A DNA stretch of 64,000 bases. Source: a virus (Duplodnaviria > Heunggongvirae > Uroviricota > Caudoviricetes). A model generated the notes under the pieces. That model did no database searches. It saw nothing but the letters and a program-made list of their open reading frames with translations, and was not told the origin of the DNA. Of the stretch, positions 1 to 64,000 are shown in pieces. Within the stretch, counting starts at the first letter, position 1. Every line of letters begins with the position of its first letter. The translations under genes and the position numbers were made by a program. The stretch is from IMG/VR virus record IMGVR_UViG_3300028888_000003. One strand, 5' to 3'.

Positions 1-445
1 TTGATAATCTGTATTTTGTTGAGAATTTTTTAGGGGATTTTGCGGCTTTTATAGAGAGCAGCGAGTGGTAAAAGAAAGGTTTATAAGAAGAAATTTTTTA
101 AGAAGAGTCTAGTTTTACTAGACTTTTTTTATTTTTGTTTTTTTGGAGGAAAAGAAGATGTTCTGAATTAATTACGGAGTAAAAAATAATTTCGTGGAAC
201 TTTTTTAGCAGGGCGTAATATTCCGATTGTGCAAAATGCACAAATCCCGATAATACACCCGCCTCCCTTTTGTGCGTTTTGCCGAACCTATCCGGTTTTC
301 TATTCATAATTTGTTCATAAACTATTTACAATCTGTTTACAGTTTGTTAATAAAAAATACTTTATTTGTTCACATTTATCCTTTATAATACAGACATACC
401 GCAAGACAAAAGACGGTAAATAATATTAAAGGTAGGTATTACAAA

Positions 446-961
446 ATGAAAAAAACACTTGAACAAGTAAGGCGCGAAAATATCGAAAAAATCCTTGCGC
501 GCCCGAAGGACGACGGGAAAAAGGGAAAAGCGTTTGAGCTTGAAAATGCGCGAAAAGGCAGTAAAAAGGTATATGTTGCAAAAGCGGGCGAGGCGGACGG
601 CGCCGCAAAATTCCGTATTAATGGGAAAATCAAATATGTTAAAACGGAATTTAAAACTAACGGAGGACGGGTTGAGGATATAGCCGATTCAGAGTTTTGC
701 GTTTACCGCCTCGATATTTGCAATTCTTCAACATCAAATAAACGCCGTTATGTTGAACCCGTTATTATCCCTTCAAAAATTTTTCTTGACTTCCTTTATG
801 CTAATAATCTTGTAAAGGCAATCAATAAACACGGTGAGTTTGACGGCTACGGAATACAGGCAAGTAGTAAAAAATTGTATCTTGCCTTGCTCGATTGGTG
901 CATACCGTATGATAAAGATACCGTTTACACTTATGAAGATTTTGAAGGGCTGACCCTTTAA
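446..961 (+). CDS. hypothetical early protein
   Basis: 171-aa ORF, RBS AAAGGTAGG upstream, TAA stop; first gene after AT-rich leader. Confidence 0.6.
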   Translation: MKKTLEQVRRENIEKILARPKDDGKKGKAFELENARKGSKKVYVAKAGEADGAAKFRINGKIKYVKTEFKTNGGRVEDIADSEFCVYRLDICNSSTSNKRRYVEPVIIPSKIFLDFLYANNLVKAINKHGEFDGYGIQASSKKLYLALLDWCIPYDKDTVYTYEDFEGLTL

Positions 962-1017
962 GACAAAATAAAATTAAATAGAGGGAGGCTGAGCCTCCCT
1001 CGGAACGGAGGAAAAAT

Positions 1018-1254
1018 ATGAAAGATATATGTAAGCTTATAACGGTTAAAGTTGATAATGATGAGGATTATGTAAAGGACTATCGCTTTACAGTGTGGTA
1101 CCTCGGTAAAGATGTATTTTATGAGATGAGATACAGCCTCTATAATGAGTGGAGCGAAATAGAGGAGCAGGGACAGGAGTCTTATCAGAGCCTCGAGGAA
1201 TGGCAGGAGGCAGTCAAGCAGGCTACACTTGAATCCCTCAGTCATATCAAATAA
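1018..1254 (+). CDS. hypothetical acidic small protein
   Basis: 78-aa ORF, RBS GGAGGAAAAATATG, flanked by GGGAGGCTGAGCCTCCC hairpins. Confidence 0.6.
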   Translation: MKDICKLITVKVDNDEDYVKDYRFTVWYLGKDVFYEMRYSLYNEWSEIEEQGQESYQSLEEWQEAVKQATLESLSHIK

Positions 1255-1385
1255 ACAAGAAACAAATAAATAAAAGGGAGGGAGGCTGAGCCTCCCTCCA
1301 ACTGTAAAGGCTTTTTACTTTACAAGCCGGTTAGCATAGACTAACTATTTAGACGCCAGATTTTAGTTAGCATAGGCTAACTTTT

Positions 1386-1440
1386 TAGACGTCGGACGTC
1401 TAAAAACCGACTTGACAATCCGGTTTTATTGTGGTATAAT
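1386..1440 (+). promoter_or_regulatory. palindrome TAGACGTCGGACGTCTA + sigma70-like promoter (TTGACA-17-TATAAT)
   Basis: 17-bp palindrome 1386-1402, -35 1412-1417, -10 1435-1440. Confidence 0.6.
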
Positions 1441-1470
1441 ACAGACACAATAAAGAAGGAGGTCATATTT

Positions 1471-1740
1471 ATGACACGTAAATTAAACTCAATGCCCTAC
1501 GCACAGGCTTATGTACGTATAGAAGGCGATACACTCACACTCATCTCATACCGCACCGCTGTTATCATCGTGGACGCTGAAGGCTGGCTCACCTGCACAG
1601 GCACCTATTCGAACACCACTCGCCGTCACATCGGACGCTTTATGCATGAATATGGATATGGTACCTATCAGCTTGCTAAGCGTTGTTATGAAGATAACTT
1701 GAAGTATAACATTTATACAGGAGAAATAATCAATATCTAA
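1471..1740 (+). CDS. hypothetical protein, paralog of 3503..3790
   Basis: RBS AAGGAGG 8 nt before ATG 1471; shares MPYAQA..GWL.CTG.YS.TT.RHIG.FM motif block with 3503 ORF; ORF-track start 1429 lies inside promoter. Confidence 0.65.
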   Translation: MTRKLNSMPYAQAYVRIEGDTLTLISYRTAVIIVDAEGWLTCTGTYSNTTRRHIGRFMHEYGYGTYQLAKRCYEDNLKYNIYTGEIINI

Positions 1741-1772
1741 TTAAAAGACGGGCAACCGTCTTTTTTATTTTT
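1741..1772 (+). terminator. intrinsic terminator
   Basis: AAAGACGGGCAACCGTCTTTTTTATTTTTT hairpin + T-run. Confidence 0.6.
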
Positions 1773-1829
1773 TAGACGTATTACGTCTAAAAACCGACTT
1801 GACAAATTAAATGAATTGTGGTATAATAT
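1773..1829 (+). promoter_or_regulatory. palindrome TAGACGTATTACGTCTA + TTGACA/TATAAT promoter
   Basis: palindrome 1773-1789; -35 1798-1803; TGGTATAAT -10. Confidence 0.6.
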
Positions 1830-1857
1830 AGACACAATAAAGAAGGAGGTTAATCGA

Positions 1858-2169
1858 ATGATTAATATAAGAACACTGCGCAAACTTAACAACAACGACG
1901 GCTTAACACTTAAAAATGGCAAGCCTATTGTATACAAGACCGGCTATCAGGTAGCTACTGAAGGCGTTGAGGTCACAACAATGGAGGAAGCTATGAAGGC
2001 TATCAAAGCCTATGGTGGCAACTGCGGTATCTGGGTAAGCGAGGGGATATGGTATATAGACTCAAGTCATAGGGAAGCTACTAAGAAGGAAGCTCTTCGA
2101 GTAGGGCGCGAACACAAGCAGATTTCAATTCTTAAGTGGACTACTATGGAACTTGTTTATTGTGATTAA
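1858..2169 (+). CDS. hypothetical protein
   Basis: RBS AAGGAGGT then ATG 1858; longer ORF-track start 1816 is within the -10 region. Confidence 0.6.
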   Translation: MINIRTLRKLNNNDGLTLKNGKPIVYKTGYQVATEGVEVTTMEEAMKAIKAYGGNCGIWVSEGIWYIDSSHREATKKEALRVGREHKQISILKWTTMELVYCD

Positions 2170-2217
2170 ATTATAAAAATTATCGTATAGAATACGGTAA
2201 TTTTATTTTCTATAATT

Positions 2218-2274
2218 TAGACGTCATACGTCTAAAAATAATACTTGACAAATTAAATTTTATATGTTATAATA
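2218..2274 (+). promoter_or_regulatory. palindrome TAGACGTCATACGTCTA + promoter
   Basis: palindrome 2218-2234; TTGACA 2245-2250; TGTTATAAT. Confidence 0.6.
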
Positions 2275-2279
2275 TAGTT

Positions 2280-2368
2280 GTAAGAGAACGAGGGACAGTC
2301 CCGAAGGTTATGCGATGAATTACACATCCGCCGACGGGCGTCACACAGACCTCGCTCTTACTTTTTTT
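2280..2368 (+). ncRNA. candidate promoter-driven small RNA (no ORF)
   Basis: transcript from the 2218 promoter lacks RBS/ORF; 5' GTAAGAGAACGAGG pairs with 3' CCTCGCTCTTAC followed by T7; internal GGGACAGTCCC hairpin. Confidence 0.4.
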
Positions 2369-2377
2369 AGAATTTTT

Positions 2378-2442
2378 TAGACGTAATACGTCTAATTTTT
2401 ATAGATTTTTTTATTGACTTTTTTACTTTATTATGTTATACT
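2378..2442 (+). promoter_or_regulatory. palindrome TAGACGTAATACGTCTA + TTGACT/TGTTATACT promoter
   Basis: palindrome 2378-2394; -35 2413-2418. Confidence 0.5.
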
Positions 2443-2474
2443 TTTATTAGAAAAGTTAAGGGAGGAATTTTCAA

Positions 2475-2576
2475 TGAAAATTACAGACTTTATGGCATCT
2501 CATTTTTATCTTATTATAGGGACTTTTTTCGCATTAATAATGGGAAGTTTAACAATTGATGCCCTTATTCATTAAG
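2475..2576 (+). CDS. small hydrophobic peptide (33 aa)
   Basis: strong RBS AAGGGAGGAATTTTCAATG; MKITDFMASHFYLIIGTFFALIMGSLTIDALIH; below ORF-track size cutoff. Confidence 0.45.
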
Positions 2577-2600
2577 GGCATTTTTCTTTTTCTTAATTTT

Positions 2601-2665
2601 TAGACGTAATACGTCTAAAAAATTTTCCCAAAACTATTGACTTCCCAAAATTATTATGATATAAT
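2601..2665 (+). promoter_or_regulatory. palindrome + TTGACT/TGATATAAT promoter
   Basis: palindrome 2601-2617. Confidence 0.6.
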
Positions 2666-2695
2666 ATAGACACAATAAAGAAAGGAAGTAACAAT

Positions 2696-2935
2696 ATGGA
2701 AAGAGTAACTATTTGTTACAAAACAAAAGAACCGGTTTACTATAACAAAGGAACATCGTATGAAAAAACTTGCGATACTTTTCTTAAAACTCAATGTTTT
2801 ATGGAAAAAGAAGAAGTTGAAAAAATTGTTAAATGGATGAATGAAGAGCATCCCGAAAAAGACAGTCTTGGAAATCCGATTGACTGGGATACAATAGATT
2901 ATTTTTTCGTAAATGTTCAAGAAGAACTTTATTAA
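2696..2935 (+). CDS. hypothetical protein
   Basis: 79-aa ORF, RBS AAAGGAAG, TAA stop. Confidence 0.6.
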   Translation: MERVTICYKTKEPVYYNKGTSYEKTCDTFLKTQCFMEKEEVEKIVKWMNEEHPEKDSLGNPIDWDTIDYFFVNVQEELY

Positions 2936-2991
2936 TAACAATTGTCCGAGAATTTCAAAATGAAATTCTTGGATTTTTTATCAATAGTTTT

Positions 2992-3079
2992 TAGACGTAA
3001 TACGTCTAAAAAATTCTATCTGACGTCTAAAAAAATTCTAAAAAATATTTGACTTTTCCAGAAACTTATGATATAATAC
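2992..3079 (+). promoter_or_regulatory. palindrome + extra half-site + TTGACT/TGATATAAT promoter
   Basis: palindrome 2992-3008, additional TGACGTCTAAAAAA half-site 3021-3034. Confidence 0.6.
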
Positions 3080-3135
3080 TATTGCAATCAAGAAAGATTG
3101 CAAAACAATTTACAAAATCAAGGAGGTTAAAACAA

Positions 3136-3348
3136 ATGAGTTTTAACAAAATAACAGAAGAAGACCGTATTCTCTGGGTTAAGTCAATGAATGAAATAAT
3201 CATAGACGAGGGTGACGAAATACTCTGGTATCGCTGGATTTCAATTGTACCTGATGAACCGCAAGAAGACGATTTCGAGTTCATCGCAAACGACGAAGAA
3301 CTTTGGAATGACTGTTGGAACTTTTTTGAAAAATATTTCTTTTGTTAA
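3136..3348 (+). CDS. hypothetical acidic protein
   Basis: RBS AAGGAGGTTAAAACAAATG; ORF-track start 3049 is inside promoter. Confidence 0.6.
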   Translation: MSFNKITEEDRILWVKSMNEIIIDEGDEILWYRWISIVPDEPQEDDFEFIANDEELWNDCWNFFEKYFFC

Positions 3349-3390
3349 AAGGAGGGACGGGAAACCGTCCCAATTTTTCACAATACTTTT

Positions 3391-3456
3391 TAGACGTAAT
3401 ACGTCTAAAAAATTTTCAGAAAAGTATTGACAAATTAATTGATATATGTTAATATA
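3391..3456 (+). promoter_or_regulatory. palindrome + TTGACA promoter
   Basis: palindrome 3391-3407; -35 3427-3432. Confidence 0.55.
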
Positions 3457-3502
3457 TATATGCAATTAAACAAAACTATAATTTAAAAAGTGAGGTAAAA
3501 TT

Positions 3503-3790
3503 ATGTATTGCAAAATTAGACCGTTAAAATTTATGCCCTATGCCCAGGCGCGCGTTCGTGAGTGGAAATGCGGCGATGTTGATTTAATGAGTTATGAAAC
3601 GCTTGTAATTGCGGTTCGTGACGGCTGGCTTGAATGCACTGGGGTGTATTCAAAAACGACAATGCGTCACATCGGTAACTTTATGCGTGAATTCGGTTTC
3701 GGTGATTATTATACTGCCAGGGATTTATATAAGAATGAACTGAAACTGAATGTTAATACGGGCGAAATTAAAAGCATTCGTGAACCGTAA
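3503..3790 (+). CDS. hypothetical protein, paralog of 1471..1740
   Basis: 95 aa; RBS GTGAGGTAAAATTATG; conserved block with 1471 ORF. Confidence 0.65.
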   Translation: MYCKIRPLKFMPYAQARVREWKCGDVDLMSYETLVIAVRDGWLECTGVYSKTTMRHIGNFMREFGFGDYYTARDLYKNELKLNVNTGEIKSIREP

Positions 3791-3845
3791 AATTAGGGCG
3801 AGATTTATAAAAAAATCTCGCCCGTTATTTTATAGAAAAGTTTTT

Positions 3846-3910
3846 TAGACGTAATACGTCTAAAAAACTTTATAGTTTTTGTTGACAAATTAAAAATAGT
3901 ATGATATAAT
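3846..3910 (+). promoter_or_regulatory. palindrome + TTGACA/TGATATAAT promoter
   Basis: palindrome 3846-3862. Confidence 0.6.
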
Positions 3911-3915
3911 ATAGT

Positions 3916-4040
3916 TGTCAAGGGGGGAGAGATAAGTGAGTTGCTCCTATTGGAAATCAGAAACCTTGTGCACGAGGATAAAGACAGAAACAAGCGTAGG
4001 CGACAAAATCTTCGTAAAAAAGTTGCAAATTTTTTACACT
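3916..4040 (+). ncRNA. candidate small RNA (ORF-less transcript)
   Basis: starts TTGTCAAGGGGGGAGAG, 3' end CTTTCCTCTTGACAAG pairs back and contains the -35 of the next promoter. Confidence 0.4.
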
Positions 4041-4046
4041 TTCCTC

Positions 4047-4076
4047 TTGACAAGCCTAAAAAATTATGATATAATA
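4047..4076 (+). promoter_or_regulatory. TTGACA-17-TGATATAAT promoter (no palindrome)
   Basis: consensus -35/-10. Confidence 0.55.
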
Positions 4077-4081
4077 TAGAT

Positions 4082-4165
4082 GTTGAAAGGTTCCGCTAAG
4101 CTCTTGGTGATTGTGGCGTGATTAAAGCATAGGTAGTTAAGGGGCTATCGCCTTTCAATAAAAGA
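4082..4165 (+). ncRNA. candidate small RNA
   Basis: GTTGAAAGG...CCTTTCAAT closing stem, no ORF, followed by next promoter. Confidence 0.4.
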
Positions 4166-4177
4166 CTTAAAAAACTC

Positions 4178-4206
4178 TTGACAAACTAAAAAATTTATGA
4201 TATAAT
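4178..4206 (+). promoter_or_regulatory. ACTCTTGACAA-17-TATAAT promoter
   Basis: consensus elements. Confidence 0.55.
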
Positions 4207-4232
4207 TTATATAGAAAGTGAGGGAAATCAAA

Positions 4233-4415
4233 ATGAAAATTGCAGAAACCTATAAGTTTGAAAAAATGTATGATAATCTTATTCACAAATACGGATATGA
4301 ACACCCTATTGTAATTCAGTTTGGTTCACTCGCAGAGCGATGGGACAATACAAATTGGAATAAGAAATGTATGGAAATACTCTATCGCACACTTATTGAA
4401 CAAGAAATCTCCTAA
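4233..4415 (+). CDS. hypothetical protein
   Basis: RBS AGTGAGGGAAATCAAAATG; 60 aa. Confidence 0.55.
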   Translation: MKIAETYKFEKMYDNLIHKYGYEHPIVIQFGSLAERWDNTNWNKKCMEILYRTLIEQEIS

Positions 4416-4482
4416 TTGTTTTACCTCCTTTATATATTGTGCGTTAGTCTGGGTTTTGCCCAGACTTTCGCATTGGAGTTTT

Positions 4483-4546
4483 TAGACGTAGTACGTCTAA
4501 TTTAATTTAGAAAAATTATTGACTTTTTACTTATTTATGATATAAT
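4483..4546 (+). promoter_or_regulatory. palindrome TAGACGTAGTACGTCTA + TTGACT promoter
   Basis: palindrome 4483-4499. Confidence 0.6.
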
Positions 4547-4551
4547 ATAAT

Positions 4552-4685
4552 TGTCAAGAGGAAATGACGACCATCGCAAGAAATCTTGTCCGAGTTGCAG
4601 TTAGTAACAGGTGTGTTAGCGAGCACGGAAGCCGACTAATACGGAGAGGACATTTGAAAAATTTTTAAAAACTTTTAAAAAACTC
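4552..4685 (+). ncRNA. candidate small RNA
   Basis: 5' TTGTCAAGAG is exact reverse complement of 3' CTCTTGACAA (which is the -35 of the next promoter); no ORF. Confidence 0.4.
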
Positions 4686-4714
4686 TTGACAAATTAAAAA
4701 AATTATGATATAAT
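4686..4714 (+). promoter_or_regulatory. TTGACA-17-TGATATAAT promoter
   Basis: consensus. Confidence 0.55.
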
Positions 4715-4746
4715 AATTACAGAAATTAAGAAAAGGAGATTTTAAA

Positions 4747-4941
4747 ATGAAAACTTATTATTTAAAATGGTACGATAAAAACGAAGAAAAACTAACAACT
4801 ATACTAATTAATGATAGTCAAAAAAAATTAATTGATTTTATGAGAGAGCATTTTCCAATAGATGATATGCTTTATAATGAAAGTATAAATATAACTATTG
4901 ATAGAGATGAGGAACCATTTTACAACCTTGCTGTTGATTAA
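4747..4941 (+). CDS. hypothetical protein
   Basis: RBS AAAAGGAGATTTTAAAATG; 64 aa. Confidence 0.6.
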   Translation: MKTYYLKWYDKNEEKLTTILINDSQKKLIDFMREHFPIDDMLYNESINITIDRDEEPFYNLAVD

Positions 4942-4990
4942 AAATAAAGTGTAAAGGTTAATATCTTTACACTTTTATTATATTGATTTT

Positions 4991-5056
4991 TAGACGTAAT
5001 ACGTCTAAAAATATTCAGTTTTAATACTTGACTTTTCTAAAAAAATATGATATAAT
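4991..5056 (+). promoter_or_regulatory. palindrome + TTGACT/TGATATAAT promoter
   Basis: palindrome 4991-5007. Confidence 0.6.
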
Positions 5057-5086
5057 GAATTTACAAAAAGAAAAGGAATGATAAAA

Positions 5087-5542
5087 ATGACCGAAATTGA
5101 AAAGGTTTTAGTAAAATTTGTAACTGATATTGACGAAGAACTTTCAGTAACTTTTGAAAAAGACGGATATTATTTTTTAAGTGCTGAAAACTGTATCAAT
5201 ATTGACTTAACAGATTTTGATGACTGCGGTTTTATTCGTCATCTTAAAGAATTTCACAATTGTAATTGGGCTGATAAATTTGATTTACACTTATGGTCAA
5301 TTCTTCACGAAATAGGACATTATGAAACTGAAGATTTACTTGACGAAGATACAGGCGAACAAGAAATTCGTTTTTGGTTATCACTTACTAATAAAGATAT
5401 AAGTCATAATATTAATATTCAAAATGAATATTTTAATCTCACAAGTGAGTATTATGCGACAGATTGGGCAAAAGATTGGATAATAAATCATAAAGAAGAA
5501 GCAAATAAAATTAGTAACTTAATTAAAAATGCGAGAAAATAA
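5087..5542 (+). CDS. hypothetical acidic protein
   Basis: ATG 5087 has proper spacing to AAAAGGAA; ORF-track start 5078 too close to RBS. Confidence 0.55.
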   Translation: MTEIEKVLVKFVTDIDEELSVTFEKDGYYFLSAENCINIDLTDFDDCGFIRHLKEFHNCNWADKFDLHLWSILHEIGHYETEDLLDEDTGEQEIRFWLSLTNKDISHNINIQNEYFNLTSEYYATDWAKDWIINHKEEANKISNLIKNARK

Positions 5543-5568
5543 TCTCGCATTTTGGTTTGCGAGATTTT

Positions 5569-5635
5569 TAGACGTATTACGTCTAAAATTATTATAATTT
5601 AACAATTGACTTTTATATAATTATAGTATATAATA
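5569..5635 (+). promoter_or_regulatory. palindrome + TTGACT promoter
   Basis: palindrome 5569-5585. Confidence 0.55.
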
Positions 5636-5668
5636 TGTATGTAAGAAAGAAAAGAAAGGAAGAAAAAA

Positions 5669-6058
5669 ATGATAATCAAAGCATATCGTATGTTTAGCGA
5701 CCCTTGTCTGATTTATGAAGGAACTAATTACAAAGAGGCAAAAAGAAAAGCCTTTGGACCATTAAAGCAAATAGGGCTTACAGAAAAAAATTATAAGACA
5801 CCCATAATAACTACTACTTGCAAAAGTTATCATAAAGTAATAACTTATTATCCTATCCGTAATCACACCATACAAGCAAAAGAAAATCCAAATTTTTTCT
5901 TTCACTCAATTATTTATTTTGATATTTACTTCAAGGATAAACTTGATGATTATGATATAGGATTAAGAGTCAAAAAAGGTGACCCCTTGGCATACAAATT
6001 AAGAGAAAAAAGAGATATAAAAAATGGAATAACACATTATCCTCGCAAATATTATTAA
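5669..6058 (+). CDS. hypothetical protein
   Basis: RBS GAAAGGAAGAAAAAAATG; 129 aa. Confidence 0.6.
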   Translation: MIIKAYRMFSDPCLIYEGTNYKEAKRKAFGPLKQIGLTEKNYKTPIITTTCKSYHKVITYYPIRNHTIQAKENPNFFFHSIIYFDIYFKDKLDDYDIGLRVKKGDPLAYKLREKRDIKNGITHYPRKYY

Positions 6059-6095
6059 AAGTCCGTTAAATCGGACTTTTATTTTTTATTTATTT

Positions 6096-6160
6096 TAGAC
6101 GTTATACGTCTAAAAAGTTTTCTAAAAACTATTGACAGATTGAAATTATTATGCTATAAT
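6096..6160 (+). promoter_or_regulatory. palindrome TAGACGTTATACGTCTA + TTGACA/TGCTATAAT promoter
   Basis: palindrome 6096-6112; terminator hairpin 6061-6090 just upstream. Confidence 0.6.
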
Positions 6161-6174
6161 AAAATCACAATAAA

Positions 6175-6200
6175 GGTTGCGACTTACCGCAGAGAAAGGA
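6175..6200 (+). promoter_or_regulatory. conserved 5' leader hairpin (stem TGCG/CGCA, loop ACTTACC) + purine-rich RBS
   Basis: GGTTGCGACTTACCGCAGAGAAAGG; same element at 7337, 11364, 15621 with compensatory stem changes. Confidence 0.5.
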
Positions 6201-6208
6201 AAAATATT

Positions 6209-7195
6209 ATGAAAATTACAAACACCCTTGACCTCACCAAAAAGAAAACGGGCGATTGGTCAATCAACGGAAAATTAGTTTCTGTATCTGAAGAGGAAGA
6301 CAATATTCTTATGCAGATTCACAACCGCTACCGCAATATGTATGAGAGCAACAGAGAGGCTGATTTTGCTACAATAAGTGGTATTCTTTCAACTGACCAC
6401 CCCTCTGTCGCACAGATACTCGGTATCGTGACCGAAGCTGTTGCCGAAGCCGTTGAAGCCGAAGCACCAAGAGAACTTACCGCAGAGGAAAAGAAAACGG
6501 CTACACTTGAAGCCATTAAGAAACTTATTTCTTTCTTTACAGAATTTGACTTTGAGCCGAACTACCGTTTTGTAAACACCCTTGCTCTGTCCCTTAAACA
6601 GGGTGAGAAAAAAGCAAAAGATTATATCACAAACTACTTTGAACTTACTGATAGTCCATTCAAAAAAGAAGTCGTGCAGAAAATGAAATCGGCAGAATTT
6701 AAGAGTATTCTCAATGATATTGCTCTTACAGAGCCGACCAAGACCATTAACAATCGTTTTAAACTCTACTATGGCTCACAGGGAACAGGCAAAACTACAA
6801 TCGGTATGAAAGAAACCGATAAGAGATGTATCGTATGTAACTCTTCAATGCTCCCTGCCGACCTTATGGAAGATTTTGTGTTCGTTGACGGAAAGGCAAC
6901 CTTTAAACCCTCATCACTTTGGCGGTGTATGACAGAGGGAAAGCCGATTGTCTTGGACGAAATCAATCTTCTGCCCTTTGATAGTCTGCGTTTCTTACAA
7001 GGCGTTCTTGACGGAAAGGCAAGTTTTGAATACAAGGGCAATACAGTTGAAATCAAAGAGGGTTTCAAAATTATCGGTACTATGAACCTTACTGTTAATG
7101 GTATGACTTACGGTTTGCCCGAACCTCTCGTTGATAGATGTGAGGAAACAAAGAAATTCAAACTGACCGCAAATGACCTCGTAAAAGCAATTTAA
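6209..7195 (+). CDS. MoxR-like AAA+ ATPase
   Basis: Walker A GSQGTGKT, Walker B IVLDEIN, sensor region; start at ATG after AGAGAAAGGAAAAATATT (ORF-track start 6140 is in the leader). Confidence 0.7.
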   Translation: MKITNTLDLTKKKTGDWSINGKLVSVSEEEDNILMQIHNRYRNMYESNREADFATISGILSTDHPSVAQILGIVTEAVAEAVEAEAPRELTAEEKKTATLEAIKKLISFFTEFDFEPNYRFVNTLALSLKQGEKKAKDYITNYFELTDSPFKKEVVQKMKSAEFKSILNDIALTEPTKTINNRFKLYYGSQGTGKTTIGMKETDKRCIVCNSSMLPADLMEDFVFVDGKATFKPSSLWRCMTEGKPIVLDEINLLPFDSLRFLQGVLDGKASFEYKGNTVEIKEGFKIIGTMNLTVNGMTYGLPEPLVDRCEETKKFKLTANDLVKAI

Positions 7196-7257
7196 GAAAA
7201 TTATATAACAGAAAAGAGGGGAGCAATCCCCTCCTTTCTCTTTCCCAAAAAAAGAAT

Positions 7258-7322
7258 TAGACGTCATACGTCTAAAAACTTTTCTATAAAATATTGACAA
7301 ACCACAAAACTTATGATATAAT
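7258..7322 (+). promoter_or_regulatory. palindrome TAGACGTCATACGTCTA + TTGACA/TGATATAAT promoter
   Basis: palindrome 7258-7274. Confidence 0.6.
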
Positions 7323-7336
7323 GTAGTTACAAATTA

Positions 7337-7362
7337 AGGGTTGCGACCTACCGCAGAGAAAG
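7337..7362 (+). promoter_or_regulatory. conserved leader hairpin (loop ACCTACC)
   Basis: GGTTGCGACCTACCGCAGAGAAAGGAAA. Confidence 0.5.
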
Positions 7363-7372
7363 GAAACATATT

Positions 7373-8923
7373 ATGGAAATTACAAAAGGTGAAATCAAGG
7401 AAATTCTTGATACACTCCCTATCGGTTACTATGCCGACAGACCTATTGCCGTAAACATAAGTGAAACAGAGCCAACAAGTTTTTATAACCTTGAAAAAGA
7501 CGAAATCACTTTTGCTTATAGCAACATTGAACAAGCACTCGCAAATGTAGAAGATTTTAACAGAGAAACGGCTATAAGAAGTGTTCTCTATCACGAATTA
7601 AGTCACGCAATTCTCACTCCTCAAAATCTCATACTCACCTCTAAAACGGCAGATATGGTCAATATTTTTGAAGATGAAAGAATTGAAACCTTGCTCAAAG
7701 ACTTTTATCACGATACTGACTTTAAAGGTTTAGTAAAAGCCCTTAATGGTGATTTTACTCCGCAAGATAGTATGGATGCTTTTTTTCAAGTAGTTAGACA
7801 GAGAAAAGGCAAGCCCAAATTTCTTAAAAAAGTAAATGAAATCATTTACAAATATGCTATGCTTGGTCATAATTGTGACGGACACGGCTGTTGGCAAGAT
7901 GGCAGATGGACAATCAATCAGTATGTAGAGGATATTGAAACCCTCTATGACGAAATAGCAAAGGACTTTAATGCTAATCCGCAAGACTATAAAAATCCTC
8001 TCTCAATATCTAATAGTGGCAATGAGAATAGCGATTTTCTTGATGAAAAATCGTGGATAAAAAATGCTATGGAATGCGGTTATTCAAAAGAAGAAGCCGA
8101 AAAACTCTTTGAAGAACTCAAAAAGCATATTGACGGAAATGAAAACGACAACGACAATGAGTATTGCGAAGCCAAAGAGGGCGAAGGCGATACCGAGTGC
8201 AATGGTGAGCAAGACAAAGACCACAATGGTTTTGGTAAACTAATTATTAAAAAAGGTTTTGGCGGTGAAACCATTTCAAACTTGACCGATAAACTTTCCG
8301 CAATTATCTCAATATTTAATAAGAAAAATGCAAGCGGTAGTGCTTTCACAAGTTATAGTGGTGTTATCAATCCTAAATTGTGCGGTAATAATGACTATCG
8401 TTTCTTTGAGAGAAAAGCCGAAGCAAGAGGAAACAATCGTTTTGGTAGTTTGCACCTTACACTTTGGATAGATACAAGCGGTAGTTTTTATACCAATAAA
8501 AACAAAACAAATGCTCTCATAAAATCACTTGAACTCATTGAAAAGAAAAACCCCAATTTTTCCCTTGACGTTGTTCATTGTTCTTGCGGTCAAAGGTTAA
8601 TGCCTAAAAACAATAGGTTTATCGACCCCGATGGTGGCAACCGCCTTACAAACGAGGTTTTTGACCTTTACAGACAGTTACAGAAAGGCAACACATACAA
8701 TTATAATATATTCCTCTTTGACGGCGAGGCTATGCCTGACAGGAATAATGACACAAATACTGCCTTTAACAAAGTTGATTTTAATAACTGTCTATTCATT
8801 TCCGATTATGATAACGAGAGATATTTGAAAACTCTCAAATCGGCACAAGTTATTCTCACAAGCAATTATGTAAATGAACTTTATGATAATGTGTTTACCG
8901 CATTACACAAAGCATTTAGATAA
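7373..8923 (+). CDS. VWA-domain protein with N-terminal HExxH metallopeptidase-like motif
   Basis: LYHELSHAIL (HExxH); MIDAS-like WIDTSGSF; 516 aa; genomic partner of the MoxR-like ATPase. Confidence 0.65.
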   Translation: MEITKGEIKEILDTLPIGYYADRPIAVNISETEPTSFYNLEKDEITFAYSNIEQALANVEDFNRETAIRSVLYHELSHAILTPQNLILTSKTADMVNIFEDERIETLLKDFYHDTDFKGLVKALNGDFTPQDSMDAFFQVVRQRKGKPKFLKKVNEIIYKYAMLGHNCDGHGCWQDGRWTINQYVEDIETLYDEIAKDFNANPQDYKNPLSISNSGNENSDFLDEKSWIKNAMECGYSKEEAEKLFEELKKHIDGNENDNDNEYCEAKEGEGDTECNGEQDKDHNGFGKLIIKKGFGGETISNLTDKLSAIISIFNKKNASGSAFTSYSGVINPKLCGNNDYRFFERKAEARGNNRFGSLHLTLWIDTSGSFYTNKNKTNALIKSLELIEKKNPNFSLDVVHCSCGQRLMPKNNRFIDPDGGNRLTNEVFDLYRQLQKGNTYNYNIFLFDGEAMPDRNNDTNTAFNKVDFNNCLFISDYDNERYLKTLKSAQVILTSNYVNELYDNVFTALHKAFR

Positions 8924-8975
8924 CAGAGAAAAGTGTAAAGGGGAAACCCTTTACACTCTTTTTCTATTACAAATT

Positions 8976-9041
8976 TAGACGTAATACGTCTAAAAAATAC
9001 CATAAAAGTATCTTGACAAATACTTTATAATGTGTTATACT
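8976..9041 (+). promoter_or_regulatory. palindrome + TTGACA promoter
   Basis: palindrome 8976-8992. Confidence 0.55.
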
Positions 9042-9084
9042 AATCTTGTAATCAAGGAGATAATAAAAGAAAGGAAAGAATTAA

Positions 9085-9558
9085 ATGAAACTGTTAATAA
9101 TCTTTATTGTCTTAAATGTGGTCAATGTTATAATGCAGACCGTCAAATCAATAGCAACTCTTAAATGTGGTAAGGTAGTAGCAAGTCTTATCAATGCTAT
9201 AACCTACGGACTTTATACTGTTGTAATTGTATATATGGTTTGCGAATTACCTTTATGGCTGAAAGCCCTCATAATCGGCTTAGCCAATCTTTTCGGTGTT
9301 TACTTTGTTAAATTATTTGAAGAAAAAGTAAGAAAAGATAAACTTTGGAAAGTTGAATGTAATATCAATTCCGAAAATTTCACACAATTTTATGATACAA
9401 TTCGAGGAATAGGCATTCCGTTTAATTTTAATCCGACAAACAATGGTTATATTACTGTAAATCTTTTCTGCGAAACACAAAAAGAAAGTCACACAATAAA
9501 AGAAATCTTAAATAAATTTGATATTAAGTATTTTGTTACTGAAACAAAAACTCTTTGA
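9085..9558 (+). CDS. membrane protein (3 predicted TM helices) with soluble C-terminal domain
   Basis: hydrophobic N-terminal 90 aa; RBS AAAGGAAAG. Confidence 0.55.
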   Translation: MKLLIIFIVLNVVNVIMQTVKSIATLKCGKVVASLINAITYGLYTVVIVYMVCELPLWLKALIIGLANLFGVYFVKLFEEKVRKDKLWKVECNINSENFTQFYDTIRGIGIPFNFNPTNNGYITVNLFCETQKESHTIKEILNKFDIKYFVTETKTL

Positions 9559-9605
9559 TTACACAAGAAAGGTCGGGCAACCGACTTTTTCTTGTTATAG
9601 AATTT

Positions 9606-9680
9606 TAGACGTATTACGTCTAAAAATATTTAAAATAAATAGAAAAAAGTATTGACTTTAAAAATATTATATGATATAAT
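9606..9680 (+). promoter_or_regulatory. palindrome + TTGACT/TGATATAAT promoter
   Basis: palindrome 9606-9622. Confidence 0.6.
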
Positions 9681-9717
9681 AAAGATGTTCCAAAGGGGCA
9701 GAAAGGAAGGAAAAAAT

Positions 9718-10053
9718 ATGAAACTTGCAAGTGCAAACAAAATTCGGGAAACCGAAATCCGCAAAATTTTTGAGTTCTACGGCGGTGCTGAGAATGATTG
9801 CGGTATGATTGCCTCAAACTCGTTTAATATTCCTATTGTTGCAGAGAACGGAGAAGAAGGTTGGCTTGAAGTTGTCGCAAAAGTAACTAAAGATAACGGT
9901 GATGACGGCTACCTTAAAAGACAGGCTTATGAAATCAATCTTGCGGACAAGGCAAAAAGGAAAGCCGAAGTCGAAAAAAAGAAAGCTAAAAAAATAGCCG
10001 CCGATGAAAAGCGGAGAGCAGAGCTCAAAGCAAAAGCAGAGCCGACCGCATAA
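9718..10053 (+). CDS. hypothetical protein with K/A/E-rich tail; paralog of 14803..15147
   Basis: shared IxSNSFNxPIVAxNGEEGW block; RBS AGAAAGGAAGGAAAAAATATG. Confidence 0.65.
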   Translation: MKLASANKIRETEIRKIFEFYGGAENDCGMIASNSFNIPIVAENGEEGWLEVVAKVTKDNGDDGYLKRQAYEINLADKAKRKAEVEKKKAKKIAADEKRRAELKAKAEPTA

Positions 10054-10097
10054 GACAAAGAGTGGAGGAAACTCCACTCCATCTTTATCCATAATTT

Positions 10098-10174
10098 TAG
10101 ACGTAGTACGTCTAAAAACCATTAAAAAAATTTTTTTAAAAGGTATTGACAAATAAATAATACTATGATATAAT
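10098..10174 (+). promoter_or_regulatory. palindrome TAGACGTAGTACGTCTA + TTGACA/TGATATAAT promoter
   Basis: palindrome 10098-10114; leader hairpin CTTGTCAAGTAGGGAG...CTCCCTA...GACAAG follows. Confidence 0.6.
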
Positions 10175-10239
10175 TATCTTGTCAAGTAGGGAGAGCGATG
10201 GCAAACTCCCTATAATATAAGACAAGAAAGGAAAATCGT

Positions 10240-11109
10240 ATGAATTACGAAAAAAAGGTTGACCGCAGAAAAAAGTATTATTTAATACTTGATTGCGAAA
10301 CCGCAACACTCCCTTGTGCCGAAAGTTATGGTGCAGAGGAAAAGAAAATAATAGCAATAGCAAAACCCCTTATCTATGATTTAGGTTGGCAGATTATTGA
10401 CCGCAAAGGAAAAGTGTATAGCAGAAAATCTTATTTGATTTCTGAAATATTTTCCGTTCCCTCAATTTTCAATACCGCCTATTACGCAAGCAAAAGACCT
10501 ATCTATCTTGACCGCCTTGCAAAAAACGAAACAGTATTGACCGATTGGAAAACGGCTACGGCAGACCTCGTTACCGATATGGAAAAGGTCGAAAGCATAG
10601 GTGCTTATAATTCTATGTTTGATTTCAAAAAAGCAATACCCTTTACAGAGTTGTATATCAACAAACTGTATTCGCAAGACTATTATGAGTGGGAAAAAAT
10701 GCAAACCGCAATTTGTGAGCATATTGCAAAAGGCAATTACTCCACAAAAAGCAGTAAAAACTTTGAACACGATTTGTTCCGTTTTCGTGGCAAGGAATAC
10801 CCTCTCTTTGATATATGGGGATTGAGTTGTCAGCACATACTTAATAATGACAAGTATAAGCAGACTTGTCTTGACAATTCGTGGCGGACCGCAAGTGGTA
10901 AGTATTTCAAAACCTCTGCTGAAACTTGTTATCGCTTTTTCAAAGGCAACAATGAATTTGAAGAAAGCCACACCGCCATTGACGATAGCACGATTGAAAG
11001 TGAACTGTTCACCGAAATTCTCAAAAGAACAAATAACAATTTTGCTATGGGCATAACTTATTTTCCGTTCCGTATTCTCGGCAAGGTTGAGGAATTTTCC
11101 TCGCCTTGA
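10240..11109 (+). CDS. DnaQ-like 3'-5' exonuclease (DEDDh)
   Basis: Exo I LILDCETA, Exo II YNSMFDF, Exo III HTAIDDS. Confidence 0.7.
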   Translation: MNYEKKVDRRKKYYLILDCETATLPCAESYGAEEKKIIAIAKPLIYDLGWQIIDRKGKVYSRKSYLISEIFSVPSIFNTAYYASKRPIYLDRLAKNETVLTDWKTATADLVTDMEKVESIGAYNSMFDFKKAIPFTELYINKLYSQDYYEWEKMQTAICEHIAKGNYSTKSSKNFEHDLFRFRGKEYPLFDIWGLSCQHILNNDKYKQTCLDNSWRTASGKYFKTSAETCYRFFKGNNEFEESHTAIDDSTIESELFTEILKRTNNNFAMGITYFPFRILGKVEEFSSP

Positions 11110-11161
11110 CCGAAAGGGTGTAAAGGAGAAATCCTTTACACCCATTTTCCTATTATAAATT

Positions 11162-11227
11162 TAGACGTAATACGTCTAAAAAATATTCAAAAAAAGTATT
11201 GACTTTTTAGTCACAATCGTTTATAAT
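11162..11227 (+). promoter_or_regulatory. palindrome + TTGACT promoter
   Basis: palindrome 11162-11178. Confidence 0.55.
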
Positions 11228-11285
11228 AAGGGTGTAATCAAGAGAGAGCAAAAAAACAAAAAATAAAAAAAGTTGAGAAAACCCC

Positions 11286-11314
11286 TTGACAAATTAAAAA
11301 TTGTATGCTATAAT
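11286..11314 (+). promoter_or_regulatory. CCCCTTGACAA-17-TGCTATAAT promoter
   Basis: consensus. Confidence 0.55.
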
Positions 11315-11363
11315 ATAAATGTAATCAAGAGGAACGCAAACCTCTTGTTGCAATAAAAAATAG

Positions 11364-11384
11364 GGTGGTGACCGACACCATAGC
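11364..11384 (+). promoter_or_regulatory. leader hairpin variant (TGGTG ACCGA CACCA)
   Basis: loop ACCGAC resembles ACCTAC elements; followed by AGAAAGGAAAG RBS. Confidence 0.4.
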
Positions 11385-11407
11385 CAAAAGGCAGAAAGGA
11401 AAGCACT

Positions 11408-11800
11408 ATGACAAGAAAAGACTACAATCTCGGAGTAATCGCAATCCTCAACGGCAACGAGGTAGCAGAGGACACTCGCAACGAAATCCTTGCCTATGCT
11501 GAAAGCGATAATCAGAAAATCGCAGACCGCAACGCAAAGAGAGCCTCCACTCCCTCAAAGGCACAGAAAGAAAATGAGCCTCTTTACCCTGCTATCCTTG
11601 CTACCCTCAACGCAGATACTCCCACTCTCTCTACCGCAGTTGCTACTACCACAGGTCTGAAAACGCAGAAAGTTACAGGTCTGCTTGGTAATCTTCTGAA
11701 AGAAGGCAAAGTAACAAAGGTATCTGTGCCTGTCAAGGGCAAGGGTAAACAGACAGGTTGGTTGCTTGTTATGAATGATACTGACTCCCTTGTAGACTAA
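11408..11800 (+). CDS. hypothetical protein; paralog of 15654..15995
   Basis: shared NAKRA../P(L/I)Y(P/D)A(I/L)(L/A)A.L motif and C-terminal VKGKG region. Confidence 0.6.
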   Translation: MTRKDYNLGVIAILNGNEVAEDTRNEILAYAESDNQKIADRNAKRASTPSKAQKENEPLYPAILATLNADTPTLSTAVATTTGLKTQKVTGLLGNLLKEGKVTKVSVPVKGKGKQTGWLLVMNDTDSLVD

Positions 11801-11881
11801 CAGATTTTTATCGGTAAGACTACTAAAGTAACCTTTGGGTGTAAAGGGGAAACCCTTTACACCTTTTACTTAAAATAAATT

Positions 11882-11946
11882 TAGACGTAATACGTCTAAA
11901 AACTTTTATATAAACTATTGACAAATTAAAAACTGTATGCTATAAT
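11882..11946 (+). promoter_or_regulatory. palindrome + TTGACA/TGCTATAAT promoter
   Basis: palindrome 11882-11898. Confidence 0.6.
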
Positions 11947-11966
11947 GTATACAAGAGGTGAAGAAA

Positions 11967-12101
11967 ATGACAAAGAAACGAATGAAAGCCGAAAACAATA
12001 AAAAAAGAAGTTCTTGGTTTGGTGTCAATCCGCAAATGAAAGTTATTCCTAATAAGAAAAAAGAAAACGAAAAAAGAAAATGCAGAAGAAAGGAGTTTTA
12101 A
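11967..12101 (+). CDS. small basic peptide (44 aa)
   Basis: RBS AGAGGTGAAGAAAATG; K/R-rich. Confidence 0.4.
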   Translation: MTKKRMKAENNKKRSSWFGVNPQMKVIPNKKKENEKRKCRRKEF

Positions 12102-12103
12102 TT

Positions 12104-12289
12104 ATGTATTCAATACACTTTATTTATGATGATATTTATGACATAATAAATTTTGCGAATTTTCACGAAATGATGGATTTCGTTGTTGATTTGGCAAAGG
12201 TTGATACTAAATGTCAGTTTATTATCCGTAATGAAATAGGTGAAACAATTTATAAGTATATCAATCTTGAAAAAAGAGAGGAGTATTAA
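12104..12289 (+). CDS. hypothetical protein
   Basis: RBS GAAAGGAGTTTTAATTATG; ORF-track start 12080 overlaps upstream peptide. Confidence 0.55.
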   Translation: MYSIHFIYDDIYDIINFANFHEMMDFVVDLAKVDTKCQFIIRNEIGETIYKYINLEKREEY

Positions 12290-12290
12290 A

Positions 12291-12479
12291 ATGACAGTAA
12301 AAGATTTAATTAAAGTTCTTGAAACCTACCCACAAGAAGCAACTGTTTTTTATGAAGAGGTTAGTAATGAACTTGAAAAAACAGACATTTATGTAGAAAC
12401 CATTGAAGAAATATTAAAAACTATACCTATGGAACTTATTGATAGGAACTGTCGCAACGGCATAGTCATTTTTCCTTAA
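12291..12479 (+). CDS. hypothetical acidic protein
   Basis: RBS AGAGAGGAGTATTAAAATG. Confidence 0.55.
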   Translation: MTVKDLIKVLETYPQEATVFYEEVSNELEKTDIYVETIEEILKTIPMELIDRNCRNGIVIFP

Positions 12480-12512
12480 AATTAAAAGTCCAATAAAATG
12501 GACTTTTACCCC

Positions 12513-12541
12513 TTGACAAATCAAAAATTCTATGGTATAAT
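12513..12541 (+). promoter_or_regulatory. CCCCTTGACAA-17-TGGTATAAT promoter
   Basis: consensus; preceded by terminator hairpin 12482-12510. Confidence 0.55.
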
Positions 12542-12596
12542 AATTACAGAAATTAAGAAATATTGTATACATACCAGAATGAAAGGATGAATATAA

Positions 12597-12971
12597 ATGA
12601 CAGTAGAAACAAAATATATTGCATATGATAGTAAAGTATTTGATGACGATGATAAATGTGCAGAATATGAATGGCATAATATTGTAGTTCCAGATTTATT
12701 TAACAAATATATTGAAATGTATTTTAGAGAAGAATCTAAAAGAGATTTATCTAATTATACTATTGCTGACTTCTATGATGATTTGATTAATTGTGAATAT
12801 ATGGTAATAAAAGAAAATATACCAGATGATAGTATTATTTTAGATTATGTAGTGTCAAGATATGGCATTCGGATACCAGTAAAAAGAGGTAAATATAGAT
12901 ATGATATTTATTCTGCTAATGGTTGGGAGAAATATGAATATGTTGAACCTGTTAAGTGTATATTTAACTAA
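12597..12971 (+). CDS. hypothetical protein
   Basis: 124 aa, RBS GAAAGGATG. Confidence 0.55.
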   Translation: MTVETKYIAYDSKVFDDDDKCAEYEWHNIVVPDLFNKYIEMYFREESKRDLSNYTIADFYDDLINCEYMVIKENIPDDSIILDYVVSRYGIRIPVKRGKYRYDIYSANGWEKYEYVEPVKCIFN

Positions 12972-13040
12972 TGGAGGTGATACTAAATGAATATGCCGAT
13001 TTTTATGAAATTATCGAGGTATTAGAAAGGAAAAAACAAA

Positions 13041-13286
13041 ATGAAAACTATTTTTATTATCTATTGTGTTACAGTAATTATCTCATTACTTAACGAGTGT
13101 ATCGGATTTTTTGCAGTTAGAGAAATGGCAAAAAAGGGTACAGAATTTAAGAGAAGTAAAATGCCGAAAACTATCGCAACATTCAGGTTATTTTTTGTTG
13201 CATTAATCCCCATTTTTAATGTTATAATTACTCTTTTAGTCTTAATCTGCTTTAACAAAGTAATAAACTCTTTTATTGAAAATTAA
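13041..13286 (+). CDS. small membrane protein (2 TM)
   Basis: hydrophobic helices; RBS AGAAAGGAAAAAACAAAATG. Confidence 0.55.
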   Translation: MKTIFIIYCVTVIISLLNECIGFFAVREMAKKGTEFKRSKMPKTIATFRLFFVALIPIFNVIITLLVLICFNKVINSFIEN

Positions 13287-13324
13287 AAGTCCGTTTTAAC
13301 GGGCTTTTATTTTACTATAGTTTT

Positions 13325-13391
13325 AGACGTATTACGTCTAAATTTATTTAAAATAAATACTTGACTTTTTATTAAAATTGATATATAATAT
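13325..13391 (+). promoter_or_regulatory. palindrome + TTGACT/TATATAAT promoter
   Basis: palindrome 13325-13341. Confidence 0.6.
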
Positions 13392-13396
13392 AGATG

Positions 13397-13535
13397 TTGA
13401 AAGGAGAAAATTACCACGGATTCGGTGTGATGACTTTCAACTACCATATCAGACGGAAGGCTTTAAATCCCACCAAAAACCAGCGTGGGTGGTAAGGAAA
13501 TCAAGAGGTAGTAAAATTGAAAAATTTTGAAAAAA
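13397..13535 (+). ncRNA. candidate small RNA
   Basis: GTTGAAAGG...CTTTCAAC stem; CCCACCAAAAACCAGCGTGGGTGG hairpin; no ORF. Confidence 0.4.
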
Positions 13536-13539
13536 AGTA

Positions 13540-13568
13540 TTGACAATCCTTTCGTGGTATGGTATAAT
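13540..13568 (+). promoter_or_regulatory. TTGACA-17-TGGTATAAT promoter
   Basis: consensus. Confidence 0.55.
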
Positions 13569-13573
13569 ATAAG

Positions 13574-13705
13574 TGTCAAGAGAGGTCGGCAGAGTGCGAC
13601 TTTGCTCCCATAGAGGATAGAGTTCTCACAAAGATAAGTCTGCATAACATCGAGTAAGAGGAACTAAAGGACAGTTGAAAATTTTGCAGAGATTTTCAAA
13701 ACTCT
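13574..13705 (+). ncRNA. candidate small RNA
   Basis: 5' GTCAAGAGAG complementary to 3' CTCTCTTGAC (next -35); no ORF. Confidence 0.4.
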
Positions 13706-13706
13706 C

Positions 13707-13735
13707 TTGACATTTATAAAACAATATGATATAAT
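13707..13735 (+). promoter_or_regulatory. TTGACA-17-TGATATAAT promoter
   Basis: consensus. Confidence 0.55.
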
Positions 13736-13767
13736 AATTACAGAAATTAAGAAAAGGAGATTTTAAA

Positions 13768-13977
13768 ATGAAAGTTCATGTATTTAGAAAAAACATTGTA
13801 ACATTTTCAGAAATTGAATCTGGAGAAATTTTTGAATTTGAAGACAATTTTTATATGAAAATAGAAACAAAAGGGTCGAGATATAATGCAGTCAGCATAT
13901 ACACAGGAAGCATTTGTATGTTTGATGATGATGAAGAAGTCACAAGAGTTAAATCAGCACTTAATATTGAAATGTAA
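13768..13977 (+). CDS. hypothetical protein
   Basis: 69 aa; RBS AAAAGGAGATTTTAAAATG (same leader as 4747 gene). Confidence 0.6.
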   Translation: MKVHVFRKNIVTFSEIESGEIFEFEDNFYMKIETKGSRYNAVSIYTGSICMFDDDEEVTRVKSALNIEM

Positions 13978-13995
13978 ATTTTAGGGAGGAATTAA

Positions 13996-14166
13996 AATGC
14001 TTGAATATTTATGGGTAGTTATTTGTGATGAACAAATTATTTTTGTATCGCCAAATATTAAAGATTGCATTCAATATCAAAATGCCTTCTATGAAAATAC
14101 AGGAGAAGATACAGAAATAGAACAATTTTTCTACAAGAAAAAACTTCAATGGTATCTTGAAGATTA
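13996..14166 (+). CDS. hypothetical protein (56 aa)
   Basis: RBS GGGAGGAATTAAAATG; below ORF-track cutoff. Confidence 0.45.
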
Positions 14167-14200
14167 AAAGTCCGATAAATCGGACTTTTTATTTTATATA
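14163..14200. terminator. bidirectional intrinsic terminator
   Basis: AAAAGTCCGATAAATCGGACTTTTTTATTTT (A-run/hairpin/T-run). Confidence 0.6.
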
Positions 14201-14205
14201 TTTTT

Positions 14206-14222
14206 TAGACGTCATACGTCTA
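14206..14222. promoter_or_regulatory. palindrome TAGACGTCATACGTCTA without downstream + promoter; extra half-site 14256-14268
   Basis: sits inside the transcript of the minus-strand promoter at 14288-14316. Confidence 0.5.
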
Positions 14223-14287
14223 ATTCCAAAAAGTCAAATTTTCTCACCAAATTTTTAGACGTCACCAGAAAAAGGTATCCCTTCCCC

Positions 14288-14316
14288 ATTATACCATATT
14301 CAAACAAAAAAGTCAA
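14288..14316 (-). promoter_or_regulatory. minus-strand TTGACT-17-TATAAT promoter
   Basis: rc: CTTGACTTTTTTGTTTGAATATGGTATAATGGGG. Confidence 0.5.
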
Positions 14317-14339
14317 GAGAAAAATTATAAATAAATTGT

Positions 14340-14400
14340 GAACTTTATTACATTACCATACTACCATATTACCACACTATCATATCACCGCATACCACTA
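14340..14400. repeat. seven tandem degenerate 8-mers (CCAYAYTA), iteron-like
   Basis: ccatacta ccatatta ccacacta tcatatca ccgcatac cactacac cacttcac. Confidence 0.6.
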
Positions 14401-14527
14401 CACCACTTCACGCAGGCGACACCACTGTATAGGAAGCTGCGACCTAAGGGAGCTGCGAGCTATGACCCAAGGCGGCTGCAAATTTTAAGACTACGAGCTG
14501 CGCCGCCACGCCCTTACGAATACGGGG

Positions 14528-14552
14528 CTGCGCTGCACTAAAATTTGACAAG
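14528..14552. promoter_or_regulatory. 25-bp perfect palindrome AAAATTTGACAAGCTGTCAAATTTT
   Basis: two inverted TTGACA motifs; operator-like. Confidence 0.5.
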
Positions 14553-14572
14553 CTGTCAAATTTTAAGAAGCT

Positions 14573-14608
14573 GCATATATATACATATATATATATATAT
14601 ATATCCCC
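14573..14608. repeat. (TA)n / AT-only tract
   Basis: atatatacatatatatatatatatatat. Confidence 0.7.
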
Positions 14609-14612
14609 TTTT

Positions 14613-14641
14613 ATTATACCATAAATTTATTTAAAAATCAA
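14613..14641 (-). promoter_or_regulatory. minus-strand class-B promoter (TTGATTTTTAAATAAATTTATGGTATAAT)
   Basis: rc match to late promoter consensus. Confidence 0.5.
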
Positions 14642-14723
14642 ATTTTCGGCGCACACAACTTTTCATATACAAAATTACTAAATAAATTTCTAAAAAAGAA
14701 TTAAAATTTGGTTATTTTACGAA

Positions 14724-14753
14724 TTGATTTTTTTCAAAATTTGTGATATAATA
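14724..14753 (+). promoter_or_regulatory. class-B promoter TTGATTTTTTTCAAAATTTGTGATATAATATAT
   Basis: same consensus as minus-strand late promoters. Confidence 0.6.
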
Positions 14754-14802
14754 TATTTAGAAAATAAAAAAGAAAGAAAATTTGAAAGGGGAATTTTTCT
14801 AT

Positions 14803-15147
14803 ATGGATAACAAAACTAAAGCCAAGATACGCGCAGAGATGGTAGCGAAGCTCTTTGAAATGTGGAAGGCAGAGAACGACGACATCGGCATGATCACCTC
14901 GAACTCTTTTAACTTCCCCATAGTAGCACCCAACGGTGAAGAGGGCTGGGCTAAAATCACTCTCACCATCACCAACGATGAAGATGACATGGGTTACATG
15001 GAGCGCGAGCAGTACGCTGATAAAGTAAAAGAGGCAGCTGCGCGCAAAGCAAAGGCAGAAGCTGATAAAGCAGCCAAGATCAAGCGCGACGAAGAGCGTC
15101 GGGCGCAGAAGCTCGCCAAAGCAAATAAACCGGCAACCGAAAATTGA
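14803..15147 (+). CDS. hypothetical protein with K/A/E-rich tail; paralog of 9718..10053
   Basis: ATG 14803 after GAAAGGGGAATTTTTCTAT; ITSNSFNFPIVAPNGEEGW block. Confidence 0.65.
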   Translation: MDNKTKAKIRAEMVAKLFEMWKAENDDIGMITSNSFNFPIVAPNGEEGWAKITLTITNDEDDMGYMEREQYADKVKEAAARKAKAEADKAAKIKRDEERRAQKLAKANKPATEN

Positions 15148-15172
15148 TTTTTTTATAAATTTATAGTATAAT
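15144..15172 (+). promoter_or_regulatory. class-B promoter
   Basis: TTGATTTTTTTATAAATTTATAGTATAATATATATAG. Confidence 0.6.
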
Positions 15173-15180
15173 ATATATAG

Positions 15181-15325
15181 AAGGTGAGAGAAAAATCCTT
15201 CCTCAAATTGTAAGTATTCGCGCAGTTAGGTGTTGCTTAGAAAGCAATTTGAGAGTGGGCTTAGGGAGCTGGTTCTCCACTATAAATAACTGAACCGCCA
15301 CCTTTTCTTAAAAGTAAGAAATAAA
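15181..15325 (+). ncRNA. candidate class-B-driven non-coding RNA
   Basis: starts AAGGTGAGAGAAAAATCC like other class-B leaders but no ORF; ends before next promoter. Confidence 0.4.
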
Positions 15326-15327
15326 AA

Positions 15328-15357
15328 TTTGAAAAAGTTTTAAATTTCTGATATAAT
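15328..15357 (+). promoter_or_regulatory. class-B promoter
   Basis: TTGAAAAAGTTTTAAATTTCTGATATAATATATATAG. Confidence 0.6.
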
Positions 15358-15365
15358 ATATATAG

Positions 15366-15528
15366 AAAGTGAGAGAGAAATCTAAAACTTTCAAGGTCGC
15401 GCGGAGCGGCCTCCCGAGAAAGCCGGGTAGTTATAGGCTATTCGCCCGCCGTGGTTCCCTGCACTCCGCCCTTCCTTTCCATATATATTATAACAAGCCG
15501 GTTCTTATCAAAGAAATAAGAAAAGAAA
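15366..15528 (+). ncRNA. candidate structured non-coding RNA (GC-rich core)
   Basis: GCGGAG...CTCCGC and CCCG-AGAAAGC-CGGG stems; ORF-track 15369-15605 starts with GTG and has no RBS. Confidence 0.4.
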
Positions 15529-15530
15529 AA

Positions 15531-15560
15531 TTGATTTTTTCTAAAAAGTTTGTTATAATA
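15531..15560 (+). promoter_or_regulatory. class-B promoter
   Basis: TTGATTTTTTCTAAAAAGTTTGTTATAATATATATAG. Confidence 0.6.
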
Positions 15561-15620
15561 TATATAGAAAGTGAGAGAGAAATAAAAAGTAACTCGCACT
15601 TCTAAAAATAAAAAACTTTT

Positions 15621-15645
15621 GGGTCGTGACCTACCACGAGAAAGA
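15621..15645 (+). promoter_or_regulatory. conserved leader hairpin (stem TCGTG/CACGA, loop ACCTAC)
   Basis: compensatory changes relative to 6175 and 7337 copies. Confidence 0.5.
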
Positions 15646-15653
15646 GGAATATT

Positions 15654-15995
15654 ATGACTAACAGAGAATTCTACACCGCAGTTATCAACGCAAACGTAAA
15701 CGCTGAGCTTACCGAGTTCGCGCAGACCGCAATTGAGAAGCTCGACACTGCCAACGCTAAGAAAGCAGAGAAGCTCGCTGCTAAGAGAGCCGAAGAGCAG
15801 CCTATCTATGACGCTCTTGCCGCTGTTCTGACCGAAGAGCCGCAGACCGCTTCTGATCTCGCCGCTCAGGTTCCCGAGATTACTTCTGTTCAGAAAGCAA
15901 GCTCAATGCTTCGCAAGCTTGTTGATCTCGGCGTCGCAGTTTCTACTGACCTTAAGGTAAAGGGTAGAACTGCAAAGGGTTATGCGAAAGCGTAA
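15654..15995 (+). CDS. hypothetical protein; paralog of 11408..11800
   Basis: 113 aa; RBS AGAAAGAGGAATATTATG. Confidence 0.6.
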   Translation: MTNREFYTAVINANVNAELTEFAQTAIEKLDTANAKKAEKLAAKRAEEQPIYDALAAVLTEEPQTASDLAAQVPEITSVQKASSMLRKLVDLGVAVSTDLKVKGRTAKGYAKA

Positions 15996-16045
15996 TCCCT
16001 TCCCTACGGGTTAGCCTTTTTCAACGGAATCACATAAATAGACGA

Positions 16046-16080
16046 GAGAGTACAGCTTCGCTGTACTCTTTTGTCTTATG
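16046..16080. terminator. bidirectional terminator
   Basis: AGAGAGTACAGCTTCGCTGTACTCTTTTGTCTT. Confidence 0.6.
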
Positions 16081-16083
16081 TTG

Positions 16084-16204
16084 TTCTGCGCGACCGTCAT
16101 CTCGAGCGTTCATAAGCGTCACTCTTGTACGTACATAGGCGAGGTCGCCGCACAACTACAAATTTTAAACCCCTATATTTATATTTATATTTCCCCTTTA
16201 ATTA
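16084..16204 (-). ncRNA. candidate minus-strand non-coding RNA
   Basis: from minus class-B promoter 16210-16238 to terminator at 16046-16080; contains GGTCGCGCAGAA motif. Confidence 0.35.
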
Positions 16205-16209
16205 TAACA

Positions 16210-16238
16210 AAAATTTTAAAAAAAATCAAACTTTTTTC
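16210..16238 (-). promoter_or_regulatory. minus-strand class-B promoter
   Basis: rc TTGATTTTTTTTAAAATTTTTGTTATAAT. Confidence 0.5.
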
Positions 16239-16261
16239 GCAATTTTCCAGTAGTTTTTAGA

Positions 16262-16500
16262 AAAATTCTTATATTTTATCTACATATACTCGATTTTAAG
16301 GGCAATTTTTAGAAAATTCGTAGGGTTTTTCTCAAAAAAGTTATAAGTTTTACTAAATTTACCGAAAATTTACCATTTTTTTAGCGGTTTTATTCGGAAT
16401 TTTAGGAATTTTTGCCCGAAATTTTTCAAATTTTATCCGAAATTTTTAGAATTTTAAGAAAAATTTTAGATTTTTAAAATTTGCTTCATAGTGAAAATTT
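16262..16500. repeat. AT-rich degenerate tandem repeats (GAAATTTTT / CCGAAAATTT units)
   Basis: about 10 units; no ORFs. Confidence 0.55.
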
Positions 16501-16688
16501 GGCAGCAACCTAAAACTGCATTAAACGCCATCAATTCCCTTTAAACACCTTAACCCTCGAACGCTACTACCTCTGATAGTTCCAAAATTGACAGAGCCTT
16601 TCCACTCCTACCCAAGACCATTCAGTCGGCGAAACTGACCGTATGGCTCACGACGTTTTTCCCCTTTACGTTATAGTATATACTTATA

Positions 16689-16712
16689 AGTATTACTTAT
16701 ATGTATAATGTA
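16689..16712. repeat. TATACTTATAAGTATTACTTATAT direct repeat (copy 1; copy 2 at 16889-16912; palindromic core TACTTATAAGTA also at 17158)
   Basis: exact 24-bp duplication in gene-free region. Confidence 0.6.
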
Positions 16713-17295
16713 AACGTCTCCGACTCGAAATTCGGGGAGTAAGCCCCGTTTCGAATTAGTATGCTCACTACGTTCGCTTACGTTTATATATATGTATATG
16801 TAGATGTTGTTGTGATACGTTGGACTGCGCGACCACCATCGCCAGAAGTCATAACGGTTAGCTGCGCTGCCCCGTTACGTATATTTTATACTTATAAGTA
16901 TTACTTATATATTATACTTATACGTAATGGACGTATACGGCGCTTTCGGCTATCGCCGAAATCGCGGAGCGGAGCGCCCCGCTCGCTGCGTTCGCTGGAG
17001 AATTTAGACAAAAAAATGGAGCGCTTGAGCGCTCGCATTTTTCTGCAAAATTCACACAGCTCTTCTGCTTTTGGTTGTTAAGTTAGGAAGTGTTACGCTG
17101 TATCTTTACGTATATATTTTATTTATATATAATACGTATATATAATACGTATACGTAATACTTATAAGTTTTCCTTTTTGTATAAATGTGAACTTTTCTA
17201 AAAGGTTCGTATAGATTTTTCCGTCAAAATGGTAAAAATTTTTGGAATTTCTTTTACTTTGTTCTGCGCGACCATGATGGTTGATGGTGATTTAC

Positions 17296-17330
17296 CTAAA
17301 AATATAGGACAGAGTATAACTCTGTCCCGT
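17296..17330. terminator. bidirectional terminator at end of minus-strand late block
   Basis: GGACAGAGTATAACTCTGTCCCGTCTTTT. Confidence 0.6.
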
Positions 17331-17333
17331 CTT

Positions 17334-17567
17334 TTAGAAGTTATTTTCACGCTTTTCTACGACCTCGCGCAGAAGTGATTCCGGCAACTCAATAGGTCCA
17401 TCAACCCAAGCTTCAAGTTCAACACGACCTATTGCCTTTTCACCATAGTATTCACTCAACTGTTCCATAGCATCTCCAAAGCGCTCTGCATAAAGAAAAC
17501 CTGTTTTCACGTGTTGTGCATAATCAACTTCATCATAGTATTCAACTTTATAAGTAAAAGGATACAT
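17334..17567 (-). CDS. hypothetical acidic protein
   Basis: 77 aa, RBS AAGGAGGAATAAGATG. Confidence 0.55.
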   Translation of the reverse strand: MYPFTYKVEYYDEVDYAQHVKTGFLYAERFGDAMEQLSEYYGEKAIGRVELEAWVDGPIELPESLLREVVEKRENNF

Positions 17568-17578
17568 CTTATTCCTCC

Positions 17579-17902
17579 TTAATTATCTACTTCTATAAGT
17601 TCACTATCATACACATCTGTATCATAAATTTCCCAATCAGGGGCTTCAGCATAAATCATATCTCCAACCCAGTCTATAATTATATCAGTGAGACGATAGG
17701 CTTCACCAGTTTCCTTATCATAAATCATACTATCTTCCCAATCTGAAGCATATTGAAGAATATTGGCTATTGTATCATCAGACAAATCTTTAATATCTGA
17801 GTCTACAAAATTTTCTTCAAGGTATTTTCTCAGTTCATTTGTATCAATATTGTGAGTACGATAAGCAGCATATCTACCCCATTCTCTATAAGTAAGTTTC
17901 AT
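17579..17902 (-). CDS. hypothetical acidic protein
   Basis: 107 aa, RBS AGAGGAGAAATAATATG. Confidence 0.55.
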   Translation of the reverse strand: MKLTYREWGRYAAYRTHNIDTNELRKYLEENFVDSDIKDLSDDTIANILQYASDWEDSMIYDKETGEAYRLTDIIIDWVGDMIYAEAPDWEIYDTDVYDSELIEVDN

Positions 17903-17903
17903 A

Positions 17904-18689
17904 TTATTTCTCCTCTTCTTTTCTTGTATATAATATTTTTCTATGAGTATCTAACTGAACTACAATTCCAAAGTCTTTTCTTATTTGACGAATTTGATAA
18001 GGGATGCGGAAAGTACAATTATAATCTTCATCATATGCTTGATGGAAAATATGAAAAGCTATTCCCTCCCAATCCCACAGATAGCGTTCCTCTTTTTCTC
18101 TTTGCCAATTTTCGTAATAATTATATTTTAAAAGAAACTCTAATATCCAATTAGATTCATCTTCTCTATTTTCTTTACAGTAATCCATAAAATCCTTATA
18201 ACGAGAGTACCAAGGACTTAACCTAATTTGTTCTTCAACTCCAAACATCTTATCTTCTAAACCCACACAATATTCGGCACTCATATCACGAATGGCAATC
18301 TGTTTAAAGCCAATAGTAGCGACCTCTTTAAAAATTTTTGATGTATGGTACCTGCCACAATAACTTAACAGTTCATGTATTACAGAAGAGAATACAATTA
18401 CAGTCTTATCATAATCAATATTAAGAGGGTAAAGACCAGCAAGCATATCAACTACTGTAAAACCTTTTTCTGCTCCAAGCTCGCGCATACGAGGGTCATT
18501 ATCAATTCCTATATATCTAAACTGATTAGGATAGTAATATTCTAATGCTCTACCAAGAGCACAGTCGGCGCAACCGAAATCTATTATTGTGTTGATTTCA
18601 GGAAGAAGATTGTCAACAAACCAAAGTTTATCTTTAATACCGGCTTCCATTCGTTCATTATATACTTTATAGTTTTCAATTATAGGCAT
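17904..18689 (-). CDS. SAM-dependent methyltransferase
   Basis: motif I IIDFGCADCALG, motif II IGIDND; RBS AAGAAAGGAAG. Confidence 0.65.
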   Translation of the reverse strand: MPIIENYKVYNERMEAGIKDKLWFVDNLLPEINTIIDFGCADCALGRALEYYYPNQFRYIGIDNDPRMRELGAEKGFTVVDMLAGLYPLNIDYDKTVIVFSSVIHELLSYCGRYHTSKIFKEVATIGFKQIAIRDMSAEYCVGLEDKMFGVEEQIRLSPWYSRYKDFMDYCKENREDESNWILEFLLKYNYYENWQREKEERYLWDWEGIAFHIFHQAYDEDYNCTFRIPYQIRQIRKDFGIVVQLDTHRKILYTRKEEEK

Positions 18690-18722
18690 ATATTTTTACT
18701 TCCTTTCTTATCTTCTATAATT

Positions 18723-18751
18723 ATTATATCAAAATTTTCTAAAAAATTCAA
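18723..18751 (-). promoter_or_regulatory. class-B late promoter
   Basis: rc CTTGAATTTTTTAGAAAATTTTGATATAATAATTATAG. Confidence 0.6.
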
Positions 18752-19012
18752 GTTTTATTAGTTACCGAATTTACTACTGCGCGACCACCAAAGAAAAAGG
18801 TCATCAGACTATTATCTGATGACCACTAATTGGCTTCCACCTCTTTAACTCAGCCCCGTTGAAACTATTTTATCTGAGTGTTCTGTGCACACGGGGGCAC
18901 ATTTTATAGCCCATGCTTTTACGGCTTCGTATTGCCTAATTACGATAGGTTTCTCTTCCCAAAGGCGTCGACTCCTTACGAGGGAAGTAATCCTTGCCAA
19001 TTGTATTCAATT

Positions 19013-19261
19013 TTATTTCCTATCAAGCACTTTCTTAATAGCAACAAGTGCTCTGCCAGTTACATAGATTGCGGCGATTGAAAGGACAACCTCAAATATA
19101 CCAAGAAGGAAATGTCCTACTCCACCCCAAGCTGAAGCACAGGCTCCAACTGCAATAAAGTGTTTAATACCGTTAATTGCGTTTGTTAAATATGCCCAAC
19201 CAAATAGGGCAGTTATAAGTCCAAAGCCAAAATCCTTTAATGTGAGCAACAGTTTCTTCAT
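19013..19261 (-). CDS. small membrane protein (2-3 TM)
   Basis: 82 aa hydrophobic. Confidence 0.5.
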   Translation of the reverse strand: MKKLLLTLKDFGFGLITALFGWAYLTNAINGIKHFIAVGACASAWGGVGHFLLGIFEVVLSIAAIYVTGRALVAIKKVLDRK

Positions 19262-19277
19262 TTTAATCTCCTTTCAA

Positions 19278-19757
19278 TTAAACAATATCATTTACTGTAG
19301 GACTTCCAATTTCAAGACCAAAATAAATATAGTTATCAGCATCATAACCTTTATCTTTTTCATATTCACTATATTTTATTTCGTCTATAATATCATCAAG
19401 AAAAACAAGATAACTATGAGCGTGTTCCCACTCTTCAAGGTCTTCACGAATCTCTTTAATATAAGATTCATACTCATCAATCATTTCAAGTCTCTCTGAA
19501 AGAGAAGCTTCCATTTTCTTGATTTCCTCAATTCTTTTTTCATACTTTGCAATAGTCTGATTATCATAGTCTTTCATTTCTACTATACCATCTATTACAT
19601 TACTAATATCTTTTTTAGTAAGGGGTGAAATTTTTTCCCAAGGCACAGAGAAATGATTTTCACTAAAGGCTCTTGCTATTGCACTATTTCGACTATAAGT
19701 TCCAATAGGTATAAAATCTTCGCCTCTACGAATAAAAAATGAAGTATAGCAACTCAT
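19278..19757 (-). CDS. hypothetical protein with coiled-coil segment
   Basis: 159 aa; RBS AAAGAAAGGGGAATTATAATG. Confidence 0.55.
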   Translation of the reverse strand: MSCYTSFFIRRGEDFIPIGTYSRNSAIARAFSENHFSVPWEKISPLTKKDISNVIDGIVEMKDYDNQTIAKYEKRIEEIKKMEASLSERLEMIDEYESYIKEIREDLEEWEHAHSYLVFLDDIIDEIKYSEYEKDKGYDADNYIYFGLEIGSPTVNDIV

Positions 19758-19801
19758 TATAATTCCCCTTTCTTTTATCTCTTTCTTTATCTTACATATA
19801 T

Positions 19802-19830
19802 ATTATATCAAAATTTTCTGAAAAAATCAA
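19802..19830 (-). promoter_or_regulatory. class-B late promoter
   Basis: rc TTGATTTTTTCAGAAAATTTTGATATAATATATATG. Confidence 0.6.
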
Positions 19831-20240
19831 ATTTTATAATACTATGTAATATGGTTTTTCGTACTTCCGCAGATTTCCATACCTTGTCTTTATCGTTTCG
19901 GCATATGCCATACTGCCGCACGCACCACAAACACTTCTGCTCTAAGGCGGTTTTCTCCTGACTACCGCAAACCATCTTAGGGACTTTATTTTACCTTGTC
20001 GCCCTAAGCTTCAAGGGTACCTCGCCGTATGGCTGGCTAATTTGCTGCCTGCTTTTCAGGTGGCTTTTACCATATTAAAAATATAGTTCAGCAGGAGTCT
20101 TACCACCAAGGCTTACAGACTTCCGAGGGTGTAAAACCATAAAGGTTGCCCGAAGGACTAAAACTGACCTCATTCGTTTGAATAAATAAATTTTAGCATT
20201 ACCCATCTCACGCCACGTGGAGGCAACTTACTTGTGAGAC

Positions 20241-21119
20241 TCTAGGTGGAGAGATTTGAACTCCCGACCCTCTGGTCCAGAAAACAATGTTATACTTTAT
20301 CCCATTCTTCATTTGAATATTTTTTTATATCTGATTTTTTTCTTGGTAAACTATAAGCATCACACCATTTACGAATAGCAGCATCACTCACACTATATAA
20401 TTTACCAATTTCTGTAAAAGGCTTTTGTCTAATTAATTCTTTAAGTTGACTTCTTGAAGGTCTATCAGCAACTTTTCTTTGAAATATGTTGTGACAACTT
20501 ACACATCTTGCGCCTTCTTTATAAACCGGAGCACCACAATCAATACATTGATGAGAAGCTAAAGTACCCAATTTCTTAATTTTTATGGGTAGTTGTTCTT
20601 CAAAATCTGACTCTTGGTATTGAGATAAATGTCCTAAAATTTTTTCAACCAAATAATCTTCTGCCATATTTACATTAGGTGGAGTTTTATTTGTTTTAGG
20701 AGTAATTCGTAAACTTTTTGTAGTACTACATTCTTCAACTGGAATTAAATAAACATTATCTTCCCAACAAGTTGCAAAATAATCAATATCATTTGAAGTG
20801 TAATAATGTCGAGTAGTTTTCTGAGTATTTGTTGTAGAACTACAACAAGAAAACGTAATGGAGTTTCTATCATCGGCCCAATGTGACTTTTTACATTGAA
20901 TACGCAAAATTTCTTTACTCGTATCAACTAAAATATCATATTTAGCTTGATTTCCATATGGAACTGAGCATTCAAATCCCATAGTCATAAACTTCATAAT
21001 ACATTGCAGTTCTACAAGATTACCTTGTATCTGAGTTTTTTCCATTTTTCCTCCTCAGAAAAGGAAAAGTATAATTTGCTTTCCAAACCAGATGCTCTAC
21101 CAAACTGAGCCACACCTAG
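20241..21119 (-). tRNA. tRNA-Pro(UGG) interrupted in anticodon loop by ~805-bp intervening sequence (5' exon 21081-21119, 3' exon 20241-20276)
   Basis: exon1 CTAGGTGTGGCTCAGTTTGGTAGAGCATCTGGTTTGGAA + exon2 CCAGAGGGTCGGGAGTTCAAATCTCTCCACCTAGA fold into perfect cloverleaf (C1-G72 acceptor, anticodon TGG). Confidence 0.7.
20290..21045 (-). CDS. endonuclease-like protein (putative homing endonuclease) inside tRNA-Pro intervening sequence
   Basis: 251 aa; PD-(D/E)XK-like YDILVDTSKEILRIQCKK, CxxC...CxxC zinc ribbon, C-terminal HTH-like; RBS GAGGAGGAAAAATG. Confidence 0.55.
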   Translation of the reverse strand: MEKTQIQGNLVELQCIMKFMTMGFECSVPYGNQAKYDILVDTSKEILRIQCKKSHWADDRNSITFSCCSSTTNTQKTTRHYYTSNDIDYFATCWEDNVYLIPVEECSTTKSLRITPKTNKTPPNVNMAEDYLVEKILGHLSQYQESDFEEQLPIKIKKLGTLASHQCIDCGAPVYKEGARCVSCHNIFQRKVADRPSRSQLKELIRQKPFTEIGKLYSVSDAAIRKWCDAYSLPRKKSDIKKYSNEEWDKV

Positions 21120-21169
21120 ATAAATTGCGGCCGGCGATATTGGACTCATCCTCACGCCGTTAAGCCGCT

Positions 21170-21245
21170 TGGCAGAGGATACCCGACTCGAACGGATACT
21201 GTAACAGTCAAAGTGTTATGTGCTTACCAATTACACCAATCCTCT
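21170..21245 (-). tRNA. tRNA-Gln(UUG)
   Basis: AGAGGATTGGTGTAATTGGTAAGCACATAACACTTTGACTGTTACAGTATCCGTTCGAGTCGGGTATCCTCTGCCA; CCA encoded. Confidence 0.75.
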
Positions 21246-21448
21246 ATACTCGTGCGAGCGACCACCTAAAAGTTTGGACTCTCACCGTGTCTTTCGTTTT
21301 ATCTCGCATTATGGGCAGAATTTGAACCATTAACCCTGGGTCGAAGCAGTTTTATAACGACGCGTACTAAAACTTTTCTCATAAAAATACGCTACGGGAG
21401 GAATTACCGTTATTATACCGCTATTCTTAAACAGGTTTACGGCACCTC

Positions 21449-21522
21449 TGGCACCGGCTAAAGGAATTGCACCCCTATCTTCGCTTTTGGAGAGCGCTGT
21501 TCTACTGTTGAACTAAGCCGAT
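21449..21522 (-). tRNA. tRNA-Trp(CCA)
   Basis: acceptor ATCGGCT/AGCCGGT, anticodon loop CTCCAAA, CCA encoded; T-stem has two G.U pairs. Confidence 0.55.
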
Positions 21523-21634
21523 ATAAGTGGTATGGCTTTTTCAAACACGGTCCGCATTGTTAAGAGGCGCTGCTTGCTTGTCGTACCATACCGAGACACC
21601 TTACTGTATCTACGACCCACTCGCGCGAAGTGGA

Positions 21635-21708
21635 ACTTGGAGCGAGTAATGGGGATTGAACCCACGCCCTCAGTGTGGAAGACTGAAATACTACCATTAT
21701 ACTATACT
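21635..21708 (-). tRNA. tRNA-Gly(UCC)
   Basis: GCGAGTA...TCAGT CTTCCAC ACTGA...GTGGGTTCAATCCCCAT TACTCGC T CCA. Confidence 0.7.
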
Positions 21709-21711
21709 CGC

Positions 21712-21783
21712 GTATGGCGCTCCGGGTAGGACTTGAACCTACAACCATCGGCTTAACAGGCCGCTCCGCCATTGAGCTACCGA
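21712..21783 (-). tRNA. tRNA-Asn(GUU)-like
   Basis: acceptor GCTTCGG/CCGGAGC, loop CTGTTAA, T-arm GTAGGTTCAAGTCCTAC; D/anticodon stem assignment ambiguous. Confidence 0.5.
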
Positions 21784-21857
21784 AGCAAATAAGGTGGGAG
21801 GAATTACCACTATTATCACGCTCGTTTCTGAATTTACAGCCTACGCTTCGCTACCTC

Positions 21858-21933
21858 TGGTGCAAGAGATAGGGATTGAACCTATGCGACCTGGATTTTC
21901 AGTCCAGTGCTCTACCATCTGAGCTACCCTTGC
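21858..21933 (-). tRNA. tRNA-Phe(GAA)
   Basis: GCAAGGGTAGCTCAGATGGTAGAGCACTGGACTGAAAATCCAGGTCGCATAGGTTCAATCCCTATCTCTTGCACCA. Confidence 0.8.
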
Positions 21934-21997
21934 ATTTAATTTAATTGCTATTAGTAAAAACAGGAAGAACCACGTGAAGGTTGCAATTATTCTTCCC

Positions 21998-22069
21998 TGA
22001 CGTCACGGAGAATCGAACTCCGGTTTTAAGAATGAAAATCTTAGGTCCTGACCGCTAGACGATGACGCC
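21998..22069 (-). tRNA. tRNA-Glu(UUC)
   Basis: GGCGTCATCGTCTAGCGGTCAGGACCTAAGATTTTCATTCTTAAAACCGGAGTTCGATTCTCCGTGACGTCA. Confidence 0.7.
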
Positions 22070-22554
22070 ATATTTCTGGAGTGCGGTGTTTTCTATGCAA
22101 CCAGATTATTCCGCACCAGTTAGGTGGTTTTTAGGAAATTTTTCCTTGTGACCGCCAAACACAAAGTTTGTTTAGAAGGCAGTTGCATCTTTGTCGCCTC
22201 GAAGCATAGTCGACTATCAGCGCTTCTATACAGATAAGTTTAACTGACATTCTGCTTGGTCAGCACTACCTATAATCGTCATTATTATTAGTGCTCTGTA
22301 TTTTATTTAACGACTTTGACAGTTCCCAGTCGGGTCCCAACATTTATATAGCGTGTAGTTCCGAATACCGCTTTTCTGAGGTTTAACGACCTTTTCAGAT
22401 ATTGGTCGGACTCAGTCATTTATATAGCGCCTACCAACTACGTCAGCGCTGCAAGTTTACTTTGCCTTCTTTTATAGCGTTTGCCACTTATGCCACATAT
22501 CACGACCGCGCCTCGTGCCGATGGTAGTTGAACTTGCAAATCCATGTTAACGCT

Positions 22555-22629
22555 TGGTTGCAGAGGTGGGAATCGAACCCACGTTGTCCAGTTTATGAGG
22601 CTGGACAGGTAACCAACAACCTCTCTGCC
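22555..22629 (-). tRNA. tRNA-Met/Ile2(CAU)-like
   Basis: T-arm GTGGGTTCGATTCCCAC, 3' CTCTGCA-A-CCA, anticodon loop CTCATAA; 5' acceptor/D-arm pairing imperfect. Confidence 0.45.
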
Positions 22630-22667
22630 ATATAATGGGCGTTTGTTAATTGGGTCGCCCAGCCCAC

Positions 22668-22745
22668 TGGTAGGAGTGGTGGGACTTGAACCCACACACC
22701 TGTGAAGATAACGGATTTTCTTACTACTCTATGTTACCATAGCCG
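22668..22745 (-). tRNA. tRNA-like element (3' T-arm/acceptor/CCA recognisable, 5' half unresolved)
   Basis: GTGGGTTCAAGTCCCAC CACTCCT A CCA; no matching 5' acceptor strand found nearby. Confidence 0.3.
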
Positions 22746-23097
22746 CATCTCTGCGTTGTAGTCTGGACTATGTCTTCACCTTGTATTCATACTCTCTACA
22801 CGCACCCTTTGAACCATCAACTTACAGTCGGCTGGTAGGTGTCGCCTCACCTCAACTCCACAAATTTCCTCAAGAGTATAAATATTTAGGTGGGTGGTAT
22901 ATAGTCTCTACACATTTATGAATATTTGGTAAACGCGCCGAGGTACTGCCCCTCTAATTTTGTATTACCTACTTATGTTTCAGAGCATATGTAAAACACT
23001 TTCAGAGACGTAAGTCTTCCATCTATACTGGACGCGCCATATATTCAATTTAGCTCGGCGTTGTCCCCATAAGGATATTCGCCGAATTAGCCACCAT

Positions 23098-23730
23098 TCA
23101 CTCAGCGCTTTCGCTATTCTGAGTGCTCTTTTTTAAATGCATTATATTATATCGTTCAATTAATTCATATGCTCTATCATAATTTTTCCCCGCTGGAGTT
23201 AAATCTAATAGAATTAATGCTTGTCTAATTGACCGACTTTCTTGTAATGCCTGTACAAAATCTTCTTCTGGAACGGTACAATTTTGATTTTTTCTTGCAA
23301 AAGTAGGAGTATATGAATGACAATTAGGACATAACAACTATAAATTAGATAAATCATTATTACTTCTATTACCATCAATATGATGAACTTCTAAATTAAT
23401 AGGTTGTCCCAACCATTCACTTAATCCACAGTGCTCGCATTTTCTACCACGTAAAGCAATTAAAGGTACTGCTGTACTTTTACCATTTTTCTTTTTTGTA
23501 CCATTAGTAAAAGTATCATAATTATAATTTTCTTTATTCCAACCCTATCCTTTAAAATGTGAAGTATCTAAATTTAATTCTTCATACATTTTCTTTAAAG
23601 AAGCCATTGTGCCACCGCCATCAATGGCATATCCCAATTTTCGGGCAACTTCACGATTAGAATAAGAATCTTTTACAATTTCTGATAATTCTTCCCTTGA
23701 AAAATTTCTCCATTTTGCCTTATTACTCAT
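23098..23730 (-). CDS. HNH endonuclease with two in-frame TAG codons (read as sense)
   Basis: one reading frame: ...TSHFKG-TAG-WNKENY...CEHCGL...EVHHIDGNRSNNDLSNL-TAG-LLCPNCHSY...; canonical HNH motif is NLQLLC, implying TAG=Gln. Confidence 0.7.
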
Positions 23731-23940
23731 AATTAAAACCTCCTTTAGTTTCTAATTATAAGTAACTTTATTAGGCATACACTACAAATTTTTAATGCGT
23801 CTGCCAAAGTCCGTTGCGTCTGCCTATTCCGCCACACTCCCATATGTATAAAAGGTTATTACTACTGTCTAACTACTTACAGGATTCCCTATTATCCAAG
23901 CCTTTTATAAAAGTAATTTCTTTTCTCATTTACTATAATA

Positions 23941-23969
23941 ATTATAGCACAATTTTATAAAAATTTCAA
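23941..23969 (-). promoter_or_regulatory. class-B late promoter
   Basis: rc TTGAAATTTTTATAAAATTGTGCTATAAT. Confidence 0.55.
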
Positions 23970-23975
23970 ATTTTA

Positions 23976-24290
23976 TTAAGGTCTATCTTCTTCAAGCCAA
24001 TTATATGTTTCTTCTATTTCTTCTTGAATATGGTTTATAAGACTCACGCCAAGACAATTTATCATATTATCTCGACCGAAATCAAACCAATCTTCAAATT
24101 CAAAAATATAAGCAATTTCCTTGAGAGAAATGGCGCCGCCGCAACAATTACAAATCACAACATCACCATAAGCAATACCAGTACCCCAATATACTTCTTT
24201 CGGTCCCCGTTCAAGAAGAGCTTCTTCTTCAATAAAAATTACTTGAGTAGGCTGTTCATAATATTCTTTCATTTTTAGTTCTCCTTTCAA
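23976..24290 (-). CDS. hypothetical protein
   Basis: 104 aa. Confidence 0.5.
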   Translation of the reverse strand: MKGELKMKEYYEQPTQVIFIEEEALLERGPKEVYWGTGIAYGDVVICNCCGGAISLKEIAYIFEFEDWFDFGRDNMINCLGVSLINHIQEEIEETYNWLEEDRP

Positions 24291-24646
24291 ATTGACAGTT
24301 CTCTAAGTTCACTCTCATCAAAATCATCAAATATAATAGTAGCCGGAGCATACTGAAATTTTCCATTAAAATAGTATTCTCTCCATATATCATCTCTATC
24401 TTCTCCATTACCTTCAACAGTAAAGACAATTGTGGGGAAAAGTTTGGAAAGCTCTATCATATCTTCAGTATGGTCGTACCATTTCATTACATCCTCTTCA
24501 ATCATATCTTCGATTGTGGAGTTTTCAGTATAGTAGAAATCGCTGTTAATTGCATGGAGTCCGCGTGCAAGATCATAAGAAAGCTTATCTCTATCTTCTC
24601 CTTCGGGAACTTTATAACTAATATTATATGCAGTATAATAACCCAT
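24287..24646 (-). CDS. hypothetical acidic protein
   Basis: 119 aa; RBS AAGAAAGGATAGATATATAAAATG. Confidence 0.5.
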   Translation of the reverse strand: MGYYTAYNISYKVPEGEDRDKLSYDLARGLHAINSDFYYTENSTIEDMIEEDVMKWYDHTEDMIELSKLFPTIVFTVEGNGEDRDDIWREYYFNGKFQYAPATIIFDDFDESELRELSI

Positions 24647-24701
24647 TTTATATATCTATCCTTTCTTTTTCTTTTTCTTTCTTTCTTTATCTTACATATA
24701 T

Positions 24702-24730
24702 ATTATATCAAAATTTTTAAAAAATTTCAA
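24702..24730 (-). promoter_or_regulatory. class-B late promoter
   Basis: rc TTGAAATTTTTTAAAAATTTTGATATAATATATATG. Confidence 0.6.
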
Positions 24731-24784
24731 GTTTTAGTAGAAAAAGAAAAGACAGCAGTTAAACTGCTGTCTAATTCTTTTTTA

Positions 24785-25900
24785 TCATTCAAAATCCCAA
24801 TTAAATAAATTTTTCAAGAAATTATTAAATCCACTCCAAAAATCAGCAAATTTACCCTATAAATATTCATGTAATGAATTTACTTTACTCAATAAAGTAT
24901 CATATTTTTCCTTAATAGGAAAAGCTAATTCTATTTTACCAGTAGTAATTGTACTTATTAAAGCATCTATATTGTCTGGAATATGATTATTATCATCATC
25001 ATTAAAATCAAAAATTTTATTCCATTTTTCCTAATCAAATAATGCACCAAATACACTACCTAAAATACCACCTATTCCTTTAAAGAAATTAACGATCATA
25101 TCCCAAAGTAACTATAATAAGGTTTTATGCTCAACTGCAGCAGCATTACCATCTCCGAGTTCATCTACATAAATTACAGGAATATTATCTCCCCAAAATT
25201 CCAATAATCCCGCTAATTCTTCTGTAGCTAGCCATTTTCCAATTTTTTTACTAAAATAAAATTCACCTACTTTATCTGGAAAATTGATAAGACCATAAAA
25301 TTCTTTAATAACAGCAAGCTCAGTATTTAATTCATCTTTAGAAACAGTATACCATTTAATACCATTACGTGGACGATATACTTCAATAAAATCTATTTTA
25401 TCATATAATTTTTTTAAATTTCTTTTTTTTACATCTCTGTATTTTTCATCTCCGTCTCGCGCGGTGCCTGGAATACATCTACATATTCTTGTTATTAAAA
25501 TATTTTTAGTATAAGTTGTAAAATCTATTGAACTATTTATTCCGAATCGCTCTTTGAATTCAGTAAGATTAGAAACTCCAAACCTATTTTCTAAAGTTTG
25601 CTAACTCATTGATCTTAATTCAGCTGGAGTTAATTCTTCATAATAAAACATATAAAAATTAACAATATGATTTGGAAATTTATGCATCATATTCTATGCT
25701 TTTATATAAGCATCACTTGAATGTGCAAAAAGTTCTGCATCATCCTATATATCTAAATCAGTATAGTATAATTCAAGTTTATTTTGAGTAATATCTGTAT
25801 TATTATTAGGAGTTTGGATAAAATCTGCACCTTTGACATGACTAATTGGATTACCTTTTTCATCTAAAGAAACATCTTTTCTATTAATAGGATCACTCAT
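24785..25900 (-). CDS. hypothetical protein (~371 aa) containing ~7 in-frame TAG codons
   Basis: RBS AAAGAGGTGATTAACTAATG; MSDPINRKDVSLDEKG...DLDI-TAG-DDAELF...IKA-TAG-NMMHKF...; ends TGA at 24785. Confidence 0.5.
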
Positions 25901-26874
25901 TAGTTAATCACCTCTTTAGTTTCAGGTTCAAATTCAATAAATTCCCATTTGTTAGTCTATTTATTATATGCATACCAACCCTCTTCAACAGGTAATTTAA
26001 AACTAAATACTTTATTTACTAATCTTAATGTTCTTCTAAATTCATATGGGGCTATATGCTCATATAATATATTTCCATCTTTATCATGTACTATCTACCC
26101 CTATTCATCTTTTACTGGAATTTTTTGACCATTATTATTTAATTTTTCTGGCCTATAAATTTTACAATATAATGAACAATTATATAAATGCTAATTAATC
26201 ATTGTGGCATCTTTCCATGGCGCACCTTGGGCTTCTGATTGTGATACCCAAAGTTTATATAAATCGTTTAATTGTTTTACATTCATATCAGAATATGATT
26301 TATTATCCATATCTCGACAAGATGCAACATCTTTAATATACGCGCTTTTAGTAGGTAATTTTTCTATTTTTTTGTTATTACCAGTAGCTACTAATGCTTC
26401 AAACTGTTTCTATGTAATATTGGTAAATTTATATTTACTGCCAGTTGTAATAACATTGGGAACTTCTTGTGTACCTATATCAACTTCAAAAGAATAATCT
26501 TGTGGATTTGTATTTATATATTTTGGAATATAAAATTCTATATAGTCTTGAGCTTCTTTTGGTAATACTTGCTCAAAAGAAAAATGATACTCTATTACTT
26601 TTGCATATGCTTGAGCTATATTTCTGTTAGTAATTCTAGTATCATCTACAACCAAAACTCCATTGTCAATATTATCTGGGGTCACACCATCCGTTTTAAA
26701 ATGTATATTGTATGTAAAATGTTCTGTTGGATTATAAGTAGAATAAAAATATCCCTAACTATAAAGCGGGTTTGGAATATTCATAGCGTATTCTATAATT
26801 AATTCGCCAGATTCATCATGTATAGTTCTACTTTCTATACTACTAATTGTAGGACATACTTTAATCTCCGCCAT
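25900..26874 (-). CDS. hypothetical protein (~325 aa) with multiple in-frame TAG codons
   Basis: RBS AAGGAGGGAGAGAAATG; MAEIKVCPTISS...; ORF-track fragment 26410-26685 belongs to it. Confidence 0.45.
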
Positions 26875-26948
26875 TTCTCTCCCTCCTTAAAACAAATATT
26901 TTTCCATAAAAAAGTAAAGAAAAGAGTAGATTACTCTACTCTTCTCGT

Positions 26949-27362
26949 TTATCCTCTATTAAATACTCTTTCACTATAATCGTTTAAAAGAAATAAAAAT
27001 AAGCTCGTTACTTTTTCATAAATCTGTACACAATCACTATATCCATTGTCCATTAAGTTAAACCACTCTGAACAATCAATAGGCAAGTTAGTTATAATAT
27101 CATCCATTTTTTCTATATTAGAATATTTTCGAGCAAAATCATCATTAGTCCTTTGAATAACGTCATCATAATCTTTAGTTTCTACATAATCATCTACCGA
27201 GCCAAAAACTATATAATTTCTATCACCACAAGGTGACCATTCATAGTTCAAAATTATCATCAAATTTTCTTTTGAAAGCATAACAATATAATTATTATCC
27301 ATCAAAACTTTAGCAACAGCCCAAGCCTCTTCAAGAGTATTAAAAACTAATTCATTTTTCAT
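26949..27362 (-). CDS. hypothetical protein; N-terminal domain paralogous to 38197..38391
   Basis: MKNELVFNTLEEAWAVAKVLMDNNYIVMLSKENLMIILNY vs MKNELAFSEMWDATNVAESLIKNNYVVMLSREENLIILNY. Confidence 0.55.
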   Translation of the reverse strand: MKNELVFNTLEEAWAVAKVLMDNNYIVMLSKENLMIILNYEWSPCGDRNYIVFGSVDDYVETKDYDDVIQRTNDDFARKYSNIEKMDDIITNLPIDCSEWFNLMDNGYSDCVQIYEKVTSLFLFLLNDYSERVFNRG

Positions 27363-27583
27363 CTTTTATCCTCCCAAAATCCGAGTTGCTCTCCTATAAT
27401 TCCAATATCATAACCTGCACAATCCATCATAGCTAGTGCCGGCGCAATATCTTGGTCAAGTAAAGCAAGGTCGCTAATTCCACAACTGCCTTCTCTCTGA
27501 AGGTCTTCTCTTACGCAAAACCAGCGCTGACTATCCTCATCAAATTCGATTATGTACTTTTGTGTCCTATCAAGAAAATTCAT
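27359..27583 (-). CDS. hypothetical protein
   Basis: 74 aa. Confidence 0.5.
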   Translation of the reverse strand: MNFLDRTQKYIIEFDEDSQRWFCVREDLQREGSCGISDLALLDQDIAPALAMMDCAGYDIGIIGEQLGFWEDKR

Positions 27584-27604
27584 TTTAACTCTCCTTTATT
27601 CAAT

Positions 27605-27964
27605 TTATAAATTTAATAACCAGCCGCTTCGCTCAGCAATCCAATTATTATATTCTTTTAACCGAGCCTCTTCATTTTCTATTTTAATTATTTCTAAGAA
27701 CTCTTTTCGTGCTTGTTCTGCGGCTGCCACAGTAGGAAAGTAACAAATATTCCATTCTTCTATCGTATGAAAAATATTAAATCTATTAACTTTATAATCT
27801 TGAATTTCAACCCAATCTTCTTGTGGAATTTGTCTTCCAATTAAGGTCTTCTCAGCTTCTTCTTTTGTCCAACAAAATAGATTGTTTATACAATAAACTG
27901 TCATACCAAATTCAAGTCCTGTTTGTAATATAAAACTTGCATACTGCTTAGCTGTCATTTTCAA
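27605..27964 (-). CDS. hypothetical protein
   Basis: 119 aa. Confidence 0.5.
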   Translation of the reverse strand: MKMTAKQYASFILQTGLEFGMTVYCINNLFCWTKEEAEKTLIGRQIPQEDWVEIQDYKVNRFNIFHTIEEWNICYFPTVAAAEQARKEFLEIIKIENEEARLKEYNNWIAERSGWLLNL

Positions 27965-28319
27965 TCTCCTTTTTATTACAAATATAAGGTTTAATTCTTC
28001 CGTCTTCTACTAGCCAATCATATAATTTTGCAGCTGTAGAAAGGTCTATATCTCTTTCATCTATACCTGGATTCCATTTTGCACCATATTCAAGCTCATA
28101 AATAAAATAAGAAAAATCGGAAATATGACGATAGTCTTGATGTTCACAATCCTCTCCATAAAGAGCTAATTCGATAGCGTGAATATATTTATGAAAAATA
28201 ATACTTCCATACCAATTATCGGTAATTCCCATAATTTGTTCAATTTTATAGCACTCATTATCTAATTTTTCAAGCTCATCTATCATTTGAACAAATCTTT
28301 CTTTGCTAATTTCAAGCAT
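27948..28319 (-). CDS. hypothetical protein
   Basis: 123 aa. Confidence 0.5.
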   Translation of the reverse strand: MLEISKERFVQMIDELEKLDNECYKIEQIMGITDNWYGSIIFHKYIHAIELALYGEDCEHQDYRHISDFSYFIYELEYGAKWNPGIDERDIDLSTAAKLYDWLVEDGRIKPYICNKKEIENDS

Positions 28320-28333
28320 CTTTTATTCCTCCA

Positions 28334-28897
28334 TCAAAGAAAGGTTTTACATTCTTCTACTTTTACTTTCATATCTTTGATTGCATCGTCAAGCAATACA
28401 GGGGTACAATTATGAGAATCCATACCTACGTGATATATAAAGGGCATTTCATTATAAAAATTGGTCTTTTGATGGGTATGTCCATACAGATTAATCAAAC
28501 AATTATGTAAAGAATTGCTATCAAAATTCGCAGTCATACTGGGATAATGAGAAAGATAAAAATGATATTTTTTATACTTGATAATTGTAGCATAATTTAC
28601 TTCAACTATATTATCAAGGTCTTCAACATACATTTGTTCTCGAGCGGCGCTGTCATGGTTACCAAGAATCACATGAATATAACCATTCAGTCGTGCGATA
28701 CAACTTTTACCATATTCTTTATCTCCAAGGGTTAAATCACCAAGCAGATAAACATCATCATCTTTATCTACAACTGAGTTCCAACGTTCAATTATTGCCT
28801 CATCGTGTTCTTCAATAGAATTAAAACCGCGAGGCTTATACAGAAATTCACGATCATGACCGAAATGTGTGTCGCTCGTTACGAAGATTCTCCCTGC
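28334..28897 (-). CDS. calcineurin-like metallophosphoesterase
   Basis: DTHFGH, GDLTLGD, GNHD motifs; start at MAGRIFV after AAAGGAGTAATAGT. Confidence 0.65.
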   Translation of the reverse strand, partial: AGRIFVTSDTHFGHDREFLYKPRGFNSIEEHDEAIIERWNSVVDKDDDVYLLGDLTLGDKEYGKSCIARLNGYIHVILGNHDSAAREQMYVEDLDNIVEVNYATIIKYKKYHFYLSHYPSMTANFDSNSLHNCLINLYGHTHQKTNFYNEMPFIYHVGMDSHNCTPVLLDDAIKDMKVKVEECKTFL

Positions 28898-28913
28898 CAT
28901 ACTATTACTCCTT

Positions 28914-29096
28914 TCAATAAGAAATTTTTCCTTGCTTAATTTTAGCAATAGTAATCATTGCTTGTTTTATTTCATTGGCTAATTCTGTATTATTTTCTTC
29001 AATTGCTTTTCTTTTAATTTTCCATAAAACCATATATGCTTCATTTATAACAGTACTATCATCAATATAAACTTCATTATACACTTCAGTTACCAT
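28914..29096 (-). CDS. hypothetical small protein
   Basis: 60 aa. Confidence 0.45.
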   Translation of the reverse strand: MVTEVYNEVYIDDSTVINEAYMVLWKIKRKAIEENNTELANEIKQAMITIAKIKQGKISY

Positions 29097-29128
29097 TTTA
29101 ATACTTCCTTTCTTCTTTTTCTAAATAT

Positions 29129-29157
29129 ATTATACTAAAATTTTTAGAAAAAATCAA
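29129..29157 (-). promoter_or_regulatory. class-B late promoter
   Basis: rc TTGATTTTTTCTAAAAATTTTAGTATAATATATTTAG. Confidence 0.6.
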
Positions 29158-29200
29158 GTTTAGACCACCACAGTATGTACTTCTGCGGCGGTCCGAAATT

Positions 29201-30322
29201 TTATTCCATGAGCTTTAATACTTTGTCTATTGAAATCTTCTTCAAATATTCAAATGCAGTTATTTCCGGATTTTTAAGAGCGGCGAAGCAATAGCCCCGT
29301 GCATCTCCTAACTCTTTCACATATTCTGCGATTGCTTTGCGGTCTTCAAGCTGATATACTCTGATATAATTTTCCATAGCTGCGCGCGCAACTTCAAAGG
29401 CTTGTTCAACGAATTTGAAATCGCGAATGGTTTTCTGAATTTCAGGCATATCACCAAAGAAACCAATCATATCATCTATATACCCGTCAAGAATTGCTTT
29501 TACTACTTTTTTCTGGGTTATTTTATCATTCCCACGAATACGGAATGCTTTAAGATATTCCGCACCTTTAACTTTGATACGATTAAAGTTCTTATCGCAT
29601 ACAACAAATCCTTCATTCAATTTAGAAAGTGAAGCTGCCGCGTCGAGTACGTCGTCGATTGATTTAAATTGATAAGTTCTTGGACGAGGAAAACCAAACT
29701 CTTCATATAACGGATTATAAGCTGTATCCAAATGAAGTTCTTTATCATCGTCTTTACGAACTCCAATCCAATACAAATAAGTTTGTTCATAAGGAACGAC
29801 GAGACGATTGTAAGGAGATACCAATTCAAACATATAGGTATAACCTTCATACATAAATTTAAAAAAGTCATTCATAGCTTTTTTATCTTTAAAACAAGAG
29901 CAAACCAAATCATAGAAGGTCATAGTACCATCATATCCTTCAACTTCTGCTTTTCTTGCATCAATAGTAGAGTTGGTAGATATGTGCCATTCGTCTAAAT
30001 CGTACCAAAATTTTATCAATGAACCGTCTATCTTTTCATAGATAACTGCCGAATCCCAATCTATCTCCGCCGCATTAGCTTCTTGAGCATTAAAAAATTT
30101 ATCGAACGGATGGCATACGCAGATATAACAATCTTTCTCTTTGTCAAATCTAAATATGCAGCCGCGCGCTTCCTGTACAAGGGGGTTCGACATATCAGAA
30201 TTAAGCATATCATACTTTAAGAGAAAGTACGGCTCATCATCTTTAACTATTAAATTGTAAGGTTCTTTGGTAAGAATTTCTCGCCAATCGTTATGTTGAT
30301 TTATAAAGTTTAAGAGTTTCAT
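29201..30322 (-). CDS. ATP-dependent RNA ligase-like nucleotidyltransferase
   Basis: motif I EKIDGSL (KxDG), 373 aa; adjacent phosphoesterase. Confidence 0.55.
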   Translation of the reverse strand: MKLLNFINQHNDWREILTKEPYNLIVKDDEPYFLLKYDMLNSDMSNPLVQEARGCIFRFDKEKDCYICVCHPFDKFFNAQEANAAEIDWDSAVIYEKIDGSLIKFWYDLDEWHISTNSTIDARKAEVEGYDGTMTFYDLVCSCFKDKKAMNDFFKFMYEGYTYMFELVSPYNRLVVPYEQTYLYWIGVRKDDDKELHLDTAYNPLYEEFGFPRPRTYQFKSIDDVLDAAASLSKLNEGFVVCDKNFNRIKVKGAEYLKAFRIRGNDKITQKKVVKAILDGYIDDMIGFFGDMPEIQKTIRDFKFVEQAFEVARAAMENYIRVYQLEDRKAIAEYVKELGDARGYCFAALKNPEITAFEYLKKISIDKVLKLME

Positions 30323-30689
30323 ACTTTCTCCTTTCGACTAATCTATTAGTAGTTAATTCCTAATTTTTGTGCTAATTCAAAAATATCATTTTGACAAATA
30401 TAATCATAATTTGAACTACCTAATGGATAAAAGTATCTTAAAAAATCATCAAATTGTCTAAACAAAATTTCCAATATGAATTTTTCTTTATCTGTTAATT
30501 CAGGCATATACTTTCCCCTTTCCATTTAAATCATCATTCCACCATAATAGGAAGCATATATAAAAGTTAACTCAATAACAAGGCCAAGCAGAATTCGTGC
30601 CGCTTTTTCATTTTCTACTATCCAAGATATCCAAACCAATGTAAATATTATTACCCAAAAAATAAAATGAATTGTACGAGCTTCATTCA

Positions 30690-31232
30690 TTAGTATTCTC
30701 CTTCCTTTTGAATAACTTCAATCTGACAACTCTCCATTACTTTAAGTGCAGCCTCATGAGCATCCGGAGTGGTGCCGGCGCAGCAGTAAGCAAGGCACTT
30801 AATTGGAATATTAGGACAAGCCGCGCGAAGTATAAGTGCGTTTGATACTACACATATATCTGTGCATAAACCAAAAATTACTATCTCATCGGGATTCCAT
30901 CTATCCAAATCCTCACGAAACCAATTATAACCAAAAGTCTTTTTGGGTTCAGGATAGTTATAAACACCCTTAAGAGCTTCGCAAATTGCAGGGTGCATAT
31001 TATAACCATTTGTACCTACAAGACAATGGGGTATCGGAAGTTTCTTTCCTTCTAATGTATCAAGGTAACCATTATCGTGCCAATCGTGTGTCGTTATAAA
31101 GGTAGCCTTTTCTTCTTTATAATGTTCAATCGCGGCGACTGCTTTCGGGACTATCAACTGCGCAGCCTCTGAGCCAAGACAACCATCTATAAAATCATTC
31201 TGCATATCAATTACTATTACAAGTTTACTCAT
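30690..31232 (-). CDS. isochorismatase-family hydrolase (nicotinamidase PncA-like)
   Basis: VIDMQNDF (Asp), Lys, GLCTDICV (Cys) catalytic triad pattern. Confidence 0.6.
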   Translation of the reverse strand: MSKLVIVIDMQNDFIDGCLGSEAAQLIVPKAVAAIEHYKEEKATFITTHDWHDNGYLDTLEGKKLPIPHCLVGTNGYNMHPAICEALKGVYNYPEPKKTFGYNWFREDLDRWNPDEIVIFGLCTDICVVSNALILRAACPNIPIKCLAYCCAGTTPDAHEAALKVMESCQIEVIQKEGEY

Positions 31233-31244
31233 TTTAATTCTCCT

Positions 31245-31442
31245 TTATATTCCCCATAAGTAATCATTAAGTTCATCAGCATACATATCAAATGCAGGAT
31301 TACCGACTCCACATTCTGGGTCATCTAAAAATGCTTCTATATCTTGATCTAAGCCAAAAGCACCAGTTAGAAAGGTTTCTGCTCTCCAATTTCTTTCAAA
31401 CTTTTCAAAATCTCTTTCATTATCAATTATTTCTATACTCAT
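31245..31442 (-). CDS. hypothetical acidic protein
   Basis: 65 aa. Confidence 0.45.
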   Translation of the reverse strand: MSIEIIDNERDFEKFERNWRAETFLTGAFGLDQDIEAFLDDPECGVGNPAFDMYADELNDYLWGI

Positions 31443-31474
31443 TTTAATTCTCCTTTTATTCTTTTTCTAATAAT

Positions 31475-31503
31475 ATTATACTATAAATTTATAAAAAAAT
31501 CAA
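31475..31503 (-). promoter_or_regulatory. class-B late promoter
   Basis: rc TTGATTTTTTTATAAATTTATAGTATAATATTATTAG. Confidence 0.6.
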
Positions 31504-31540
31504 ATTTAAAAATAGGTAGCCTTCACTACCTCTTTAATAC

Positions 31541-32434
31541 TTATTTATTTGTTTTAATTTCTCCAGCGGGAATCATAATAGCAGCATCTTCACCCGCGAC
31601 CACCTGCGGTAATTCACCATTCCACTTCTCAATATACTGCTCTCTCAAAATTTTATCAGTAAGAGATTTTTCAAGAAGTTCATTAGCTTTTGCTTCAGCT
31701 TCGGCAGATACAATTTTTGCCTTTGCATCAGCTTCAGCTTTGGCAATCTTAGCTTTATTCTCATAGTCGGCTTTTAATTGTTTCTGCTCTGCTACCATCT
31801 TATCTTCAACAGCTTTTTCAAAAGCATCAGAAAAATCAATATTAGTAAGTACAACTGTTGTTACATTAACAAAATATTCTTTACCAATAGCATCTTTAAT
31901 TGCACTTTCTACTTTAGGCGACATAGCTGCGCGGTCGGCAATTATATTCATAGCTTTATAGGAAGAAAGAATTGCTTTTGTTTTTTCGATTGCAACAGAC
32001 TCAATTCGATTTTCAAGAGCTTCAAGTGAACCATACTGATTGGCAATTGAGATTGCTTTATCGCTCATAATTTGATACTGAAGCGTCATCTGAACATCCA
32101 TTGTCTGCGCGTCGCTTGAATAAGCCGCAGTAGTAATATCTACATTCTGCACCTTTGCATCATATTTCTGGTACTGATTAATAACCCAAAAGTCAAAATA
32201 GGTGCCGGCAGGACGAGTGTTCTTTGCTTTACCAAGCTGTTTTACTACTGCAATTTCACCAGTATTTACTGTATGAAAACTCGGCGCAATCAAAAAACCT
32301 AAAAGTAAAATTAGTATCCCAATCACAACAAAATGAGCAAATTGTTTGTCGTCTTCATATTTGAGAAAAGAAAGCACAAACATACCAATTGCTATTGCTA
32401 CAAACATAATTCCTAAAATAATTCCGATAACCAT
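31541..32434 (-). CDS. SPFH/band-7 (prohibitin/flotillin-like) membrane protein
   Basis: N-terminal TM helix, SPFH core, C-terminal A/E/K coiled coil. Confidence 0.65.
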   Translation of the reverse strand: MVIGIILGIMFVAIAIGMFVLSFLKYEDDKQFAHFVVIGILILLLGFLIAPSFHTVNTGEIAVVKQLGKAKNTRPAGTYFDFWVINQYQKYDAKVQNVDITTAAYSSDAQTMDVQMTLQYQIMSDKAISIANQYGSLEALENRIESVAIEKTKAILSSYKAMNIIADRAAMSPKVESAIKDAIGKEYFVNVTTVVLTNIDFSDAFEKAVEDKMVAEQKQLKADYENKAKIAKAEADAKAKIVSAEAEAKANELLEKSLTDKILREQYIEKWNGELPQVVAGEDAAIMIPAGEIKTNK

Positions 32435-32539
32435 TTTAAATCTCCTTTTATTTAATTTTTAATCTATTTCCATTAAATATGATAATGGGTCAACCGCGCC
32501 ACAACGCATGGCGGCTGTCTAATATCTTCTATGCTCTGA

Positions 32540-32833
32540 CTAAAATCTTTCTTGTGCTTCTCGTTTTCTTTCTTCTTCATCTTCATTATATATTTCTGCT
32601 GATATAATATAGATTTTATCTATTGTATATTCGGTGAATCTATTATATAATTTAATTGCACCCTGTATGGATTTCATTTCTTTTGCACAAGTATAGAACA
32701 AATCTATATCATCAATTTCAATCCTAGGACCTTCTGTTTCTTGATAAAGTTTATATATAGCTTCATTTATATTAGAAGCCTCTATTACATAGTCTTGGCA
32801 AATTGATTTATTTAGTAGAATAAGATATTTCAT
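32540..32833 (-). CDS. hypothetical protein
   Basis: 97 aa. Confidence 0.5.
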   Translation of the reverse strand: MKYLILLNKSICQDYVIEASNINEAIYKLYQETEGPRIEIDDIDLFYTCAKEMKSIQGAIKLYNRFTEYTIDKIYIISAEIYNEDEEERKREAQERF

Positions 32834-32839
32834 TTTTAT

Positions 32840-33100
32840 TTACTCCCCAATTAAAATACAATTAACTGAATTAACTCGATATTTTGTTCCGTCTTTACTT
32901 ATTATTACTACTCCGTCATTATGTACGTTGGGCATCCAGTTTTCGATTTCAACTTCAGTCGTACTTCCGTCTGGAAGTCTAATGATTGCTTTATTATACT
33001 CATCATTACTAATATATTTTCTATTAGTAGATGAGGATGAACAACTCGTAAATGCTAATAGGGTAACTATAATAAGTATGATACTAATTACCTTTTTCAT
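32840..33100 (-). CDS. putative lipoprotein
   Basis: signal peptide + lipobox LAFTSC. Confidence 0.55.
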   Translation of the reverse strand: MKKVISIILIIVTLLAFTSCSSSSTNRKYISNDEYNKAIIRLPDGSTTEVEIENWMPNVHNDGVVIISKDGTKYRVNSVNCILIGE

Positions 33101-33102
33101 TT

Positions 33103-33315
33103 TTATTCCTCCTTTGAAGTCCTACATAATTCAATAAAGTCGTCATATGTAGCAAGTCGAATTTTTTCACAAATGCTATTATCAGCCAATTCATGAGTAT
33201 ATACTGGTCTTCCGAGTTTTTCTTCAACATATTCATAAAAATATTTTCGCTTATCACCAGTAAGCATGCATATACCGGTAAAGGCTTCAACAATTGCACA
33301 TTCTCTTACAGTCAT
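33103..33315 (-). CDS. hypothetical protein
   Basis: 70 aa. Confidence 0.45.
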   Translation of the reverse strand: MTVRECAIVEAFTGICMLTGDKRKYFYEYVEEKLGRPVYTHELADNSICEKIRLATYDDFIELCRTSKEE

Positions 33316-33497
33316 TCTTCTTGCTCCTTTACAACAACATAACCTTCATCTTTAATCCATATATCAAAATCTTCCGTACAAATAGGACACAAATCATAAT
33401 ATTTATTTGGATGATTAGGGGTATCAAGACCAACCACTGAGCGTTTATCATCCAATTCATAAAAACTGCCACATCTATCACATTTTCCTGCTATCAT
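33312..33497 (-). CDS. zinc-ribbon small protein
   Basis: CDRCG...CPICTEDF. Confidence 0.5.
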   Translation of the reverse strand: MIAGKCDRCGSFYELDDKRSVVGLDTPNHPNKYYDLCPICTEDFDIWIKDEGYVVVKEQEE

Positions 33498-34073
33498 TTA
33501 TTTTTCCTCCGAATTATTAAACATTAATAATTTAAACCATTTATCAACGAATTTTTTAATATCAGATTTTTCATAATCATTCCCGTTTTTAAAATCTTCA
33601 TTGAACGCATAGTGACCTATATCTTGCTTATACATCCAAGCAAGGTTATCTGATATGACTTTGAATTTATAATCACCTATTTCAAAAGTATCTCCGATTT
33701 TAAAATTAGAAGATTTAAGATTTGAGATTTGCAAAGCTGGGCGTACACAGTGACGATCAACAACGCTTTGAGCGCAATAGGAATTACAGCTAGGTGAGCG
33801 CACCCACCAGAAATCACTGTATTCTCTTTCACTTTCTGTTAAATATTTTTCTACTTCTTCAATCGAAAGAAGTGTTGCTCCTGTAATTTCAAGCTCTTCT
33901 TCAACCGTTGATTTGATTATTTTATTTACTTTCATTTTTCCTCTTCCTCTATATATTGATTCCCTTTTAGGACAATTATCACAATCACCAGGGCAATAGT
34001 CTCCGTCGCATTTCTTTGGCTCATAGGCCCATTTACTCACGCTCATTTGTATCTCTCCTATCTCCATCGGCAC
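33498..34073 (-). CDS. hypothetical Cys-rich protein
   Basis: 191 aa; CDGDYCPGDCDNCPKRE. Confidence 0.5.
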   Translation of the reverse strand: MPMEIGEIQMSVSKWAYEPKKCDGDYCPGDCDNCPKRESIYRGRGKMKVNKIIKSTVEEELEITGATLLSIEEVEKYLTESEREYSDFWWVRSPSCNSYCAQSVVDRHCVRPALQISNLKSSNFKIGDTFEIGDYKFKVISDNLAWMYKQDIGHYAFNEDFKNGNDYEKSDIKKFVDKWFKLLMFNNSEEK

Positions 34074-34338
34074 AAAAGTAATCAGCCTCGTGCTCTTCTA
34101 AATGAGTAACGGTTGATTTAAGGATACAAAGATATTCGTATGATGCAGGTACATCATAATCTTTCTTAATTGAATGCTTACAATCCTTACACCTGACTAC
34201 CTTAACATAGTCGCTATTGGTATCACTTGTAATTATTGTATTTACATCCTGTGCAGGACACCAAGTTATTCCACAATCTTCACCTGTATAATGGTCACAC
34301 CATACAACATTACATATCATTCTGTTTCCCTCTTTCAT
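34033..34338 (-). CDS. hypothetical Cys-rich protein
   Basis: 101 aa. Confidence 0.45.
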   Translation of the reverse strand: MKEGNRMICNVVWCDHYTGEDCGITWCPAQDVNTIITSDTNSDYVKVVRCKDCKHSIKKDYDVPASYEYLCILKSTVTHLEEHEADYFCADGDRRDTNERE

Positions 34339-34442
34339 CTTTTTTCTTTTTTATACGGTCAAATATTTCTCTACCAATTATTATTAATATAAAAGAAATA
34401 TTAGTAACACACATAATTTTAAGTAAAGTAAACAATATTAAC

Positions 34443-34805
34443 TTAACCATTAATCTTACCTCTCATATCTGCCCCACAATGTAAACAAAATCTTGCATAA
34501 GAATGTTGTTCATTCGGAATCCAAGATTGACATAAAGAGCAAGAGTATGTTCCATTATTATTTTTTACCCACTCTCCATGTATATTCTCTCGTATATCAG
34601 TAACAGGTTTAAGCCAAAGAGGCTTACCTTCATAATATAATCTTCGCTGTGTTTCAAGTTGTGATACAAGACTATCAATTAAAATTTTATTATACATATA
34701 ATCAACATATAATCCTGTTTCAATTTCACCAAAACAAATTTGATATTTCATTCTGTTTCTCCTCTTTTTCGCATAGGATTTCCGCAATGAGGACAGAAAT
34801 CCCAC
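34443..34805 (-). CDS. zinc-ribbon protein
   Basis: CSLCQS...CLHCGADM. Confidence 0.5.
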   Translation of the reverse strand: MGFLSSLRKSYAKKRRNRMKYQICFGEIETGLYVDYMYNKILIDSLVSQLETQRRLYYEGKPLWLKPVTDIRENIHGEWVKNNNGTYSCSLCQSWIPNEQHSYARFCLHCGADMRGKING

Positions 34806-35088
34806 GGAATATCATCTGGCGCGTCTTCTTCACAGATAGAACACATCAATGAGCCATAATCTTCACAAGAGAAAAATTCTCCAGTAGGACTTATCCAACC
34901 ATCGGCGGATAATTTATTATAATTCATTTTGTTTTTCCTCTTTCTTCATCAAACAGATTATCTAATCTTTCTTTTAATTCAGTGATAGAATGTTGTGCAC
35001 TATAAAAGTTGCCATTCATTATATCTTCTAATATTCTTAATAGTTCCAAATTATAATAATATTGTTGTACTGTCATTCTAATTCCTCC

Positions 35089-35529
35089 TTAGTCTTCAGA
35101 AGATAATGATTTAAGAATTTTCTCATAATCATCATTTATAACTGCTTTGAAATAATGCGTACAATATGTTGAGTCAAAAGTATCTGTTATATGCTCTAAA
35201 AATAAACTGCTAAATCTTTCTTCCCAATCTTTTGCACCACAATATACATAGTTGGAACCTTCATCTTCATATCCCATACCACAATCACCACACCTTGTAT
35301 GAATATAAATAACATCTTGTCCAGCATATTTATTGAACACTTCAAATTCTTCATTATAATATTCATCTTGTTCTACAGGTGATTCAATTTTCATAAATCT
35401 TGCGCCACGAAGTCTTGGTATTTCACCATAGTTTTCTGCTAAATATTTACCTATCATTTCATCTGTTGACTGTAAATAAGCATATAAATCCATATTATTT
35501 CTCCTTTCGTACTTCTGCGCGACCACCAT
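35089..35529 (-). CDS. hypothetical protein
   Basis: 146 aa; RBS AAAGGAGAAATAATATG; GGTCGCGCAGAAGTACG motif in its 5' UTR. Confidence 0.55.
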   Translation of the reverse strand: MVVAQKYERRNNMDLYAYLQSTDEMIGKYLAENYGEIPRLRGARFMKIESPVEQDEYYNEEFEVFNKYAGQDVIYIHTRCGDCGMGYEDEGSNYVYCGAKDWEERFSSLFLEHITDTFDSTYCTHYFKAVINDDYEKILKSLSSED

Positions 35530-35628
35530 CGGGGATGGTCATCAGCCATATTTTCCAGACCTGATGACCATCAGGCATCGCAGTCGCGCACTACAACATA
35601 TTAAACTTCTTCCTTAATCTCTAATATA

Positions 35629-35657
35629 ATTATACTATAAATTTATAAAAAAATCAA
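35629..35657 (-). promoter_or_regulatory. class-B late promoter
   Basis: rc TTGATTTTTTTATAAATTTATAGTATAATTATATTAG. Confidence 0.6.
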
Positions 35658-35691
35658 ATTTGAGAGGCATTTGTAAATACCTCTCAAACTC

Positions 35692-36459
35692 TTATTCTCT
35701 ATAACCACAAAAATCAACAATTTTAATTACTCCATTAGGAAGCATACCGTAATTGGCTTGATGTAAGTCATTAATACAATGTGCATAAATGAAATCTTCA
35801 ACATCACTATCGTGAATCAGACAAACAAGCACATCATCCCACTCAAGCCAAGAATCTTCATAGTCAGCGAGTCTACACTCATAGTCATCATCATCTTCAT
35901 CGTCATTCTGAGTAATACCGACTTCTTCAATTAAGTATTCTCTAATTTTGCTACTTGAATATGAATCATATTCGTCGCCGCAGTCAAGCCTTTCCTGAAT
36001 ATAGAAGTCAATTCCATCAATTTTACAAAGAAAATATGTTGCGGCAAAGGCCCAATCAACACCTTCATTAACTGCTTCAGCAAAGAAATTAGCTTCTCTC
36101 TTGCAGTAATTATAAGAGTTACTTTTGAAGTCGACTTTAATAACCCAATTATCAAGCTCTCCATCGTCTCTCATAAAAACACCACGAGTTGAGCCAGAAG
36201 CTACGGTAGTATCATAAGGAAGAGATTTAAGATTACTATAAAAAGCACGACGCTTTTCACTACGCTTGTCAAAATATTCCTGAGCGTCATCAGAAGCGGT
36301 AAGATGATAGGTGTTATCTATATAATTATAGACGCCACAATCTACGAGGTCGTGCGCGAACTCGATTGCGATTTCTTTTTCATGGTTAGTATATTTTATC
36401 ACTATTCTCTTCCTTTCTTTTTTAGAAATGAAAATGAGGAAGAAATCCCGCGGGGTCAA
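35692..36459 (-). CDS. hypothetical protein
   Basis: 255 aa. Confidence 0.55.
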   Translation of the reverse strand: MTPRDFFLIFISKKERKRIVIKYTNHEKEIAIEFAHDLVDCGVYNYIDNTYHLTASDDAQEYFDKRSEKRRAFYSNLKSLPYDTTVASGSTRGVFMRDDGELDNWVIKVDFKSNSYNYCKREANFFAEAVNEGVDWAFAATYFLCKIDGIDFYIQERLDCGDEYDSYSSSKIREYLIEEVGITQNDDEDDDDYECRLADYEDSWLEWDDVLVCLIHDSDVEDFIYAHCINDLHQANYGMLPNGVIKIVDFCGYRE

Positions 36460-36498
36460 TTATATAATTGCCATCGTTCGGTTCATTCTTCCTTCACT

Positions 36499-36527
36499 TT
36501 CTATATATATTATATCAAAATTTTTTT
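36499..36527 (-). promoter_or_regulatory. class-B late promoter (TTGCAA -35)
   Basis: rc TTGCAAAATTAAAAAAATTTTGATATAATATATATAG. Confidence 0.55.
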
Positions 36528-36540
36528 AATTTTGCAAATT

Positions 36541-37030
36541 TTAAATTGTCTTTCTTAATAATGCTCTTAAAGAGTTTGCAAAATTAAAAATAGTTTTATA
36601 ATCAAAAGCTATTTTAACCCATGTTTTTTCTGCCATTAAGTTTTTTACTTCATTCCAAATTGGCTCAGTCGGATACGTAGTATTCGTTTTAATAGAAGAT
36701 TTCTCTTTTCTTTTAGTTTCCCATACTTCTCTTCCACCTAACCAAGGCTCTACTTCTATATTAACTAAGCCACTACCACGAGTAGCTGAAAAAATTGTAT
36801 TCGATGCCTCTAATAATAAATCTGATAATAGCATATAATATCCATTTATATTATATATATGTATAGTGCCATCTGTACCATTAGCACGAAACATCTGTTC
36901 AATATCATCGAACATCCAAGCTGCCGCAATCTAAGCCAACTATTCTTTAGCAGCCTCTAATTGTCCTGTTTCTACTCCATTGGCTATATTAAAAATAATT
37001 GCATTTAAATTACCAGAACTAATACCCATT
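36541..37030 (-). CDS. hypothetical protein with 2 in-frame TAG
   Basis: MGISSGNLNAIIFNIANGVETGQLEAAKE-TAG-LA-TAG-IAAAWMFDDIEQ... Confidence 0.4.
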
Positions 37031-37461
37031 TTTTCAATATTTTTCTATAATCTCTAATCTATTAAACGTAAATTACCGCTACCTATTTGAATATTATTTA
37101 AGCTACCATAGTCTTTTGCACTAATAGCTAATAACCAACCATTTGGACCAACTGCAGTCTATAACTAGTCTGCTTCAATTTTCATCTTCTTCATTAGATT
37201 ATCTATTGCTTCTATATCCATTTCATCGGATATAGTAATTGTTGCTCTTGCGCGATCTATTACTTCTACGTCTGCTTTTCCTTCTTTTATACCAACTGCT
37301 GCAACGTCTTGCTTTTTTATGTGTAGTTTTGTATCCATAAATTCTCCAGCTATATTATATTCCAATGGAATACCCAATAAAACATTATTGATTATACTAT
37401 CAATTTGCTATCTTACGGTTTTTCCACTTCCATGATTATTAATAGTAGTTTGTAAAAGCTA

Positions 37462-38121
37462 CTAATTTATTGGAGCAAAAAGTCCCGTATTTTCATCATA
37501 CCAACCTTTTGGAGCATTCTTTTGAAAGGAACTTTTTAAACGATTAAAAATTTCTTTGTATAGATTCCATTTTTTATTAACAGTGGTATTATTAAAAACT
37601 TTTTCTTCTAAGAAAGCATTAATATAATCGTCTATTGTTTTTGTTATTCCAAGATTAGACCAGCCGCCGCCTCTTTTATTTTCAACAAAATCTTTTTTTA
37701 GTTGCTCTGCTAAATAATCGCCAAATTTACGACCATAAACTCCACTACTTTTTAAGGCTCCTCGATCTTTATCATAATTTTTAACAAGTTCTTCTAATGC
37801 TTGTTTTCTTTTAATTAGCAAATTTATAATAGCTGATAGTTTACCGCTACCATCTTGATTTAATATTGTTATAATTTGCGATTGTAAGTCTGAGTCTTCT
37901 GGTAAGAGAGCTAATTTATTTATTATATAATTAGTTTCTTTAGTGCGTTCTGCATTAGCTAATTTAGAAAGTACTGAACTTAATTCTGCTAATTCTTTGT
38001 TCAGTTGATTTTCATTTCCCATACGAGCACTTACTTTGTTTGCATAAGGGTTGGTTGTATCAGAAAAGATTACGTATTTATCAGAAACCCACTTGGCAGT
38101 ATTAAAATATTTAGTACCCAT
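37462..38121 (-). CDS. hypothetical protein
   Basis: 219 aa. Confidence 0.5.
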   Translation of the reverse strand: MGTKYFNTAKWVSDKYVIFSDTTNPYANKVSARMGNENQLNKELAELSSVLSKLANAERTKETNYIINKLALLPEDSDLQSQIITILNQDGSGKLSAIINLLIKRKQALEELVKNYDKDRGALKSSGVYGRKFGDYLAEQLKKDFVENKRGGGWSNLGITKTIDDYINAFLEEKVFNNTTVNKKWNLYKEIFNRLKSSFQKNAPKGWYDENTGLFAPIN

Positions 38122-38196
38122 AAGTATACCTCCAAAAATCTATTTCTCCAATTAAAAGTAAAAAAGAGCAGACAACTGTCTACTCTTTCAACTATT

Positions 38197-38391
38197 TTAC
38201 TTCTCTATCGGCTTAAACTCTTCATAATCCCCAAAAGCCACATTCCGCCTATCCGAGTTCTGCGCCCATACATAGTTTAAAATTATAAGATTTTCTTCTC
38301 GTGAGAGCATTACTACGTAGTTATTTTTAATTAGGCTTTCAGCTACGTTCGTAGCGTCCCACATTTCGCTAAAAGCAAGTTCGTTTTTCAT
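38197..38391 (-). CDS. small protein paralogous to N-terminus of 26949..27362
   Basis: 64 aa. Confidence 0.5.
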   Translation of the reverse strand: MKNELAFSEMWDATNVAESLIKNNYVVMLSREENLIILNYVWAQNSDRRNVAFGDYEEFKPIEK

Positions 38392-38423
38392 TTTTATTCT
38401 CCTCTCTTTTTTATTTTATTATA

Positions 38424-38453
38424 ATTATAGCAGATTTTTTAGAATTTTTCAAA
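38424..38453 (-). promoter_or_regulatory. class-B late promoter
   Basis: rc TTGAAAAATTCTAAAAAATCTGCTATAATTATAAT. Confidence 0.55.
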
Positions 38454-38488
38454 TTTTAAAAGAGCAGATTTCTCTGCTCTTTTATTTT

Positions 38489-38995
38489 TTATTCAAATAC
38501 AACGCTCAAAGTAAGTGTTGCTATATAATTGTTCTCAGCGTTTAAAGTAATAGGTGAATCAAGAATGTAGGCATATAAGAGATGCTCTTTTGCGTTCGCA
38601 CCACCGCCTGACCCTGTATATACATTCCGAACAAGCAGAAGTGAATTTACTGTTTCGTCTTGCAATTCTGATCCTGTAATTGTTATATTAGCAATCCACC
38701 CTGTATTGTCAGCATTAGCGGTATAAGTCACAACACAATTGCCCACTTGATTGGTGATAGTTGATTTGTCAAACGCAGCACTTGAATCGCTCGATGCGTA
38801 AGGAAACAAATAATTTTGACCACTCGTTGAATAAGCCGTTCCCCAAGTGGCAGTAAAACACAAGGTTGGGTATTGAGTATAATTATTTGCTACTGCTAAT
38901 GTTTCTCCGTTCGTTGATGTGATTTGCAAATATTTCTTTATGTTTACAGCAATATCTACCTTCGCCGCATTTTGCAACTGTATAAGCTGTCCCAT
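38489..38995 (-). CDS. fibre-tip module protein B (copy 1); paralog of 44304..44810
   Basis: 168 aa, shared ...PYASS...NQVGNC...GW.ANITI.G......NS.L....Y.....YILD.PI.LNAENNY.A.LT.SV.F. Confidence 0.55.
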   Translation of the reverse strand: MGQLIQLQNAAKVDIAVNIKKYLQITSTNGETLAVANNYTQYPTLCFTATWGTAYSTSGQNYLFPYASSDSSAAFDKSTITNQVGNCVVTYTANADNTGWIANITITGSELQDETVNSLLLVRNVYTGSGGGANAKEHLLYAYILDSPITLNAENNYIATLTLSVVFE

Positions 38996-39222
38996 TATAT
39001 AGCACCTCCGTTATATTCTGCTGTAACTGTTATGAACGGATAAATCTTAATCGGATAAAACACACCATCTGTTCCGCCTCCAGTTGCCGCAGTACCTGTA
39101 ACAACCGTGCCATCATTCAAATGCCCAACCTTCCCACTCGCAATATCGTTCGCAGAAACCACAGTATCAGTACTCAAATCAATCAAAGTAGCACTATCAA
39201 AAGTAACTTTATTAACCGCCAT
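38995..39222 (-). CDS. fibre-tip module protein A (copy 1); paralog of 44807..45046
   Basis: 75 aa; V.FDS.TLIDL..DTV.S.NDIASGKVGHLNDG.VVTGTA.TGGGTDG. Confidence 0.55.
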   Translation of the reverse strand: MAVNKVTFDSATLIDLSTDTVVSANDIASGKVGHLNDGTVVTGTAATGGGTDGVFYPIKIYPFITVTAEYNGGAI

Positions 39223-39244
39223 TTCCCGGTACCTCCGCTACTAA

Positions 39245-41026
39245 TACGTTATAGGTTGTGGTTACACCACTGTCGGTTATTACGAGGGGTTTTAGTACGA
39301 CATTATATTCAACGCCGTTAATTGTTGCCTTTCCTTTTGATTCTTTCGTGGTATCAGGCATACTTACGATTTCTTCTATTGCGAAGCATTGGCGACTATT
39401 TAAATTTATACATCTCGCTTTAACAAGAGCACCTTTAGGAATTGTTTGTGCTAATGGATTGTATAACCAACCAGTACCATTTATACCATTCTATTCAAAT
39501 ACTACAATTGAGTTATTTGTTCTGTCAAAAGTTGTAATACCGTTATCTGTAGATATATCAACATTTTTACTCGATCCTAATTCAGCAGGAGTATAAAACT
39601 ATACATAGTGATAATTATATTGTAAATCATTAACCTAAGAACTATCTATAATATTGTTGCTATTAAGGTCATATACATAGACAGTTTCATTATTATAGGT
39701 AGTTGTATTTACAAAACTTAGCTGAATAGGATGGTCTTTATAATAATCTACTAAGTGTCCAATATTAGTATGATTATAGCTATATGCTATCGGAGTTCTA
39801 TTCTGGAGAATTACATACTCATTATTTCCAATAGAATAGTCGTAGTCAAAAATCCTATAAATGGCATTGTTATCTGGATAGCTAAATGTTGATGTTGCTG
39901 CGCCAGTGTGGTTAATTAATACTACTCTATTTTTAATAGGAACACAAACATTTCCATTAGGTTTATTGGTCCGTTCATAGGACCAGCTATCTTTCCAACC
40001 AGAACTCGTATTTGTTAATTCAAAACTTGGCTTCCAACTATTTAAATATCTAGAACCATTTGGAGTTAACTCTATAACGATATCATTGTCATCGTATTCT
40101 GGTGCGTCAATATCATCATAATCATTTACCTTTTCCCAACAGAAATCTTCTTCTCTAATTAGTTGGACTGTTATATAGCGTTTAGTAGAATTTAATCGAT
40201 CTGTTACTGTAAAAGGTTCTGATAACACTTTAAAATAATATGTATTACCTGATTCTAAATAATTGTAAGTAGCCACACTAAAGGCAGACTCTTCAATAGT
40301 ATTATACATTCTTTTTGATAAATTTTTAATAAAATCTATTCCCAAATGCTGGCTATTCAATTCTTCTTCAGTAAATTGAGTTAAAAGACAAGTTGTAGTA
40401 GTACCATTCACTTTACAGTCTATTGTAGGACTATAGCTAAGATGAATATTATCAAGAATAGATATTACGCCATCTTCATGACAAGATATATAATCCATAC
40501 GTTTATTGGTTCCATTGCCAATGGGAATGGTAATATATTTATTTACTAAAGCAGATCCAGTATAACTACTAATATAAGAATTTGCAATTAATCCAACAGT
40601 ATTGGCTAAAGTTTGTAAACTACGACCAGTTTTTAGGCTATCGTTATATTTATATAATGTACCTTTCCCTAAATAGTTTTGCTTAAAATATAAATCACCA
40701 TCTTTAGGAACTTCGCGAATAAATTCACTATCCGAAAATACTCTTGGTGTATATTTAGCTTCTGCTTTGAGTGCTAAATTTTTATCAATTTCTGCTTTAT
40801 TTTGTAATAATTCTACTTTTTTACTTAATTCTAATCTTTTATAATTTTCATCTGTTGATAAAGAAATAGCAGAAATTTGAAAAGCACTATCTAATCTATG
40901 TATCTGACATGAAGTATCAATTGGTAAATTAATACAAATATGAACAGAAAAAGTTGTTTCAGTAGATAAATCAATTTCAGCAACGAATGATTCTTCAACG
41001 TTTTCATCATTATAATTTATACTCAT
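39245..41026 (-). CDS. large structural protein; TAG at 39635 read through (3' end approximate)
   Basis: 463-aa ORF-track piece 39635-41026 ends in TAG and the frame continues. Confidence 0.4.
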
Positions 41027-41039
41027 TCTGTGCCTTATA

Positions 41040-41737
41040 AGCCCTATAGTCTAGTTTTCTTTTTTGAGACTGCGGTATGCATTAAAAGATTCAAAATTCT
41101 TATCTATATGATATGAAATCAATTTTTGTGAAAACCAATCAGTTATCTCTTCAAAAGAAGGTATAAAAACAGCGCGATCAATTTCTTCAGTAATAATTTC
41201 ATTGCTCTCAATCGTCTAAACTAATATAGTTTTATTTTCAAGAGTGCTAAAATATGAGCTGGTCCAATTACTAATAGTCTAATCTAATTCGCCATTTTTA
41301 TAACCAGTAGAAGCAAAACCGTGTCCATTCATAGTAAATTCAAGCTAATCCAATGAAAGTAAAGTAATGCTATTTTTATTATCTACTATCATAAAATGAG
41401 TATCTTGTCCGTTAAAATCTGCTGTTAAACAAGTACCTAAAGGTAATAATTTTAAATAAACGCCGTCTGAAGAATAGGGTGAATCATTATGAGAATTAAC
41501 GACTGCTAATTTTACAGAAGAATCAATCGTAGGGTTTTTATACGTATTGTAAAAATCAATTTCATTTGGTACATCATTAATTGTAATTTTTGTATTGAGT
41601 ACGTTACGTATAGTATTTAATTTGCTATTTACAGATGAAGATAACTGCTCCATCTTATTGTCGCTTTCTGTTTTTGTATATATATTTCTTTTTAATGCAT
41701 CTATAATCGTTTTAAAATTATCTTTTAAGGTTGCCAT
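41040..41737 (-). CDS. hypothetical structural protein (TAG at 41345 read through; end approximate)
   Basis: ORF-track 41345-41737 ends in TAG. Confidence 0.35.
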
Positions 41738-41759
41738 TTAAGCTCACCTCCATTAATGA

Positions 41760-42658
41760 AGTGAAAATTCTTCAATAAATGCTATACCTAATTCTGATTC
41801 TTCTGAAGTTCCATTTTCAAATAATATAAGAGCTGGTGTAGACTAAGGGGTAAATGTTGCTATTTCTGATTTACCAGTACTTTCATTTTCTCGTTCATGA
41901 GTTCCTAATAAAGATAATGCTAATATTATTGCACCATTTTTAATTGCAGGAGGAAAACCCATTGCTTCTAATTCTTCATCCGTATTTTGAGCAAGCATAG
42001 CACTAAAAGCACTATAATCTGATATAACGTAATAATATCCAGAAAGCACTCCATCACCAAATACACCGGGTTTTTCAAACAATACACTAATTGGTCTTTC
42101 CTATTTAATTGCATTTAATTCTGCAAAGGTTATATTTGAAGTTGTCTATATAGTATCTGTAATGGTAAAAATAGAATCAAAATTGTCTCCTACTTCTCCA
42201 ACACTAGGTATAGCAAAAGCCCACTCACTATTATCATCATCATAATATCCAAATACTTCATAAGTGGTTCCAGCGAGAAAGCTGTTTCTTTTATATAAAT
42301 TATTAGGATCATAACCGCCATCAGGCGCGTCTGCGACTGGGAAAAACACATCAAACGAAATTTCAAATTCCGCTCCTTGTTCAGGCATTGGTATCACATT
42401 ATCCGCAAGTCTAACAGTATCTCTACCTTCAATACTATAAACAGTTGCCTTTCTGCAGATTAAATCGAATCCTGCACCAGTACCGCCGCCAGATCCACCG
42501 CTAGATCCGCCGCCAGAAAAATTGCTAGACGGAAGTCTTTTTAAAAGTCCATTAGATTCAACAAGTAAATTCTCTTCACCCGATGCGGTTTCAATTACAT
42601 CAACATCAACGATATTTTTCATTTCAAGATTACTCATTGTTTTCGCCCTCCTCTTCAA
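41760..42658 (-). CDS. hypothetical structural protein with G/S-rich linker (3 in-frame TAGs; end approximate)
   Basis: ORF pieces 42146-42658 and 41843-42082 are in the same frame joined by TAG codons at 42146 and ~42098. Confidence 0.4.
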
Positions 42659-42800
42659 TTACTTCTTTAGCAGGTTTATTTATTTTACTTCTAAGATTAA
42701 ATATATCTCTTTTTTCAGCTAATGACTGATTTAATTTAGCTTGTTGTTCTTTATTAAGAACAATAGAAAAAACTTTATTCTGTGCCATAATAACTCCTCC

Positions 42801-43100
42801 TTAATAATATAAAATATAAGCGTCTCCTAATGAATGGGTGCCTGTTTCACCATCACCTGCAAGTCGCCACTCACCGAGCTCTTCGTCGTATAAATATGTT
42901 CCATTTGGATCTTCTACATAGTCTTGATAAATAAGCACATAGGTTTCGGCTCTGTGAGTACCTGTTTCGTTCTCACCCGCAAGCCTCCACTCACCAAGCT
43001 CATCATCATACAAATAATCTCCATTTGGATCTTCAATATAGTCCGTATATTCTACGCCTGGAGTTTCAATTAAACCTGTTTCAGCAAGTACTTCAAGCAT
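42801..43100 (-). CDS. tandem-repeat protein
   Basis: two copies of YxxDYVEDPNG.YLYD.ELGEWRLAG..ETGTH. Confidence 0.5.
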   Translation of the reverse strand: MLEVLAETGLIETPGVEYTDYIEDPNGDYLYDDELGEWRLAGENETGTHRAETYVLIYQDYVEDPNGTYLYDEELGEWRLAGDGETGTHSLGDAYILYY

Positions 43101-43175
43101 TTCTTCAGCCTCTAATGAAGATTCAGGGGCTGGTGCATTCTCAAGAACGGTTACTCTACCGTCAAGACTAAGAAT

Positions 43176-43745
43176 CTATGAGTCAGTAGCAAGATGAAGA
43201 TCGGCCGCTGATGCCAGTTCCCAAGCACCCAGTTCATCAACCGCAAGAACCTTGCCAGTATCTAAATTTGTATGTCGTGGAAAACTATTTACAACTATTT
43301 TTTCTTCATTAGTATAATCATTGGTACTAAATCCTTTATCTATCGTTATCGTACTTAAGTGTTTACCACCATCAATTGAATAGCAATGCAAAGATATATC
43401 TACTGGATTAGAAGTTGCATCTTCTATTATAGTAATTAATTTTAATAATCCGCCACCTTTATCAATACTTATAACAACGTCTCCAAAAATACTAAAAAGT
43501 GCTCCTTCAGCCCATAAATCCTCTATTTGTTTTATAGTATATACCGAATAATCACTATTAGTACTATCTGCAATTTCGAGTCTAGTTTTATTAGTATCTA
43601 CAATTTTTATATAATTACTACCAGACCATCTATATGTGGTATTATGCTCTAAATCAACATAAATTTTCCCTGTCTCACCAGTAATTTTAGTTGTTAATGC
43701 ATTAGTTGTGTAAAAGGCATTATTACTATAGTACCCTTCAATCAC
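43176..43745 (-). CDS. hypothetical structural protein
   Basis: 189 aa. Confidence 0.5.
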   Translation of the reverse strand: MIEGYYSNNAFYTTNALTTKITGETGKIYVDLEHNTTYRWSGSNYIKIVDTNKTRLEIADSTNSDYSVYTIKQIEDLWAEGALFSIFGDVVISIDKGGGLLKLITIIEDATSNPVDISLHCYSIDGGKHLSTITIDKGFSTNDYTNEEKIVVNSFPRHTNLDTGKVLAVDELGAWELASAADLHLATDS

Positions 43746-43766
43746 ATCGTCTACATACGAAGGTAA

Positions 43767-44168
43767 CTAAGCGGCGGGAACTTTACCATTAATCAAATCA
43801 GCTTTTGCACTTGCTACTGTGACTTCGTCCCATTTAGTGTCATCAAAATCTCCAGCTGGTGAAGTGATATTAGCTTTAGCACGATACATTTTATCATCGT
43901 AAATTGCTAATTCATTTACATCATATCCACTTTCTGGATTATAGACTGGAGCAATCATTTCTGTAGAAGCTCCGCCGCCTCCACCACCTGTTGGATAGAC
44001 GAACCACTCATTTTCTGAATTTAATATATAGGTAATTCCATCTTCAATAACTAAGCATAAGTCGCCAAAGTATGCTTTTAAATTATCTCGTTCTTCTGCT
44101 GTATTACATATATAGGTTTTTTGCGGTACATTAAAGGAATTACCTACTTTAATTAGTTTTGTAGACAT
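43767..44168 (-). CDS. hypothetical protein with poly-Gly segment
   Basis: 133 aa; RBS AAAAGGGAGGCGATAAAATG. Confidence 0.5.
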   Translation of the reverse strand: MSTKLIKVGNSFNVPQKTYICNTAEERDNLKAYFGDLCLVIEDGITYILNSENEWFVYPTGGGGGGASTEMIAPVYNPESGYDVNELAIYDDKMYRAKANITSPAGDFDDTKWDEVTVASAKADLINGKVPAA

Positions 44169-44303
44169 TTTATCGCCTCCCTTTTAGTTTTTATATTGTA
44201 CGTTGTTCTGCGCGACCGCCATCGAGAATGGTTATCAGATTTTTTTGAAAAATCTTATGAGCGTCGTCCATCGAAGTCGCGCGGAAGTACGTATTTAAGA
44301 TTT

Positions 44304-44810
44304 TTATCCAAATGATACGCTCATAGTGAGGTTTGCTGTATAGTTGTTTTCTGCATTTAATTCAATCGGTGCATCGAGAATGTAGGCGAAAAGAAGACAT
44401 TCATAATAGTTGCTACTCGCATACAGTTTTTTTGTAAACAGAATCGAGTTCACCGTTGCATCTTGATTTCCAATAATTGTAATGTTTGCATCCCATCCCT
44501 TGTTATCACCCGTTCTTGTGAACGCTATTGTACAGTTGCCGACTTGATTCGGAATTGATGTTTGGGAATAAGGAATGGAAGTGTTAGAGGAAGCATAAGG
44601 AAAAGGATTACCATCACTTGCACTTGTCTTTGTTGTTCCTGTTTGGTATACATAAAACGCTCCTGCAACCGTTACTTGTTTTCCGCTTATAGCATCTTGA
44701 AGATTTCGTTGCGTTCCATTAAGATCAAGTACAGTAATATTACTGCTTCCCAAGTTTGAGATATTAACCTTATCAAAATTAATAAATTTTTGAAACTGTC
44801 CCATAATCAC
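44304..44810 (-). CDS. fibre-tip module protein B (copy 2)
   Basis: paralog of 38489..38995. Confidence 0.55.
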   Translation of the reverse strand: MIMGQFQKFINFDKVNISNLGSSNITVLDLNGTQRNLQDAISGKQVTVAGAFYVYQTGTTKTSASDGNPFPYASSNTSIPYSQTSIPNQVGNCTIAFTRTGDNKGWDANITIIGNQDATVNSILFTKKLYASSNYYECLLFAYILDAPIELNAENNYTANLTMSVSFG

Positions 44811-45046
44811 ACCTCATTACCATTGTATGTCATTGTTATTGTCGGCATAATCAACGCCGTAGGATTCATCGGGAAAAACTGCCCATCTGTTCCGCCGCCT
44901 GTTTGAGCAGTACCCGTCACAACACTACCATCATTCAAATGCCCAACCTTCCCACTCGCAATATCATTAGTAGAAGCAACAGTATCGCCCGTCAAATCTA
45001 TAAGCGTTGTACTATCAAAAGCGACTTTACTAATCGCCATTTTCAC
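44807..45046 (-). CDS. fibre-tip module protein A (copy 2)
   Basis: paralog of 38995..39222. Confidence 0.55.
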   Translation of the reverse strand: MKMAISKVAFDSTTLIDLTGDTVASTNDIASGKVGHLNDGSVVTGTAQTGGGTDGQFFPMNPTALIMPTITMTYNGNEV

Positions 45047-45184
45047 ACCCCCTAAAAATAAAATAGCAAATAATAAATGATATATTTACCTAATCTTATG
45101 TAATTTTTTAAACTTTGTACTATACAATTTCCATACACATAACAGCGCGACCGCCATCAAAAGTAATGATGACGGTCGTAAAAA

Positions 45185-45628
45185 TCATTCAAAAAAGTAG
45201 ATTTCATCCCAGCCTTCTTCTTCAGTCGGCTCGCAAAAATTCTTAAACATGCGTTCAAGCACGTCTTCTGGAACTACTCTTTCTCTATTCTGATTTCTCT
45301 TCTTAGCCTCTTCTAACGGAGTTTTTAAAACCAAAGCTATTTTAAATCCACGATTAAACGGTTCAATAAATCTCAACAAATTAATACGATTTTTTCTTGA
45401 AATATTAGTTGCATCAAATATTACATTTCTATGATAATACAAAGCGTCCTTAATTCTATCATAAGCAACTTCAAATACTTCTTTATTCTTAACCTGTATT
45501 GTCTCATCTCCAAATAATTCTTTCCGTATCTCGTCAGTAGAAACAATTACAGCATTATATCTTTTAGCATACTCTTTAGCAAGAACTGACTTGCCGGATC
45601 CGGGTATACCAACCATACAAATAAACAA
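45185..45628 (-). CDS. P-loop kinase (polynucleotide-kinase-like)
   Basis: Walker A GIPGSGKS, 147 aa. Confidence 0.55.
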   Translation of the reverse strand: MFICMVGIPGSGKSVLAKEYAKRYNAVIVSTDEIRKELFGDETIQVKNKEVFEVAYDRIKDALYYHRNVIFDATNISRKNRINLLRFIEPFNRGFKIALVLKTPLEEAKKRNQNRERVVPEDVLERMFKNFCEPTEEEGWDEIYFFE

Positions 45629-45643
45629 GTTAATTCTCCTTTC

Positions 45644-46036
45644 TTAATCCCATAAACTATTCCAATTATTCTTAAACCAATCAAATACAGCTTCTCTCGC
45701 AATACTAGCCTCTTCATCAGCATCTTCCCAAGCGGCGCGACCAATATCTTTATCCCAATCTATACAATTATCAGGATTAAACTTCTCAATTAAATCAGCA
45801 ATATTGTTCAACTGTACTTGCCAATTTTCAAATGTATCAAAACCACCGGGATACCCAGAGGCATTTTTAGCAAAGTCTCTTAACCCTTTACTTAAAACTT
45901 TTTCTAAATAAGTATCAAAATTCCAAAGGTCGCAATCTGCATAGCCACGTTTGCCTCTCTGAATAAACCATTTAATTTTACGAGGAATATATTTAATTTC
46001 ATAAAAGAATTCTCTAATTTTATACCATTTAATCAT
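45644..46036 (-). CDS. hypothetical protein
   Basis: 130 aa. Confidence 0.5.
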   Translation of the reverse strand: MIKWYKIREFFYEIKYIPRKIKWFIQRGKRGYADCDLWNFDTYLEKVLSKGLRDFAKNASGYPGGFDTFENWQVQLNNIADLIEKFNPDNCIDWDKDIGRAAWEDADEEASIAREAVFDWFKNNWNSLWD

Positions 46037-46066
46037 AGCAATTTCTCCTTTTTATTTTCTAATAAA

Positions 46067-46095
46067 ATTATACTAAAAATTTCTAAAAATTTCAA
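46067..46095 (-). promoter_or_regulatory. class-B late promoter preceded by terminator + GGTCGCGCAGAAGTACG motif
   Basis: rc TTGAAATTTTTAGAAATTTTTAGTATAAT. Confidence 0.55.
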
Positions 46096-46167
46096 GTTTT
46101 ACGTACTTCTGCGCGACCGCCAAAAAAATCGCTCATGGCAGACACCATGAGCGACTCAAATTATTTC

Positions 46168-46475
46168 TGTTTTCTTTTTGTTGCGATATAACCCGCACCA
46201 AGCGCGCCACTAAGTGCCGCAAAGGCTCCGATTGCGCCAACAGAACCGGTATCAGGTACGGTATTATAATAATTAGTATTACCTCCCTAATTAGTATCTG
46301 TTGCGGTTGCATCAGCCACAGTAGCAGTTGCATCAGTCTTAGTTGCATCAGTTACAGTTGCATCAGTAATTGTTGCTGCCGCTGTATCTGTTGGAGTAGC
46401 ACCAATCGCATAGACCGTGTAACTAAAACTAAGTATAAAAGCAACTACTAATAATATTTTTAAAAAGGTCTTCAT
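46168..46475 (-). CDS. secreted/membrane-anchored Thr/Ala/Asp-rich protein (1 in-frame TAG)
   Basis: signal peptide, TDAT repeats, TAG at 46287, C-terminal hydrophobic segment + KRKQK. Confidence 0.4.
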
Positions 46476-46487
46476 ACTGTCACCTCC

Positions 46488-47321
46488 TTAATCTAGTAAG
46501 TCGGCATATGCGCTTGCCCGAGACCTCTCCGATCTTGGCAAATACACATATGCAAATAATTCCTTTCCACTCAATCTATCAACCATTTTCTCCATACCGC
46601 TATCTTTTTCAAAAATGGTCTTATCTGTTTGTCTACGGTCGCCCGCAAACCACAGTTGTGAGTCTTCACCAATTCTACCAATTAATAACTGGCACTGATG
46701 TGTCGTTAAATTCTCTGCTTCATCGCAAAATATAATCGACCTTCTAAAATCGCGTCCTCTCAAATAACCAAGCGGCGCAATTTCAAGTTCGTTTTTCTCA
46801 ATTAAAGTCCTAACTGCATCCATACTACCCAAATGATCCCCGATATTACCAGCCCAAGGTAACATTTTTTCAGTAGCAGTTCCTGGAAGACTACCAAGTG
46901 GAGTCGTATCTTTTAACTCAATATTATTTCTAACAAAAATTATCTTATCAATTCTATTCTTTTCAAGTGCTTCAAGCGCGTGCGCAATCATCAATAAGCT
47001 TTTACCACTACCATAGTTGCCCGCAAGTAACTTAATATCAACCGATTGATTTTGCAGCATATCAAAAGCAAATTCTTGCTCTAAATTTTTACTACGTAAT
47101 ACACCTAAGTGATATGTCTCAATTGGGCGCGACCGCAAGTGTCTAAATTCTCCGTCTTCCCAACATCTTTTATCAACAATATTTCCTTCAATATCTTCAA
47201 CTACAAAGTACTCGTTCTCGCGCGGTTCACGCACGATTGGCAGTTTCCCTTCTTGATAAAAGGTACTTAGTTCTTGGTCAGTACATTTAACAATACTATA
47301 ACCTTTGTACTCTTCCAACAC
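46488..47321 (-). CDS. PhoH-like ATPase
   Basis: Walker A GNYGSGKS; IFCDEAENLT; 277 aa. Confidence 0.65.
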   Translation of the reverse strand: MLEEYKGYSIVKCTDQELSTFYQEGKLPIVREPRENEYFVVEDIEGNIVDKRCWEDGEFRHLRSRPIETYHLGVLRSKNLEQEFAFDMLQNQSVDIKLLAGNYGSGKSLLMIAHALEALEKNRIDKIIFVRNNIELKDTTPLGSLPGTATEKMLPWAGNIGDHLGSMDAVRTLIEKNELEIAPLGYLRGRDFRRSIIFCDEAENLTTHQCQLLIGRIGEDSQLWFAGDRRQTDKTIFEKDSGMEKMVDRLSGKELFAYVYLPRSERSRASAYADLLD

Positions 47322-47332
47322 ACACCAACTCC

Positions 47333-47953
47333 TTAAAGCAAGACATCAATATCAGTAATAATCTCATCAACAACTCCGTTCTCCAGAGCTTCTGAAATTT
47401 TTACATACCAATCTCCTTGATTTAATTTTTCTTCAATTATTTCAGGTGAATAGTTAGTATTCTTCTTATAAAAACTAACTAATTCTTGAATTTGCTGTTC
47501 ATAGTCCTTCATAAAACTTTGAACTTGCTGGAAGTCACCGCCTACTCCCGATACGCTTCCCTTATGAAATACAAAAGTAGTATTCGGTAACGCGAATTTT
47601 TTGCTTCCGGCTATGAAAATCATTGACGCCGCCGAGGCGCAAGTCCCAAACGCATATGTATAAATAGGTGTCTTAGAAATATTAAATATTTCAATTAAAG
47701 TTTTCGCAACATCAAGCGAACCGCCGGGCGAGTCAATAAAAATTTTAATCGGTTTTCTTTCTTCTTTGTCTCTGTCTTCTCTATTCCAAGCTATAATATA
47801 CTGAACTAATTCAAGTGTATCATCAGTAATCTCAGAATCAATCCAATATGTGCGGTTTTCTAAATCCTTATAAAAGTTTACAAGGACTGGATCGGCCAAT
47901 TGAAGATTAGCTTCGCTGCTATCTCCAAGTAAAAATAAAAGGTCATTATCCAT
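47333..47953 (-). CDS. ClpP-like serine protease
   Basis: GxSxxS... ASAASMIF (Ser), FVFHKG (His) arrangement, 206 aa. Confidence 0.55.
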   Translation of the reverse strand: MDNDLLFLLGDSSEANLQLADPVLVNFYKDLENRTYWIDSEITDDTLELVQYIIAWNREDRDKEERKPIKIFIDSPGGSLDVAKTLIEIFNISKTPIYTYAFGTCASAASMIFIAGSKKFALPNTTFVFHKGSVSGVGGDFQQVQSFMKDYEQQIQELVSFYKKNTNYSPEIIEEKLNQGDWYVKISEALENGVVDEIITDIDVLL

Positions 47954-48067
47954 TTATTTGTCCTCCAATCTATTTTAGGAATTACTTCCTTATATAAGTA
48001 AAAAAATTACTTTTACTCTCTAATTAAAAAAGGCAGACTTTAAAGCCGTCTGCTGGGGCTTTTTGAC

Positions 48068-48400
48068 TTAAAAGATTCTATGCCAATCAAAAAGTTCATC
48101 GACAAGCTTTTTAATGTCGTAATCCTTTAGGTCTTCCGAAGTAGAATACGTAGCATGGAAGTAACCATAGTCTTTAATAAAATCATTTCTCAATGATTTA
48201 TAAGTCTTCTCCGCTTCAATCCAAGCTGTGTAAGCATCTTGGACTTCTTTCGCGCGGGCGGTCTTCTCTTCTTTCAACTTGAGTTGCTTATTTTTTGCAT
48301 CTTCAAGTTTCTGCAGATAAACCTTCTCTGCAGTGACACACTCTTCTTCTGTGTCGAAAGTCTTTTTGAGTTCTTCGGAATAGTACTTCATTTTCAACAT
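48068..48400 (-). CDS. hypothetical coiled-coil protein
   Basis: 110 aa. Confidence 0.5.
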   Translation of the reverse strand: MLKMKYYSEELKKTFDTEEECVTAEKVYLQKLEDAKNKQLKLKEEKTARAKEVQDAYTAWIEAEKTYKSLRNDFIKDYGYFHATYSTSEDLKDYDIKKLVDELFDWHRIF

Positions 48401-48610
48401 CTCCTATTATGTGAAAAATTTTTTTAATTAGCATTCCTTTCTGCTAATCTGGTACGGGAGACAAGACTCAAACTTGCACTATTACGGGTCTAAACCGTAT
48501 ATCTCTGTCAATTGGATTACTCCCGCATAAAAAAGTATGGCAGCCCCTGTGAGTGCTGCCCTCACTCCTGCGGTTTTAGAGACCGCCGTCCTAGCTGTTA
48601 GACGAAGGGG

Positions 48611-48810
48611 CATTATGTTTAATCCTCTATAAAAGCAAATTCTTGCGAGTCTTTTAACTGCTTATACTTATCTAAAGGAACTAATAACAAATTTCCCGTA
48701 TCAGCCATTACTACTTTAAAATTGTCTTCCCAATTCTACTCGTAGTTAATGTAAATACAAGTATGTGAATCGGCATATTTGCCGAGTTGTTGGATTAAAT
48801 CTATAACCTT
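48611..48810 (-). CDS. small protein with one in-frame TAG
   Basis: MKVIDLIQQLGKYADSHTCIYINYE-TAG-NWEDNF... Confidence 0.35.
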
Positions 48811-49110
48811 CATTCTGATACCCCAAAAATAAAAATAAAGCGGGATTTGTGTATAAAGTTTGGGAGGTGAAACTTTTACGGTGTCGTACCCGCACGAGGC
48901 TAGCCCTCACGACCTTTCACTATGGTAGAAAGTACCCTATATACGAGTGGGACTTCCTCTTGCTCAAGGAGTTATTCCACACTAATTACGATTTTAATTT
49001 TCTTAACAAGAAGGAGAAAACCGCATAAAACTCCAAAAGAACAAAATTGAGCAGATAATGTTCTAAAAGATAGTAAATAGAATAATTTCCTTTTCCTATT
49101 TACTATAATA

Positions 49111-49139
49111 ATTATACCAAAAATTTTGAAAAAAGTCAA
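49111..49139 (-). promoter_or_regulatory. class-B late promoter (TTGACT -35)
   Basis: rc TTGACTTTTTTCAAAATTTTTGGTATAATTATTATAG. Confidence 0.55.
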
Positions 49140-49858
49140 ATTCTAACTATTCCATCAATGCTAAGCGAAGTAATTTTTTTACCACCAGTTTCAATTTCGC
49201 AAGATTTATGAACGTGTCCACAAAACCACTCTTTAAAAGTAGCAATTTCTAAAATCTCATCTAATCTTTTCTCGCTATCTGCATAAATTGGATTGGGGTA
49301 GAGATTAGATTTTGCAATAAAGGTTGCGGGCGGGCAGTGAGTTAATATATAATCAACTTTGAAGTCGCGCACCTCTAAGTTTTTCTTTGCATTTTCAATT
49401 TCAGCATCACTTATAGTCTCTTCAGCCCACCAAATTGCCTCGCCATAATCTGCTTCATACTGCATACGCCATTCTTTATCGTGAGAATCAGCGCCACCAA
49501 TACAAAGAAAAGATTTTTCTTCTAACTGAACAATCTCGCCAGGCTGGATAACATAGATGCAGTCGCGCAGCTTCCACGTTTTAAAATCCCAGTCATTGCA
49601 AGTCTCAAGGTGATAATAACGCGGCCAGCAGTCATGATTACCAAGTATTGTAAAAAGGACTTTATCATTCTGTTTTAAAACCTCGTTTATATAATCAAGA
49701 GTACTTTCTTCAAATTTATCAGTTTTATTAGAAAACCATAAACCAAAATCTCCCAACTGAATACAGTATTTCTCTTGACTAAATTTAAAGAAATCAGATG
49801 GGTGCGCCCAATTTAATATCATATCAGTCTCAGCATGGATATCCGATAAAATCAGCAT
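49136..49858 (-). CDS. calcineurin-like metallophosphoesterase (second copy, distinct)
   Basis: LILSDIHAE, GDFG, GNHD motifs. Confidence 0.6.
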   Translation of the reverse strand: MLILSDIHAETDMILNWAHPSDFFKFSQEKYCIQLGDFGLWFSNKTDKFEESTLDYINEVLKQNDKVLFTILGNHDCWPRYYHLETCNDWDFKTWKLRDCIYVIQPGEIVQLEEKSFLCIGGADSHDKEWRMQYEADYGEAIWWAEETISDAEIENAKKNLEVRDFKVDYILTHCPPATFIAKSNLYPNPIYADSEKRLDEILEIATFKEWFCGHVHKSCEIETGGKKITSLSIDGIVRI

Positions 49859-50226
49859 TTAAACTCGCTCCTTTCTGTTTCTGTCTGATCGGTTTGACTA
49901 ATTATTAAATTACCAATTTTTGCAAGGACTTTAACTTGGTCAAATTCTTCTTGCGTGTCAATTTCTTTAAAAAGACGGTCGTCACAAGACACTATTTCCC
50001 CATCTTTATTAAATGAAGCAATTACAAAGCAATATTCTCTATTATTATTGGTATTAAGATAGAATTTAACTATATCAATTTCATGGGTGTTATAAGTGTG
50101 CTCACCCAAAAAAGTAGCAGTTTCAAGACCAAATTTTCCTTTTCTTGCTATTAACATATTAATCCTCCTCCCAATCAGTTTGCTTATATTCTTGTCTTTC
50201 GCGCCAGCCCGTATTATAAGGAACAA
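49852..50226 (-). CDS. hypothetical protein
   Basis: 124 aa. Confidence 0.5.
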   Translation of the reverse strand: MFLIIRAGAKDKNISKLIGRRINMLIARKGKFGLETATFLGEHTYNTHEIDIVKFYLNTNNNREYCFVIASFNKDGEIVSCDDRLFKEIDTQEEFDQVKVLAKIGNLIISQTDQTETERSEFKC

Positions 50227-50647
50227 TCATATTATTAACCATATCACAGCTTAACTTCATTAAATCTTTAATTGCTTGCTCTTTATCTGCTTCGGTTTCA
50301 GCAAAATCATAATCTGCCTGAATTGATGTAAGTATATCACATACATTACAGGAACCATAACCTATATAAGTAAGTAAATAATCATATTCCGCAGGCTGAT
50401 ATCTATTTGCTCTTGGAATTAAAAACATTAAAGTTCCTTGATATTCCCCATCATCAATTTTATGAATTTTTAAATAATCCCAGCCGCGATCAAAAGGGGT
50501 GGGATACTCACCATCATCAAGTATATACTTAACAGTATACATTAATATATCTTCATAACTATACTCGTATAAATGTTCGATAGTTCTAAAAAACTGTTCA
50601 AGTTTATCACAGTTTTGTCCCCATTTATCTCTACAATACTTAATCAT
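50159..50647 (-). CDS. hypothetical protein
   Basis: 162 aa. Confidence 0.5.
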   Translation of the reverse strand: MIKYCRDKWGQNCDKLEQFFRTIEHLYEYSYEDILMYTVKYILDDGEYPTPFDRGWDYLKIHKIDDGEYQGTLMFLIPRANRYQPAEYDYLLTYIGYGSCNVCDILTSIQADYDFAETEADKEQAIKDLMKLSCDMVNNMIVPYNTGWRERQEYKQTDWEED

Positions 50648-50677
50648 ACATATATACTCCTTTTATTTTCTATAATA

Positions 50678-50706
50678 ATTATACCATAAATTTTAAAAAA
50701 AGTCAA
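50678..50706 (-). promoter_or_regulatory. class-B late promoter
   Basis: rc TTGACTTTTTTTAAAATTTATGGTATAATTATTATAG. Confidence 0.55.
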
Positions 50707-50962
50707 ATTTAAAAAACAAAAGCCCAGAACATATAATGCTCTGGACTCCCGTTCAATTATTAGTGAGTAAGTAGCCAAATCGCATCTTTTAACGGACCAG
50801 CCATTTGATCGACCCACTGAACGCAGACATCAATGGCTTTATTAACAACTCCGTTATTAATTAACTTTTCGGCATATCCTAATAAGAGATCAAGAACAAT
50901 ACTTAAATCGCCCATTGGAATCACCCCTATATAATTATGTTCGGTTCCTTAACCTACTATAA

Positions 50963-50991
50963 ATAGTATAACAGAAATTTTTAAAAAAGTC
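50963..50991 (-). promoter_or_regulatory. class-B late promoter
   Basis: rc TTGACTTTTTTAAAAATTTCTGTTATACT. Confidence 0.5.
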
Positions 50992-51330
50992 AAATTTTAA
51001 GATTCAAATTTTCTCAGATTCCTGACCGCTTTTGCAATAAGTCTGCGATTTTCAACCGGCTTCTGCATTAATTTTGCAATTCTGTTTTCCCAATAAAGTT
51101 TGTCTCTTGTCATATCTCTTTTCTCCTTTTAATTTTTATATAAATTCTTTAAATTTTAACTGACCATTTATTTCGTTATCGGAAAATCCTATTTTAATAT
51201 AAGGTGTTTGCCCTTCTGACGCGGCTTCGAGCGCGAAGTCTACTGCCGCTTCAATTTCGTCTTCATTTAGCAACTCATCAACCTGAAGTTCACACATAAA
51301 ATTATCCATTTTAATTCTCCTTCTTATAAA

Positions 51331-51876
51331 TTAAAGTTTTAAGGCAAATTTTATAATTGGACTATCATAAGCATTTGTGCCACAATACCAAACTGGTCCA
51401 TCATTATCATCTCCATCACACATATGAATTGGACCGCCGCCATTTTTTTCATACCAATGACCATTTTCATAAAAGCGGAAATGGAAGTCTGAATGGATAT
51501 AATCATAACTATCTTCAGTACCGGCCCAATTGTCATCAAAATCACTTATAAGTTCAAAAAAGTAACGAAAATAAATTAAACGCTCTCCCTCTTTTAATTC
51601 TGATTTATCTCTAATTGTACGAAGATTTTTAAAGTCTTTTAAAATATGTTTGACAAATTTGTTTAAAAGGATATTATAAATTTGTTCCTTTAAATACCCA
51701 AGGTCAATATATCGTGCAATACTATCTTCAATCTCATCAACATCAACGCTATAAGGTTCATACCAAGAAAAGGTATTTAAAGCATAGCCGCCGCAATTGT
51801 ATTCAAAATCATCAGTATTATCGGAGTTGCGAGTTCCCTTGATATTATAATAATCTTGAGTTTCTGTAAGTGGCAT
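51331..51876 (-). CDS. hypothetical protein
   Basis: 181 aa. Confidence 0.5.
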   Translation of the reverse strand: MPLTETQDYYNIKGTRNSDNTDDFEYNCGGYALNTFSWYEPYSVDVDEIEDSIARYIDLGYLKEQIYNILLNKFVKHILKDFKNLRTIRDKSELKEGERLIYFRYFFELISDFDDNWAGTEDSYDYIHSDFHFRFYENGHWYEKNGGGPIHMCDGDDNDGPVWYCGTNAYDSPIIKFALKL

Positions 51877-51910
51877 CTTATCATTCCTTTCTCATTCATT
51901 TCTATAATAA

Positions 51911-51939
51911 TTATAGCAAAATTTTTAGAAAAATGCAAA
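51911..51939 (-). promoter_or_regulatory. class-B late promoter
   Basis: rc TTGCATTTTTCTAAAAATTTTGCTATAATTATTATAG. Confidence 0.55.
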
Positions 51940-51983
51940 TTTTAACCGCCTACGACATTACGTTGTAGGCGGCGTTCCGAAAT

Positions 51984-52400
51984 TTATTTCGATGCAGTCA
52001 GCATTTTATTTGTTTTAATTGTTGCTTCAATTATAGTGGTTAACCATTCGGTAATATCACCATAGTTAGCCATAATAAATTCTTTTGCTTCTTCACTAAG
52101 CATCTCTTCTGTCTTTTCAAGAGCCATTTGAAGAGCCGCAGTTTGCTCTTCGGGAGTAAATTCATTTCTATTCTTCAGCGTGTCAACAAAAGTTTGGCTT
52201 ACGTAGTTAACTACAGTCTCAACTGTCTTTTGTATCGAATCAAGTATTCTTTTCTCATTATCAGATTGAGCCTTGTCTTTCGCCAAAGTAGTTTTAATAT
52301 TGATAAATTTAATTAACTTGGTAGTTAAAACTGGAATTACTCCAATTAATACAATACTAAGTAAATCTAAAACTGTTTTTAAAACTAATGAACCAGTCAT
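51984..52400 (-). CDS. membrane protein (possible holin/lysis-associated)
   Basis: N-terminal TM helices; adjacent to endolysin. Confidence 0.4.
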   Translation of the reverse strand: MTGSLVLKTVLDLLSIVLIGVIPVLTTKLIKFINIKTTLAKDKAQSDNEKRILDSIQKTVETVVNYVSQTFVDTLKNRNEFTPEEQTAALQMALEKTEEMLSEEAKEFIMANYGDITEWLTTIIEATIKTNKMLTASK

Positions 52401-52413
52401 TTCCTTTTCCTCC

Positions 52414-53187
52414 TTATTTAATTAAATAATTCATACTAACCCAACCACTTGGGCAATAACCCCATTTGCCATCAGTACTTAATTTAGTAATTGAAATTTT
52501 CATTCCTTTGGGGAAATAATTAACTGCTTTACCTTTAATTTTAAGTATCTGACTTTTAGCATTTGAGGTAAATTGATTATATTTAACTTTTGCATATTTT
52601 GTTCCAGCGCCCGCGCGCACATTAACGTCTGCTTTTACAGTATAATTTCCCGTCTTTTTCGTGGTCGTCGATGGCGCCGCCGCTGTAGACGTACTACCAG
52701 CCCTTAAAAAAGCCTTAGGATCAAAGTAAGTACGGTTCTAACTTGATACATAATAACCGCCTGAAAGCTTGCCTGGCTTACTAACATCAACGTGAAGATG
52801 GCGGCCTGTTGAATTACCCGTATTACCAAGATAACCAATTACTTGACCTTTTTTAACAGTATCACCAGTTTTAACAGTAACAGAGCCTTTAGTCATATGC
52901 TAATAGCGCCAACGGTATCCATCTGCGGTTTCGATATATACATAGTTGCCCATACCTTTTGTACCAGTATCTTTGATTACACCAGAAATTGAGTTTTGAT
53001 ATGATGTAACCTTGCCACCCTCAATAGCTACAATATAATCATATCCATTATTTACATTAGGATTGCCAATAACGTCAATTCCTTTATGAAGAGATCCATT
53101 GCTATAAGTATAGCCAAAATCAAGCGTCATATAATGCTCTCCCTTTTGCAATACATTCGTTTTGATTCCAGAAAGTTTCGTAGACAT
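52414..53187 (-). CDS. endolysin: M23 peptidase + SH3b cell-wall-binding domain (in-frame TAGs)
   Basis: [15 protein letters not shown] (M23 HxH) in region after TAG at 52900; C-terminal SH3b-like [13 protein letters not shown]...GWVSMNYL. Confidence 0.55.
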
Positions 53188-53191
53188 TTTA

Positions 53192-53539
53192 TCACCCCAT
53201 TAATTCAGTATTATCGTCCTCGTCGTATATAGGGTCGTCGTGAACAAAGTAGTCTGTTGATTCGTGCAAGTCAAAATCTGATTCTTTTAGTTGAAATCCC
53301 TTTTCTTCTTTTAACTTAATTCGGTCTTGAACGCGCCAGATTGAAGTTACGCGCTTTACTATATAAATTAGTGTTGTTCCCGCAATTTCAATTCCGAATA
53401 CTTCATACCATTTCTCTGTTAAAGTGGGCGAAAGCTCGGTTCCAGTAATCCATTGGAACAAGTATGCGCCCACTCCATAGAGAATACAAAGAAGTAAAGA
53501 AGCAACTACCATTACCGAAAGGAAATTAGGTTTCTTCAT
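53192..53539 (-). CDS. membrane protein (holin candidate)
   Basis: two TM helices, charged C-terminus. Confidence 0.45.
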   Translation of the reverse strand: MKKPNFLSVMVVASLLLCILYGVGAYLFQWITGTELSPTLTEKWYEVFGIEIAGTTLIYIVKRVTSIWRVQDRIKLKEEKGFQLKESDFDLHESTDYFVHDDPIYDEDDNTELMG

Positions 53540-53557
53540 TTCTTCACTTCCTTACGT

Positions 53558-53749
53558 TTAATAGATACAAGAATTTCTTTTTTTACATCTAGGACATTGT
53601 AATTTATATTCTCCACCTTTTACATTAGGAAAAGTACATGTCCATATATTGCCGCAAGAGCGACATTCAACTCGTTCTGTGCGCCAGTTCTTTTTATTGA
53701 TTTTTTTAATACCGTCTGAAAATGCTTCAAATAATTTGTCAAGTATCAT
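53558..53749 (-). CDS. zinc-ribbon small protein
   Basis: CRSCG...CPRCKKRNSC. Confidence 0.5.
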   Translation of the reverse strand: MILDKLFEAFSDGIKKINKKNWRTERVECRSCGNIWTCTFPNVKGGEYKLQCPRCKKRNSCIY

Positions 53750-53769
53750 TTAAATCAACTCCTTTAGGT

Positions 53770-55077
53770 TTGTAATACCCATTCATATGTGAGTGTTTTG
53801 TATGTATCGCCAGATACCGTTCCTACTAAAGCATATGTGCCATTAGTAGTCTTAGGAAGTTCAGGTACTAACATGTATCTAGGCCCTATGTTCCATATAC
53901 AATAGTTCTCATCTTCTGGGAAAGCAAAAGTCATTTCATCAACTGTGTCTTCCTTAAATATTTTGCATACTAAAATTATTGAAGTTTTATTTTGTTCTGT
54001 ATGATATTGTACAGTCGTAACATTTAATACCGCTAAGCCTTCTGTGTTTGAAGGTAAATCAATCTCTTCGTTTTGTCCCCATACAACGCGCAGAGCCTAG
54101 CCTTTAGCTAATGCTGCTTCAATGCTTGCATATGTTGCAGTTGAAGGACAGCGCGCCTCGCCATCAACCACTTCTCCCGCTGTAGTCAATACTTGTACTA
54201 CATATGGAGGAACTTCAAGCGAACTTTCGATAGAATTTATTTTTCTAATTAATCTATCAGGTAAGCAATTGTATTCTATTTTTTTCGTAACTGCAGCATA
54301 GAATGGTATTGTAAAGTATCCTTGATTTTCATCTAAAATCAAGAAATACATACCCCTATCAAGCTCTAATGATACGGAATCAGCTTCTGTTGATTGCTCG
54401 CCAGATTTTCCACCCGAGGCGCCGGGGAACAAATCAACAAAAGGAAGAAATGTCCCCGCAGCAGTTATATAAAAAGCGTTAATATTAAATGCTAACTCTG
54501 GACTACCATAAGACTAAAAATAACCTTCACCATTATTGTCAGCCACACTATTGTCTAAGTCTAGTGCAACTAGAGCAGATTTTTGTAGGGTTTGAGAAAG
54601 ACCAGCTAATATTTCTGTACCATCAGAACCAGGTATATAGTCTTCAATAAAGGCAGTTGCTATTTCAAGTAAGTTACCTTTATAATCAAAATATGCTGGC
54701 GGCTCGCCTTCTTCATTATTATTATCAGAAGCCGCGAAACATTTTACTTCGGCTAGATCTTGCACAAACTCTAAAGTGCCATTAACATCGGTAGTACTGA
54801 CATTATTGCTGGCTTTATATAGCATGAATCTGCAATGTTTTGAGTCTTCGTTATTTTCTAAAATATCATTATAAATTAAAGTAGGATGTTGCGGATGATA
54901 TTGATCTGTAAAAGCCTTTGTTAAGCTAACTTTTGATTGAATATTAAGTACGGTTTTTCTTGATAATTTTTCAGCCCATTCTCTACTTATTAAGCTATCT
55001 TCAGGAAAATCTCCAAATCTCTTATCAAAGATTGTTAATTCTGTACCATCAATTGCATATAAATTAGAAATTATCAT
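53770..55077 (-). CDS. tail/baseplate-associated protein (~435 aa; TAGs at 54514 and 54097 read through; 3' end approximate)
   Basis: ORF-track pieces 54514-55077 and 54097-54432 share a frame across TAG codons. Confidence 0.45.
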
Positions 55078-58000
55078 TAATTACCGCCTCCTTGAGAATT
55101 TATAAAAGCAACATTACCTACATTACCTTTTATCCAATTATATTCTGGTGCGCCATTTGTTACGGTTAATTGTAAGATATATGAACCATCTGTAGTCGGC
55201 GGATCGGGAATTGGAACTGAGGACAACTTTGTTCCACCAGTAGAGTTTGCCTCACAACCTACGTATACATCTCCCATAAAGTATGCGTTACCATTATAAT
55301 CAAGTGAATAAGCGTTTGAACGCTTGTTGTTTGCAAAACCATTACCTACCACAACTAAAGAAGAATTGGCAGCATTATAGAAACGAAAGTAAACCGAATT
55401 CCATCCGTCTACCGGTTCTTCTGGTAGATTAATAAAAGTTAACTCCTTTGTGGTATCATTATACAGACTTCTTGAAGAAATTATTGTATCATTGCCATTA
55501 ACTGGATGAAATACAATTTCTCCTGTCCATAATTCTTCTCTATGCGCATCATCATCAAAGAAGTTTGATAAATCATAAGTATTGGTAGAGGAATCAAAAT
55601 TTGAAAGAACTTTTGTAATATAAGGGTTGGTATCATCATATAATCCAGTTTTGATAGTGTTATATTGTCCGGCAGCATGCTGAATACTATTTGCTATTGT
55701 ACCACGACCTTCCGCATGTGAATATTTTCCACTTGCTGCGGTTTCCAAACCTTCTGCATGAGAATATGCCCCTTGCGCATTTGTGCGGGCTCCCTCTGCA
55801 TGGGAAAAATCTCCATATGCATAAGTTGTACTACCTTCCGCATGACCATTTTCTCCGTCAGCATGAGTAAAAGCACCTTCTACATGAGAATAATTGCCAT
55901 TAGCATAAGTCTGAGAACCTTCTGCATGAGAACTTTCTCCATTGGCCTCAGTAAAGTAGCCTTCTGCATGAGAATAGCTACCATATGCTTGAGTATTGCC
56001 GCCTTCTGCATGAGAACATTCCCCTTCTGTCTAAGTCCATCCGCCTTCAGAATGCGAATAATAACCATTTGCTATTGTTCCATTGCCTTCAGCATGAGAA
56101 ATATGACCATTAGCTTCAGTCCGCGCTCCTTCTGCATGAGAAGCATTACCTTGCGCTGTAGTGCTACCGCCTTCTGCATGAGATTCTGGCCCGATAGCAT
56201 AACTACTACCACCTTCTGCATGGGAATAATCTCCAATTGCCATTGTATTATTTCCTTCAGCATGGGCGCCCCTTATTGGATCCGCAGATTCAATATATGG
56301 ACGTCCTTGAATAGCACCACCAGTATATCTATAAAAACCAGAAGGATATTCATGGTTATTATCATATTCATCAATCCAACTATTTTCAACATAATATAAT
56401 TGACCTACTTCAGCTTCATCTGCATCCAAGTTCATTAAATCTTCATATGACGATATAATTTCATAGTCTTCGCCAAGTTTATTATTACATCCTTCAATAG
56501 ATGAATATTCAACAAAACTAGTTATAGTATTGGATTCGCCAAAAACGGCACAATTCTTTCCATCATTTACATTATTGGCTCCAACAACAATTGAACCACT
56601 ACCAGTTGGATTAACCTTGTCCATTTTATTATTTAAATTAGCAATTGTAGCATAGGTATTACTAACTAATGTCTTATAAGCATTTAAAGTATCAGTAGAT
56701 TCTGTTTTATAGGAATTTAATTCATCTAATGCAGTATTAATATTTGCCCATTGGTCTTCATTAAATACTGTAGTTGAACCCATGTCGTCTCCAATATTTT
56801 CAACAAAATTCCAAGTAAAATTATTATTACCATCTGAACTATATACATATTTTTTTAATATAGGTTTGGTATTATTATTCCAAGGATCAATAATAAAAGC
56901 ATAATCATTTACTTGAATATTATTAGTTGGCAATAAATTAGACAATTCATATTGCAATCTATAAATAACACCTTCAGAATAACCTTCTGTCAAAGTCTAT
57001 TCCTTAATAGGATTAAATGATATATCTTCAATTATATCTTCATTAAGAGCTTCTTCTACCTCTTCTGAAGTTAAATATATTTGTTCCCATGCATTATCTT
57101 GTACCTTAAAATAGTAAGGATAATCATCTATTTTTGTTGTAAAAGTACCTATATAACGATCATGGCCAAAAGCATTGCCACTTACATCAAGCGCGCCATC
57201 AATATAATCTTTTACGCCATTTGGCATACCAGCACCGATTAATAAGCCAGTTGCATTTATATTACCAGTAACATTTAGATTGCCGGTTATTGTTTCGGGA
57301 TTTGTCTATGAAAGTTTTGTATTATCTGCGGCAATTCGCGCAGCAATTTCATCATCTAAATCTGAAGCTAAATCGGTTACTGAAGCTTTAGTAGCCAATT
57401 CATTTGAATTAGAATAAACCTTGCCTGAGAAATAAGCATCACCAGTAAAATTTAATGTGCCACTTCCTTCAGGATTTGTTTTATTCATTTTTAAATCTAA
57501 GTCATCATTTAAAGCACTAGTTGCAGTTTCTAAAGCAATAATTCGATCAACTTCTGCCTAAATATATTTAGGATTTAACTATTCTACTTTTTCTTCACCA
57601 AACATGGGCCAAAGAATTACCAATGATTGATTAGATGTAAATGTCCCAGATTGCTCTGCTCTACTATCATAAATACTGTATACGCCCTTTTCAAGTGTAA
57701 TTGTTTTTTCTTTAATAGTAACAGTTGCAGGTTCTGTGCTATCAATTACTACAAATTCAACATAAGTATTATTATCTATACCATATGTATATATAGAACC
57801 GACATTATTATTTAAGAGATCTGTCTGTAATAGAGAAGCAGTCTCATTCTCAAATAATGAACTAAAAGAGCCTTGTTCTCCACCATTGATGCTTTCTTTA
57901 TGAATGGTTAAATTATTATAAATATCCTCATCAAATTCATTCTAATTCTAAGGATCTCGCGCAATATCTGATAATTTATATAATTTATAATAGCTATCAT

Positions 58001-58262
58001 CTAAATCAATTAACTTTGGCTCGTACTCATTTGTACCTTTAAAATTGCCTTCCCATAAAGGATGCACTAATTCAAAACGATTTGTAGTATAATGAGTACG
58101 ATTTTTAATATAATCAATCAAATTGCTATTATTTTGAAACCAATCTTTTTCGGTATATCCAGCCAAAGATTCTGGATCAACACTCGCGCGCAGATCATAG
58201 CGTTTATTTGCAGTATTTTTAACTCGTTTAATATAACCAACGCTTTCTATTAGATCGCTCAT
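55077..58262 (-). CDS. tail fibre protein with ~15 YadA/Hep_Hag-like SHAEG repeats (~1060 aa, at least 6 in-frame TAGs)
   Basis: RBS AAAAAGGAGG before ATG 58262; pieces 57948-58262, 57306-57488, 56997-57227, 56031-56993, 55077-55748 all in one frame; repeat phase preserved across TAG (..SEGGWT-TAG-TEGECSHAEGG..). Confidence 0.6.
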
Positions 58263-58289
58263 ACTCTAACCTCCTTTTTGATTATTTTC

Positions 58290-58330
58290 CAATTATAAGT
58301 AGAAATCCCAACTTAGTATCTCTACTAAGT
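58290..58330 (-). terminator. intrinsic terminator
   Basis: TCCCAACTTAGTAGAGATACTAAGTTGGGATTTCTACTT. Confidence 0.55.
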
Positions 58331-58342
58331 TGGGAATACTAT

Positions 58343-61300
58343 TATTTTAATGTAAATTGCACTTTAAAGTAAACTGAAATACATTCGTCTAATATGTCGG
58401 TTCCTCTTACATAGAAATCGTTGTAATTGTTACCCCATTTTGGTCCGCCTCCATTTTCACTAGTTGCTATACCACTATTATTTGGACCTGTTGCATGCTA
58501 TGTATCTGAACAGAATTTAGAATCTAAAATTTTAAATGATGCAAGTAATCCATTATATTGTAAATCACTTGAGTTTTTTGATTTGAGATGATACTATATT
58601 CTATTATCATTCCAAGCATAATGACTATTTTTATACATATTAAAATAACAATAACCTATGTATACATCTTTATCTTTATTAGCAACTATATAAGTTTTTA
58701 TAGTATCATGTCTATCTCCATTATTATTACCATTTTTCCGAGTCCCTGTTTCAAATTCTAATGGATATATTACAGTAGCTTTATTATTAACATAATCTTC
58801 TGAAGCATAATTATAACTATTTAAGTCATTATTTGTTACATAATTACTATGAGTATGCTCTTTTAATGCAAGTTCACCAGAACCACTAGTAGGTAACCAA
58901 AATACTGCATTAGCACCACTTTTAAGCTAAGATACATTATTACTAGTACTATCAGATTTAATCTTAATACCATTTGAATTTGTAAAAGTTTTACATCCAG
59001 AAATTGTCTAATCAATTTTTGTTAGGTATTCGGTATAGGTCTTTGATTTATTATCAGTATCATTAGGATCAATATAAGTATTCCAATTTTTAAGAATTTG
59101 ATTTTTCAATGTGGTAATATCAGACTATAATGCTAATGTATGTGTTCCATTCTACTTTATTGGAAACTAAAAGAAAGCATAACAACCTTCTTGAGCTTTT
59201 AAATATGAAGCTTTCCTATCAGTTGATATAAATTCAATACCTTTTGCATGTGAAAAAGATTTTAAACCCGTAATTTCTTGATCGGTATCTGTAGTAACAT
59301 AATTCTTTGGTATCATTTTTGTTATGTATTCAGTATAAGTTTTTGGTTTATCATCAGTACCATCAGGATCAATATAAGTATTCCAATTTTTAAGAATTGA
59401 TGATTTTAAATTTGTGTTTAAATTTGTAATGTCAGATTGTAATGCTAATACATTATTTATACCGCCAACCTCGGGGAAAAGAAATACAGCATTAGTGTTT
59501 GCTTGAGGTCTTAAATAGGAAACCAAAGTAGAATTTTGTGGCATAAATTGAATACCATCGGGGTGTCTAAAACATTTTTTACCAGTAATTGCTTGATAAG
59601 TTTCTTCACCATTCTCTTTATAAGTTTTTCCTGTAGTAACATAATTAGTTGATAAAGACATGAGACTGGCTATATCTGACTTCTTTATTCCGCTACGCTT
59701 TATAGAATTATCTTTATATATAGCTAAATACTCTGTATTATCATTAGTGCCTTGTTCTATATTCGCTTGTAAGTAATGACTACACTATGCAAATGCATAA
59801 GTGTTTGGATTACTTCCTGTTTGTTCTATATAGATAGGATAAAATTCAGTACCTACAGCTTGAGTAAACCGTATGCATTTATCTAATTTTTCACGAATAT
59901 CTCGATCTGCCCTATCTCTTACTGTCTCTTCATCACTAATTCTCTTCTCAATAGTATGCATCCAATATTTAGAAATACCACTATTAATTGTATCCCACTG
60001 CGCTTGAGTAAAGCTACTATTATTTAACTAATATTCAAAGCGCCAAGTCTCTTCAATTACTTCTTCAGTAGTTGGATGAGTGATTTGTACGAATTTATAA
60101 CGATGACATATAATTTTCTTTCTTTCTTCATCAGTAGTCTTTGCGTTCGTATCGGGCCTTATATTATTATCTTCAAAATCATAAATATCAGAGAACAATA
60201 CATAGTCAAGTTCAGTATCCGGTTCCCAAATTTGCACATAGCAATAGTCATTTTTATCTGGAACCGCGCTGACTTCTACGTATTCCCAAGGCGAACCTTC
60301 TGCGGCAATATTTTGAATCCATTGATAATATTTATCTTCATCGTTATTTTTTACATGGTAAATTCTATTTTCAGAAGCGGCAATTAATTCGGGAATTGGT
60401 AATTTAGTCCAGTCTGCTATATCTACCACATCATTATCAAGAGGATTATTTGAACCTTCTTCTCGTGCTGGCCAGTGATCGTTAACCCAATCATATTGAT
60501 AATATTTGTCATCATCTATAGTATGATAACAACGATTTTTATTGGTGGTCTTTGGTAAACCATTATATGAACCAGCAGTAACAGTGTTACTATCAGCATA
60601 TTTAAGCACATGAGTATTTAACCATGTGGACATTTGATCCCAATCGTTTGGATTAATTTCTTGACCGCCATTATCTTCAAAAGTATACCACACATAAATA
60701 GTATCATTTTCTTGTATACCTTTTTCTTCTATAATAGTCTCATTAATAGGAATGTTTTCGCTATATGTTACTTTATATATTTTTTTAACATCTTGATCCA
60801 AATAATATAACGGAAAACTTTCAGTTGTATTTGGATCGGTTAAATCTACTTCCTCTAATTCTAATTCAGGATCTGTTTTCGCGACATTAACTGTCTTTGG
60901 ATTATAATCTTCAGGAGTAACTACACCACGATAAGTCGCTGTAGCAGTAGCAATTGAAGAATTTACGAAAAATTTATCAGCAAATTCATTCGGAACTACT
61001 TCATTATTAATTACAGCTGAAGTATATAAATTTTCAGGTATGCGCTCATTATGAATTTCACCATGAACATATAAACCATTAAAGGTAGAAAGAGAGCCAT
61101 TCCAGTTACCCCAGAATGTACCGCCTGTTCTGTTTACGTCATTTCCTTGGCTTCCAATAGTAAGAGTATCGCCAAATAATGATTCTCCTTTAACTGCAAG
61201 ACTAATATTGTCAGTTGGCCAAGTCATACCTAAATTTGCAGTTGGTTGACCATCACGCTCAATTGTAACTTTTTCTCTAAACCTTGAATGTTTAAGTACG

Positions 61301-64000
61301 TCAAGTGCGGGATTTGCATCACTATGATCGTCAACTGAATCACCAATTGTTACACGATCACTTAAATCAGAAGTACCGTCAATTTCTAAGTGACCGGCCG
61401 CATATGTATCGCCGTCTTCGGTTATTGCAAAGAGATTTCCCTTTGAGTAGTTTTTACCATCTTCCCTTGTTCCATCTCTATTTGCTTTAATACTGCCACT
61501 ACCAATACCAATATTTTTATTTCTTGTAGCGCTTAACTAACTATCACCATCACCAATTGCAAATATAATTGGTTTATCCTCTTCTTTTATTTCTGTATCT
61601 CCACCGTAATATTTATCAACAGTATGAGTAGTTTTTGCAAGTACACCTTCTAAATGCTAGTATCTTCTGTTGGCAATATTACCTGCACCTTCTACATGCA
61701 CACTTTCTACGCTTGAGTTTGCTGTCTAAGCAACAATATTATTTTTGCCCTCGACATGAGAGAAATTAGCGTCTTCTTTAATTGTATTTTCTGAACCTTC
61801 TGCGTGAGCAGCAGTGGTAGAACTTCCTTCAATTTTATTTAACTCGCCTTCAGCATGATTATAATGTCCAGCTACCGTCTAAGCATAGCCTTCTGCATGT
61901 GAAGCTATACCGCTTACTTCAGATGGTTTTCCGCCAACTTCGCCAAAAAAGTCATTTTCACCATCAAAATATTCAACAAGTTCGGAATAATCACCAAGAC
62001 CTTCAATATGTGATAAAAGACCAGTAGAAGTAACTTTTGTACCAAGTCCTTCTGCGTGGGAGTTAAGAGCGGCCGCAGTAGTGGATTCGCCTTTGGCGTT
62101 AGCATTATTGCCAGAAGCAGTCGTGTTTTTTCCTTCTGCATGGGCATTTGTTCCTTCAGCAATAGTAGATTCGCCTTCTGCATGAGAATTTGTACCAGAA
62201 GCTGTCGTATCTTTACCTTCTGCATGAGCATTTGTTCCACCAGTATATGTTGTTACTCCGCCTGAAGTAGTAATTATTCCTGTTTTTGTGCCGTTACCTT
62301 CAGTATGAGAAGAAGCACCTATTGCGATACTATTTGTACCTTCTGCATGAGCGGCTTGTTTTCTAGCTGTAGTTCCATGACCTTCTGCATGGGAACCTTT
62401 TCCTAAAGCAGTGGTGCTCTAACCTTCTGCATGCGCAGAAGCACCAGAAGCCTCATTATGAGCATCAATAACATTATTACTAGCGTTGAGATCACAGCCA
62501 CCTTCTGCATGGGAAGCCTGACCAGAAGCTACATTTTTATAACCCTCTACATGTGAAATATAACCAGAAGCAATCGCTTGTCTACCTTCTGCATGTGCAT
62601 AGAAATTATTAGCTTCAGTATAATAGCCTTCTGCATGAGAGCTAGTTCCTAGTGCTATAGTTCCTTCGCCTTCTGTATGCGACTAGTTACCTTTTGCTTT
62701 AGTTGAACTACCAGTCGCAACAGCGTTATTACCAGTAGCTTCTACATCAGTACCAACTTCAAGAGAATGTCTACCAATTGTATCATCATCTTGAATACCA
62801 TTTGCGCGAGTACCAACTGTGAGTGAACCATAATCTTGTTTTGAATTATAAATTTCTTCATTATTGTCATTGTATCTATCTGTAATTGGCCTAAATTTAA
62901 CACCATCCCAATAGAAATATGTTCCACCATCATATTCCCCATTTGCTTTAGCAGGATTAGGATCTACAAGTCTATACAAATCAGTAGAAGGCGTATAACT
63001 TTTATCCTCACCAAGCTAATAAACCTTGCCTGTTTTAGGAATTACTCTTATATTCTCTCTATAAGTACAGCTCGACTATCCCGTTGTAATTTGTAAACCA
63101 GATATAAATTGAATATTCCCGTCTGGATTTGCCCTAGCCCTACAATTGGTATATTCACCTTCAAAGGTCTATAGTGTTTCTTCTCCATGTCTATAGTATA
63201 CATCTTGTTCGTTTATATTTCGGTAGATATCTCCAATCTAAAGTTTGTCATTAATTTTAATTTGTTTAAATTTATTATCTTCATAATAAAACTCGGTATA
63301 GTTTGAAGTAATATCATCAGGATCTGTATAAATCCTATATTTCCATCCTTTTATACCTTCAAGCTCTTTATCAGCTTCATAATATAAATGTCCATACCAT
63401 TTATCAACAATTGGTTCTATTCTATTATCAGCTTTCATACAAAAATGACGATACTAAGAATCATTAGAGGCCGGAGTATTATCATTACAGAACCAACAAT
63501 CTTTTAATATTTGAGAATCATCAATTGTAGTAAAATTAGTGAGATTGTCATTTTCATCTCTTTCTGTGCTAGAAGCATTAACTCTATAAATTTGATCATC
63601 GACTTTAAAGAATTTATTTGCTATTTCTTCATCTTGCACATAAGTATGACCTTGTATTTTCGCGCCGTCATGATGTATAGAAAGTGCAAAACCGTGGGTT
63701 TGATGAGTAAGGTTACTACTAAGAGCAGGATCAAAATAATTCTTGTTATCTATAACAGTCTTTTTGATCTCTCTATCGGTGTAGTCTCCAACACCATCTT
63801 CAATAATCATACCTCTATCAGCATTAACTGTAGTATGAGATACAATTTCTTTATACGCTTCAATTGTACCAAAACCAGTACCATAATAAGGATGATCAGG
63901 ATCTTCGGTTTCATCCCAGTCTTCACCGTTATATCTATCTTCACCACGATTAATATAAACTTTAGGATACTATCCGTGATTTGGAATTAAATGGCCGAAA
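58343..64000 (-). CDS. giant tail fibre/adhesin-like protein with Hep_Hag-like repeats (>1880 aa, many in-frame TAGs; 5' end beyond window)
   Basis: 63456/63240/62685/61227/60030/59169 codon positions all congruent mod 3; 59661-60030 checked codon by codon: only TAG interruptions, no TAA/TGA; EATGNNAVATGSSTKAKGN and SHAEG repeats. Confidence 0.5.

Follow-up and report, generated by a model that had tools for sequence, protein, structure and literature searches.

A 17-bp palindrome, TAGACGT-N3-ACGTCTA (TAGACGTNNNACGTCTA), recurs upstream of the early promoters of the phage DNA analysed here and is probably a double-stranded DNA operator, where a sequence-specific dimer and host RNA polymerase would cooperate on one face of the helix. 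A scan of the whole 64-kb stretch (the window) recovered 20 perfect sites, all between 1386 and 14222. The remaining ~50 kb was empty, a one-mismatch search added zero sites, and 100 dinucleotide shuffles of the window gave 0 matches (chance expectation 0). A preliminary description had reported 20 copies and proposed counting them genome-wide; all 20 are perfect matches, and on the phage none falls outside the cluster. Its coordinates were right for 19 copies, the one placed at 13325 starting at 13324. The variable centre triplets are as it listed them: AAT in nine copies, ATT in four, CAT in three, AGT in two, and TAT and CGG in one each.

The half-sites are spaced by 10 bp, centre to centre. 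The operator core would read TTAGACG(T)-N3-(A)CGTCTAA, with half-sites one helical turn apart and TTTAGACGTAATACGTCTAAA as the predicted binding duplex. Flanks had been described as invariant T5/A5, but only TT...AA is constant; an A-run directly follows about 15-17 of the 20 copies and is absent at 2378, 4483, 5569, 13324 and 14206. Beyond the palindromes, the 8-mer TTAGACGT/ACGTCTAA occurs in the 64 kb as two half-sites only, ACGTCTAA at 3023-3030, between the palindrome at 2992 and its promoter, and TTAGACGT at 14255-14262, with CA next. A third half-site, reported at 1346, turned out to be a degenerate 7/8 match (TTAGACGC) at 1349-1356, bracketed by GTTAG-N6-CTAAC palindromes at 1330-1345 and 1366-1381.

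Position relative to promoters and terminators

The sites are associated exclusively with promoters: 19 of 20 precede TTGACA-17-(TG)nTATAAT promoters, with gaps to the -35 hexamer of 9-40 bp (10-35 bp had been claimed). A hairpin and T-run upstream are clear for ~18 of 20 copies. The palindrome centre lies mostly at -63/-64. We give below, for each copy, the centre triplet, the -35 and -10 hexamers and what follows.

The centre is at -53 for 1386-1402 (CGG; 1412-1417, 1435-1440; gene 1471-1740) and 1773-1789 (ATT; 1799-1804, 1822-1827; gene 1858-2169), and at -54 for 2218-2234 (CAT; 2245-2250, 2268-2273; an ORF-less transcript of ~100 nt). It is at -63 for 2378-2394 (AAT; 2414-2419, 2437-2442; a small ORF ending at 2575), 2601-2617 (AAT; 2637-2642, 2660-2665; gene 2696-2935), 3391-3407 (AAT; 3427-3432, 3450-3455; gene 3503-3790), 3846-3862 (AAT; 3882-3887, 3905-3910; ORF-less transcripts, then palindrome-less promoters at 4047 and 4178 and gene 4233-4415), 4483-4499 (AGT; 4519-4524, 4541-4546, with a 16-bp spacer; an ORF-less transcript, then promoter 4686 and gene 4747-4941), 6096-6112 (TAT; 6132-6137, 6155-6160; gene 6209-7195, an AAA_5 ATPase), 7258-7274 (CAT; 7294-7299, 7317-7322; gene 7373-8923) and 11882-11898 (AAT; 11918-11923, 11941-11946; genes 11967 to 12479).

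At -64 are the centres of 4991-5007 (AAT; 5028-5033, 5051-5056; gene 5087-5542), 5569-5585 (ATT; 5606-5611, 5629-5634; gene 5669-6058), 8976-8992 (AAT; 9013-9018, 9036-9041; gene 9085-9558), 11162-11178 (AAT; 11199-11204, 11222-11227; palindrome-less promoter 11286, then gene 11408-11800) and 13324-13340 (ATT; 13361-13366, 13384-13389; ORF-less transcripts, then promoters 13540 and 13707 and genes 13768-14167). Further upstream are 9606-9622 (ATT; 9652-9657, 9675-9680; centre -73; gene 9718-10053), 10098-10114 (AGT; 10146-10151, 10169-10174; centre -75; gene 10240-11109, a putative DEDD-like exonuclease from motifs read by eye) and 2992-3008 (AAT; 3049-3054, 3072-3077; centre -84; gene 3136-3348).

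The last copy, 14206-14222 (CAT), ends the cluster. No + strand promoter was found downstream of it, so that the earlier statement that every copy sits between a terminator and a promoter holds apart from this copy and to the extent of the counts above; a - strand promoter at 14316-14288 points towards it, and relatives carry an equivalent terminal copy. The hairpin had also been said to lack a U-tract throughout. This does not hold for 2378, 4483 and 13324, where the DNA downstream is T-rich and scores as terminator-like; the copy at 2378-2394, followed by a T-run, could double as a terminator. The promoterless last copy and these three possible terminators are points against the operator reading.

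Seven promoters lack the palindrome (4047, 4178, 4686, 11286, 12513, 13540 and 13707); the first (4047-4075, + strand) matches the consensus at 12/12 positions. They had been described as following ORF-less transcripts, which is the case for six; 12513 comes directly after a terminator.

Helical phasing in relatives

The source of the window is an uncultured rumen phage. We counted the same palindrome ~470 times in 55 phage contigs of IMG/VR together with phage-like contigs of ruminant-gut MAGs; the 55 IMG/VR contigs have exact sites in 78 stretches. Among the MAG matches listed, multi-copy sets occur only on phage-like contigs binned with Clostridia, Eubacteriales or Acutalibacteraceae. Proteins adjacent to the sites in relatives share only 30-70% identity with their counterparts in the window.

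Relative to the promoter, the palindrome centre lies across the clade at -54, -64, -74, -84 or -95, with intermediate positions almost absent. In 360 of 370 oriented sites, 8-11, 18-22, 28-32, 38-43 or 49-54 bp separate the palindrome from the -35 hexamer, and zero of the 370 have gaps of 12-17, 23-27 or 33-37 bp. Circular analysis with a period of 10-11 bp gives R = 0.76-0.87 (Rayleigh p ~1e-35 for the 140 sites past the first gap class). Spacer sequences between palindrome and promoter are diverse among sites, so the phasing does not stem from copy-paste. Spacing from the terminator upstream varies loosely, whereas the helical register relative to the -35 hexamer is strict. Phased A-tracts lie between palindrome and -35 hexamer.

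Selection on the arms

Selection acts on the arms of the palindrome and not on its centre. Relatives contain 469 perfect sites versus 35 with one mismatch, and in 24 of these 35 the change is at the innermost arm base and uncompensated. Comparing the window with the close relative L271, we found all 112 of 112 arm bases kept in eight orthologous palindrome pairs; the centre triplet had changed in seven of the eight, and flank identity was 43-97%. Purifying selection on the arms is absolute, with centre and flanks drifting. Perfection over 14 bp at ~90% of sites is stricter than in most transcription-factor regulons and nearer to nuclease-type recognition, which counts against the operator reading.

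Sister lineages carry symmetric variants of their own in the same register: TAGACGA-N3-TCGTCTA, phased at -57, -68 and -78; TAGATGT-N3-ACATCTA, phased at -54; CGTACGT-N3-ACGTACG, phased at -53; and GTAGTCT-N4-AGACTAC, phased at -53.5, -63.5 and -73.5. One sub-lineage retains TTAGACG-N5-CGTCTAA with a free 5-bp centre. Arm selection, the -35 register and these symmetric variants argue for a dimer operator that would co-regulate the early regulon, rather than a terminator, as had been proposed.

Could the element instead act as an RNA or single-strand hairpin, as a back-up terminator, as a signal for the processing or stability of read-through transcripts, or as a cruciform or curved DNA without a dedicated protein? 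Together with the T/A flanks it forms a hairpin of 8-12 bp (DNA free energy -6.7 to -9.5 kcal/mol, z-scores -3.8 to -5.8), three copies, each followed by a T-run, have terminator scores, the last copy is covered by a short transcript that runs leftward from the promoter at 14316-14288, and the same core occurs within longer hairpins in CPR bacteria. We nonetheless regard this as very improbable: what stays fixed within a genome is the sequence itself and not just its pairing, the most frequent mismatch (innermost arm base) is uncompensated, most copies precede A-runs and sit downstream of a proper terminator and so are largely untranscribed, and the element is in register with the promoter downstream of it but not with the end of the transcript upstream.

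Blocks of homology shared by the window and the close relatives L271 and L272 begin and end at terminator-palindrome-promoter modules, and the blocks are rearranged among the three genomes. In T4-type phages, PeSLs (promoter-early stem-loops) likewise combine a terminator stem-loop and a near-consensus early promoter around small ORFs that vary, and close relatives differ there by indels and replacements (PMC2839356, PMC4122927). The palindrome might then be chiefly a joint for recombination, in the manner of a mobile regulatory cassette like the PeSLs, its conservation being due to the shuffling of early ORFan cassettes rather than to a bound regulator. This is quite improbable. Homologous recombination requires neither a particular sequence nor helical register with a promoter, and it does not predict frozen arms around a free 3-bp centre or symmetric two-arm variants. 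The stem-loop of PeSLs is itself the terminator and only loosely conserved, whereas here an invariant, helically phased palindrome stands between a separate, variable terminator and the promoter; phage lineage and host phylum also differ. Under the operator reading, recombination at the conserved modules would be a by-product, by which early cassettes are swapped among relatives.

Candidate binding proteins

A search for HTH regulators among the phage proteins, as suggested earlier, did yield two winged-helix candidates. That the region encodes candidate dimeric DNA binders speaks for the operator reading, but neither could be linked to the palindrome. One is a family paralogue encoded inside the cluster (11408-11800, + strand), a candidate DNA-binding protein for which no such link was found. 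The other, encoded just outside the cluster (15654-15995, + strand) and driven by a second promoter class, is predicted to comprise a long helix and a winged helix-turn-helix (wHTH; AlphaFold2 pLDDT 90.8); it is a lead only, as a candidate DNA-binding dimer. The most conserved winged-helix paralogue is an unlikely reader of the palindrome: its recognition helix is unchanged in phages with quite different palindromes. Sequence analysis identified no palindrome-binding protein as such and left these two and one restriction-endonuclease-fold protein as leads.

The latter, also a lead only as a site-recognising protein, is the product of the first gene of the region (446-961, + strand), which has its own promoter and no palindrome. 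It has a PD-(D/E)XK fold with invariant catalytic-type residues E31, D51, E68 and K70. The palindromes could be targets of this family, which at each boundary between cassettes would either nick or cut the DNA or, as a domesticated nuclease, bind it, and might so end early transcription, make recombination or replication ends, or move cassettes. Consistent with this, the NUC14/15 superfamily (hhalign probability 96%) is found only in loci with phased ACGT-class palindromes and the unrelated NUC11/12 group only in loci with other palindromes, near-absolute conservation and interrupted palindromes are typical of restriction-type enzymes, and cassette exchange occurs at the palindrome modules. 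We consider it improbable, however. Cutting leaves the strict register with the -35 hexamer unexplained, and the co-distribution of nucleases and palindromes is confounded by phylogeny. The TAGACGT palindrome accompanies NUC14 in some phages and NUC15, only ~28% identical to it, in others, and NUC15 is found with three different palindromes, so nuclease and site do not map one to one. The 16 specified bp are far above what type II enzymes read, and 20 intact self-sites in the genome would require protection.

Proposed mechanism and related systems

One copy stands upstream of almost every early sigma-A-type promoter of the phage, with palindrome and promoter always on the same helix face. In the operator reading, a protein dimer is predicted to bind the palindrome and, with the centre at about -54 plus whole helical turns, could touch RNA polymerase, most plausibly through the flexible alpha C-terminal domains, which also use phased A-tracts. 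About 19 separately terminated gene cassettes would thereby form one regulon. We lean slightly towards a phage-encoded rather than a host-encoded factor, because sister lineages own private palindrome variants; a host regulon with this palindrome is conceivable.

Such placement resembles class I-type activator sites, as for CRP at -61.5, -71.5 and -82.5 in E. coli and for CcpA, whose cre is at about -56 of B. subtilis ackA/pta. These are also inverted repeats for a dimer upstream of the -35 element, at positions whole helical turns apart, and phasing of this kind implies that the factor touches RNA polymerase, as a rule via the alpha C-terminal domain. Unlike them, the phage has one site type for ~20 promoters in 13 kb, ~90% perfect sites and core promoters near consensus. 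The phi29 protein p4, a dimer encoded by a Bacillus phage, binds inverted repeats upstream of sigma-A promoters and, via the alpha C-terminal domain, turns on a weak promoter (site centred near -82) but shuts down a strong early one, where it over-stabilises polymerase. The inverted repeats are alike in being dimer-type and upstream of sigma-A promoters, but phi29 has a handful of sites (CTTTTT-N15-AAAATG) and requires p6, whereas here short-spacer sites are many and identical; no p4 homologue was seen in this phage. The T4 MotA box likewise places a phage-specified motif on a whole temporal promoter class read by a phage factor and host polymerase. That box lacks symmetry, takes the place of the -35 element (at -30) and requires AsiA, in contrast to a symmetric dimer-type site far upstream of an intact -35 hexamer.

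[quoted passage not shown] Synteny is the same as in distant Enterococcus relatives. An iterated palindrome is not described for SPO1, and a search of the corresponding region in Enterococcus phage EF1 found none.

As to its effect, we slightly favour recruitment or activation, in which a delayed-early class would be turned on by an immediate-early or injected factor. Contact-type shut-off, as by phi29 p4 or GalR, is a less probable but substantial possibility, and an insulator or other role of the palindrome is unlikely. The need for an activator is weakened by core promoters already near consensus. Activation is mildly favoured because palindrome-less promoters are nearer to it: of the TG-extended promoters inside clusters whose spacer is 17 bp, 40 of 65 without a palindrome match the consensus at 12/12 positions, versus 53 of 195 linked to one (Fisher p = 1e-6). 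In the window the counts are seven of seven versus eight of 19.

Twenty perfect palindromes in the early region

The window is part of a large phage. Small plus-strand genes fill its left 16 kb, and every one has a strong promoter and an AGGAGG-type ribosome site of its own. A minus-strand block follows, with a tRNA cluster and genes encoding RNA ligase, PhoH, Clp protease, an SPFH protein, a kinase and phosphoesterases. [quoted passage not shown] Megablast of positions 1-15000 against INPHARED returned no cultured-phage relatives, and tblastn found no match to the winged-helix protein among INPHARED phages. The nearest cultured phages, which were all that an exonuclease query reached, are distant Herelleviridae-like Enterococcus phages that have the same synteny at ~28% protein identity; their equivalent region contains no such palindrome. 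Close relatives were found in sheep rumen assemblies, and distant ones in rumen and gut viromes and in phage-like contigs binned with Clostridia, Eubacteriales and Acutalibacteraceae MAGs of buffalo and goat. Pfam and PHROGs mostly gave no match for the early proteins, and a match to Serglycin was spurious, produced by GS linkers. Rfam, at gathering and E-value thresholds, returned tRNAs and noise only and no match for the palindrome or for the ORF-less transcripts of the region, and a literature search with the motif string gave nothing but primer noise.

A search of the 64-kb window with TAGACGTNNNACGTCTA yielded exactly 20 matches, all perfect; allowing one mismatch added none, and 100 dinucleotide-preserving shuffles gave 0 matches. 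The copies lie at 1386, 1773, 2218, 2378, 2601, 2992, 3391, 3846, 4483, 4991, 5569, 6096, 7258, 8976, 9606, 10098, 11162, 11882, 13324 and 14206, as in the preliminary description apart from a shift of one base at 13325. Outside the palindromes, the 8-mer half-site is present in the window as two isolated copies only (3023 and 14255), so the palindrome is restricted to 1386-14222, the plus-strand block of short gene cassettes. Nineteen of the 20 copies precede a TTGAC(A/T)-17-(TG)nTATAAT promoter, at a gap of 9-40 bp rather than the 10-35 bp first described. The exception, at 14206, is the last of the cluster and closes it, and has no plus-strand promoter. With arms of 7-8 bp and a 3-bp centre, the distance between half-site centres is 10 bp, about one helical turn.

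A hairpin with a T-run precedes ~18 of the 20 palindromes. We considered whether the palindrome could itself be an RNA hairpin or a back-up terminator. Three copies (2378, 4483 and 13324) could double as terminators, being followed by T-rich DNA and scoring terminator-like. The other 17 come after a separate terminator and have an A-run on their 3′ side. Both the A-tails and the position downstream of real terminators contradict the hairpin or terminator reading, and these 17 copies lack the G+C-rich hairpin with a U-tract directly 3′ that defines an intrinsic terminator. T5/A5 flanks are frequent in the window, not invariant.

Two further elements were seen at the ends of the cluster. Just 5′ of the first TAGACGT site, two GTTAGCATAG(A/G)CTAAC palindromes (1330-1345 and 1366-1381) stand in direct repeat; the type they represent, GTTAG-N6-CTAAC, is the dominant intergenic palindrome of some sister phages (loci L200, L213 and L229). 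At the other end, a strong minus-strand promoter (TTGACT-17-TGgTATAAT, 14316-14288) is oriented towards the last palindrome as well as the bidirectional terminator (14166-14189), and would yield an RNA of ~100 nt containing that palindrome.

The palindrome is in helical register with the promoter

Across 55 IMG/VR contigs, 78 stretches contain the exact 19-mer TTAGACGT-N3-ACGTCTAA, mostly in clusters of 5-23 copies, and the proteins adjoining it are just 30-70% identical to those of the window. In all, 380 non-redundant sites were oriented by their own promoter. The gap from palindrome to -35 element was 8-11 bp at 230 sites, 18-22 bp at 74, 28-32 bp at 40 and 38-43 bp at 13, and was never 12-17, 23-27 or 33-37 bp; 360 of 370 oriented sites fell inside five narrow windows. 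Taking the T of TTGACA as -35, palindrome centres are at about -54, -63/-64, -73/-74, -84/-85 and -95. In the window itself, they are at -53/-54 (3 sites), -63/-64 (13), -73/-75 (2) and -84 (1). The periodicity peaks at 10-11 bp; over the 140 sites that lie further out than the first class, the Rayleigh p is ~1e-35. Sites missed by the strict promoter filter mostly have weaker hexamers (TTGCAA, TTGCAT) at the same 10-bp gap. Because the sequences of the spacers between palindrome and promoter are diverse, often with phased A-tracts, the register is selected rather than inherited by duplication. Unlike this register, the distance to the upstream terminator is loose. The palindrome keeps to a fixed helical face of the core promoter, a property expected of an operator that acts with RNA polymerase.

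Arms are conserved and centres are free

Relatives contain 469 perfect sites and 35 with one mismatch, which in 24 of the 35 affects the innermost arm base and is uncompensated, a further point against the hairpin or terminator reading. Fourteen sites have two mismatches, 11 of them belonging to a distinct minor species, TATACGT-N3-ACGTATA. Eight copies are positionally orthologous between the window and its close relative L271: their arm bases are all kept (112/112), the centre triplet differs in seven of the eight pairs, and the flanks are 43-97% identical. The triplet is A/T-rich and otherwise free, and orientation bias is not strong. Judged from these comparisons, frozen arms around a free centre are the signature of a duplex-DNA site whose two symmetric half-sites are recognised by their sequence, and not that of a structure-only hairpin.

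A predicted operator acting with RNA polymerase

The palindrome is probably the operator of a sequence-specific dimeric factor that works with RNA polymerase. The inverted repeat, the helical phasing and the combination of frozen arms and free centre support and sharpen the dimeric operator that had been proposed with some caution. The factor would work together with RNA polymerase from an upstream position on a single face of the helix. Action of this kind is known from class I CRP sites, from phi29 p4 and, at B. subtilis ackA, from the cre of CcpA near -56, and the geometry of the palindrome is like theirs.

We then compared TG-extended promoters with a 17-bp spacer within the clusters. A 12/12 match to consensus was present in 40 of 65 palindrome-less versus 53 of 195 palindrome-linked promoters (Fisher p = 1e-6), and in the window in 7 of 7 versus 8 of 19. 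This difference is an indirect hint at activation rather than repression, in which case the palindrome-linked promoters would form a delayed-early class needing help, with constitutive immediate-early promoters alongside. Palindrome-less promoters can reach the first operon (446-1254), the two winged-helix genes and several small genes. Contact repression for early shut-off, as exerted by phi29 p4 at the A2c promoter and by GalR, stays credible since the core promoters are strong.

The system is probably an operator-defined phage regulon, a known kind of thing. It is unusual in the number of copies, in a sequence that is almost absolutely conserved across a diverged clade, in its strict helical phasing, in the lineage-private symmetric variants and in its position at cassette joints. 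If the operator reading is right, one small DNA word would govern the entire host-takeover gene set of widespread, uncultured, large phages whose hosts are ruminant gut Firmicutes. The palindrome would offer a handle for the early regulator, by pull-down with a 21-25 bp oligonucleotide, and a sequence rule by which hundreds of metagenomic phage contigs can be annotated for early promoters and cassette boundaries. The cassette, built of a terminator, the operator, phased A-tracts and a consensus promoter, would make a compact, insulated and co-regulated expression unit that could be reused in Firmicutes.

Sister lineages carry variant palindromes

Relatives without the exact site were fetched via the winged-helix protein family. 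Four variants are phased: TAGACGA-N3-TCGTCTA (centres at -57, -68 and -78; nine loci), TAGATGT-N3-ACATCTA (-54), CGTACGT-N3-ACGTACG (-53) and GTAGTCT-N4-AGACTAC (-53.5, -63.5 and -73.5). One group retains TTAGACG-N5-CGTCTAA, in which the 5-bp centre is unconstrained. Variant copies are identical within a genome, and between lineages both arms change together, which fits co-evolution of a binding protein's specificity with its set of operators and slightly favours a factor encoded by the phage. The symmetric variants could serve as a natural series on the co-evolution of operator and reader when ~20 sites must switch together.

Alternatively, the binder may be a host regulator with a host regulon of the same site. 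No chromosome with several palindrome sites was present among the matches listed in our scan of genome contigs; among these matches, multi-copy palindromes were confined to phage-like MAG contigs and single ones were at about chance level. The exceptions to chance level were one operator-like site in Paenarthrobacter and a longer hairpin repeat of CPR genomes. The latter, CAC-TTAGACGTC(C/G)GACGTCTAA-GTG with variable outer stems, is present in several copies per genome in CPR/Patescibacteria (Giovannonibacteria, Wolfebacteria, Nealsonbacteria and Saccharibacteria; L080-L193). This is far above chance for genomes of roughly 1 Mb and marks a repeat family with the same core as the palindrome.

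Other relatives have unphased, more distal palindromes, namely the LexA-box-like GAACATATGTTC, TTGTTAA-N5-TTAACAA and GTTAG-N6-CTAAC. GAACATATGTTC is a perfect Firmicutes LexA (Cheo) box and occurs at 8-15 copies per locus in many sister phages (L204, L207, L216, L219, L228, L236 and others), upstream of early promoters without helical phasing and often together with TTGTTAA-N5-TTAACAA and a CCCGGGCG motif. The box suggests that early genes of these phages are under SOS-linked control; the window contains no LexA (Cheo) box, GAAC-N4-GTTC. TTGTGAA-N4-TTCACAA, which we take to be the Rex-box consensus, is present in 2-5 copies in early regions of several relatives (L221, L235, L238 and others), and at 11441, 11782 and 17741 in the cultured Enterococcus phage EF1 (L274).

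Candidate binding proteins

The candidates encoded nearby are winged-helix proteins and an endonuclease-fold protein, none of which covaries cleanly with palindrome type. The winged-helix family belongs to the core of the clade, each genome having 2-4 paralogues. The predicted structure of g15654, one of its two members in the window, has a long helix and a winged helix (pLDDT 90.8) and matches PadR, MarR and VanR regulators as well as the wHTH dimerisation domain of plant O-methyltransferases; sequence-level signals for this assignment are weak. Recognition helices of the family did not track palindrome type, as the best-conserved helix, STQKASALLRQLV, is present with all types. The fam1 proteins (g9718/g14803) likewise showed no clean pattern of covariation.

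The first gene, g446 (446-961), has no palindrome of its own and encodes a protein of the PD-(D/E)XK restriction-endonuclease fold, in which the E-D-ExK signature is intact. Its superfamily, NUC14/15, was found only with phased ACGT-class palindromes, and the unrelated nuclease-fold group NUC11/12 only with other palindrome classes, the two groups being mutually exclusive in a distribution that is confounded by phylogeny. The g446 family as a candidate reader of the palindrome is an intriguing lead subject to this confounding. It is weakened by the pairing of TAGACGT with both NUC14 and NUC15 and of NUC15 with three different sites, so that sites and subtypes do not map one to one. That the palindrome is the target of a restriction or homing nuclease is an unlikely alternative; a candidate nuclease fold is encoded, with the co-distribution just described, but such a target leaves the phasing unexplained. 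We regard it as improbable that the palindromes are cognate sites of a fast-evolving g446/NUC14/15 family that serves, at each early cassette boundary, either as a recruited promoter-proximal specificity factor or as an enzyme of programmed self-nicking. If they were, control of the early regulon would be coupled to cassette shuffling, with a private site-enzyme pair in each lineage.

Cassette shuffling at the modules

Comparison with its close relatives L271 and L272 shows that the window and both of these are mosaics, in which homology blocks start and stop at terminator-palindrome-promoter modules and are reordered. Mosaic exchange at such modules has been described for the promoter-early stem-loops (PeSLs) of T4-type phages (PMC2839356, PMC4122927). 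The window shares with these the composite of a terminator stem-loop and an early sigma-70-type promoter, and its modules too are found at indel or replacement junctions between close relatives. In PeSLs, however, the stem-loop is the terminator and the setting is the hyperplastic regions of T4-type phages, whereas here the palindrome is extra to a variable terminator and the phage is Herelleviridae-like. We take shuffling to result from the ~70-90 bp of almost identical regulatory sequence that each boundary carries. It would be a side effect of the modules and not the reason for the palindrome, since neither the register nor the free centre is accounted for by recombination.

Other features of the region

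Short ORF-less transcripts lie between tandem strong promoters at 2275-2370, 3916-4040, 4080-4170, 4552-4680, 13395-13535, 13575-13700, 15180-15320 and 15365-15520, and may be phage small RNAs. Several are closed by TTGTCAAG...CTTGACAA-like or GTTGAAAGG...CCTTTCAAC stems, and in some relatives the equivalent units have a tRNA-like GGTTCGAATCC arm at their end. A second promoter class, TTGA(T/A)(T/A)-17-TATAAT without palindrome (14724-14752, 15144-15172, 15329-15357 and 15531-15559), has a conserved ATATATATAGAAAGTGAGAGAGAAA start region on its 3′ side and serves g14803, two ORF-less RNAs and g15654; this module is kept in relatives. A small conserved 5′ UTR hairpin, GGTTGCGACCTACCGCAGAGAAAGGA, lies just 5′ of the ribosome-binding site at 6179-6190, 7343-7354 and 15626-15637 and is also present in the related locus L029. 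It precedes the genes for an AAA_5 ATPase, a 516-aa protein and the winged-helix protein g15654, and looks like a putative translational operator.

The MoxR-like AAA_5 ATPase (6209-7195) and the 516-aa protein that follows it, which has a weakly metallopeptidase-like N-terminus, form a pair that is unusual in an early host-takeover block and that only the window and L054 share (6209-8923). Early genes of the window also include three paralogous pairs: 1471-1740/3503-3790, the winged-helix pair 11408-11800/15654-15995 and the fam1 pair 9718-10053/14803-15147. The fam1 pair, which is core to the whole clade, combines a conserved, beta-rich domain at the N-terminus with a lysine-rich tail. On the minus strand, a tail-fibre-like region (56000-64000) is broken into many short ORFs with gaps, which could reflect introns, frameshifts or assembly errors. 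Finally, non-coding, repeat-rich DNA occupies 14230-14700 and 16160-16500, with ACCAT/ACCAC runs, GCTGC(G/A) repeats, (AT)n and inverted GTCAAATTT/AAATTTGAC. In L029, L050, L062 and L132 the last palindrome is followed by equivalent GTCAAATTTT-rich DNA, and the repeat-rich DNA that ends the palindrome cluster could serve as an origin or packaging site or belong to a genome-end region.

Follow-up and report, generated by a model that had tools for sequence, protein, structure and literature searches.

Coliphage T7 carries at the head of its early genes the strong tandem promoters A1, A2 and A3, which lie about 125 nt apart, and we know of no complementarity between the start of the A1 transcript and the -35 region of A2. 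At the RNA level, mRNA gains stability from 5'-terminal stem-loops and 5'-proximal SD-like tracts. Emory in 1992 and Hambraeus in 2002 are said to have described such stem-loops and SD-like tracts as mRNA stabilisers, and Hue in 1995 reportedly used early RNA of phage SP82 for the study of 5'-proximal stabilisation; the reference list of PMC3997798 includes the mRNA-stabiliser papers. Two further systems concern the organisation of early regions. The host-takeover module of the Bacillus phage SPO1 (Herelleviridae) groups small early genes within about 12-13 kb, each equipped with sigma-A-type promoters and ribosome-binding sites of high strength (PMC6873191). In T4-type phages, the promoter-early stem-loop (PeSL), a conserved stem-loop with an early promoter, precedes many small variable genes, and the gene order of these cassettes varies between relatives with junctions at the PeSL motifs (PMC4122927).

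Promoters and palindromes of the early region

The window studied here is a stretch of 64,000 nt from an uncultured ruminant-gut phage (IMG/VR record IMGVR_UViG_3300028888_000003). Its early region (1385-14223) contains about 27 near-consensus sigma-70 promoters, all on the + strand like the other features described below. The palindrome TTAGACGT-N3-ACGTCTAA is present there in 20 copies, versus 0.02 expected: one copy lies 5' of each primary promoter, none is found at the secondary promoters, and in each promoter array only the first promoter possesses it. The distance from palindrome to -35 follows a helical-phase periodicity, and this spacing suggests protein binding and not just a terminator or recombination role. 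Counting back from the -35, positions -1 and -3 hold a C in 67% and 51% of the secondary promoters, and in 33% and 23% of the primary ones.

The first tandem array opens with a primary promoter at 3882-3910 (palindrome at 3845-3863, 18 nt upstream), followed by a secondary promoter at 4047-4075, which has no palindrome and presents a CCTC flank 5' of its -35, and by a third promoter at 4178-4206, which drives through a short leader a gene of 60 aa (4233-4415). Further on, a primary promoter at 4519-4546 (palindrome at 4482-4500) precedes the secondary promoter P4686 (4686-4714), which drives a 64-aa gene (4747-4941). The right-hand array comprises a primary promoter at 13361-13389 (palindrome at 13323-13341), a secondary promoter at 13540-13568 and a third one, P13707 (13707-13735), driving the genes 13768-13977 and 13997-14167. 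The 33-nt leader of P4686 is identical to that of P13707.

Closing stems of the inter-promoter units

The initial annotation had described at least six ORF-less units, of which it listed six (u1 to u6), starting right after a promoter, closed by a long-range stem between their 5' and 3' ends, the 3' arm overlapping or containing the -35 hexamer of the following promoter. The sequence places all six directly after a near-consensus promoter. The long-range stem appears in both the MFE and the centroid folds of five whole units, with z scores of -3.69 (u1), -2.81 (u2), -2.36 (u3), -3.63 (u4) and -3.18 (u6); in these five, pairing in the stem begins with a G at the expected +1, the 7th base after the -10. 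The sixth, u5 (13396-13539), folds only into a local 5' hairpin (13396-13441), with no long-range closure and no excess stability of the whole unit (z = -0.85).

Overlap with the next -35 holds for three of the six units, which we designate class A: u2, u4 and u6, in which the partner of the 5' arm (GTCAAGAG...) is ...CTCTTGAC, the following promoter's -35. The motif CTCTTGACAA, with at most one mismatch, occurs 18 times versus 4.8 expected. It has three reverse-strand copies (3915, 4551 and 13573), all of them 4-5 nt 3' of a promoter scoring 12/12 or 11/12, and facing each is a forward copy at the -35 that comes next (4044, 4683 and 13704). In u2 (3917-4051), positions 3917-3929 pair with 4039-4051 (13-15 bp, three of them G.U), and the 3' arm includes TTGAC of the -35 at 4047-4052. 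In u4 (4553-4690), 4553-4560 (GUCAAGAG) pairs with 4683-4690 (CUCUUGAC, the -35 of P4686), and the A/T-rich UP-like tract at 4650-4682 is common to promoters in the related loci L004, L055 and L078. In u6 (13575-13711), 13575-13584 (GUCAAGAGAG) pairs with 13702-13711 (CUCUCUUGAC, the -35 of P13707). The stem of u3 (4082-4159) joins 4082-4090 to 4151-4159 (GUUGAAAGG/CCUUUCAAU), and its 3' arm stops 18 nt short of the next -35. The final 30 nt or so of each unit belong to the promoter that follows, as its A/T-rich UP-element-like tract, and not to the body of a small RNA.

Unit u1 (2280-2368) is a different case, a stand-alone, terminated and structured ORF-less RNA of about 85 nt. Its promoter (2245-2273, TTGACA-17-TATAAT with a TG-extended -10) follows a palindrome at 2217-2235; its stem (2280-2293/2349-2361) starts from the predicted +1 G, and its 3' arm runs not into a -35 but into U7 (2362-2368), a terminator. 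This is the sole terminator-like end among the six units, none having been found at the ends of u2-u6. No homologue of u1 was found among related loci.

Three like units (11234-11285, 15179-15328 and 15364-15530) lie outside the original six. The first, 52 nt long and A-rich, separates P11199 from P11286 (CCCC flank) within 11199-11407; the leader that follows P11286 (11321-11407) folds into a 5'-terminal hairpin, CAAGAGG/CCUCUUG (z = -4.27), ahead of the gene 11408-11800. The other two belong to three tandem promoters at 15144, 15329 and 15531 (15144-15653; -35 TTGATT/TTGAAA), where each of the two ORF-less units and the long leader 15566-15653 has a local 5' hairpin over a purine tract at its start. 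In all, hairpins at the 5' end were found in the window leaders starting at 3084 (z = -2.6), 10181 (-3.3), 11321 (-4.3) and 15566 (-2.2). Closure is absent from 11234-11285, as it is from u5, and the related locus L073 (1455-1530) has a CCTC flank with no matching 5' arm.

Selection on the pairing

The comparison took in 18 class A units, non-redundant and drawn from the window and from related phages. These independent units share the closing stem, with a length of 8-17 bp, mostly 9-13. Beyond the GTCAAG/CTTGAC core, the stem extends by 3.3 bp in the true arm pairs versus 2.4 bp in permuted ones (permutation p = 1e-4), and the extensions vary by unit (AGAGAG/CUCUCU, AGGGA/UCCCU, AGGGAAG/CUUCCCU). 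A 5' GTCAAG follows 19 of the 87 promoters that run into another promoter, versus 6 of the 342 other early promoters, a 16-fold enrichment (p = 8e-10). The C-rich flank at the next -35 is found in 16 of the 19 units with 5' GTCAAG and in 16 of the 68 others (p = 2e-6). At internal non-Watson-Crick positions of the stems there are 8 G.U versus 1 A.C, a small count (9) from units whose phylogenetic independence is incomplete. Pairs of homologous units are too similar for classical compensatory changes, and the case for selection is made by the family-wide statistics, namely the extension permutation, the G.U bias and the GTCAAG enrichment. Judged on these, the pairing of the arms is shown to be selected and not a by-product of two motifs, and to have the character of a + strand RNA. 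The proposed chain of promoter, ORF-less RNA, promoter and gene, with its complementarity between transcript start and -35, is real, although the observation is narrower than claimed.

The pairing of 5' ends extends to other leaders. Among 94 non-redundant early leaders of at least 50 nt, the predicted pairing probability at nucleotides 1-6 is 0.58, versus 0.36 when the rest of the RNA is shuffled and 0.31 when the start is shifted by 15 nt (p ~1e-9), while leaders shorter than 35 nt give 0.09-0.11. According to these fold predictions, 5'-end pairing in long leaders is a family-wide rule. In class B units, found in relatives, and in u3, the 3' arm is located 5' of the UP-like tract, at a distance of 18-30 nt from the -35.

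Proposed read-through leaders with a selected 5' stem

The architecture of tandem promoters and ORF-less units is seen directly. Transcription start sites, read-through, half-lives and the stabilising or insulating effect we infer from it. For u2-u6 the most probable explanation is the alternative already raised in the initial annotation, long 5' UTRs that upstream promoters generate by read-through; to it must be added that closure of the 5' terminus is, by the statistics above, itself a selected feature. Our preferred reading, to which we give a probability of about one half, is that u2-u6 and the units at 11234 and 15179-15530 are inter-promoter read-through leaders, and not separate genes, whose selected 5' stem would stabilise or insulate the leader and mask an orphan SD.

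The proposed scenario is as follows. With no terminator between, polymerase from the upstream, palindrome-bearing promoter would pass the next promoter and continue into the gene. The resulting long transcript would open with a purine-rich SD-like tract (GUCAAGAGG...), which in single-promoter cassettes is the ribosome-binding site and which in the tandem arrangement would be paired from nucleotide 1 with a downstream pyrimidine tract. The partner would be, in class A, the RNA copy of the next -35 with 3-7 nt of its upstream flank (CCUCUUGAC); in u3 and the class B units of relatives, a segment just 5' of the UP-like tract; and in long gene leaders, a local hairpin. The outcome would be a base-paired 5' terminus around a variable spacer. 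Such a stem could guard the long leader against 5'-end-dependent decay (by RppH, RNase J1 or RNase E-type enzymes), hide the orphan SD and separate the leader from the downstream ribosome-binding site. Since their partner is the invariant -35, the arms would be universal, and closure would therefore outlast the shuffling of cassettes in the phage family. The model alone leaves unexplained the spacer of 60-140 nt, GC-richer and purine-rich, of the window units, as a short local hairpin would protect the 5' end.

Other readings of the units

A role of the units as separate functional small RNAs (decoys, sponges, antisense or anti-defence RNAs), cleaved from the read-through transcript in the AU-rich promoter spacer and protected at their ends by the stem, is in our view unlikely. 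An RNA released with its stem closed would be shielded at either end, u1 does run from promoter to terminator and folds stably, and in GC (about 47%) and purine content the window units exceed the intergenic DNA around them. Related phages also express tRNAs, tRNA-like sequences and a conserved ORF-less RNA of about 200 nt behind the same promoter type, so the slot behind such a promoter can hold functional RNAs. The interiors, however, count against this reading. They differ in sequence and length, from 25-nt A-rich loops up to about 100 nt, and show no similarity to each other; a search of about 1.15 Mb of early-region sequence from some 100 related phage loci gave no homologue, no Rfam family or tRNA matched, and no complementary target exceeded chance 10-13-mers in the window. 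Folded alone, the interiors of u2-u6 are not better than shuffles (z of +0.45, +0.88, -1.5, -0.46 and +0.13, versus -2.1 for u1), and u2-u6 have no terminator. In some relatives the interior is a bare A-rich loop of 25-35 nt, and the class B unit of L090 has lost its interior and retained the closing stem. By this comparison the signal is shown to be carried by the stem and the interior to be dispensable. The decoy, antisense and anti-defence functions originally proposed for small RNAs thus find no support here, and the first interpretation of the locus is supported in part.

It is also improbable that the closing stems are RNase III-type processing sites which split the leader from the mRNA and create a defined new 5' end. 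In favour of such cleavage, the early RNAs of T7 and SP82 are reportedly processed by RNase III in this manner, long-range 5'/3' stems resemble rRNA processing stalks, and selection on the pairing acts on the RNA. Yet the stems fall short of the roughly 20 bp of classical substrates, in long gene leaders the corresponding place is taken by short local hairpins of 6-8 bp, and there is no 5' flank to remove because the stems start at the predicted +1.

We give still less credit to a direct action of the stem on transcription, by which it would pause, dislodge or coordinate the upstream polymerase relative to the downstream one and balance the regulated, palindrome-bearing promoters with the unregulated ones. 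The restriction of the palindrome to the first promoter of each array would fit, and the class A 3' arm ends at -30 of the next promoter, so that the stem would close with the polymerase over that promoter; but no U-tract follows these stems, and a position over the -35 is evidently not required, since the arms of u3 and class B lie upstream of the UP-like tract and gene leaders make do with local hairpins.

A DNA-level origin with no RNA function, as inverted repeats left by duplication or recombination of promoter modules or as MITE-like termini, a resemblance noted in the initial annotation, is very doubtful. Promoter and leader modules are indeed duplicated and shuffled, as the leader shared by P4686 and P13707 illustrates, cassette order is not the same in the window and L073, and the 5' arm of u4 fits the 3' arm of u2 better (14 nt) than its own. 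These points are outweighed by the 8:1 excess of G.U over A.C, an RNA-type bias, by the matching of arm extensions within units, by arms of just 8-17 nt, by a 5' motif specific to promoters with another promoter next, and by the lack of homologous interior copies and of target-site duplications at the flanks.

Lastly, the statement that the units lack any ORF or RBS was not strictly true, as u2 contains a 47-codon GTG ORF behind an SD-like run and u4 and u5 have ORFs of 34 and 33 codons, but that they encode very small proteins is highly implausible: the u2 ORF spans the -35 and -10 of the next promoter, only 2 nt separate SD and ATG in u4, the SD-like tract is predicted to be locked in the closing stem, u3 and u6 have no such ORF, and the analogous units of relatives mostly lack an SD-preceded ORF of like length (0-38 codons in stem-closed units).

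Comparison with known systems

In T7/SP82 early RNA and in rRNA precursors, the RNase III stems are likewise helices made from sequences flanking a long RNA segment; those of this phage are shorter, begin at the predicted +1 and lack a conserved internal-loop signature. The SPO1 module resembles the early region of the window as a block of small early genes with strong promoters and ribosome-binding sites, and its early leaders also start with short GC hairpins; unlike the phage studied here, SPO1 has in this module no tandem promoters less than 270 nt apart, no TTAGACGT palindrome and no long-range closure, and no sequence relationship between SPO1 and the window was detectable. Cassette order differs between the window and L073, as between PeSL-bearing relatives, the likeness being limited to the palindrome-plus-promoter module and not extending to the inter-promoter units. 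As in T7 A1-A3, near-consensus host-type promoters stand at the head of early genes in the window in groups of two or three, all pointing one way and spaced by 130-180 nt with no gene between; in contrast to T7, such arrays recur several times within the early region, with the upstream palindrome on the first promoter of each only. Finally, the mRNA stabilisers (the E. coli ompA/papA and B. subtilis aprE leaders, the phage SP82 polypurine stabiliser and ermC) share with the phage leaders a paired 5' terminus and/or an SD-like purine tract at the leader start, and in both the feature is present in long leaders and absent where no more than about 15 nt separate the 5' end from the real ribosome-binding site. 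The phage differs in that the 3' partner, the RNA copy of the next -35, can stand at a distance of 60-140 nt, and in that the element, whose role here would also be a stabilising one, is placed between tandem promoters and not before a coding region.

Early region and its promoters

The early region of this large uncultured phage extends over positions 1385-14223 of the window, in which a promoter scan gave about 27 near-consensus sigma-70-type promoters with TG-extended -10 boxes, on the + strand without exception. Typically, an early promoter is preceded by a hairpin terminator and one copy of a palindrome, and each leads into one to a few small genes whose Shine-Dalgarno (SD) sites are strong. 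The palindrome, TTAGACGT-N3-ACGTCTAA (written out, TTAGACGTAATACGTCTAA), is present in 20 copies in 1385-14223 against 0.02 expected (for example at 2217-2235, 3845-3863 and 13323-13341). Using it together with the MoxR-like ATPase gene at 6209-7195, we recruited about 131-133 related loci (designated L) from public collections: 70 by a pattern scan of IMG/VR, a further 31 by searching IMG/VR and metagenomes with the ATPase (the closest of these has just 83% protein identity and a length of 2.9 kb), and 30 from genome collections, the last being phage-like contigs assigned to MAGs, many of which bear the label Clostridia, Eubacteriales or Bacillota. These loci come mainly from gut-type metagenomes, several of them ruminant; GenBank phages gave no match by DNA or by ATPase protein.

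Scanning the window and 101 loci for promoters yielded 350 that carry the palindrome (primary) and 100 in tandem (secondary). The palindrome stands upstream of every primary early promoter in the window and in all related loci, and is missing at the secondary ones, in which C is enriched at -1 and -3 relative to the -35 box, as is TTGACAA. Its 17-nt core lies at discrete distances from the -35: 9-10 nt (202 cases; 223 if 8-11 nt is taken), 19-20 nt (65), 29-30 nt (21), 40-43 nt (15) and 51-52 nt (13). Because these distances step by one helical turn, they suggest that a protein binds the DNA as a dimer and acts on one face relative to RNA polymerase. Palindrome variants with symmetric half-site changes were observed in the closest relative, L073, whose ATPase is 83% identical (TGGACGG-N3-CCGTCCA; 120-140, 765-785 and 1372-1392), and in L089 ((A/G)GATGT-N3-ACATCC; 16248-16266, 16892-16910 and 17643-17661), and look like either a switching of operator specificity or a conserved hairpin. 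The helical-phase spacing and the lineage-specific half-site changes point to a putative early-promoter regulator.

The predicted promoters of the window form tandem early arrays of the T7 A1-A3 type, that is, at least two strong host-type promoters in the same orientation, less than 200 nt apart, with no intervening gene and upstream of early genes. Such arrays lie on the + strand at 3882/4047/4178, 4519/4686, 11199/11286 and 13361/13540/13707, with 11-12 of 12 consensus positions matched, and another (10-11 of 12, also +) lies outside the 1385-14223 block at 15144/15329/15531. PHROG searches with the genes downstream of the arrays yielded no function. An antisense promoter whose reverse -35 would be TTGTCA was considered and dropped, there being just weak -10 matches (TATTTT) at the right distance.

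Other features were observed in and around the early block. A leader, GGTTGCGAC(T/C)TACCGCAGAGAAAGGAAA, is common to the adjacent genes for the MoxR-like ATPase and a 516-aa protein (6165-6208 and 7328-7372), was found by blastn upstream of their homologues in at least nine related loci, and may be a translational operator or a hairpin. Just beyond the palindrome block, odd repeats lie in 14240-14620: 14340-14415 is rich in ACCA/CCAT, (G)AGCTGCG occurs several times in 14430-14540, and 14577-14604 is a (TA)n run. Clusters of a similar kind (GAGCTGCG) lie at both ends of the early block of L002 (181-300 and 8690-8900). These flanking repeats may mark the boundary of a terminal repeat, a signal for packaging or an origin. 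Elsewhere, the window carries eight tRNAs, seven of them clustered (Gln, Trp, Gly, Asn, Phe, Glu, Met) at 21170-22629 and a separate tRNA-Leu at 48450-48526, - strand, as well as genes for an Rnl1-type RNA ligase (29201-30322) and a PhoH-like protein (46488-47321) on the strand opposite to the early block.

Closing stems of the inter-promoter units

Allowing up to one mismatch, there are 18 occurrences of the motif CTCTTGACAA where 4.8 are expected, and its reverse-strand copies at 3915, 4551 and 13573 lie 4-5 nt past a -10 box, facing forward copies at the next -35. The initial annotation proposed that at least six ORF-less units are closed by a stem between their 5' and 3' ends, the 3' arm overlapping the next -35; as delimited here, these units are u1 (2280-2368), u2 (3917-4051), u3 (4082-4159), u4 (4553-4690), u5 (13396-13539) and u6 (13575-13711). 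Closure was borne out in u1, u2, u3, u4 and u6, in which the stem appears in both the MFE and the centroid of the whole-unit RNA fold (z = -2.4 to -3.7), and failed in u5, which folds as a whole without it (z = -0.85). The overlap is restricted to u2, u4 and u6: the 3' arm of u3 stops 18 nt upstream of the next -35, and the stem of u1 ends at 2361 and is followed by U7 at 2362-2368, which makes u1 a stand-alone promoter-to-terminator RNA. A G+C-rich hairpin directly followed by a U-tract, as in rho-independent terminators, exists in u1 only; a terminator scan found no site at the stems of u2, u3, u4 and u6, where A-rich promoter spacers come next.

The seventh base after the -10 box is G in all six units and is the first paired base in the five closed ones. 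If +1 is assumed to be this base, the stem begins at +1 in u1, u2, u3, u4 and u6; a stem starting within a few nucleotides of the 5' end is the mark of a 5'-terminal stem-loop stabiliser. The last ~30 nt of each unit are an A/T-rich tract at the UP-element position of the next promoter, the sole part of u4 that matches other phages. More units of the same type are located at 11234-11285 and 15179-15530.

Selection on the pairing

We distinguished class A units, in which the 5' arm pairs with the -35 copy of the next promoter (u2, u4 and u6 in the window), from class B units, with UUGUUC.../...GAACAA arms ending upstream of the UP-like tract. Among 73 non-redundant inter-promoter units, 18 belong to class A (5' GTCAAG, 3' CTTGAC). 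Their arms extend contiguously past the 6-bp core by 3.3 bp on average, against 2.4 bp for arms taken from different units (permutation p = 1e-4), and the extensions vary among units (AGAGAG/CUCUCU, AGGGA/UCCCU, AGGGAAG/CUUCCCU). A permutation test over all 73 unit clusters was marginal (p = 0.05) because class A arms are missing from most units, and the class-restricted test was used instead. When only Watson-Crick pairs were allowed to define the stem limits, the mismatches inside the stems were 8 G.U versus 1 A.C (p = 0.04), an excess expected of + strand RNA and not of a DNA palindrome. A 5' GTCAAG follows 19 of the 87 promoters running into another promoter, compared with 6 of 342 other early promoters (p = 8e-10), and the next -35 bears a C-rich flank in 16/19 units with this start versus 16/68 without it (p = 2e-6). 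Together, the matched arm extensions, the G.U bias and the enrichment of GTCAAG with its co-occurring C-rich flank show that the complementarity between the transcript start and the next -35, already pointed out by the initial annotation, is a selected RNA-level feature across this phage family. Where relatives share a unit, the homologous pairs were too alike to reveal compensatory changes.

Pairing of the 5' end in leaders

The pairing of transcript starts is not restricted to promoter stacks. At short-leader promoters, the start is an unpaired purine-rich tract serving as SD (e.g., ACACAAUAAAGAAGGAGG), followed by about 7 nt and AUG. The long leaders of the window at 3084, 10181, 11321 and 15566 begin with hairpins over the purine-rich tract (z = -2.2 to -4.3). 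Over 344 non-redundant early transcripts, the pairing probability of nucleotides 1-6 is 0.09-0.11 if the leader is shorter than 35 nt and 0.58 if it is at least 50 nt long; for the 94 long leaders, the controls gave 0.36 with the rest of the RNA shuffled and 0.31 with the start moved by 15 nt (p about 1e-9). Pairing of the 5' end is thus above chance and specific to the transcripts needing it, as required of a stabiliser. The early leaders of SPO1 also start with short GC hairpins.

These data provide a testable rule for how early transcripts are built in this uncultured clade of large phages from the ruminant gut: in short leaders the 5'-proximal SD itself is used, and in long leaders and promoter stacks the SD-like tract is paired from the first nucleotide, its partner being in one variant the next -35.

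Proposed mechanism

From the sequence we infer start sites, read-through and an effect on stability. Transcripts from the upstream promoter would read through the next promoter, and their 5' end would be an orphan SD-like tract, which a pyrimidine tract lying downstream would sequester from +1 onwards. In promoter stacks, the invariant -35 and its short flank would be the cheapest and most portable pairing partner. The paired 5' terminus would protect the read-through leader against 5'-end-dependent decay, and the stem may in addition hide the orphan SD and insulate the leader against the ribosome-binding site that lies downstream. According to work referenced in PMC3997798, 5'-terminal pairing protects mRNA from 5'-end-dependent decay, and SD-like tracts close to the 5' end likewise influence mRNA stability. 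If the stem does stabilise or insulate, it amounts to a portable natural way of stacking strong promoters in which the mRNA is not destabilised and no orphan ribosome-binding site is left exposed, with a bearing on studies of phage gene expression and on synthetic biology in Firmicutes.

Universal arms fit the shuffling of cassettes observed in this phage family: the leaders of the promoters P4686 and P13707 are identical, the cassette order of L073 differs and the 5' arm of u4 matches the 3' arm of u2 over 14 nt. The leader in question, AATTACAGAAATTAAGAAAAGGAGATTTTAAAATG (33 nt; 4715-4752 and 13736-13773), precedes two unrelated genes (4747 and 13768) and is in part common to promoter P12513 (12542-12560); the promoter spacers differ. 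This is evidence of duplication or conversion of promoter or leader modules. In L073 the junctions are at palindrome-plus-promoter modules (window 4380-4500 versus L073 1-240; 11918-12290 versus 180-560), and the ATPase promoter, primary in the window, is secondary there, behind an extra unit.

Alternative explanations

The initial annotation suggested that the units could be small RNAs acting as decoys, antisense regulators, anti-defence RNAs or structural attenuators, and their release as functional small RNAs is one rival reading, an improbable one. The stand-alone u1 is a predicted lineage-specific small RNA. For u2-u6 the evidence weighs against small-RNA genes. The interiors of u1-u6 have no homologue in the 131-133 related loci (~1.15 Mb of early regions), and u2, u4, u6 and the L002 units align solely at the promoter, 5' arm, UP-like tract and 3' arm. 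Without their arms, the interiors of u2-u6 fold no better than dinucleotide shuffles (z = +0.45, +0.88, -1.5, -0.46 and +0.13, respectively). Over 2000-14500, the Rfam 15 covariance models, which cover tRNA, 6S, Y-RNA-like RNAs, riboswitches and phage RNAs, gave nothing at gathering score and, at E up to 5, only sub-threshold matches outside the unit bodies; ARAGORN found no tRNA there. Antisense targets searched within the window amounted to chance 10-13-mers plus shared arms or A/T tracts, and the enrichment of SD motifs inside units is weak (z = 2.7) and mostly due to the conserved 5' arm. Instead of homologues with covarying pairs in an RNA body, matched variation was found in the terminal stem alone. 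Class A interiors of relatives can be as short as A-rich loops of 25-35 nt and as long as about 100 nt, and one class B member (L090) has lost the interior and retained the stem. Non-conserved, poorly folding interiors, class B arms and this interior-less member establish that the conserved element is the terminal helix, of which the -35 overlap is one variant. A caution follows for phage small-RNA prediction: the significant folding z-scores obtained here reflect one terminal helix and UP-element A/T hairpins, with no structured RNA body.

A bolder form, which we consider improbable, makes the closing stem a modular "promoter-linker" RNA element whose universal adaptors (5' GUCAAGAGG and 3' CCUCUUGAC, the latter being the next -35) would accept any insert between stacked early promoters. 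Cut in the AU-rich spacer, the insert would become an exonuclease-resistant, end-closed small RNA, and the fast-evolving interiors would be lineage-specific effectors, e.g., sponges for host RNases, ribosomes or RNA-sensing defence proteins. If true, it would explain why GC-rich interiors of ~100 nt persist in the window and why these slots hold tRNA-like RNAs in relatives.

Several non-coding stretches were observed in relatives. An ORF-less early transcription unit of ~200 nt, absent from the window, is conserved in at least eight related phages (nhmmer E 1e-19 to 1e-60; L026 9847-10035, L028 366-572 and L066 8061-8264, all on the - strand, and also L005, L027, L030, L033 and L057) and ends in a GC-rich terminator, GGGGCGGGC...CCCGCC, then a U run; having no Rfam family, it is a candidate new phage ncRNA. 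In L071 (2276-2960), early-type tandem promoters lead to a tRNA-like unit (T-arm GGTTCGACTCC; 2456-2596), a further non-coding stretch and tRNA-Lys (2869-2944). In L089 (16912-17500), a promoter at ~16912 is followed by ~480 nt of GC-rich non-coding sequence running into tRNA-Met (17425-17498). Rfam gave no match for these L071 and L089 stretches, and ROOL/GOLLD was accordingly rejected for the latter.

Closing stems could also be RNase III sites, but taken alone they measure 8-17 bp, mostly 9-13, against the ~20 bp (two helical turns) of mostly uninterrupted dsRNA expected, and they begin at the predicted +1. A role of the stem in coordinating two polymerases transcriptionally would build on its position over the -35, which is not needed in class B units or gene leaders. 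A DNA-level or MITE origin, suggested in the initial annotation by the inverted arms, fares worse: inverted termini of 8-17 nt do exist, yet a MITE also requires a target-site duplication and multiple copies with homologous interiors, and here the interiors are unrelated without copies, the flanking 4-mers differ (ATAA/ATTA, ATAG/GCCT, ATAA/TTAT), the arms are matched and the mismatches G.U-biased. Micro-ORFs are weakest, as the short ORFs in u2, u4 and u5, which qualify the earlier description of the units as ORF-less, run through promoters or have an impossible SD spacing. Neither an Rfam family, a MITE, a terminator nor a classical RNase III site fits the inter-promoter arrangement.

Relation to known systems

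In a limited literature search, we found no earlier account of a transcript whose start is selected for pairing with the next promoter's -35. The layout of the early region is similar to the SPO1 host-takeover module (PMC6873191), and it is modular in the same manner as PeSL, the cassette order of L073 versus the window corresponding to a PeSL-like shuffling. The arrangement in the window works like a 5'-terminal stem-loop leader and T7-type tandem early promoters combined.

Follow-up and report, generated by a model that had tools for sequence, protein, structure and literature searches.

The leader hairpin and its four copies

Four early genes of an uncultured gut phage share a leader hairpin just before the ribosome-binding site, which raises the question of what this hairpin is and what it might do there. 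The window (the whole stretch of DNA analysed, 64 kb) holds exactly four copies, all on the + strand, each made of GG(G)-U, a 4-5 bp stem, a loop beginning (A)CC and the returning strand of the stem (Table 1). The original prediction had listed them at 6175, 7337, 15621 and 11364; all are present, with the GGG of copies 2 and 4 starting at 7338 and 11363. The common loop it described, ACCTAC(C), is that of copies 2 and 3, while copy 1 reads ACTTAC and copy 4, because its loop is ACCGA (5 nt), is a variant (class B). Stem-loops of the form AC(C/T)TAC with a stem of at least 4 bp occur three times on the + strand of the window and never on the - strand; Markov-1 random sequence would give about 0.24 over both strands. 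A covariance model built from 8 hairpins and run over the whole window with filters off returned exactly the four sites (37.4, 37.2, 32.1 and 19.4 bits), and the next best score was 11 bits.

Table 1. Hairpin copies, promoters, Shine-Dalgarno sequences (SD) and genes in the window.
Feature	Position	Strand	Details
sigmaA-type promoter, AAA gene	6132..6160	+	TTGACA-N17-TATAAT with TG extension
Element copy 1	6175..6192	+	GG 6175-6176; stem 6177-6181/6188-6192; loop ACTTAC 6182-6187; GG + U-UGCG / ACUUAC / CGCA-G, outer pair U·G
SD of AAA gene	6193..6199	+	AGAAAGG, touching the hairpin directly
AAA_5 (MoxR/CobS-like) ATPase gene	6209..7195	+	328 aa; MoxR/CobS/midasin type
sigmaA-type promoter, VWA gene	7294..7322	+	
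Element copy 2	7338..7356	+	GGG from 7338; stem 7341-7345/7352-7356; loop ACCTAC; GGG + UUGCG / ACCUAC / CGCAG
SD of VWA gene	7357..7363	+	AGAAAGG
HExxH + VWA/MIDAS gene	7373..8923	+	516 aa; HExxH domain N-terminal, VWA/MIDAS C-terminal
sigmaA-type promoter, wHTH paralog A	11286..11314	+	
Element copy 4 (class B)	11363..11380	+	GGG 11363-11365; stem 11366-11370/11376-11380; GGG + UGGUG / ACCGA / CACCA
HP2, second mini-hairpin	11383..11392	+	GCC-aaaa-GGC, between copy 4 and SD
SD of wHTH paralog A	11393..11399	+	AGAAAGG
wHTH family paralog A	11408..11800	+	130 aa; family HMM E 2e-32
Likely promoter, wHTH paralog B	15531..15559	+	TTGATT-N17-TATAAT with TG extension; read from the sequence
Element copy 3	15621..15639	+	GGG 15621-15623; stem 15624-15628/15635-15639; loop ACCTAC; GGG + UCGUG / ACCUAC / CACGA
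SD of wHTH paralog B	15640..15647	+	GAAAGAGG
wHTH family paralog B	15654..15995	+	113 aa; N-terminal helix, 42-residue long helix, winged helix

Each copy sits downstream of a strong sigmaA-type promoter and abuts an SD; a scan of the window gave every early gene its own promoter, although that of paralog B was not returned with at most one mismatch allowed in total. The predicted purine-rich SD follows each copy, 0-1 nt past the stem in copies 1-3 and after HP2 in copy 4, and the gene labels proposed earlier also stand: an AAA_5 ATPase at 6209, a VWA/MIDAS protein at 7373 and two winged-helix (wHTH) paralogs at 11408 and 15654, so that the element does link the AAA-VWA pair with both. The two paralogs are weakly related (28% identity, E 8e-6), and their winged helix, a fold that binds nucleic acid, is predicted confidently (pLDDT 90).

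The element is anchored to translation (the SD) and not to transcription (the promoter). From the 3′ end of the hairpin to the ATG there are 14-18 nt, or 27-32 nt where HP2 intervenes, whereas in leaders with a detected upstream promoter the element lies anywhere between 14 and 86 nt from the -10 box. Only about 7-9 nt separate copies 1 and 2 from the predicted 5′ end; copies 3 and 4 lie 50-65 nt into leaders that open with another hairpin (CAAGAGG..CCUCUUG in that of paralog A). All instances face the same way relative to transcription.

Conservation of the structure

The original prediction also proposed a conserved structure with compensatory stem changes, and about 70 related loci from metagenomes and viruses, compared with the window, bear this out. 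Among 28 distinct hairpin sequences from many phages, 98.6% of cells are paired, and two-sided changes occur in four of the five pairs (26 such cells). The covariation score is 0.604 against 0.255 for shuffled sequences (none of 500 shuffles reaches it), and sliding the partner by one column leaves only 26-30% pairing. G·U cells number 11 against 2 A·C, with no transversion mismatches. The layout is constant: A/U-rich sequence leads into an invariant GG(G)U, followed by a helix of 4-5 bp that changes freely in sequence provided pairing persists, a loop of 5-7 nt whose second position is an invariant C (usually within ACC), and then the SD, directly or after HP2. The 5′ GG(G) and loop CC are otherwise invariant, the one departure from the loop CC being CU (copy 1, L003 and L066), which stays G·U-compatible.

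For every window copy there are orthologs whose changes are compensatory or neutral. Copies 1 and 2 are identical in L003; the ACUUAC loop of copy 1 recurs in L066, and L069 keeps the stem of copy 2 with a loop ACCUAUC. Orthologs of copy 3 have the loop ACCAAC (L035/36/37/L065) or read UGGCG-ACCAA-CGCUA (L038/L063/L064), and those of copy 4 have the stems UGAUG/CAUCA (L069) and UGGCG/CGCCA (L035). HP2 covaries independently of the main hairpin, with stems GUGC/GCAC, GCAC/GUGC and GCGC/GCGC in other phages. As judged from these alignments, the element is a structure under selection, kept by compensatory mutation across many related phages. Predicted stability is modest (-4.9 to -7.1 kcal/mol, with unremarkable z-scores) and the minimum-energy fold of the copy-3 leader is an alternative structure; support for the hairpin comes from comparison and not from folding energy.

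A leader of a winged-helix gene family

Beyond the first reading, the comparison indicates that the element is above all the leader of a gene family: it is the usual leader in front of genes for a large and uncharacterised family of phage wHTH proteins, which includes both window paralogs. It was found in 34 of 67 distinct leaders of this family, in 16 stem combinations, and phages with 2-4 wHTH paralogs have one copy for each. When both strands of related loci totalling about 0.5 Mb were searched, the clearly significant covariance-model matches all precede wHTH family genes, the only exceptions being the AAA and VWA genes of the window, L003 and L069. No Rfam family matches it (search up to E <= 10), nor was a match found in the literature or in any cultured phage, and it is most likely an RNA motif not described before.

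Only the window's own lineage, which includes L003 and L069, has the AAA and VWA copies. Orthologous leaders had been expected to keep the hairpin: relatives at 83% (L003) and 69% (L069) identity do, but orthologs about 53% identical (L002/L004 and L008) do not, contrary to that expectation for these two genes at that distance. A comparison of the window with L003 (AAA proteins 83% identical) shows no difference in the 46 nt running from the -10 box to the SD, against 10 changes among the 17 positions of the promoter spacer, a contrast that indicates purifying selection on the AAA leader. The copies before these two genes appear to derive from transfer of a promoter-leader cassette.

A putative translational operator and its alternatives

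The original prediction had offered a translational operator or an endoribonuclease processing site, and position and gene specificity favour the former. On this reading a single small cis-regulatory RNA element recurs at the four sites, each in the 5′ leader of an early mRNA. A factor would recognise the hairpin in its folded form through the conserved GGG and ACC nucleotides and the shape of the helix; once bound it would block initiation, since the site spans about -15 to -37 relative to the start codon, within the 30S binding track and in contact with the SD. The most economical candidate is the wHTH protein, since all copies found outside the window's lineage precede wHTH genes; each paralog would then be under autogenous feedback, and cassette transfer to the AAA (MoxR-like) and VWA genes would have brought them under co-repression by the same factor. 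The analysis shows the sequence of the element, its covarying structure, its position, its orientation and the genes it accompanies; we infer that it acts as RNA on translation and that a protein binds it, probably the wHTH protein itself. The hairpin marks this family and is most likely a previously undescribed site of translational control, and the full operator model, with a chance a little short of even, is put forward tentatively. Several findings count against it: about half of the wHTH genes have no element and a close relative, L063:7028, has a generic leader in its place, so the element is dispensable for the gene; the AAA/VWA orthologs at about 53% identity lack it; its stability is modest and the copy-3 leader has its alternative fold; some instances are imperfect (a U·U mismatch in L066:10001, A·C in L032 and L055); and no RNA-binding signature was found in the wHTH protein, whose fold is overwhelmingly DNA-binding.

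That last point bears on two other readings. Because the wHTH protein belongs to the generic PadR/MarR/ArsR type of winged helix and has a long helix through which it could dimerise, a DNA inverted repeat bound by a wHTH dimer for transcriptional autoregulation had to be tested: symmetric operator changes would mimic RNA covariation, the geometry (5 bp arms, 5-7 bp spacer, 10-12 bp centre to centre) matches one helical turn, and the element precedes the gene of the protein itself. It is nonetheless very improbable. An identical protein, P0003, is encoded behind UGGCG-ACCAA-CGCUA in some contigs and UCGUG-ACCAAC-CACGA in another, arms that differ in spacing as well as sequence, and the same recognition helices go with TCGTG and TGGCG, or with TGGCG, TGATG and TTGCG. 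Conservation falls on the asymmetric centre (ACC) and one flank (GGG) and variation on the arms, opposite to the pattern of a dimer operator; the excess of G·T over A·C asymmetries (11 to 2), the fixed orientation, the SD-bound position at varying distance from the -10 box and the independently covarying second hairpin of class B also disagree with it. The missing RNA-binding signature counts in favour of a cis-acting RNA that needs no dedicated repressor, an unlikely reading but one of some weight. In Staphylococcus aureus and Bacillus subtilis, RNase Y cleavage is guided by downstream secondary structure; an RNase Y-type host endonuclease might cut the A/U-rich single-stranded tract that always lies 5′ of the element, which starts with G's, leaving a hairpin-capped, stabler mRNA. 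Since copies 3 and 4 lie well inside hairpin-led leaders, processing could separate the two hairpins; copies 1 and 2 already lie close to the predicted 5′ end. Alternatively the structure could be an insulator that keeps the SD accessible within long structured leaders. A general device of either kind should spread among early genes that share shuffled promoter-leader cassettes, yet the element is confined to one gene family plus the AAA/VWA genes of one lineage; a pure cap leaves the invariant loop CC/ACC and 5′ GGG unexplained, and a stabiliser would not need tight SD spacing.

RNA-RNA pairing, in place of protein contacts, could also account for the invariant GG and CC. In such a mini-pseudoknot switch, loop CC(U) would pair with the SD (A)GG 4-7 nt downstream and sequester it, or with the 5′ GG(G) and free it, the balance being set by ligand, temperature or protein. 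The G·U-compatible CU variant agrees with this, and a sister leader class of the wHTH family has a covarying loop-to-downstream pairing (CCAC:GUGG, CCCAC:GUGGG, CUCAC:GUGAG) with a linker of 4-6 nt, immediately ahead of the SD, which means that the family does include pseudoknotted leaders. The architecture of the proposed switch resembles SD-sequestering H-type pseudoknots, as in the preQ1-I riboswitch and the ribosomal protein S15 operator (5 bp hairpin, A-rich linker, SD), and here too the loop C's could pair with SD G's. The second helix, however, is only a candidate in the window's leader class, 2-3 bp long and, because both partners are invariant, without covariation; pairing of the loop with the adjacent GG leaves no linker to cross the stem and is sterically strained; the class B SD lies 15 nt further off; and 5-nt loops have no room for a ligand pocket such as that for preQ1, with no Rfam riboswitch model matching even at E <= 10. 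The switch is accordingly judged improbable. Less credible still, and hardly to be expected, is an antitermination site of the nut/boxB kind, recognised by an N-like protein whose gene lies just downstream. Lambda N represses its own translation via nutL, and boxB has the same size class (5 bp stem, pentaloop against 5-7 nt here) in an early leader, ahead of a gene for a small regulatory protein; here too the next gene encodes a small basic protein. But the loop is not GNRA-like, the upstream flanks are only A/U-rich with no boxA-like conserved element seen there, and the protein is a folded wHTH without an arginine-rich N-terminal peptide. Read-through is not obviously needed, since every early gene has its own promoter, and the element is fixed relative to the SD, not to terminators.

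Comparison with known operators

For the putative translational operator, a close parallel in layout is in phage T4, in whose early mRNAs a small hairpin (about 5 bp of stem, a loop of several nt) lies directly 5′ of the SD or overlaps it. The T4 repressors control their own mRNA, and RegA also several other early mRNAs. Autogenous translational control at the operator of gene 43 (DNA polymerase) and by RegA and gp32 has been reviewed (PMC3014915). The proposed feedback with co-regulation of AAA and VWA would parallel RegA, but the two systems share no homology in sequence or in protein, T4 uses a polymerase, a ssDNA-binding protein and the unique RegA fold as repressors where the candidate binder proposed here is a winged helix, and the host here is a Gram-positive-type gut bacterium. 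The coat-protein operators of MS2, PP7 and Qbeta share another feature: a few specific loop or flank nucleotides (and bulge nucleotides) are recognised, the stem may vary if paired, and binding represses translation of the adjacent gene. Those operators include the replicase start codon and a bulged purine, and their binder is a coat-protein dimer, whereas the element is unbulged, ends before the SD and has a wHTH protein as its candidate binder. On the protein side, the structural neighbours of the wHTH fold include DNA binders together with winged helices that bind RNA hairpins or Z-form nucleic acid; SelB, whose winged-helix domains bind the SECIS mRNA hairpin, and Zalpha domains are among the closest known systems.

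The hairpin in the window

The four sequences that the original prediction singled out as a leader hairpin are all found in the window, at positions shifted by 1-2 nt, and each lies inside the transcribed leader of a promoter-driven unit. The + strand has three instances of AC[CT]TAC enclosed by a stem of 4 bp or more and the - strand has none (about 0.24 expected), and a covariance model run with filters off over all 64 kb returned only the four sites (37.4, 37.2, 32.1 and 19.4 bits), the next match scoring 11 bits. Chance or simple duplication was rejected: these in-window statistics are far above random expectation, and the element persists, with compensatory changes, down to ~35-40% protein identity. 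The hairpins are modestly stable (-4.9 to -7.1 kcal/mol) and unremarkable against shuffles, thermodynamic z-scores carrying no information for a hairpin so short.

Counted from the start codon, the element spans about -15 to -37 and touches the Shine-Dalgarno (SD) sequence: its 3′ end is 0-3 nt from the SD, and the ATG follows after 14-18 nt, or after 27-32 nt where a mini-hairpin, HP2, is present. A purine-rich SD had been predicted to follow every copy; it does so directly at copies 1-3, but at copy 4 HP2 (GCCaaaaGGC) intervenes, and in leaders of this type (class B) it is HP2 that adjoins the SD. Between -10 box and element the spacing varies (14-86 nt among leaders with a detected promoter) and implies a 5′ tail of about 7-9 nt for copies 1 and 2 and of 40-80 nt for most other instances. 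Two ideas about the flanks were discarded: that AUGACN at the start could pair with the 5′ GGU, because the third codon position varies, and that GGGUGGUGA resembles an SD, which is true of one stem variant only.

Conservation and covariation among relatives

Related loci were gathered through the AAA protein, the small proteins and contig look-ups by exact protein. MAFFT misplaced the loop-length differences of the hairpins, and a covariance-model alignment of 28 distinct sequences was used instead; it is model-fitted, and the hairpins can also be read directly in the raw, unaligned sequences. Paired cells make up 98.6% of this alignment and two-sided changes occur in four of the five pairs (26 cells, a count that kinship among the sequences raises above the number of independent events); counted independently, the stem takes 10 or more distinct states and G·U events number about 6-7. 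None of 500 shuffles reached the observed covariation score, and controls with slid partners paired in 26-55% of cells (26-30% for a one-column slide). The covariation that had been proposed from the window's own copies is thus borne out on homologous leaders: by sequence comparison the element is a conserved structured RNA whose base pairs are held by compensatory change, and very probably a selected one.

Some positions hardly vary. The 5′ side of the outermost pair is U throughout (U-A in 19 sequences, U·G in nine), so that GGGU forms an invariant block; in the loop, C is fixed at position 2, and at position 3 the ACUUAC variant alone departs from C. The loop consensus is ACCNA(N), with a length of 5-7 nt. 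The arrangement GG(G)-U-[stem]-(A)CC..-[stem′] recurs 5′ of the start codons of a winged-helix (wHTH) family, to which the products of the genes behind copies 3 and 4 belong, although the proteins share just 35-50% identity. It was found in 34 of 67 distinct family leaders, in 16 stem combinations and 14 loop variants; since about half of the family genes do without it, the element is non-essential to the gene. In phages with two to four paralogs (L038, L035, L063, L066) there is one element per paralog, and the stems all differ. Over ~0.5 Mb of loci and both strands, clearly significant model matches precede wHTH family genes in the direction of transcription, the exceptions being the AAA and VWA copies, which are confined to the lineage of the window and its relatives L003 and L069; one marginal match (L004:17161, E 5.4) has no family gene downstream. 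These comparisons mark the hairpin as the leader that wHTH family genes usually have. A degenerate but exact hairpin-plus-SD pattern gave no match in viral contigs, being too specific. One leader (L016:1426-1447) holds, some 40 nt before its regular element, a second ACC-loop hairpin, GGAC-GGUG-ACCAA-CACC-GC-UCC, without the GGGU block and without an adjoining SD.

What the hairpin may do

In initiation complexes, the -15 to -37 stretch occupied by the hairpin falls inside the mRNA track of the 30S subunit, next to the SD. Translational operators recognised by a protein classically bear this signature: a gene-specific leader structure that covaries, leaves the stem sequence free and fixes a few unpaired nucleotides. 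The element shares this signature with the operators of MS2/PP7 coat protein, T4 gp43, ThrRS and S15. The T4 translational operator systems are reviewed in PMC3014915. There is about an even chance that some protein binds the element to control translation. The element co-occurs with the gene of a candidate binder, which is an association only; its strict tie to one protein family, one copy per paralog, favours autogenous control by the wHTH protein, which would repress translation of its own mRNA through the leader hairpin, while AAA and VWA would have joined the wHTH regulon in the window/L003/L069 lineage. Taken as a whole, a translational operator under autogenous wHTH control is a reading to which we give a little less than an even chance. 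That the binder is the wHTH protein is a tentative identification, rather less likely than not, and that the family consists of RNA-binding translational repressors recognising GGGU-stem-ACC at their own SD, with the MoxR-type AAA and VWA genes captured through a cassette, is possible but rather doubtful.

The same hairpins could be imagined as inverted-repeat DNA sites for a wHTH dimer: the protein encoded next to them is a generic wHTH that has a helix probably used for dimerisation, a dimer would fit 5-bp arms set 5-7 bp apart, and symmetric evolution of such an operator would imitate covariation. We regard this as very improbable, since the half-site is neither constant for a given protein nor follows the recognition helix, and the centre is conserved. 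P0003, a family protein of 113 aa, is identical on three contigs, yet it is preceded by UGGCG-ACCAA-CGCUA on two of them and by UCGUG-ACCAAC-CACGA on the other, and thus has two arm sequences and two spacings; likewise the recognition helix ITSVQKASSMLRKLV goes with TCGTG or TGGCG arms, and SKATGLLGNL with TGGCG, TGATG or TTGCG arms. What is kept is ACC, the asymmetric centre, together with GGG on one flank, and the arms are free, the opposite of a dimer operator. In the 28-sequence alignment the non-Watson-Crick cells are 11 G·U and 2 A·C with none of transversion type (a single U·U mismatch occurs in a later locus). The orientation relative to transcription is constant, the distance to the ATG is fixed (14-18 nt, or 27-32 nt with HP2) against 14-86 nt to the -10 box, and in class B leaders HP2 covaries independently (GCC/GGC, GUGC/GCAC, GCAC/GUGC, GCGC/GCGC), always adjoining AGAAAGG.

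Among readings at the RNA level, a module acting only in cis on stability or processing is unlikely; the element could be a 5′-terminal stabiliser of the Bacillus type, protecting against exonuclease, with which the long-tailed instances would be compatible after processing. A mini-pseudoknot switch working through the invariant GG and CC is quite improbable, though it gains something from a sister leader class of the same family in which loop-to-downstream pairing covaries (CCAC:GUGG, CCCAC:GUGGG, CUCAC:GUGAG). These class C leaders read GGCG-CCAC-CGCC, a linker of 4-6 nt, GUGG and then AGAAAGAGG, which suggests an H-type pseudoknot directly 5′ of the SD. A nut-like antitermination site is scarcely credible: the loops are ACCNA(N) rather than the GNRA-like pentaloop required, the upstream flanks are merely A/U-rich with no common boxA, and the protein is folded and begins MTNREFY.., unlike the arginine-rich N-type protein. 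The defining features of a lambda-type nut site (boxA plus boxB) are therefore lacking. An intrinsic terminator or attenuator was rejected, because every copy is followed by a purine-rich SD (GAAAGAGG or AGAAAGG) and no U run, as was a preQ1-I riboswitch (RF00522), which gave no Rfam match and has a ligand-pocket loop of 11-13 nt against 5-7 nt here.

Leader hairpin operators are well known as a kind; the motif here is new and its binder possibly unusual. Rfam 15 at gathering thresholds found only tRNAs in the whole window and, at E <= 10 over 6000-16100, nothing overlapping any of the four sites, and literature searches found no description of the element or of the wHTH family. If the operator reading is true, this would be a new, compact and widespread RNA control element (~3,900 family clusters, with roughly half of the sampled leaders carrying it), the first functional handle on the abundant phage protein family phrog_19455, and a rare case in which a winged-helix protein targets mRNA. 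Protein and RNA would then form a new operator pair, and phages would be putting the wHTH fold to a new use, the timing of early genes. The reading would also mean that phages rewire early-gene regulons by moving promoter-leader cassettes among genes. A hairpin of ~20 nt with a free stem and few fixed nucleotides is attractive as a portable part for translational control, like the MS2/PP7 hairpins. Whatever the binder proves to be, the motif is a well-supported new structured RNA for RNA family collections.

Orthologous leaders and probable cassette transfer

Copy 1 (AAA) is unchanged in L003, where the AAA protein is 83% identical; over the 46 nt that run from -10 box to SD the two do not differ, and 10 of the 17 promoter-spacer positions have changed. 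Copy 2 (VWA) is also unchanged in L003, and L069 (VWA 69% identical) keeps the stem with the loop ACCUAUC. Orthologs of copy 3 have an ACCAAC loop in four loci (L035/36/37/L065) and, in L038/L063/L064, the complete hairpin UGGCG-ACCAA-CGCUA; those of copy 4 keep HP2 and read UGAUG-ACCAA-CAUCA (L069) and UGGCG-ACCAA-CGCCA (L035). The expectation that orthologous AAA/VWA leaders would share the hairpin therefore holds in L003 and L069 but fails at ~53% identity (L002/L004, L008), where the leaders are different and lack it. The AAA/VWA leaders that carry it are homologous in sequence to the one before a third family paralog in L038 (aatcacaaYaaaGG(G)UUGCGACYUACCGCARGAAAGG). The AAA and VWA copies therefore seem best explained by transfer of a promoter-leader cassette in the window/L003/L069 lineage.

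P0003 itself comes with two different hairpin-SD modules (L063:9964 and L064:1091 versus L065:1011), the leader's 5′ portion and the coding sequence being nearly unchanged; a module swap amid near-constant surroundings implies that hairpin and SD are exchanged, or evolve, together as one block. Near-identical leader cassettes of the ATAGACACAATAAAGAAGGAGG and AATTACAGAAATTAAGAAAAGGAG families stand before unrelated early genes, a reuse which shows that shuffling of promoter-leader modules takes place both inside and among these genomes.

The genes and the wHTH family

The MoxR-VWA pair was confirmed, an AAA_5 protein lying next to a VWA protein with the invariant MIDAS motif DxSGS...T...D, whose structure model (pLDDT 80) has Foldseek matches to integrin I-domains, VWA and the MIDAS domains of Rea1/MDN1. 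The HExxH motif of the VWA protein (H74, E75, H78) is in a helical N-terminal domain, and the protein may be a metallopeptidase-VWA fusion partnering the AAA ATPase.

The products of the genes at 11408 and 15654 are weak paralogs of one family (28% identity), and the model (pLDDT 90) has a winged helix preceded by an N-terminal helix and one of 42 residues. The family is annotated as phrog_19455 with no assigned function; wHTH Pfam matches are sub-threshold and an NCBIfam search gave no match. Its structural neighbours are generic winged helices, mostly DNA-binding regulators, with SelB and Zalpha domains also present, in fold searches that are unable to separate RNA-binding from DNA-binding winged helices. 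At E <= 1e-3 the family counts 3,941 representatives of 50%-identity clusters, its thousands of sequence clusters coming from gut and rumen metagenomes. Among the cultured phages of the collection, a protein search found no carrier of the family, and neither the window DNA nor the VWA protein found a close relative. Family members lie on contigs binned with Faecalibacillus and Ruminococcus, and the promoters in the window are Firmicute-like; a gut bacterium of the Bacillota is therefore the probable host.

Coordinates of the hairpins, genes and other features (window positions unless a locus handle, L followed by a number, is given for a related metagenomic or viral locus)
Feature	Location	Strand	Remarks
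Hairpin copy 1	6175		before AAA gene
Hairpin copy 2	7338		before VWA gene
Hairpin copy 4	11363		before wHTH paralog A (11408-11800)
Hairpin copy 3	15621		before wHTH paralog B (15654-15995)
AAA_5 (MoxR/CobS/midasin-type) ATPase gene	6209-7195		AAA_5 E 1.9e-8
HExxH + VWA protein gene	7373-8923		N-domain HExxH invariant; C-terminal VWA, complete MIDAS signature
Class C leaders	L023:1463, L045, L040:9950, L068:880, L042:14680, L054:1460		upstream of family genes
Reused leader cassettes	1441-1465, 1828-1852, 2666-2690; and 4715-4745, 12542-12570, 13736-13766		
Palindrome AGACGTnnnACGTCT, examples	6097-6111, 7259-7273, 11163-11177		
Promoter-driven stretches without convincing ORF	~2274-2370, 3911-4045, 4076-4175, 4547-4685, 13390-13538, 13569-13705, 15358-15500		
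Eight tRNA genes	21170-22629 and 48450-48526	-	Gln, Trp, Gly, Asn, Phe, Glu, Met cluster, plus Leu

Promoters, palindromes and other features of the early region

The + strand carries between 1412 and 15357 about 27 near-consensus sigmaA-type promoters (TTGACA/TTGACT-N17-TGnTATAAT), of which 15 are perfect against 0.14 expected. They have extended -10 boxes and A/T-rich upstream sequence, number nearly one per early gene and drive short, mostly monocistronic units; the early timing of the genes is suggested by the promoter type alone. A second type, with a TTGAAA -35 box, occurs on the - strand at 24-51 kb. The palindrome AGACGTnnnACGTCT, with T-runs 5′ and A-runs 3′, has 20 copies in window 1387-14221, and after 10 of these the -35 box of the next promoter follows at exactly 20-21 bp. 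It was rejected as a canonical terminator because no U-tract follows. Relatives have other palindromes at the same place (GTGGACGGnnnCCGTCCAC in L003, TTAGATGTnnnACATCTAA in L002, AGGACGTnnnACGTCCT in L069 and TAGACGAAnTTCGTCTA in L020-22), and the AGACGTnnnACGTCT palindrome has the look of a co-evolving DNA operator through which a dimeric regulator, for which the wHTH family is one candidate, would act on all the early promoters as a set.

Strong promoters also drive stretches of 90-150 nt with no convincing ORF and with long-range stems (at 2274-2370, GUAAGAGAACGAGG...CCUCGCUCUUAC, then a U-run); these are candidate phage small RNAs, and Rfam gave no match to them at gathering score. The tRNA genes, the genes for RNA ligase, PhoH and HNH proteins and the 139 kb source contig fit a large virulent-type phage.
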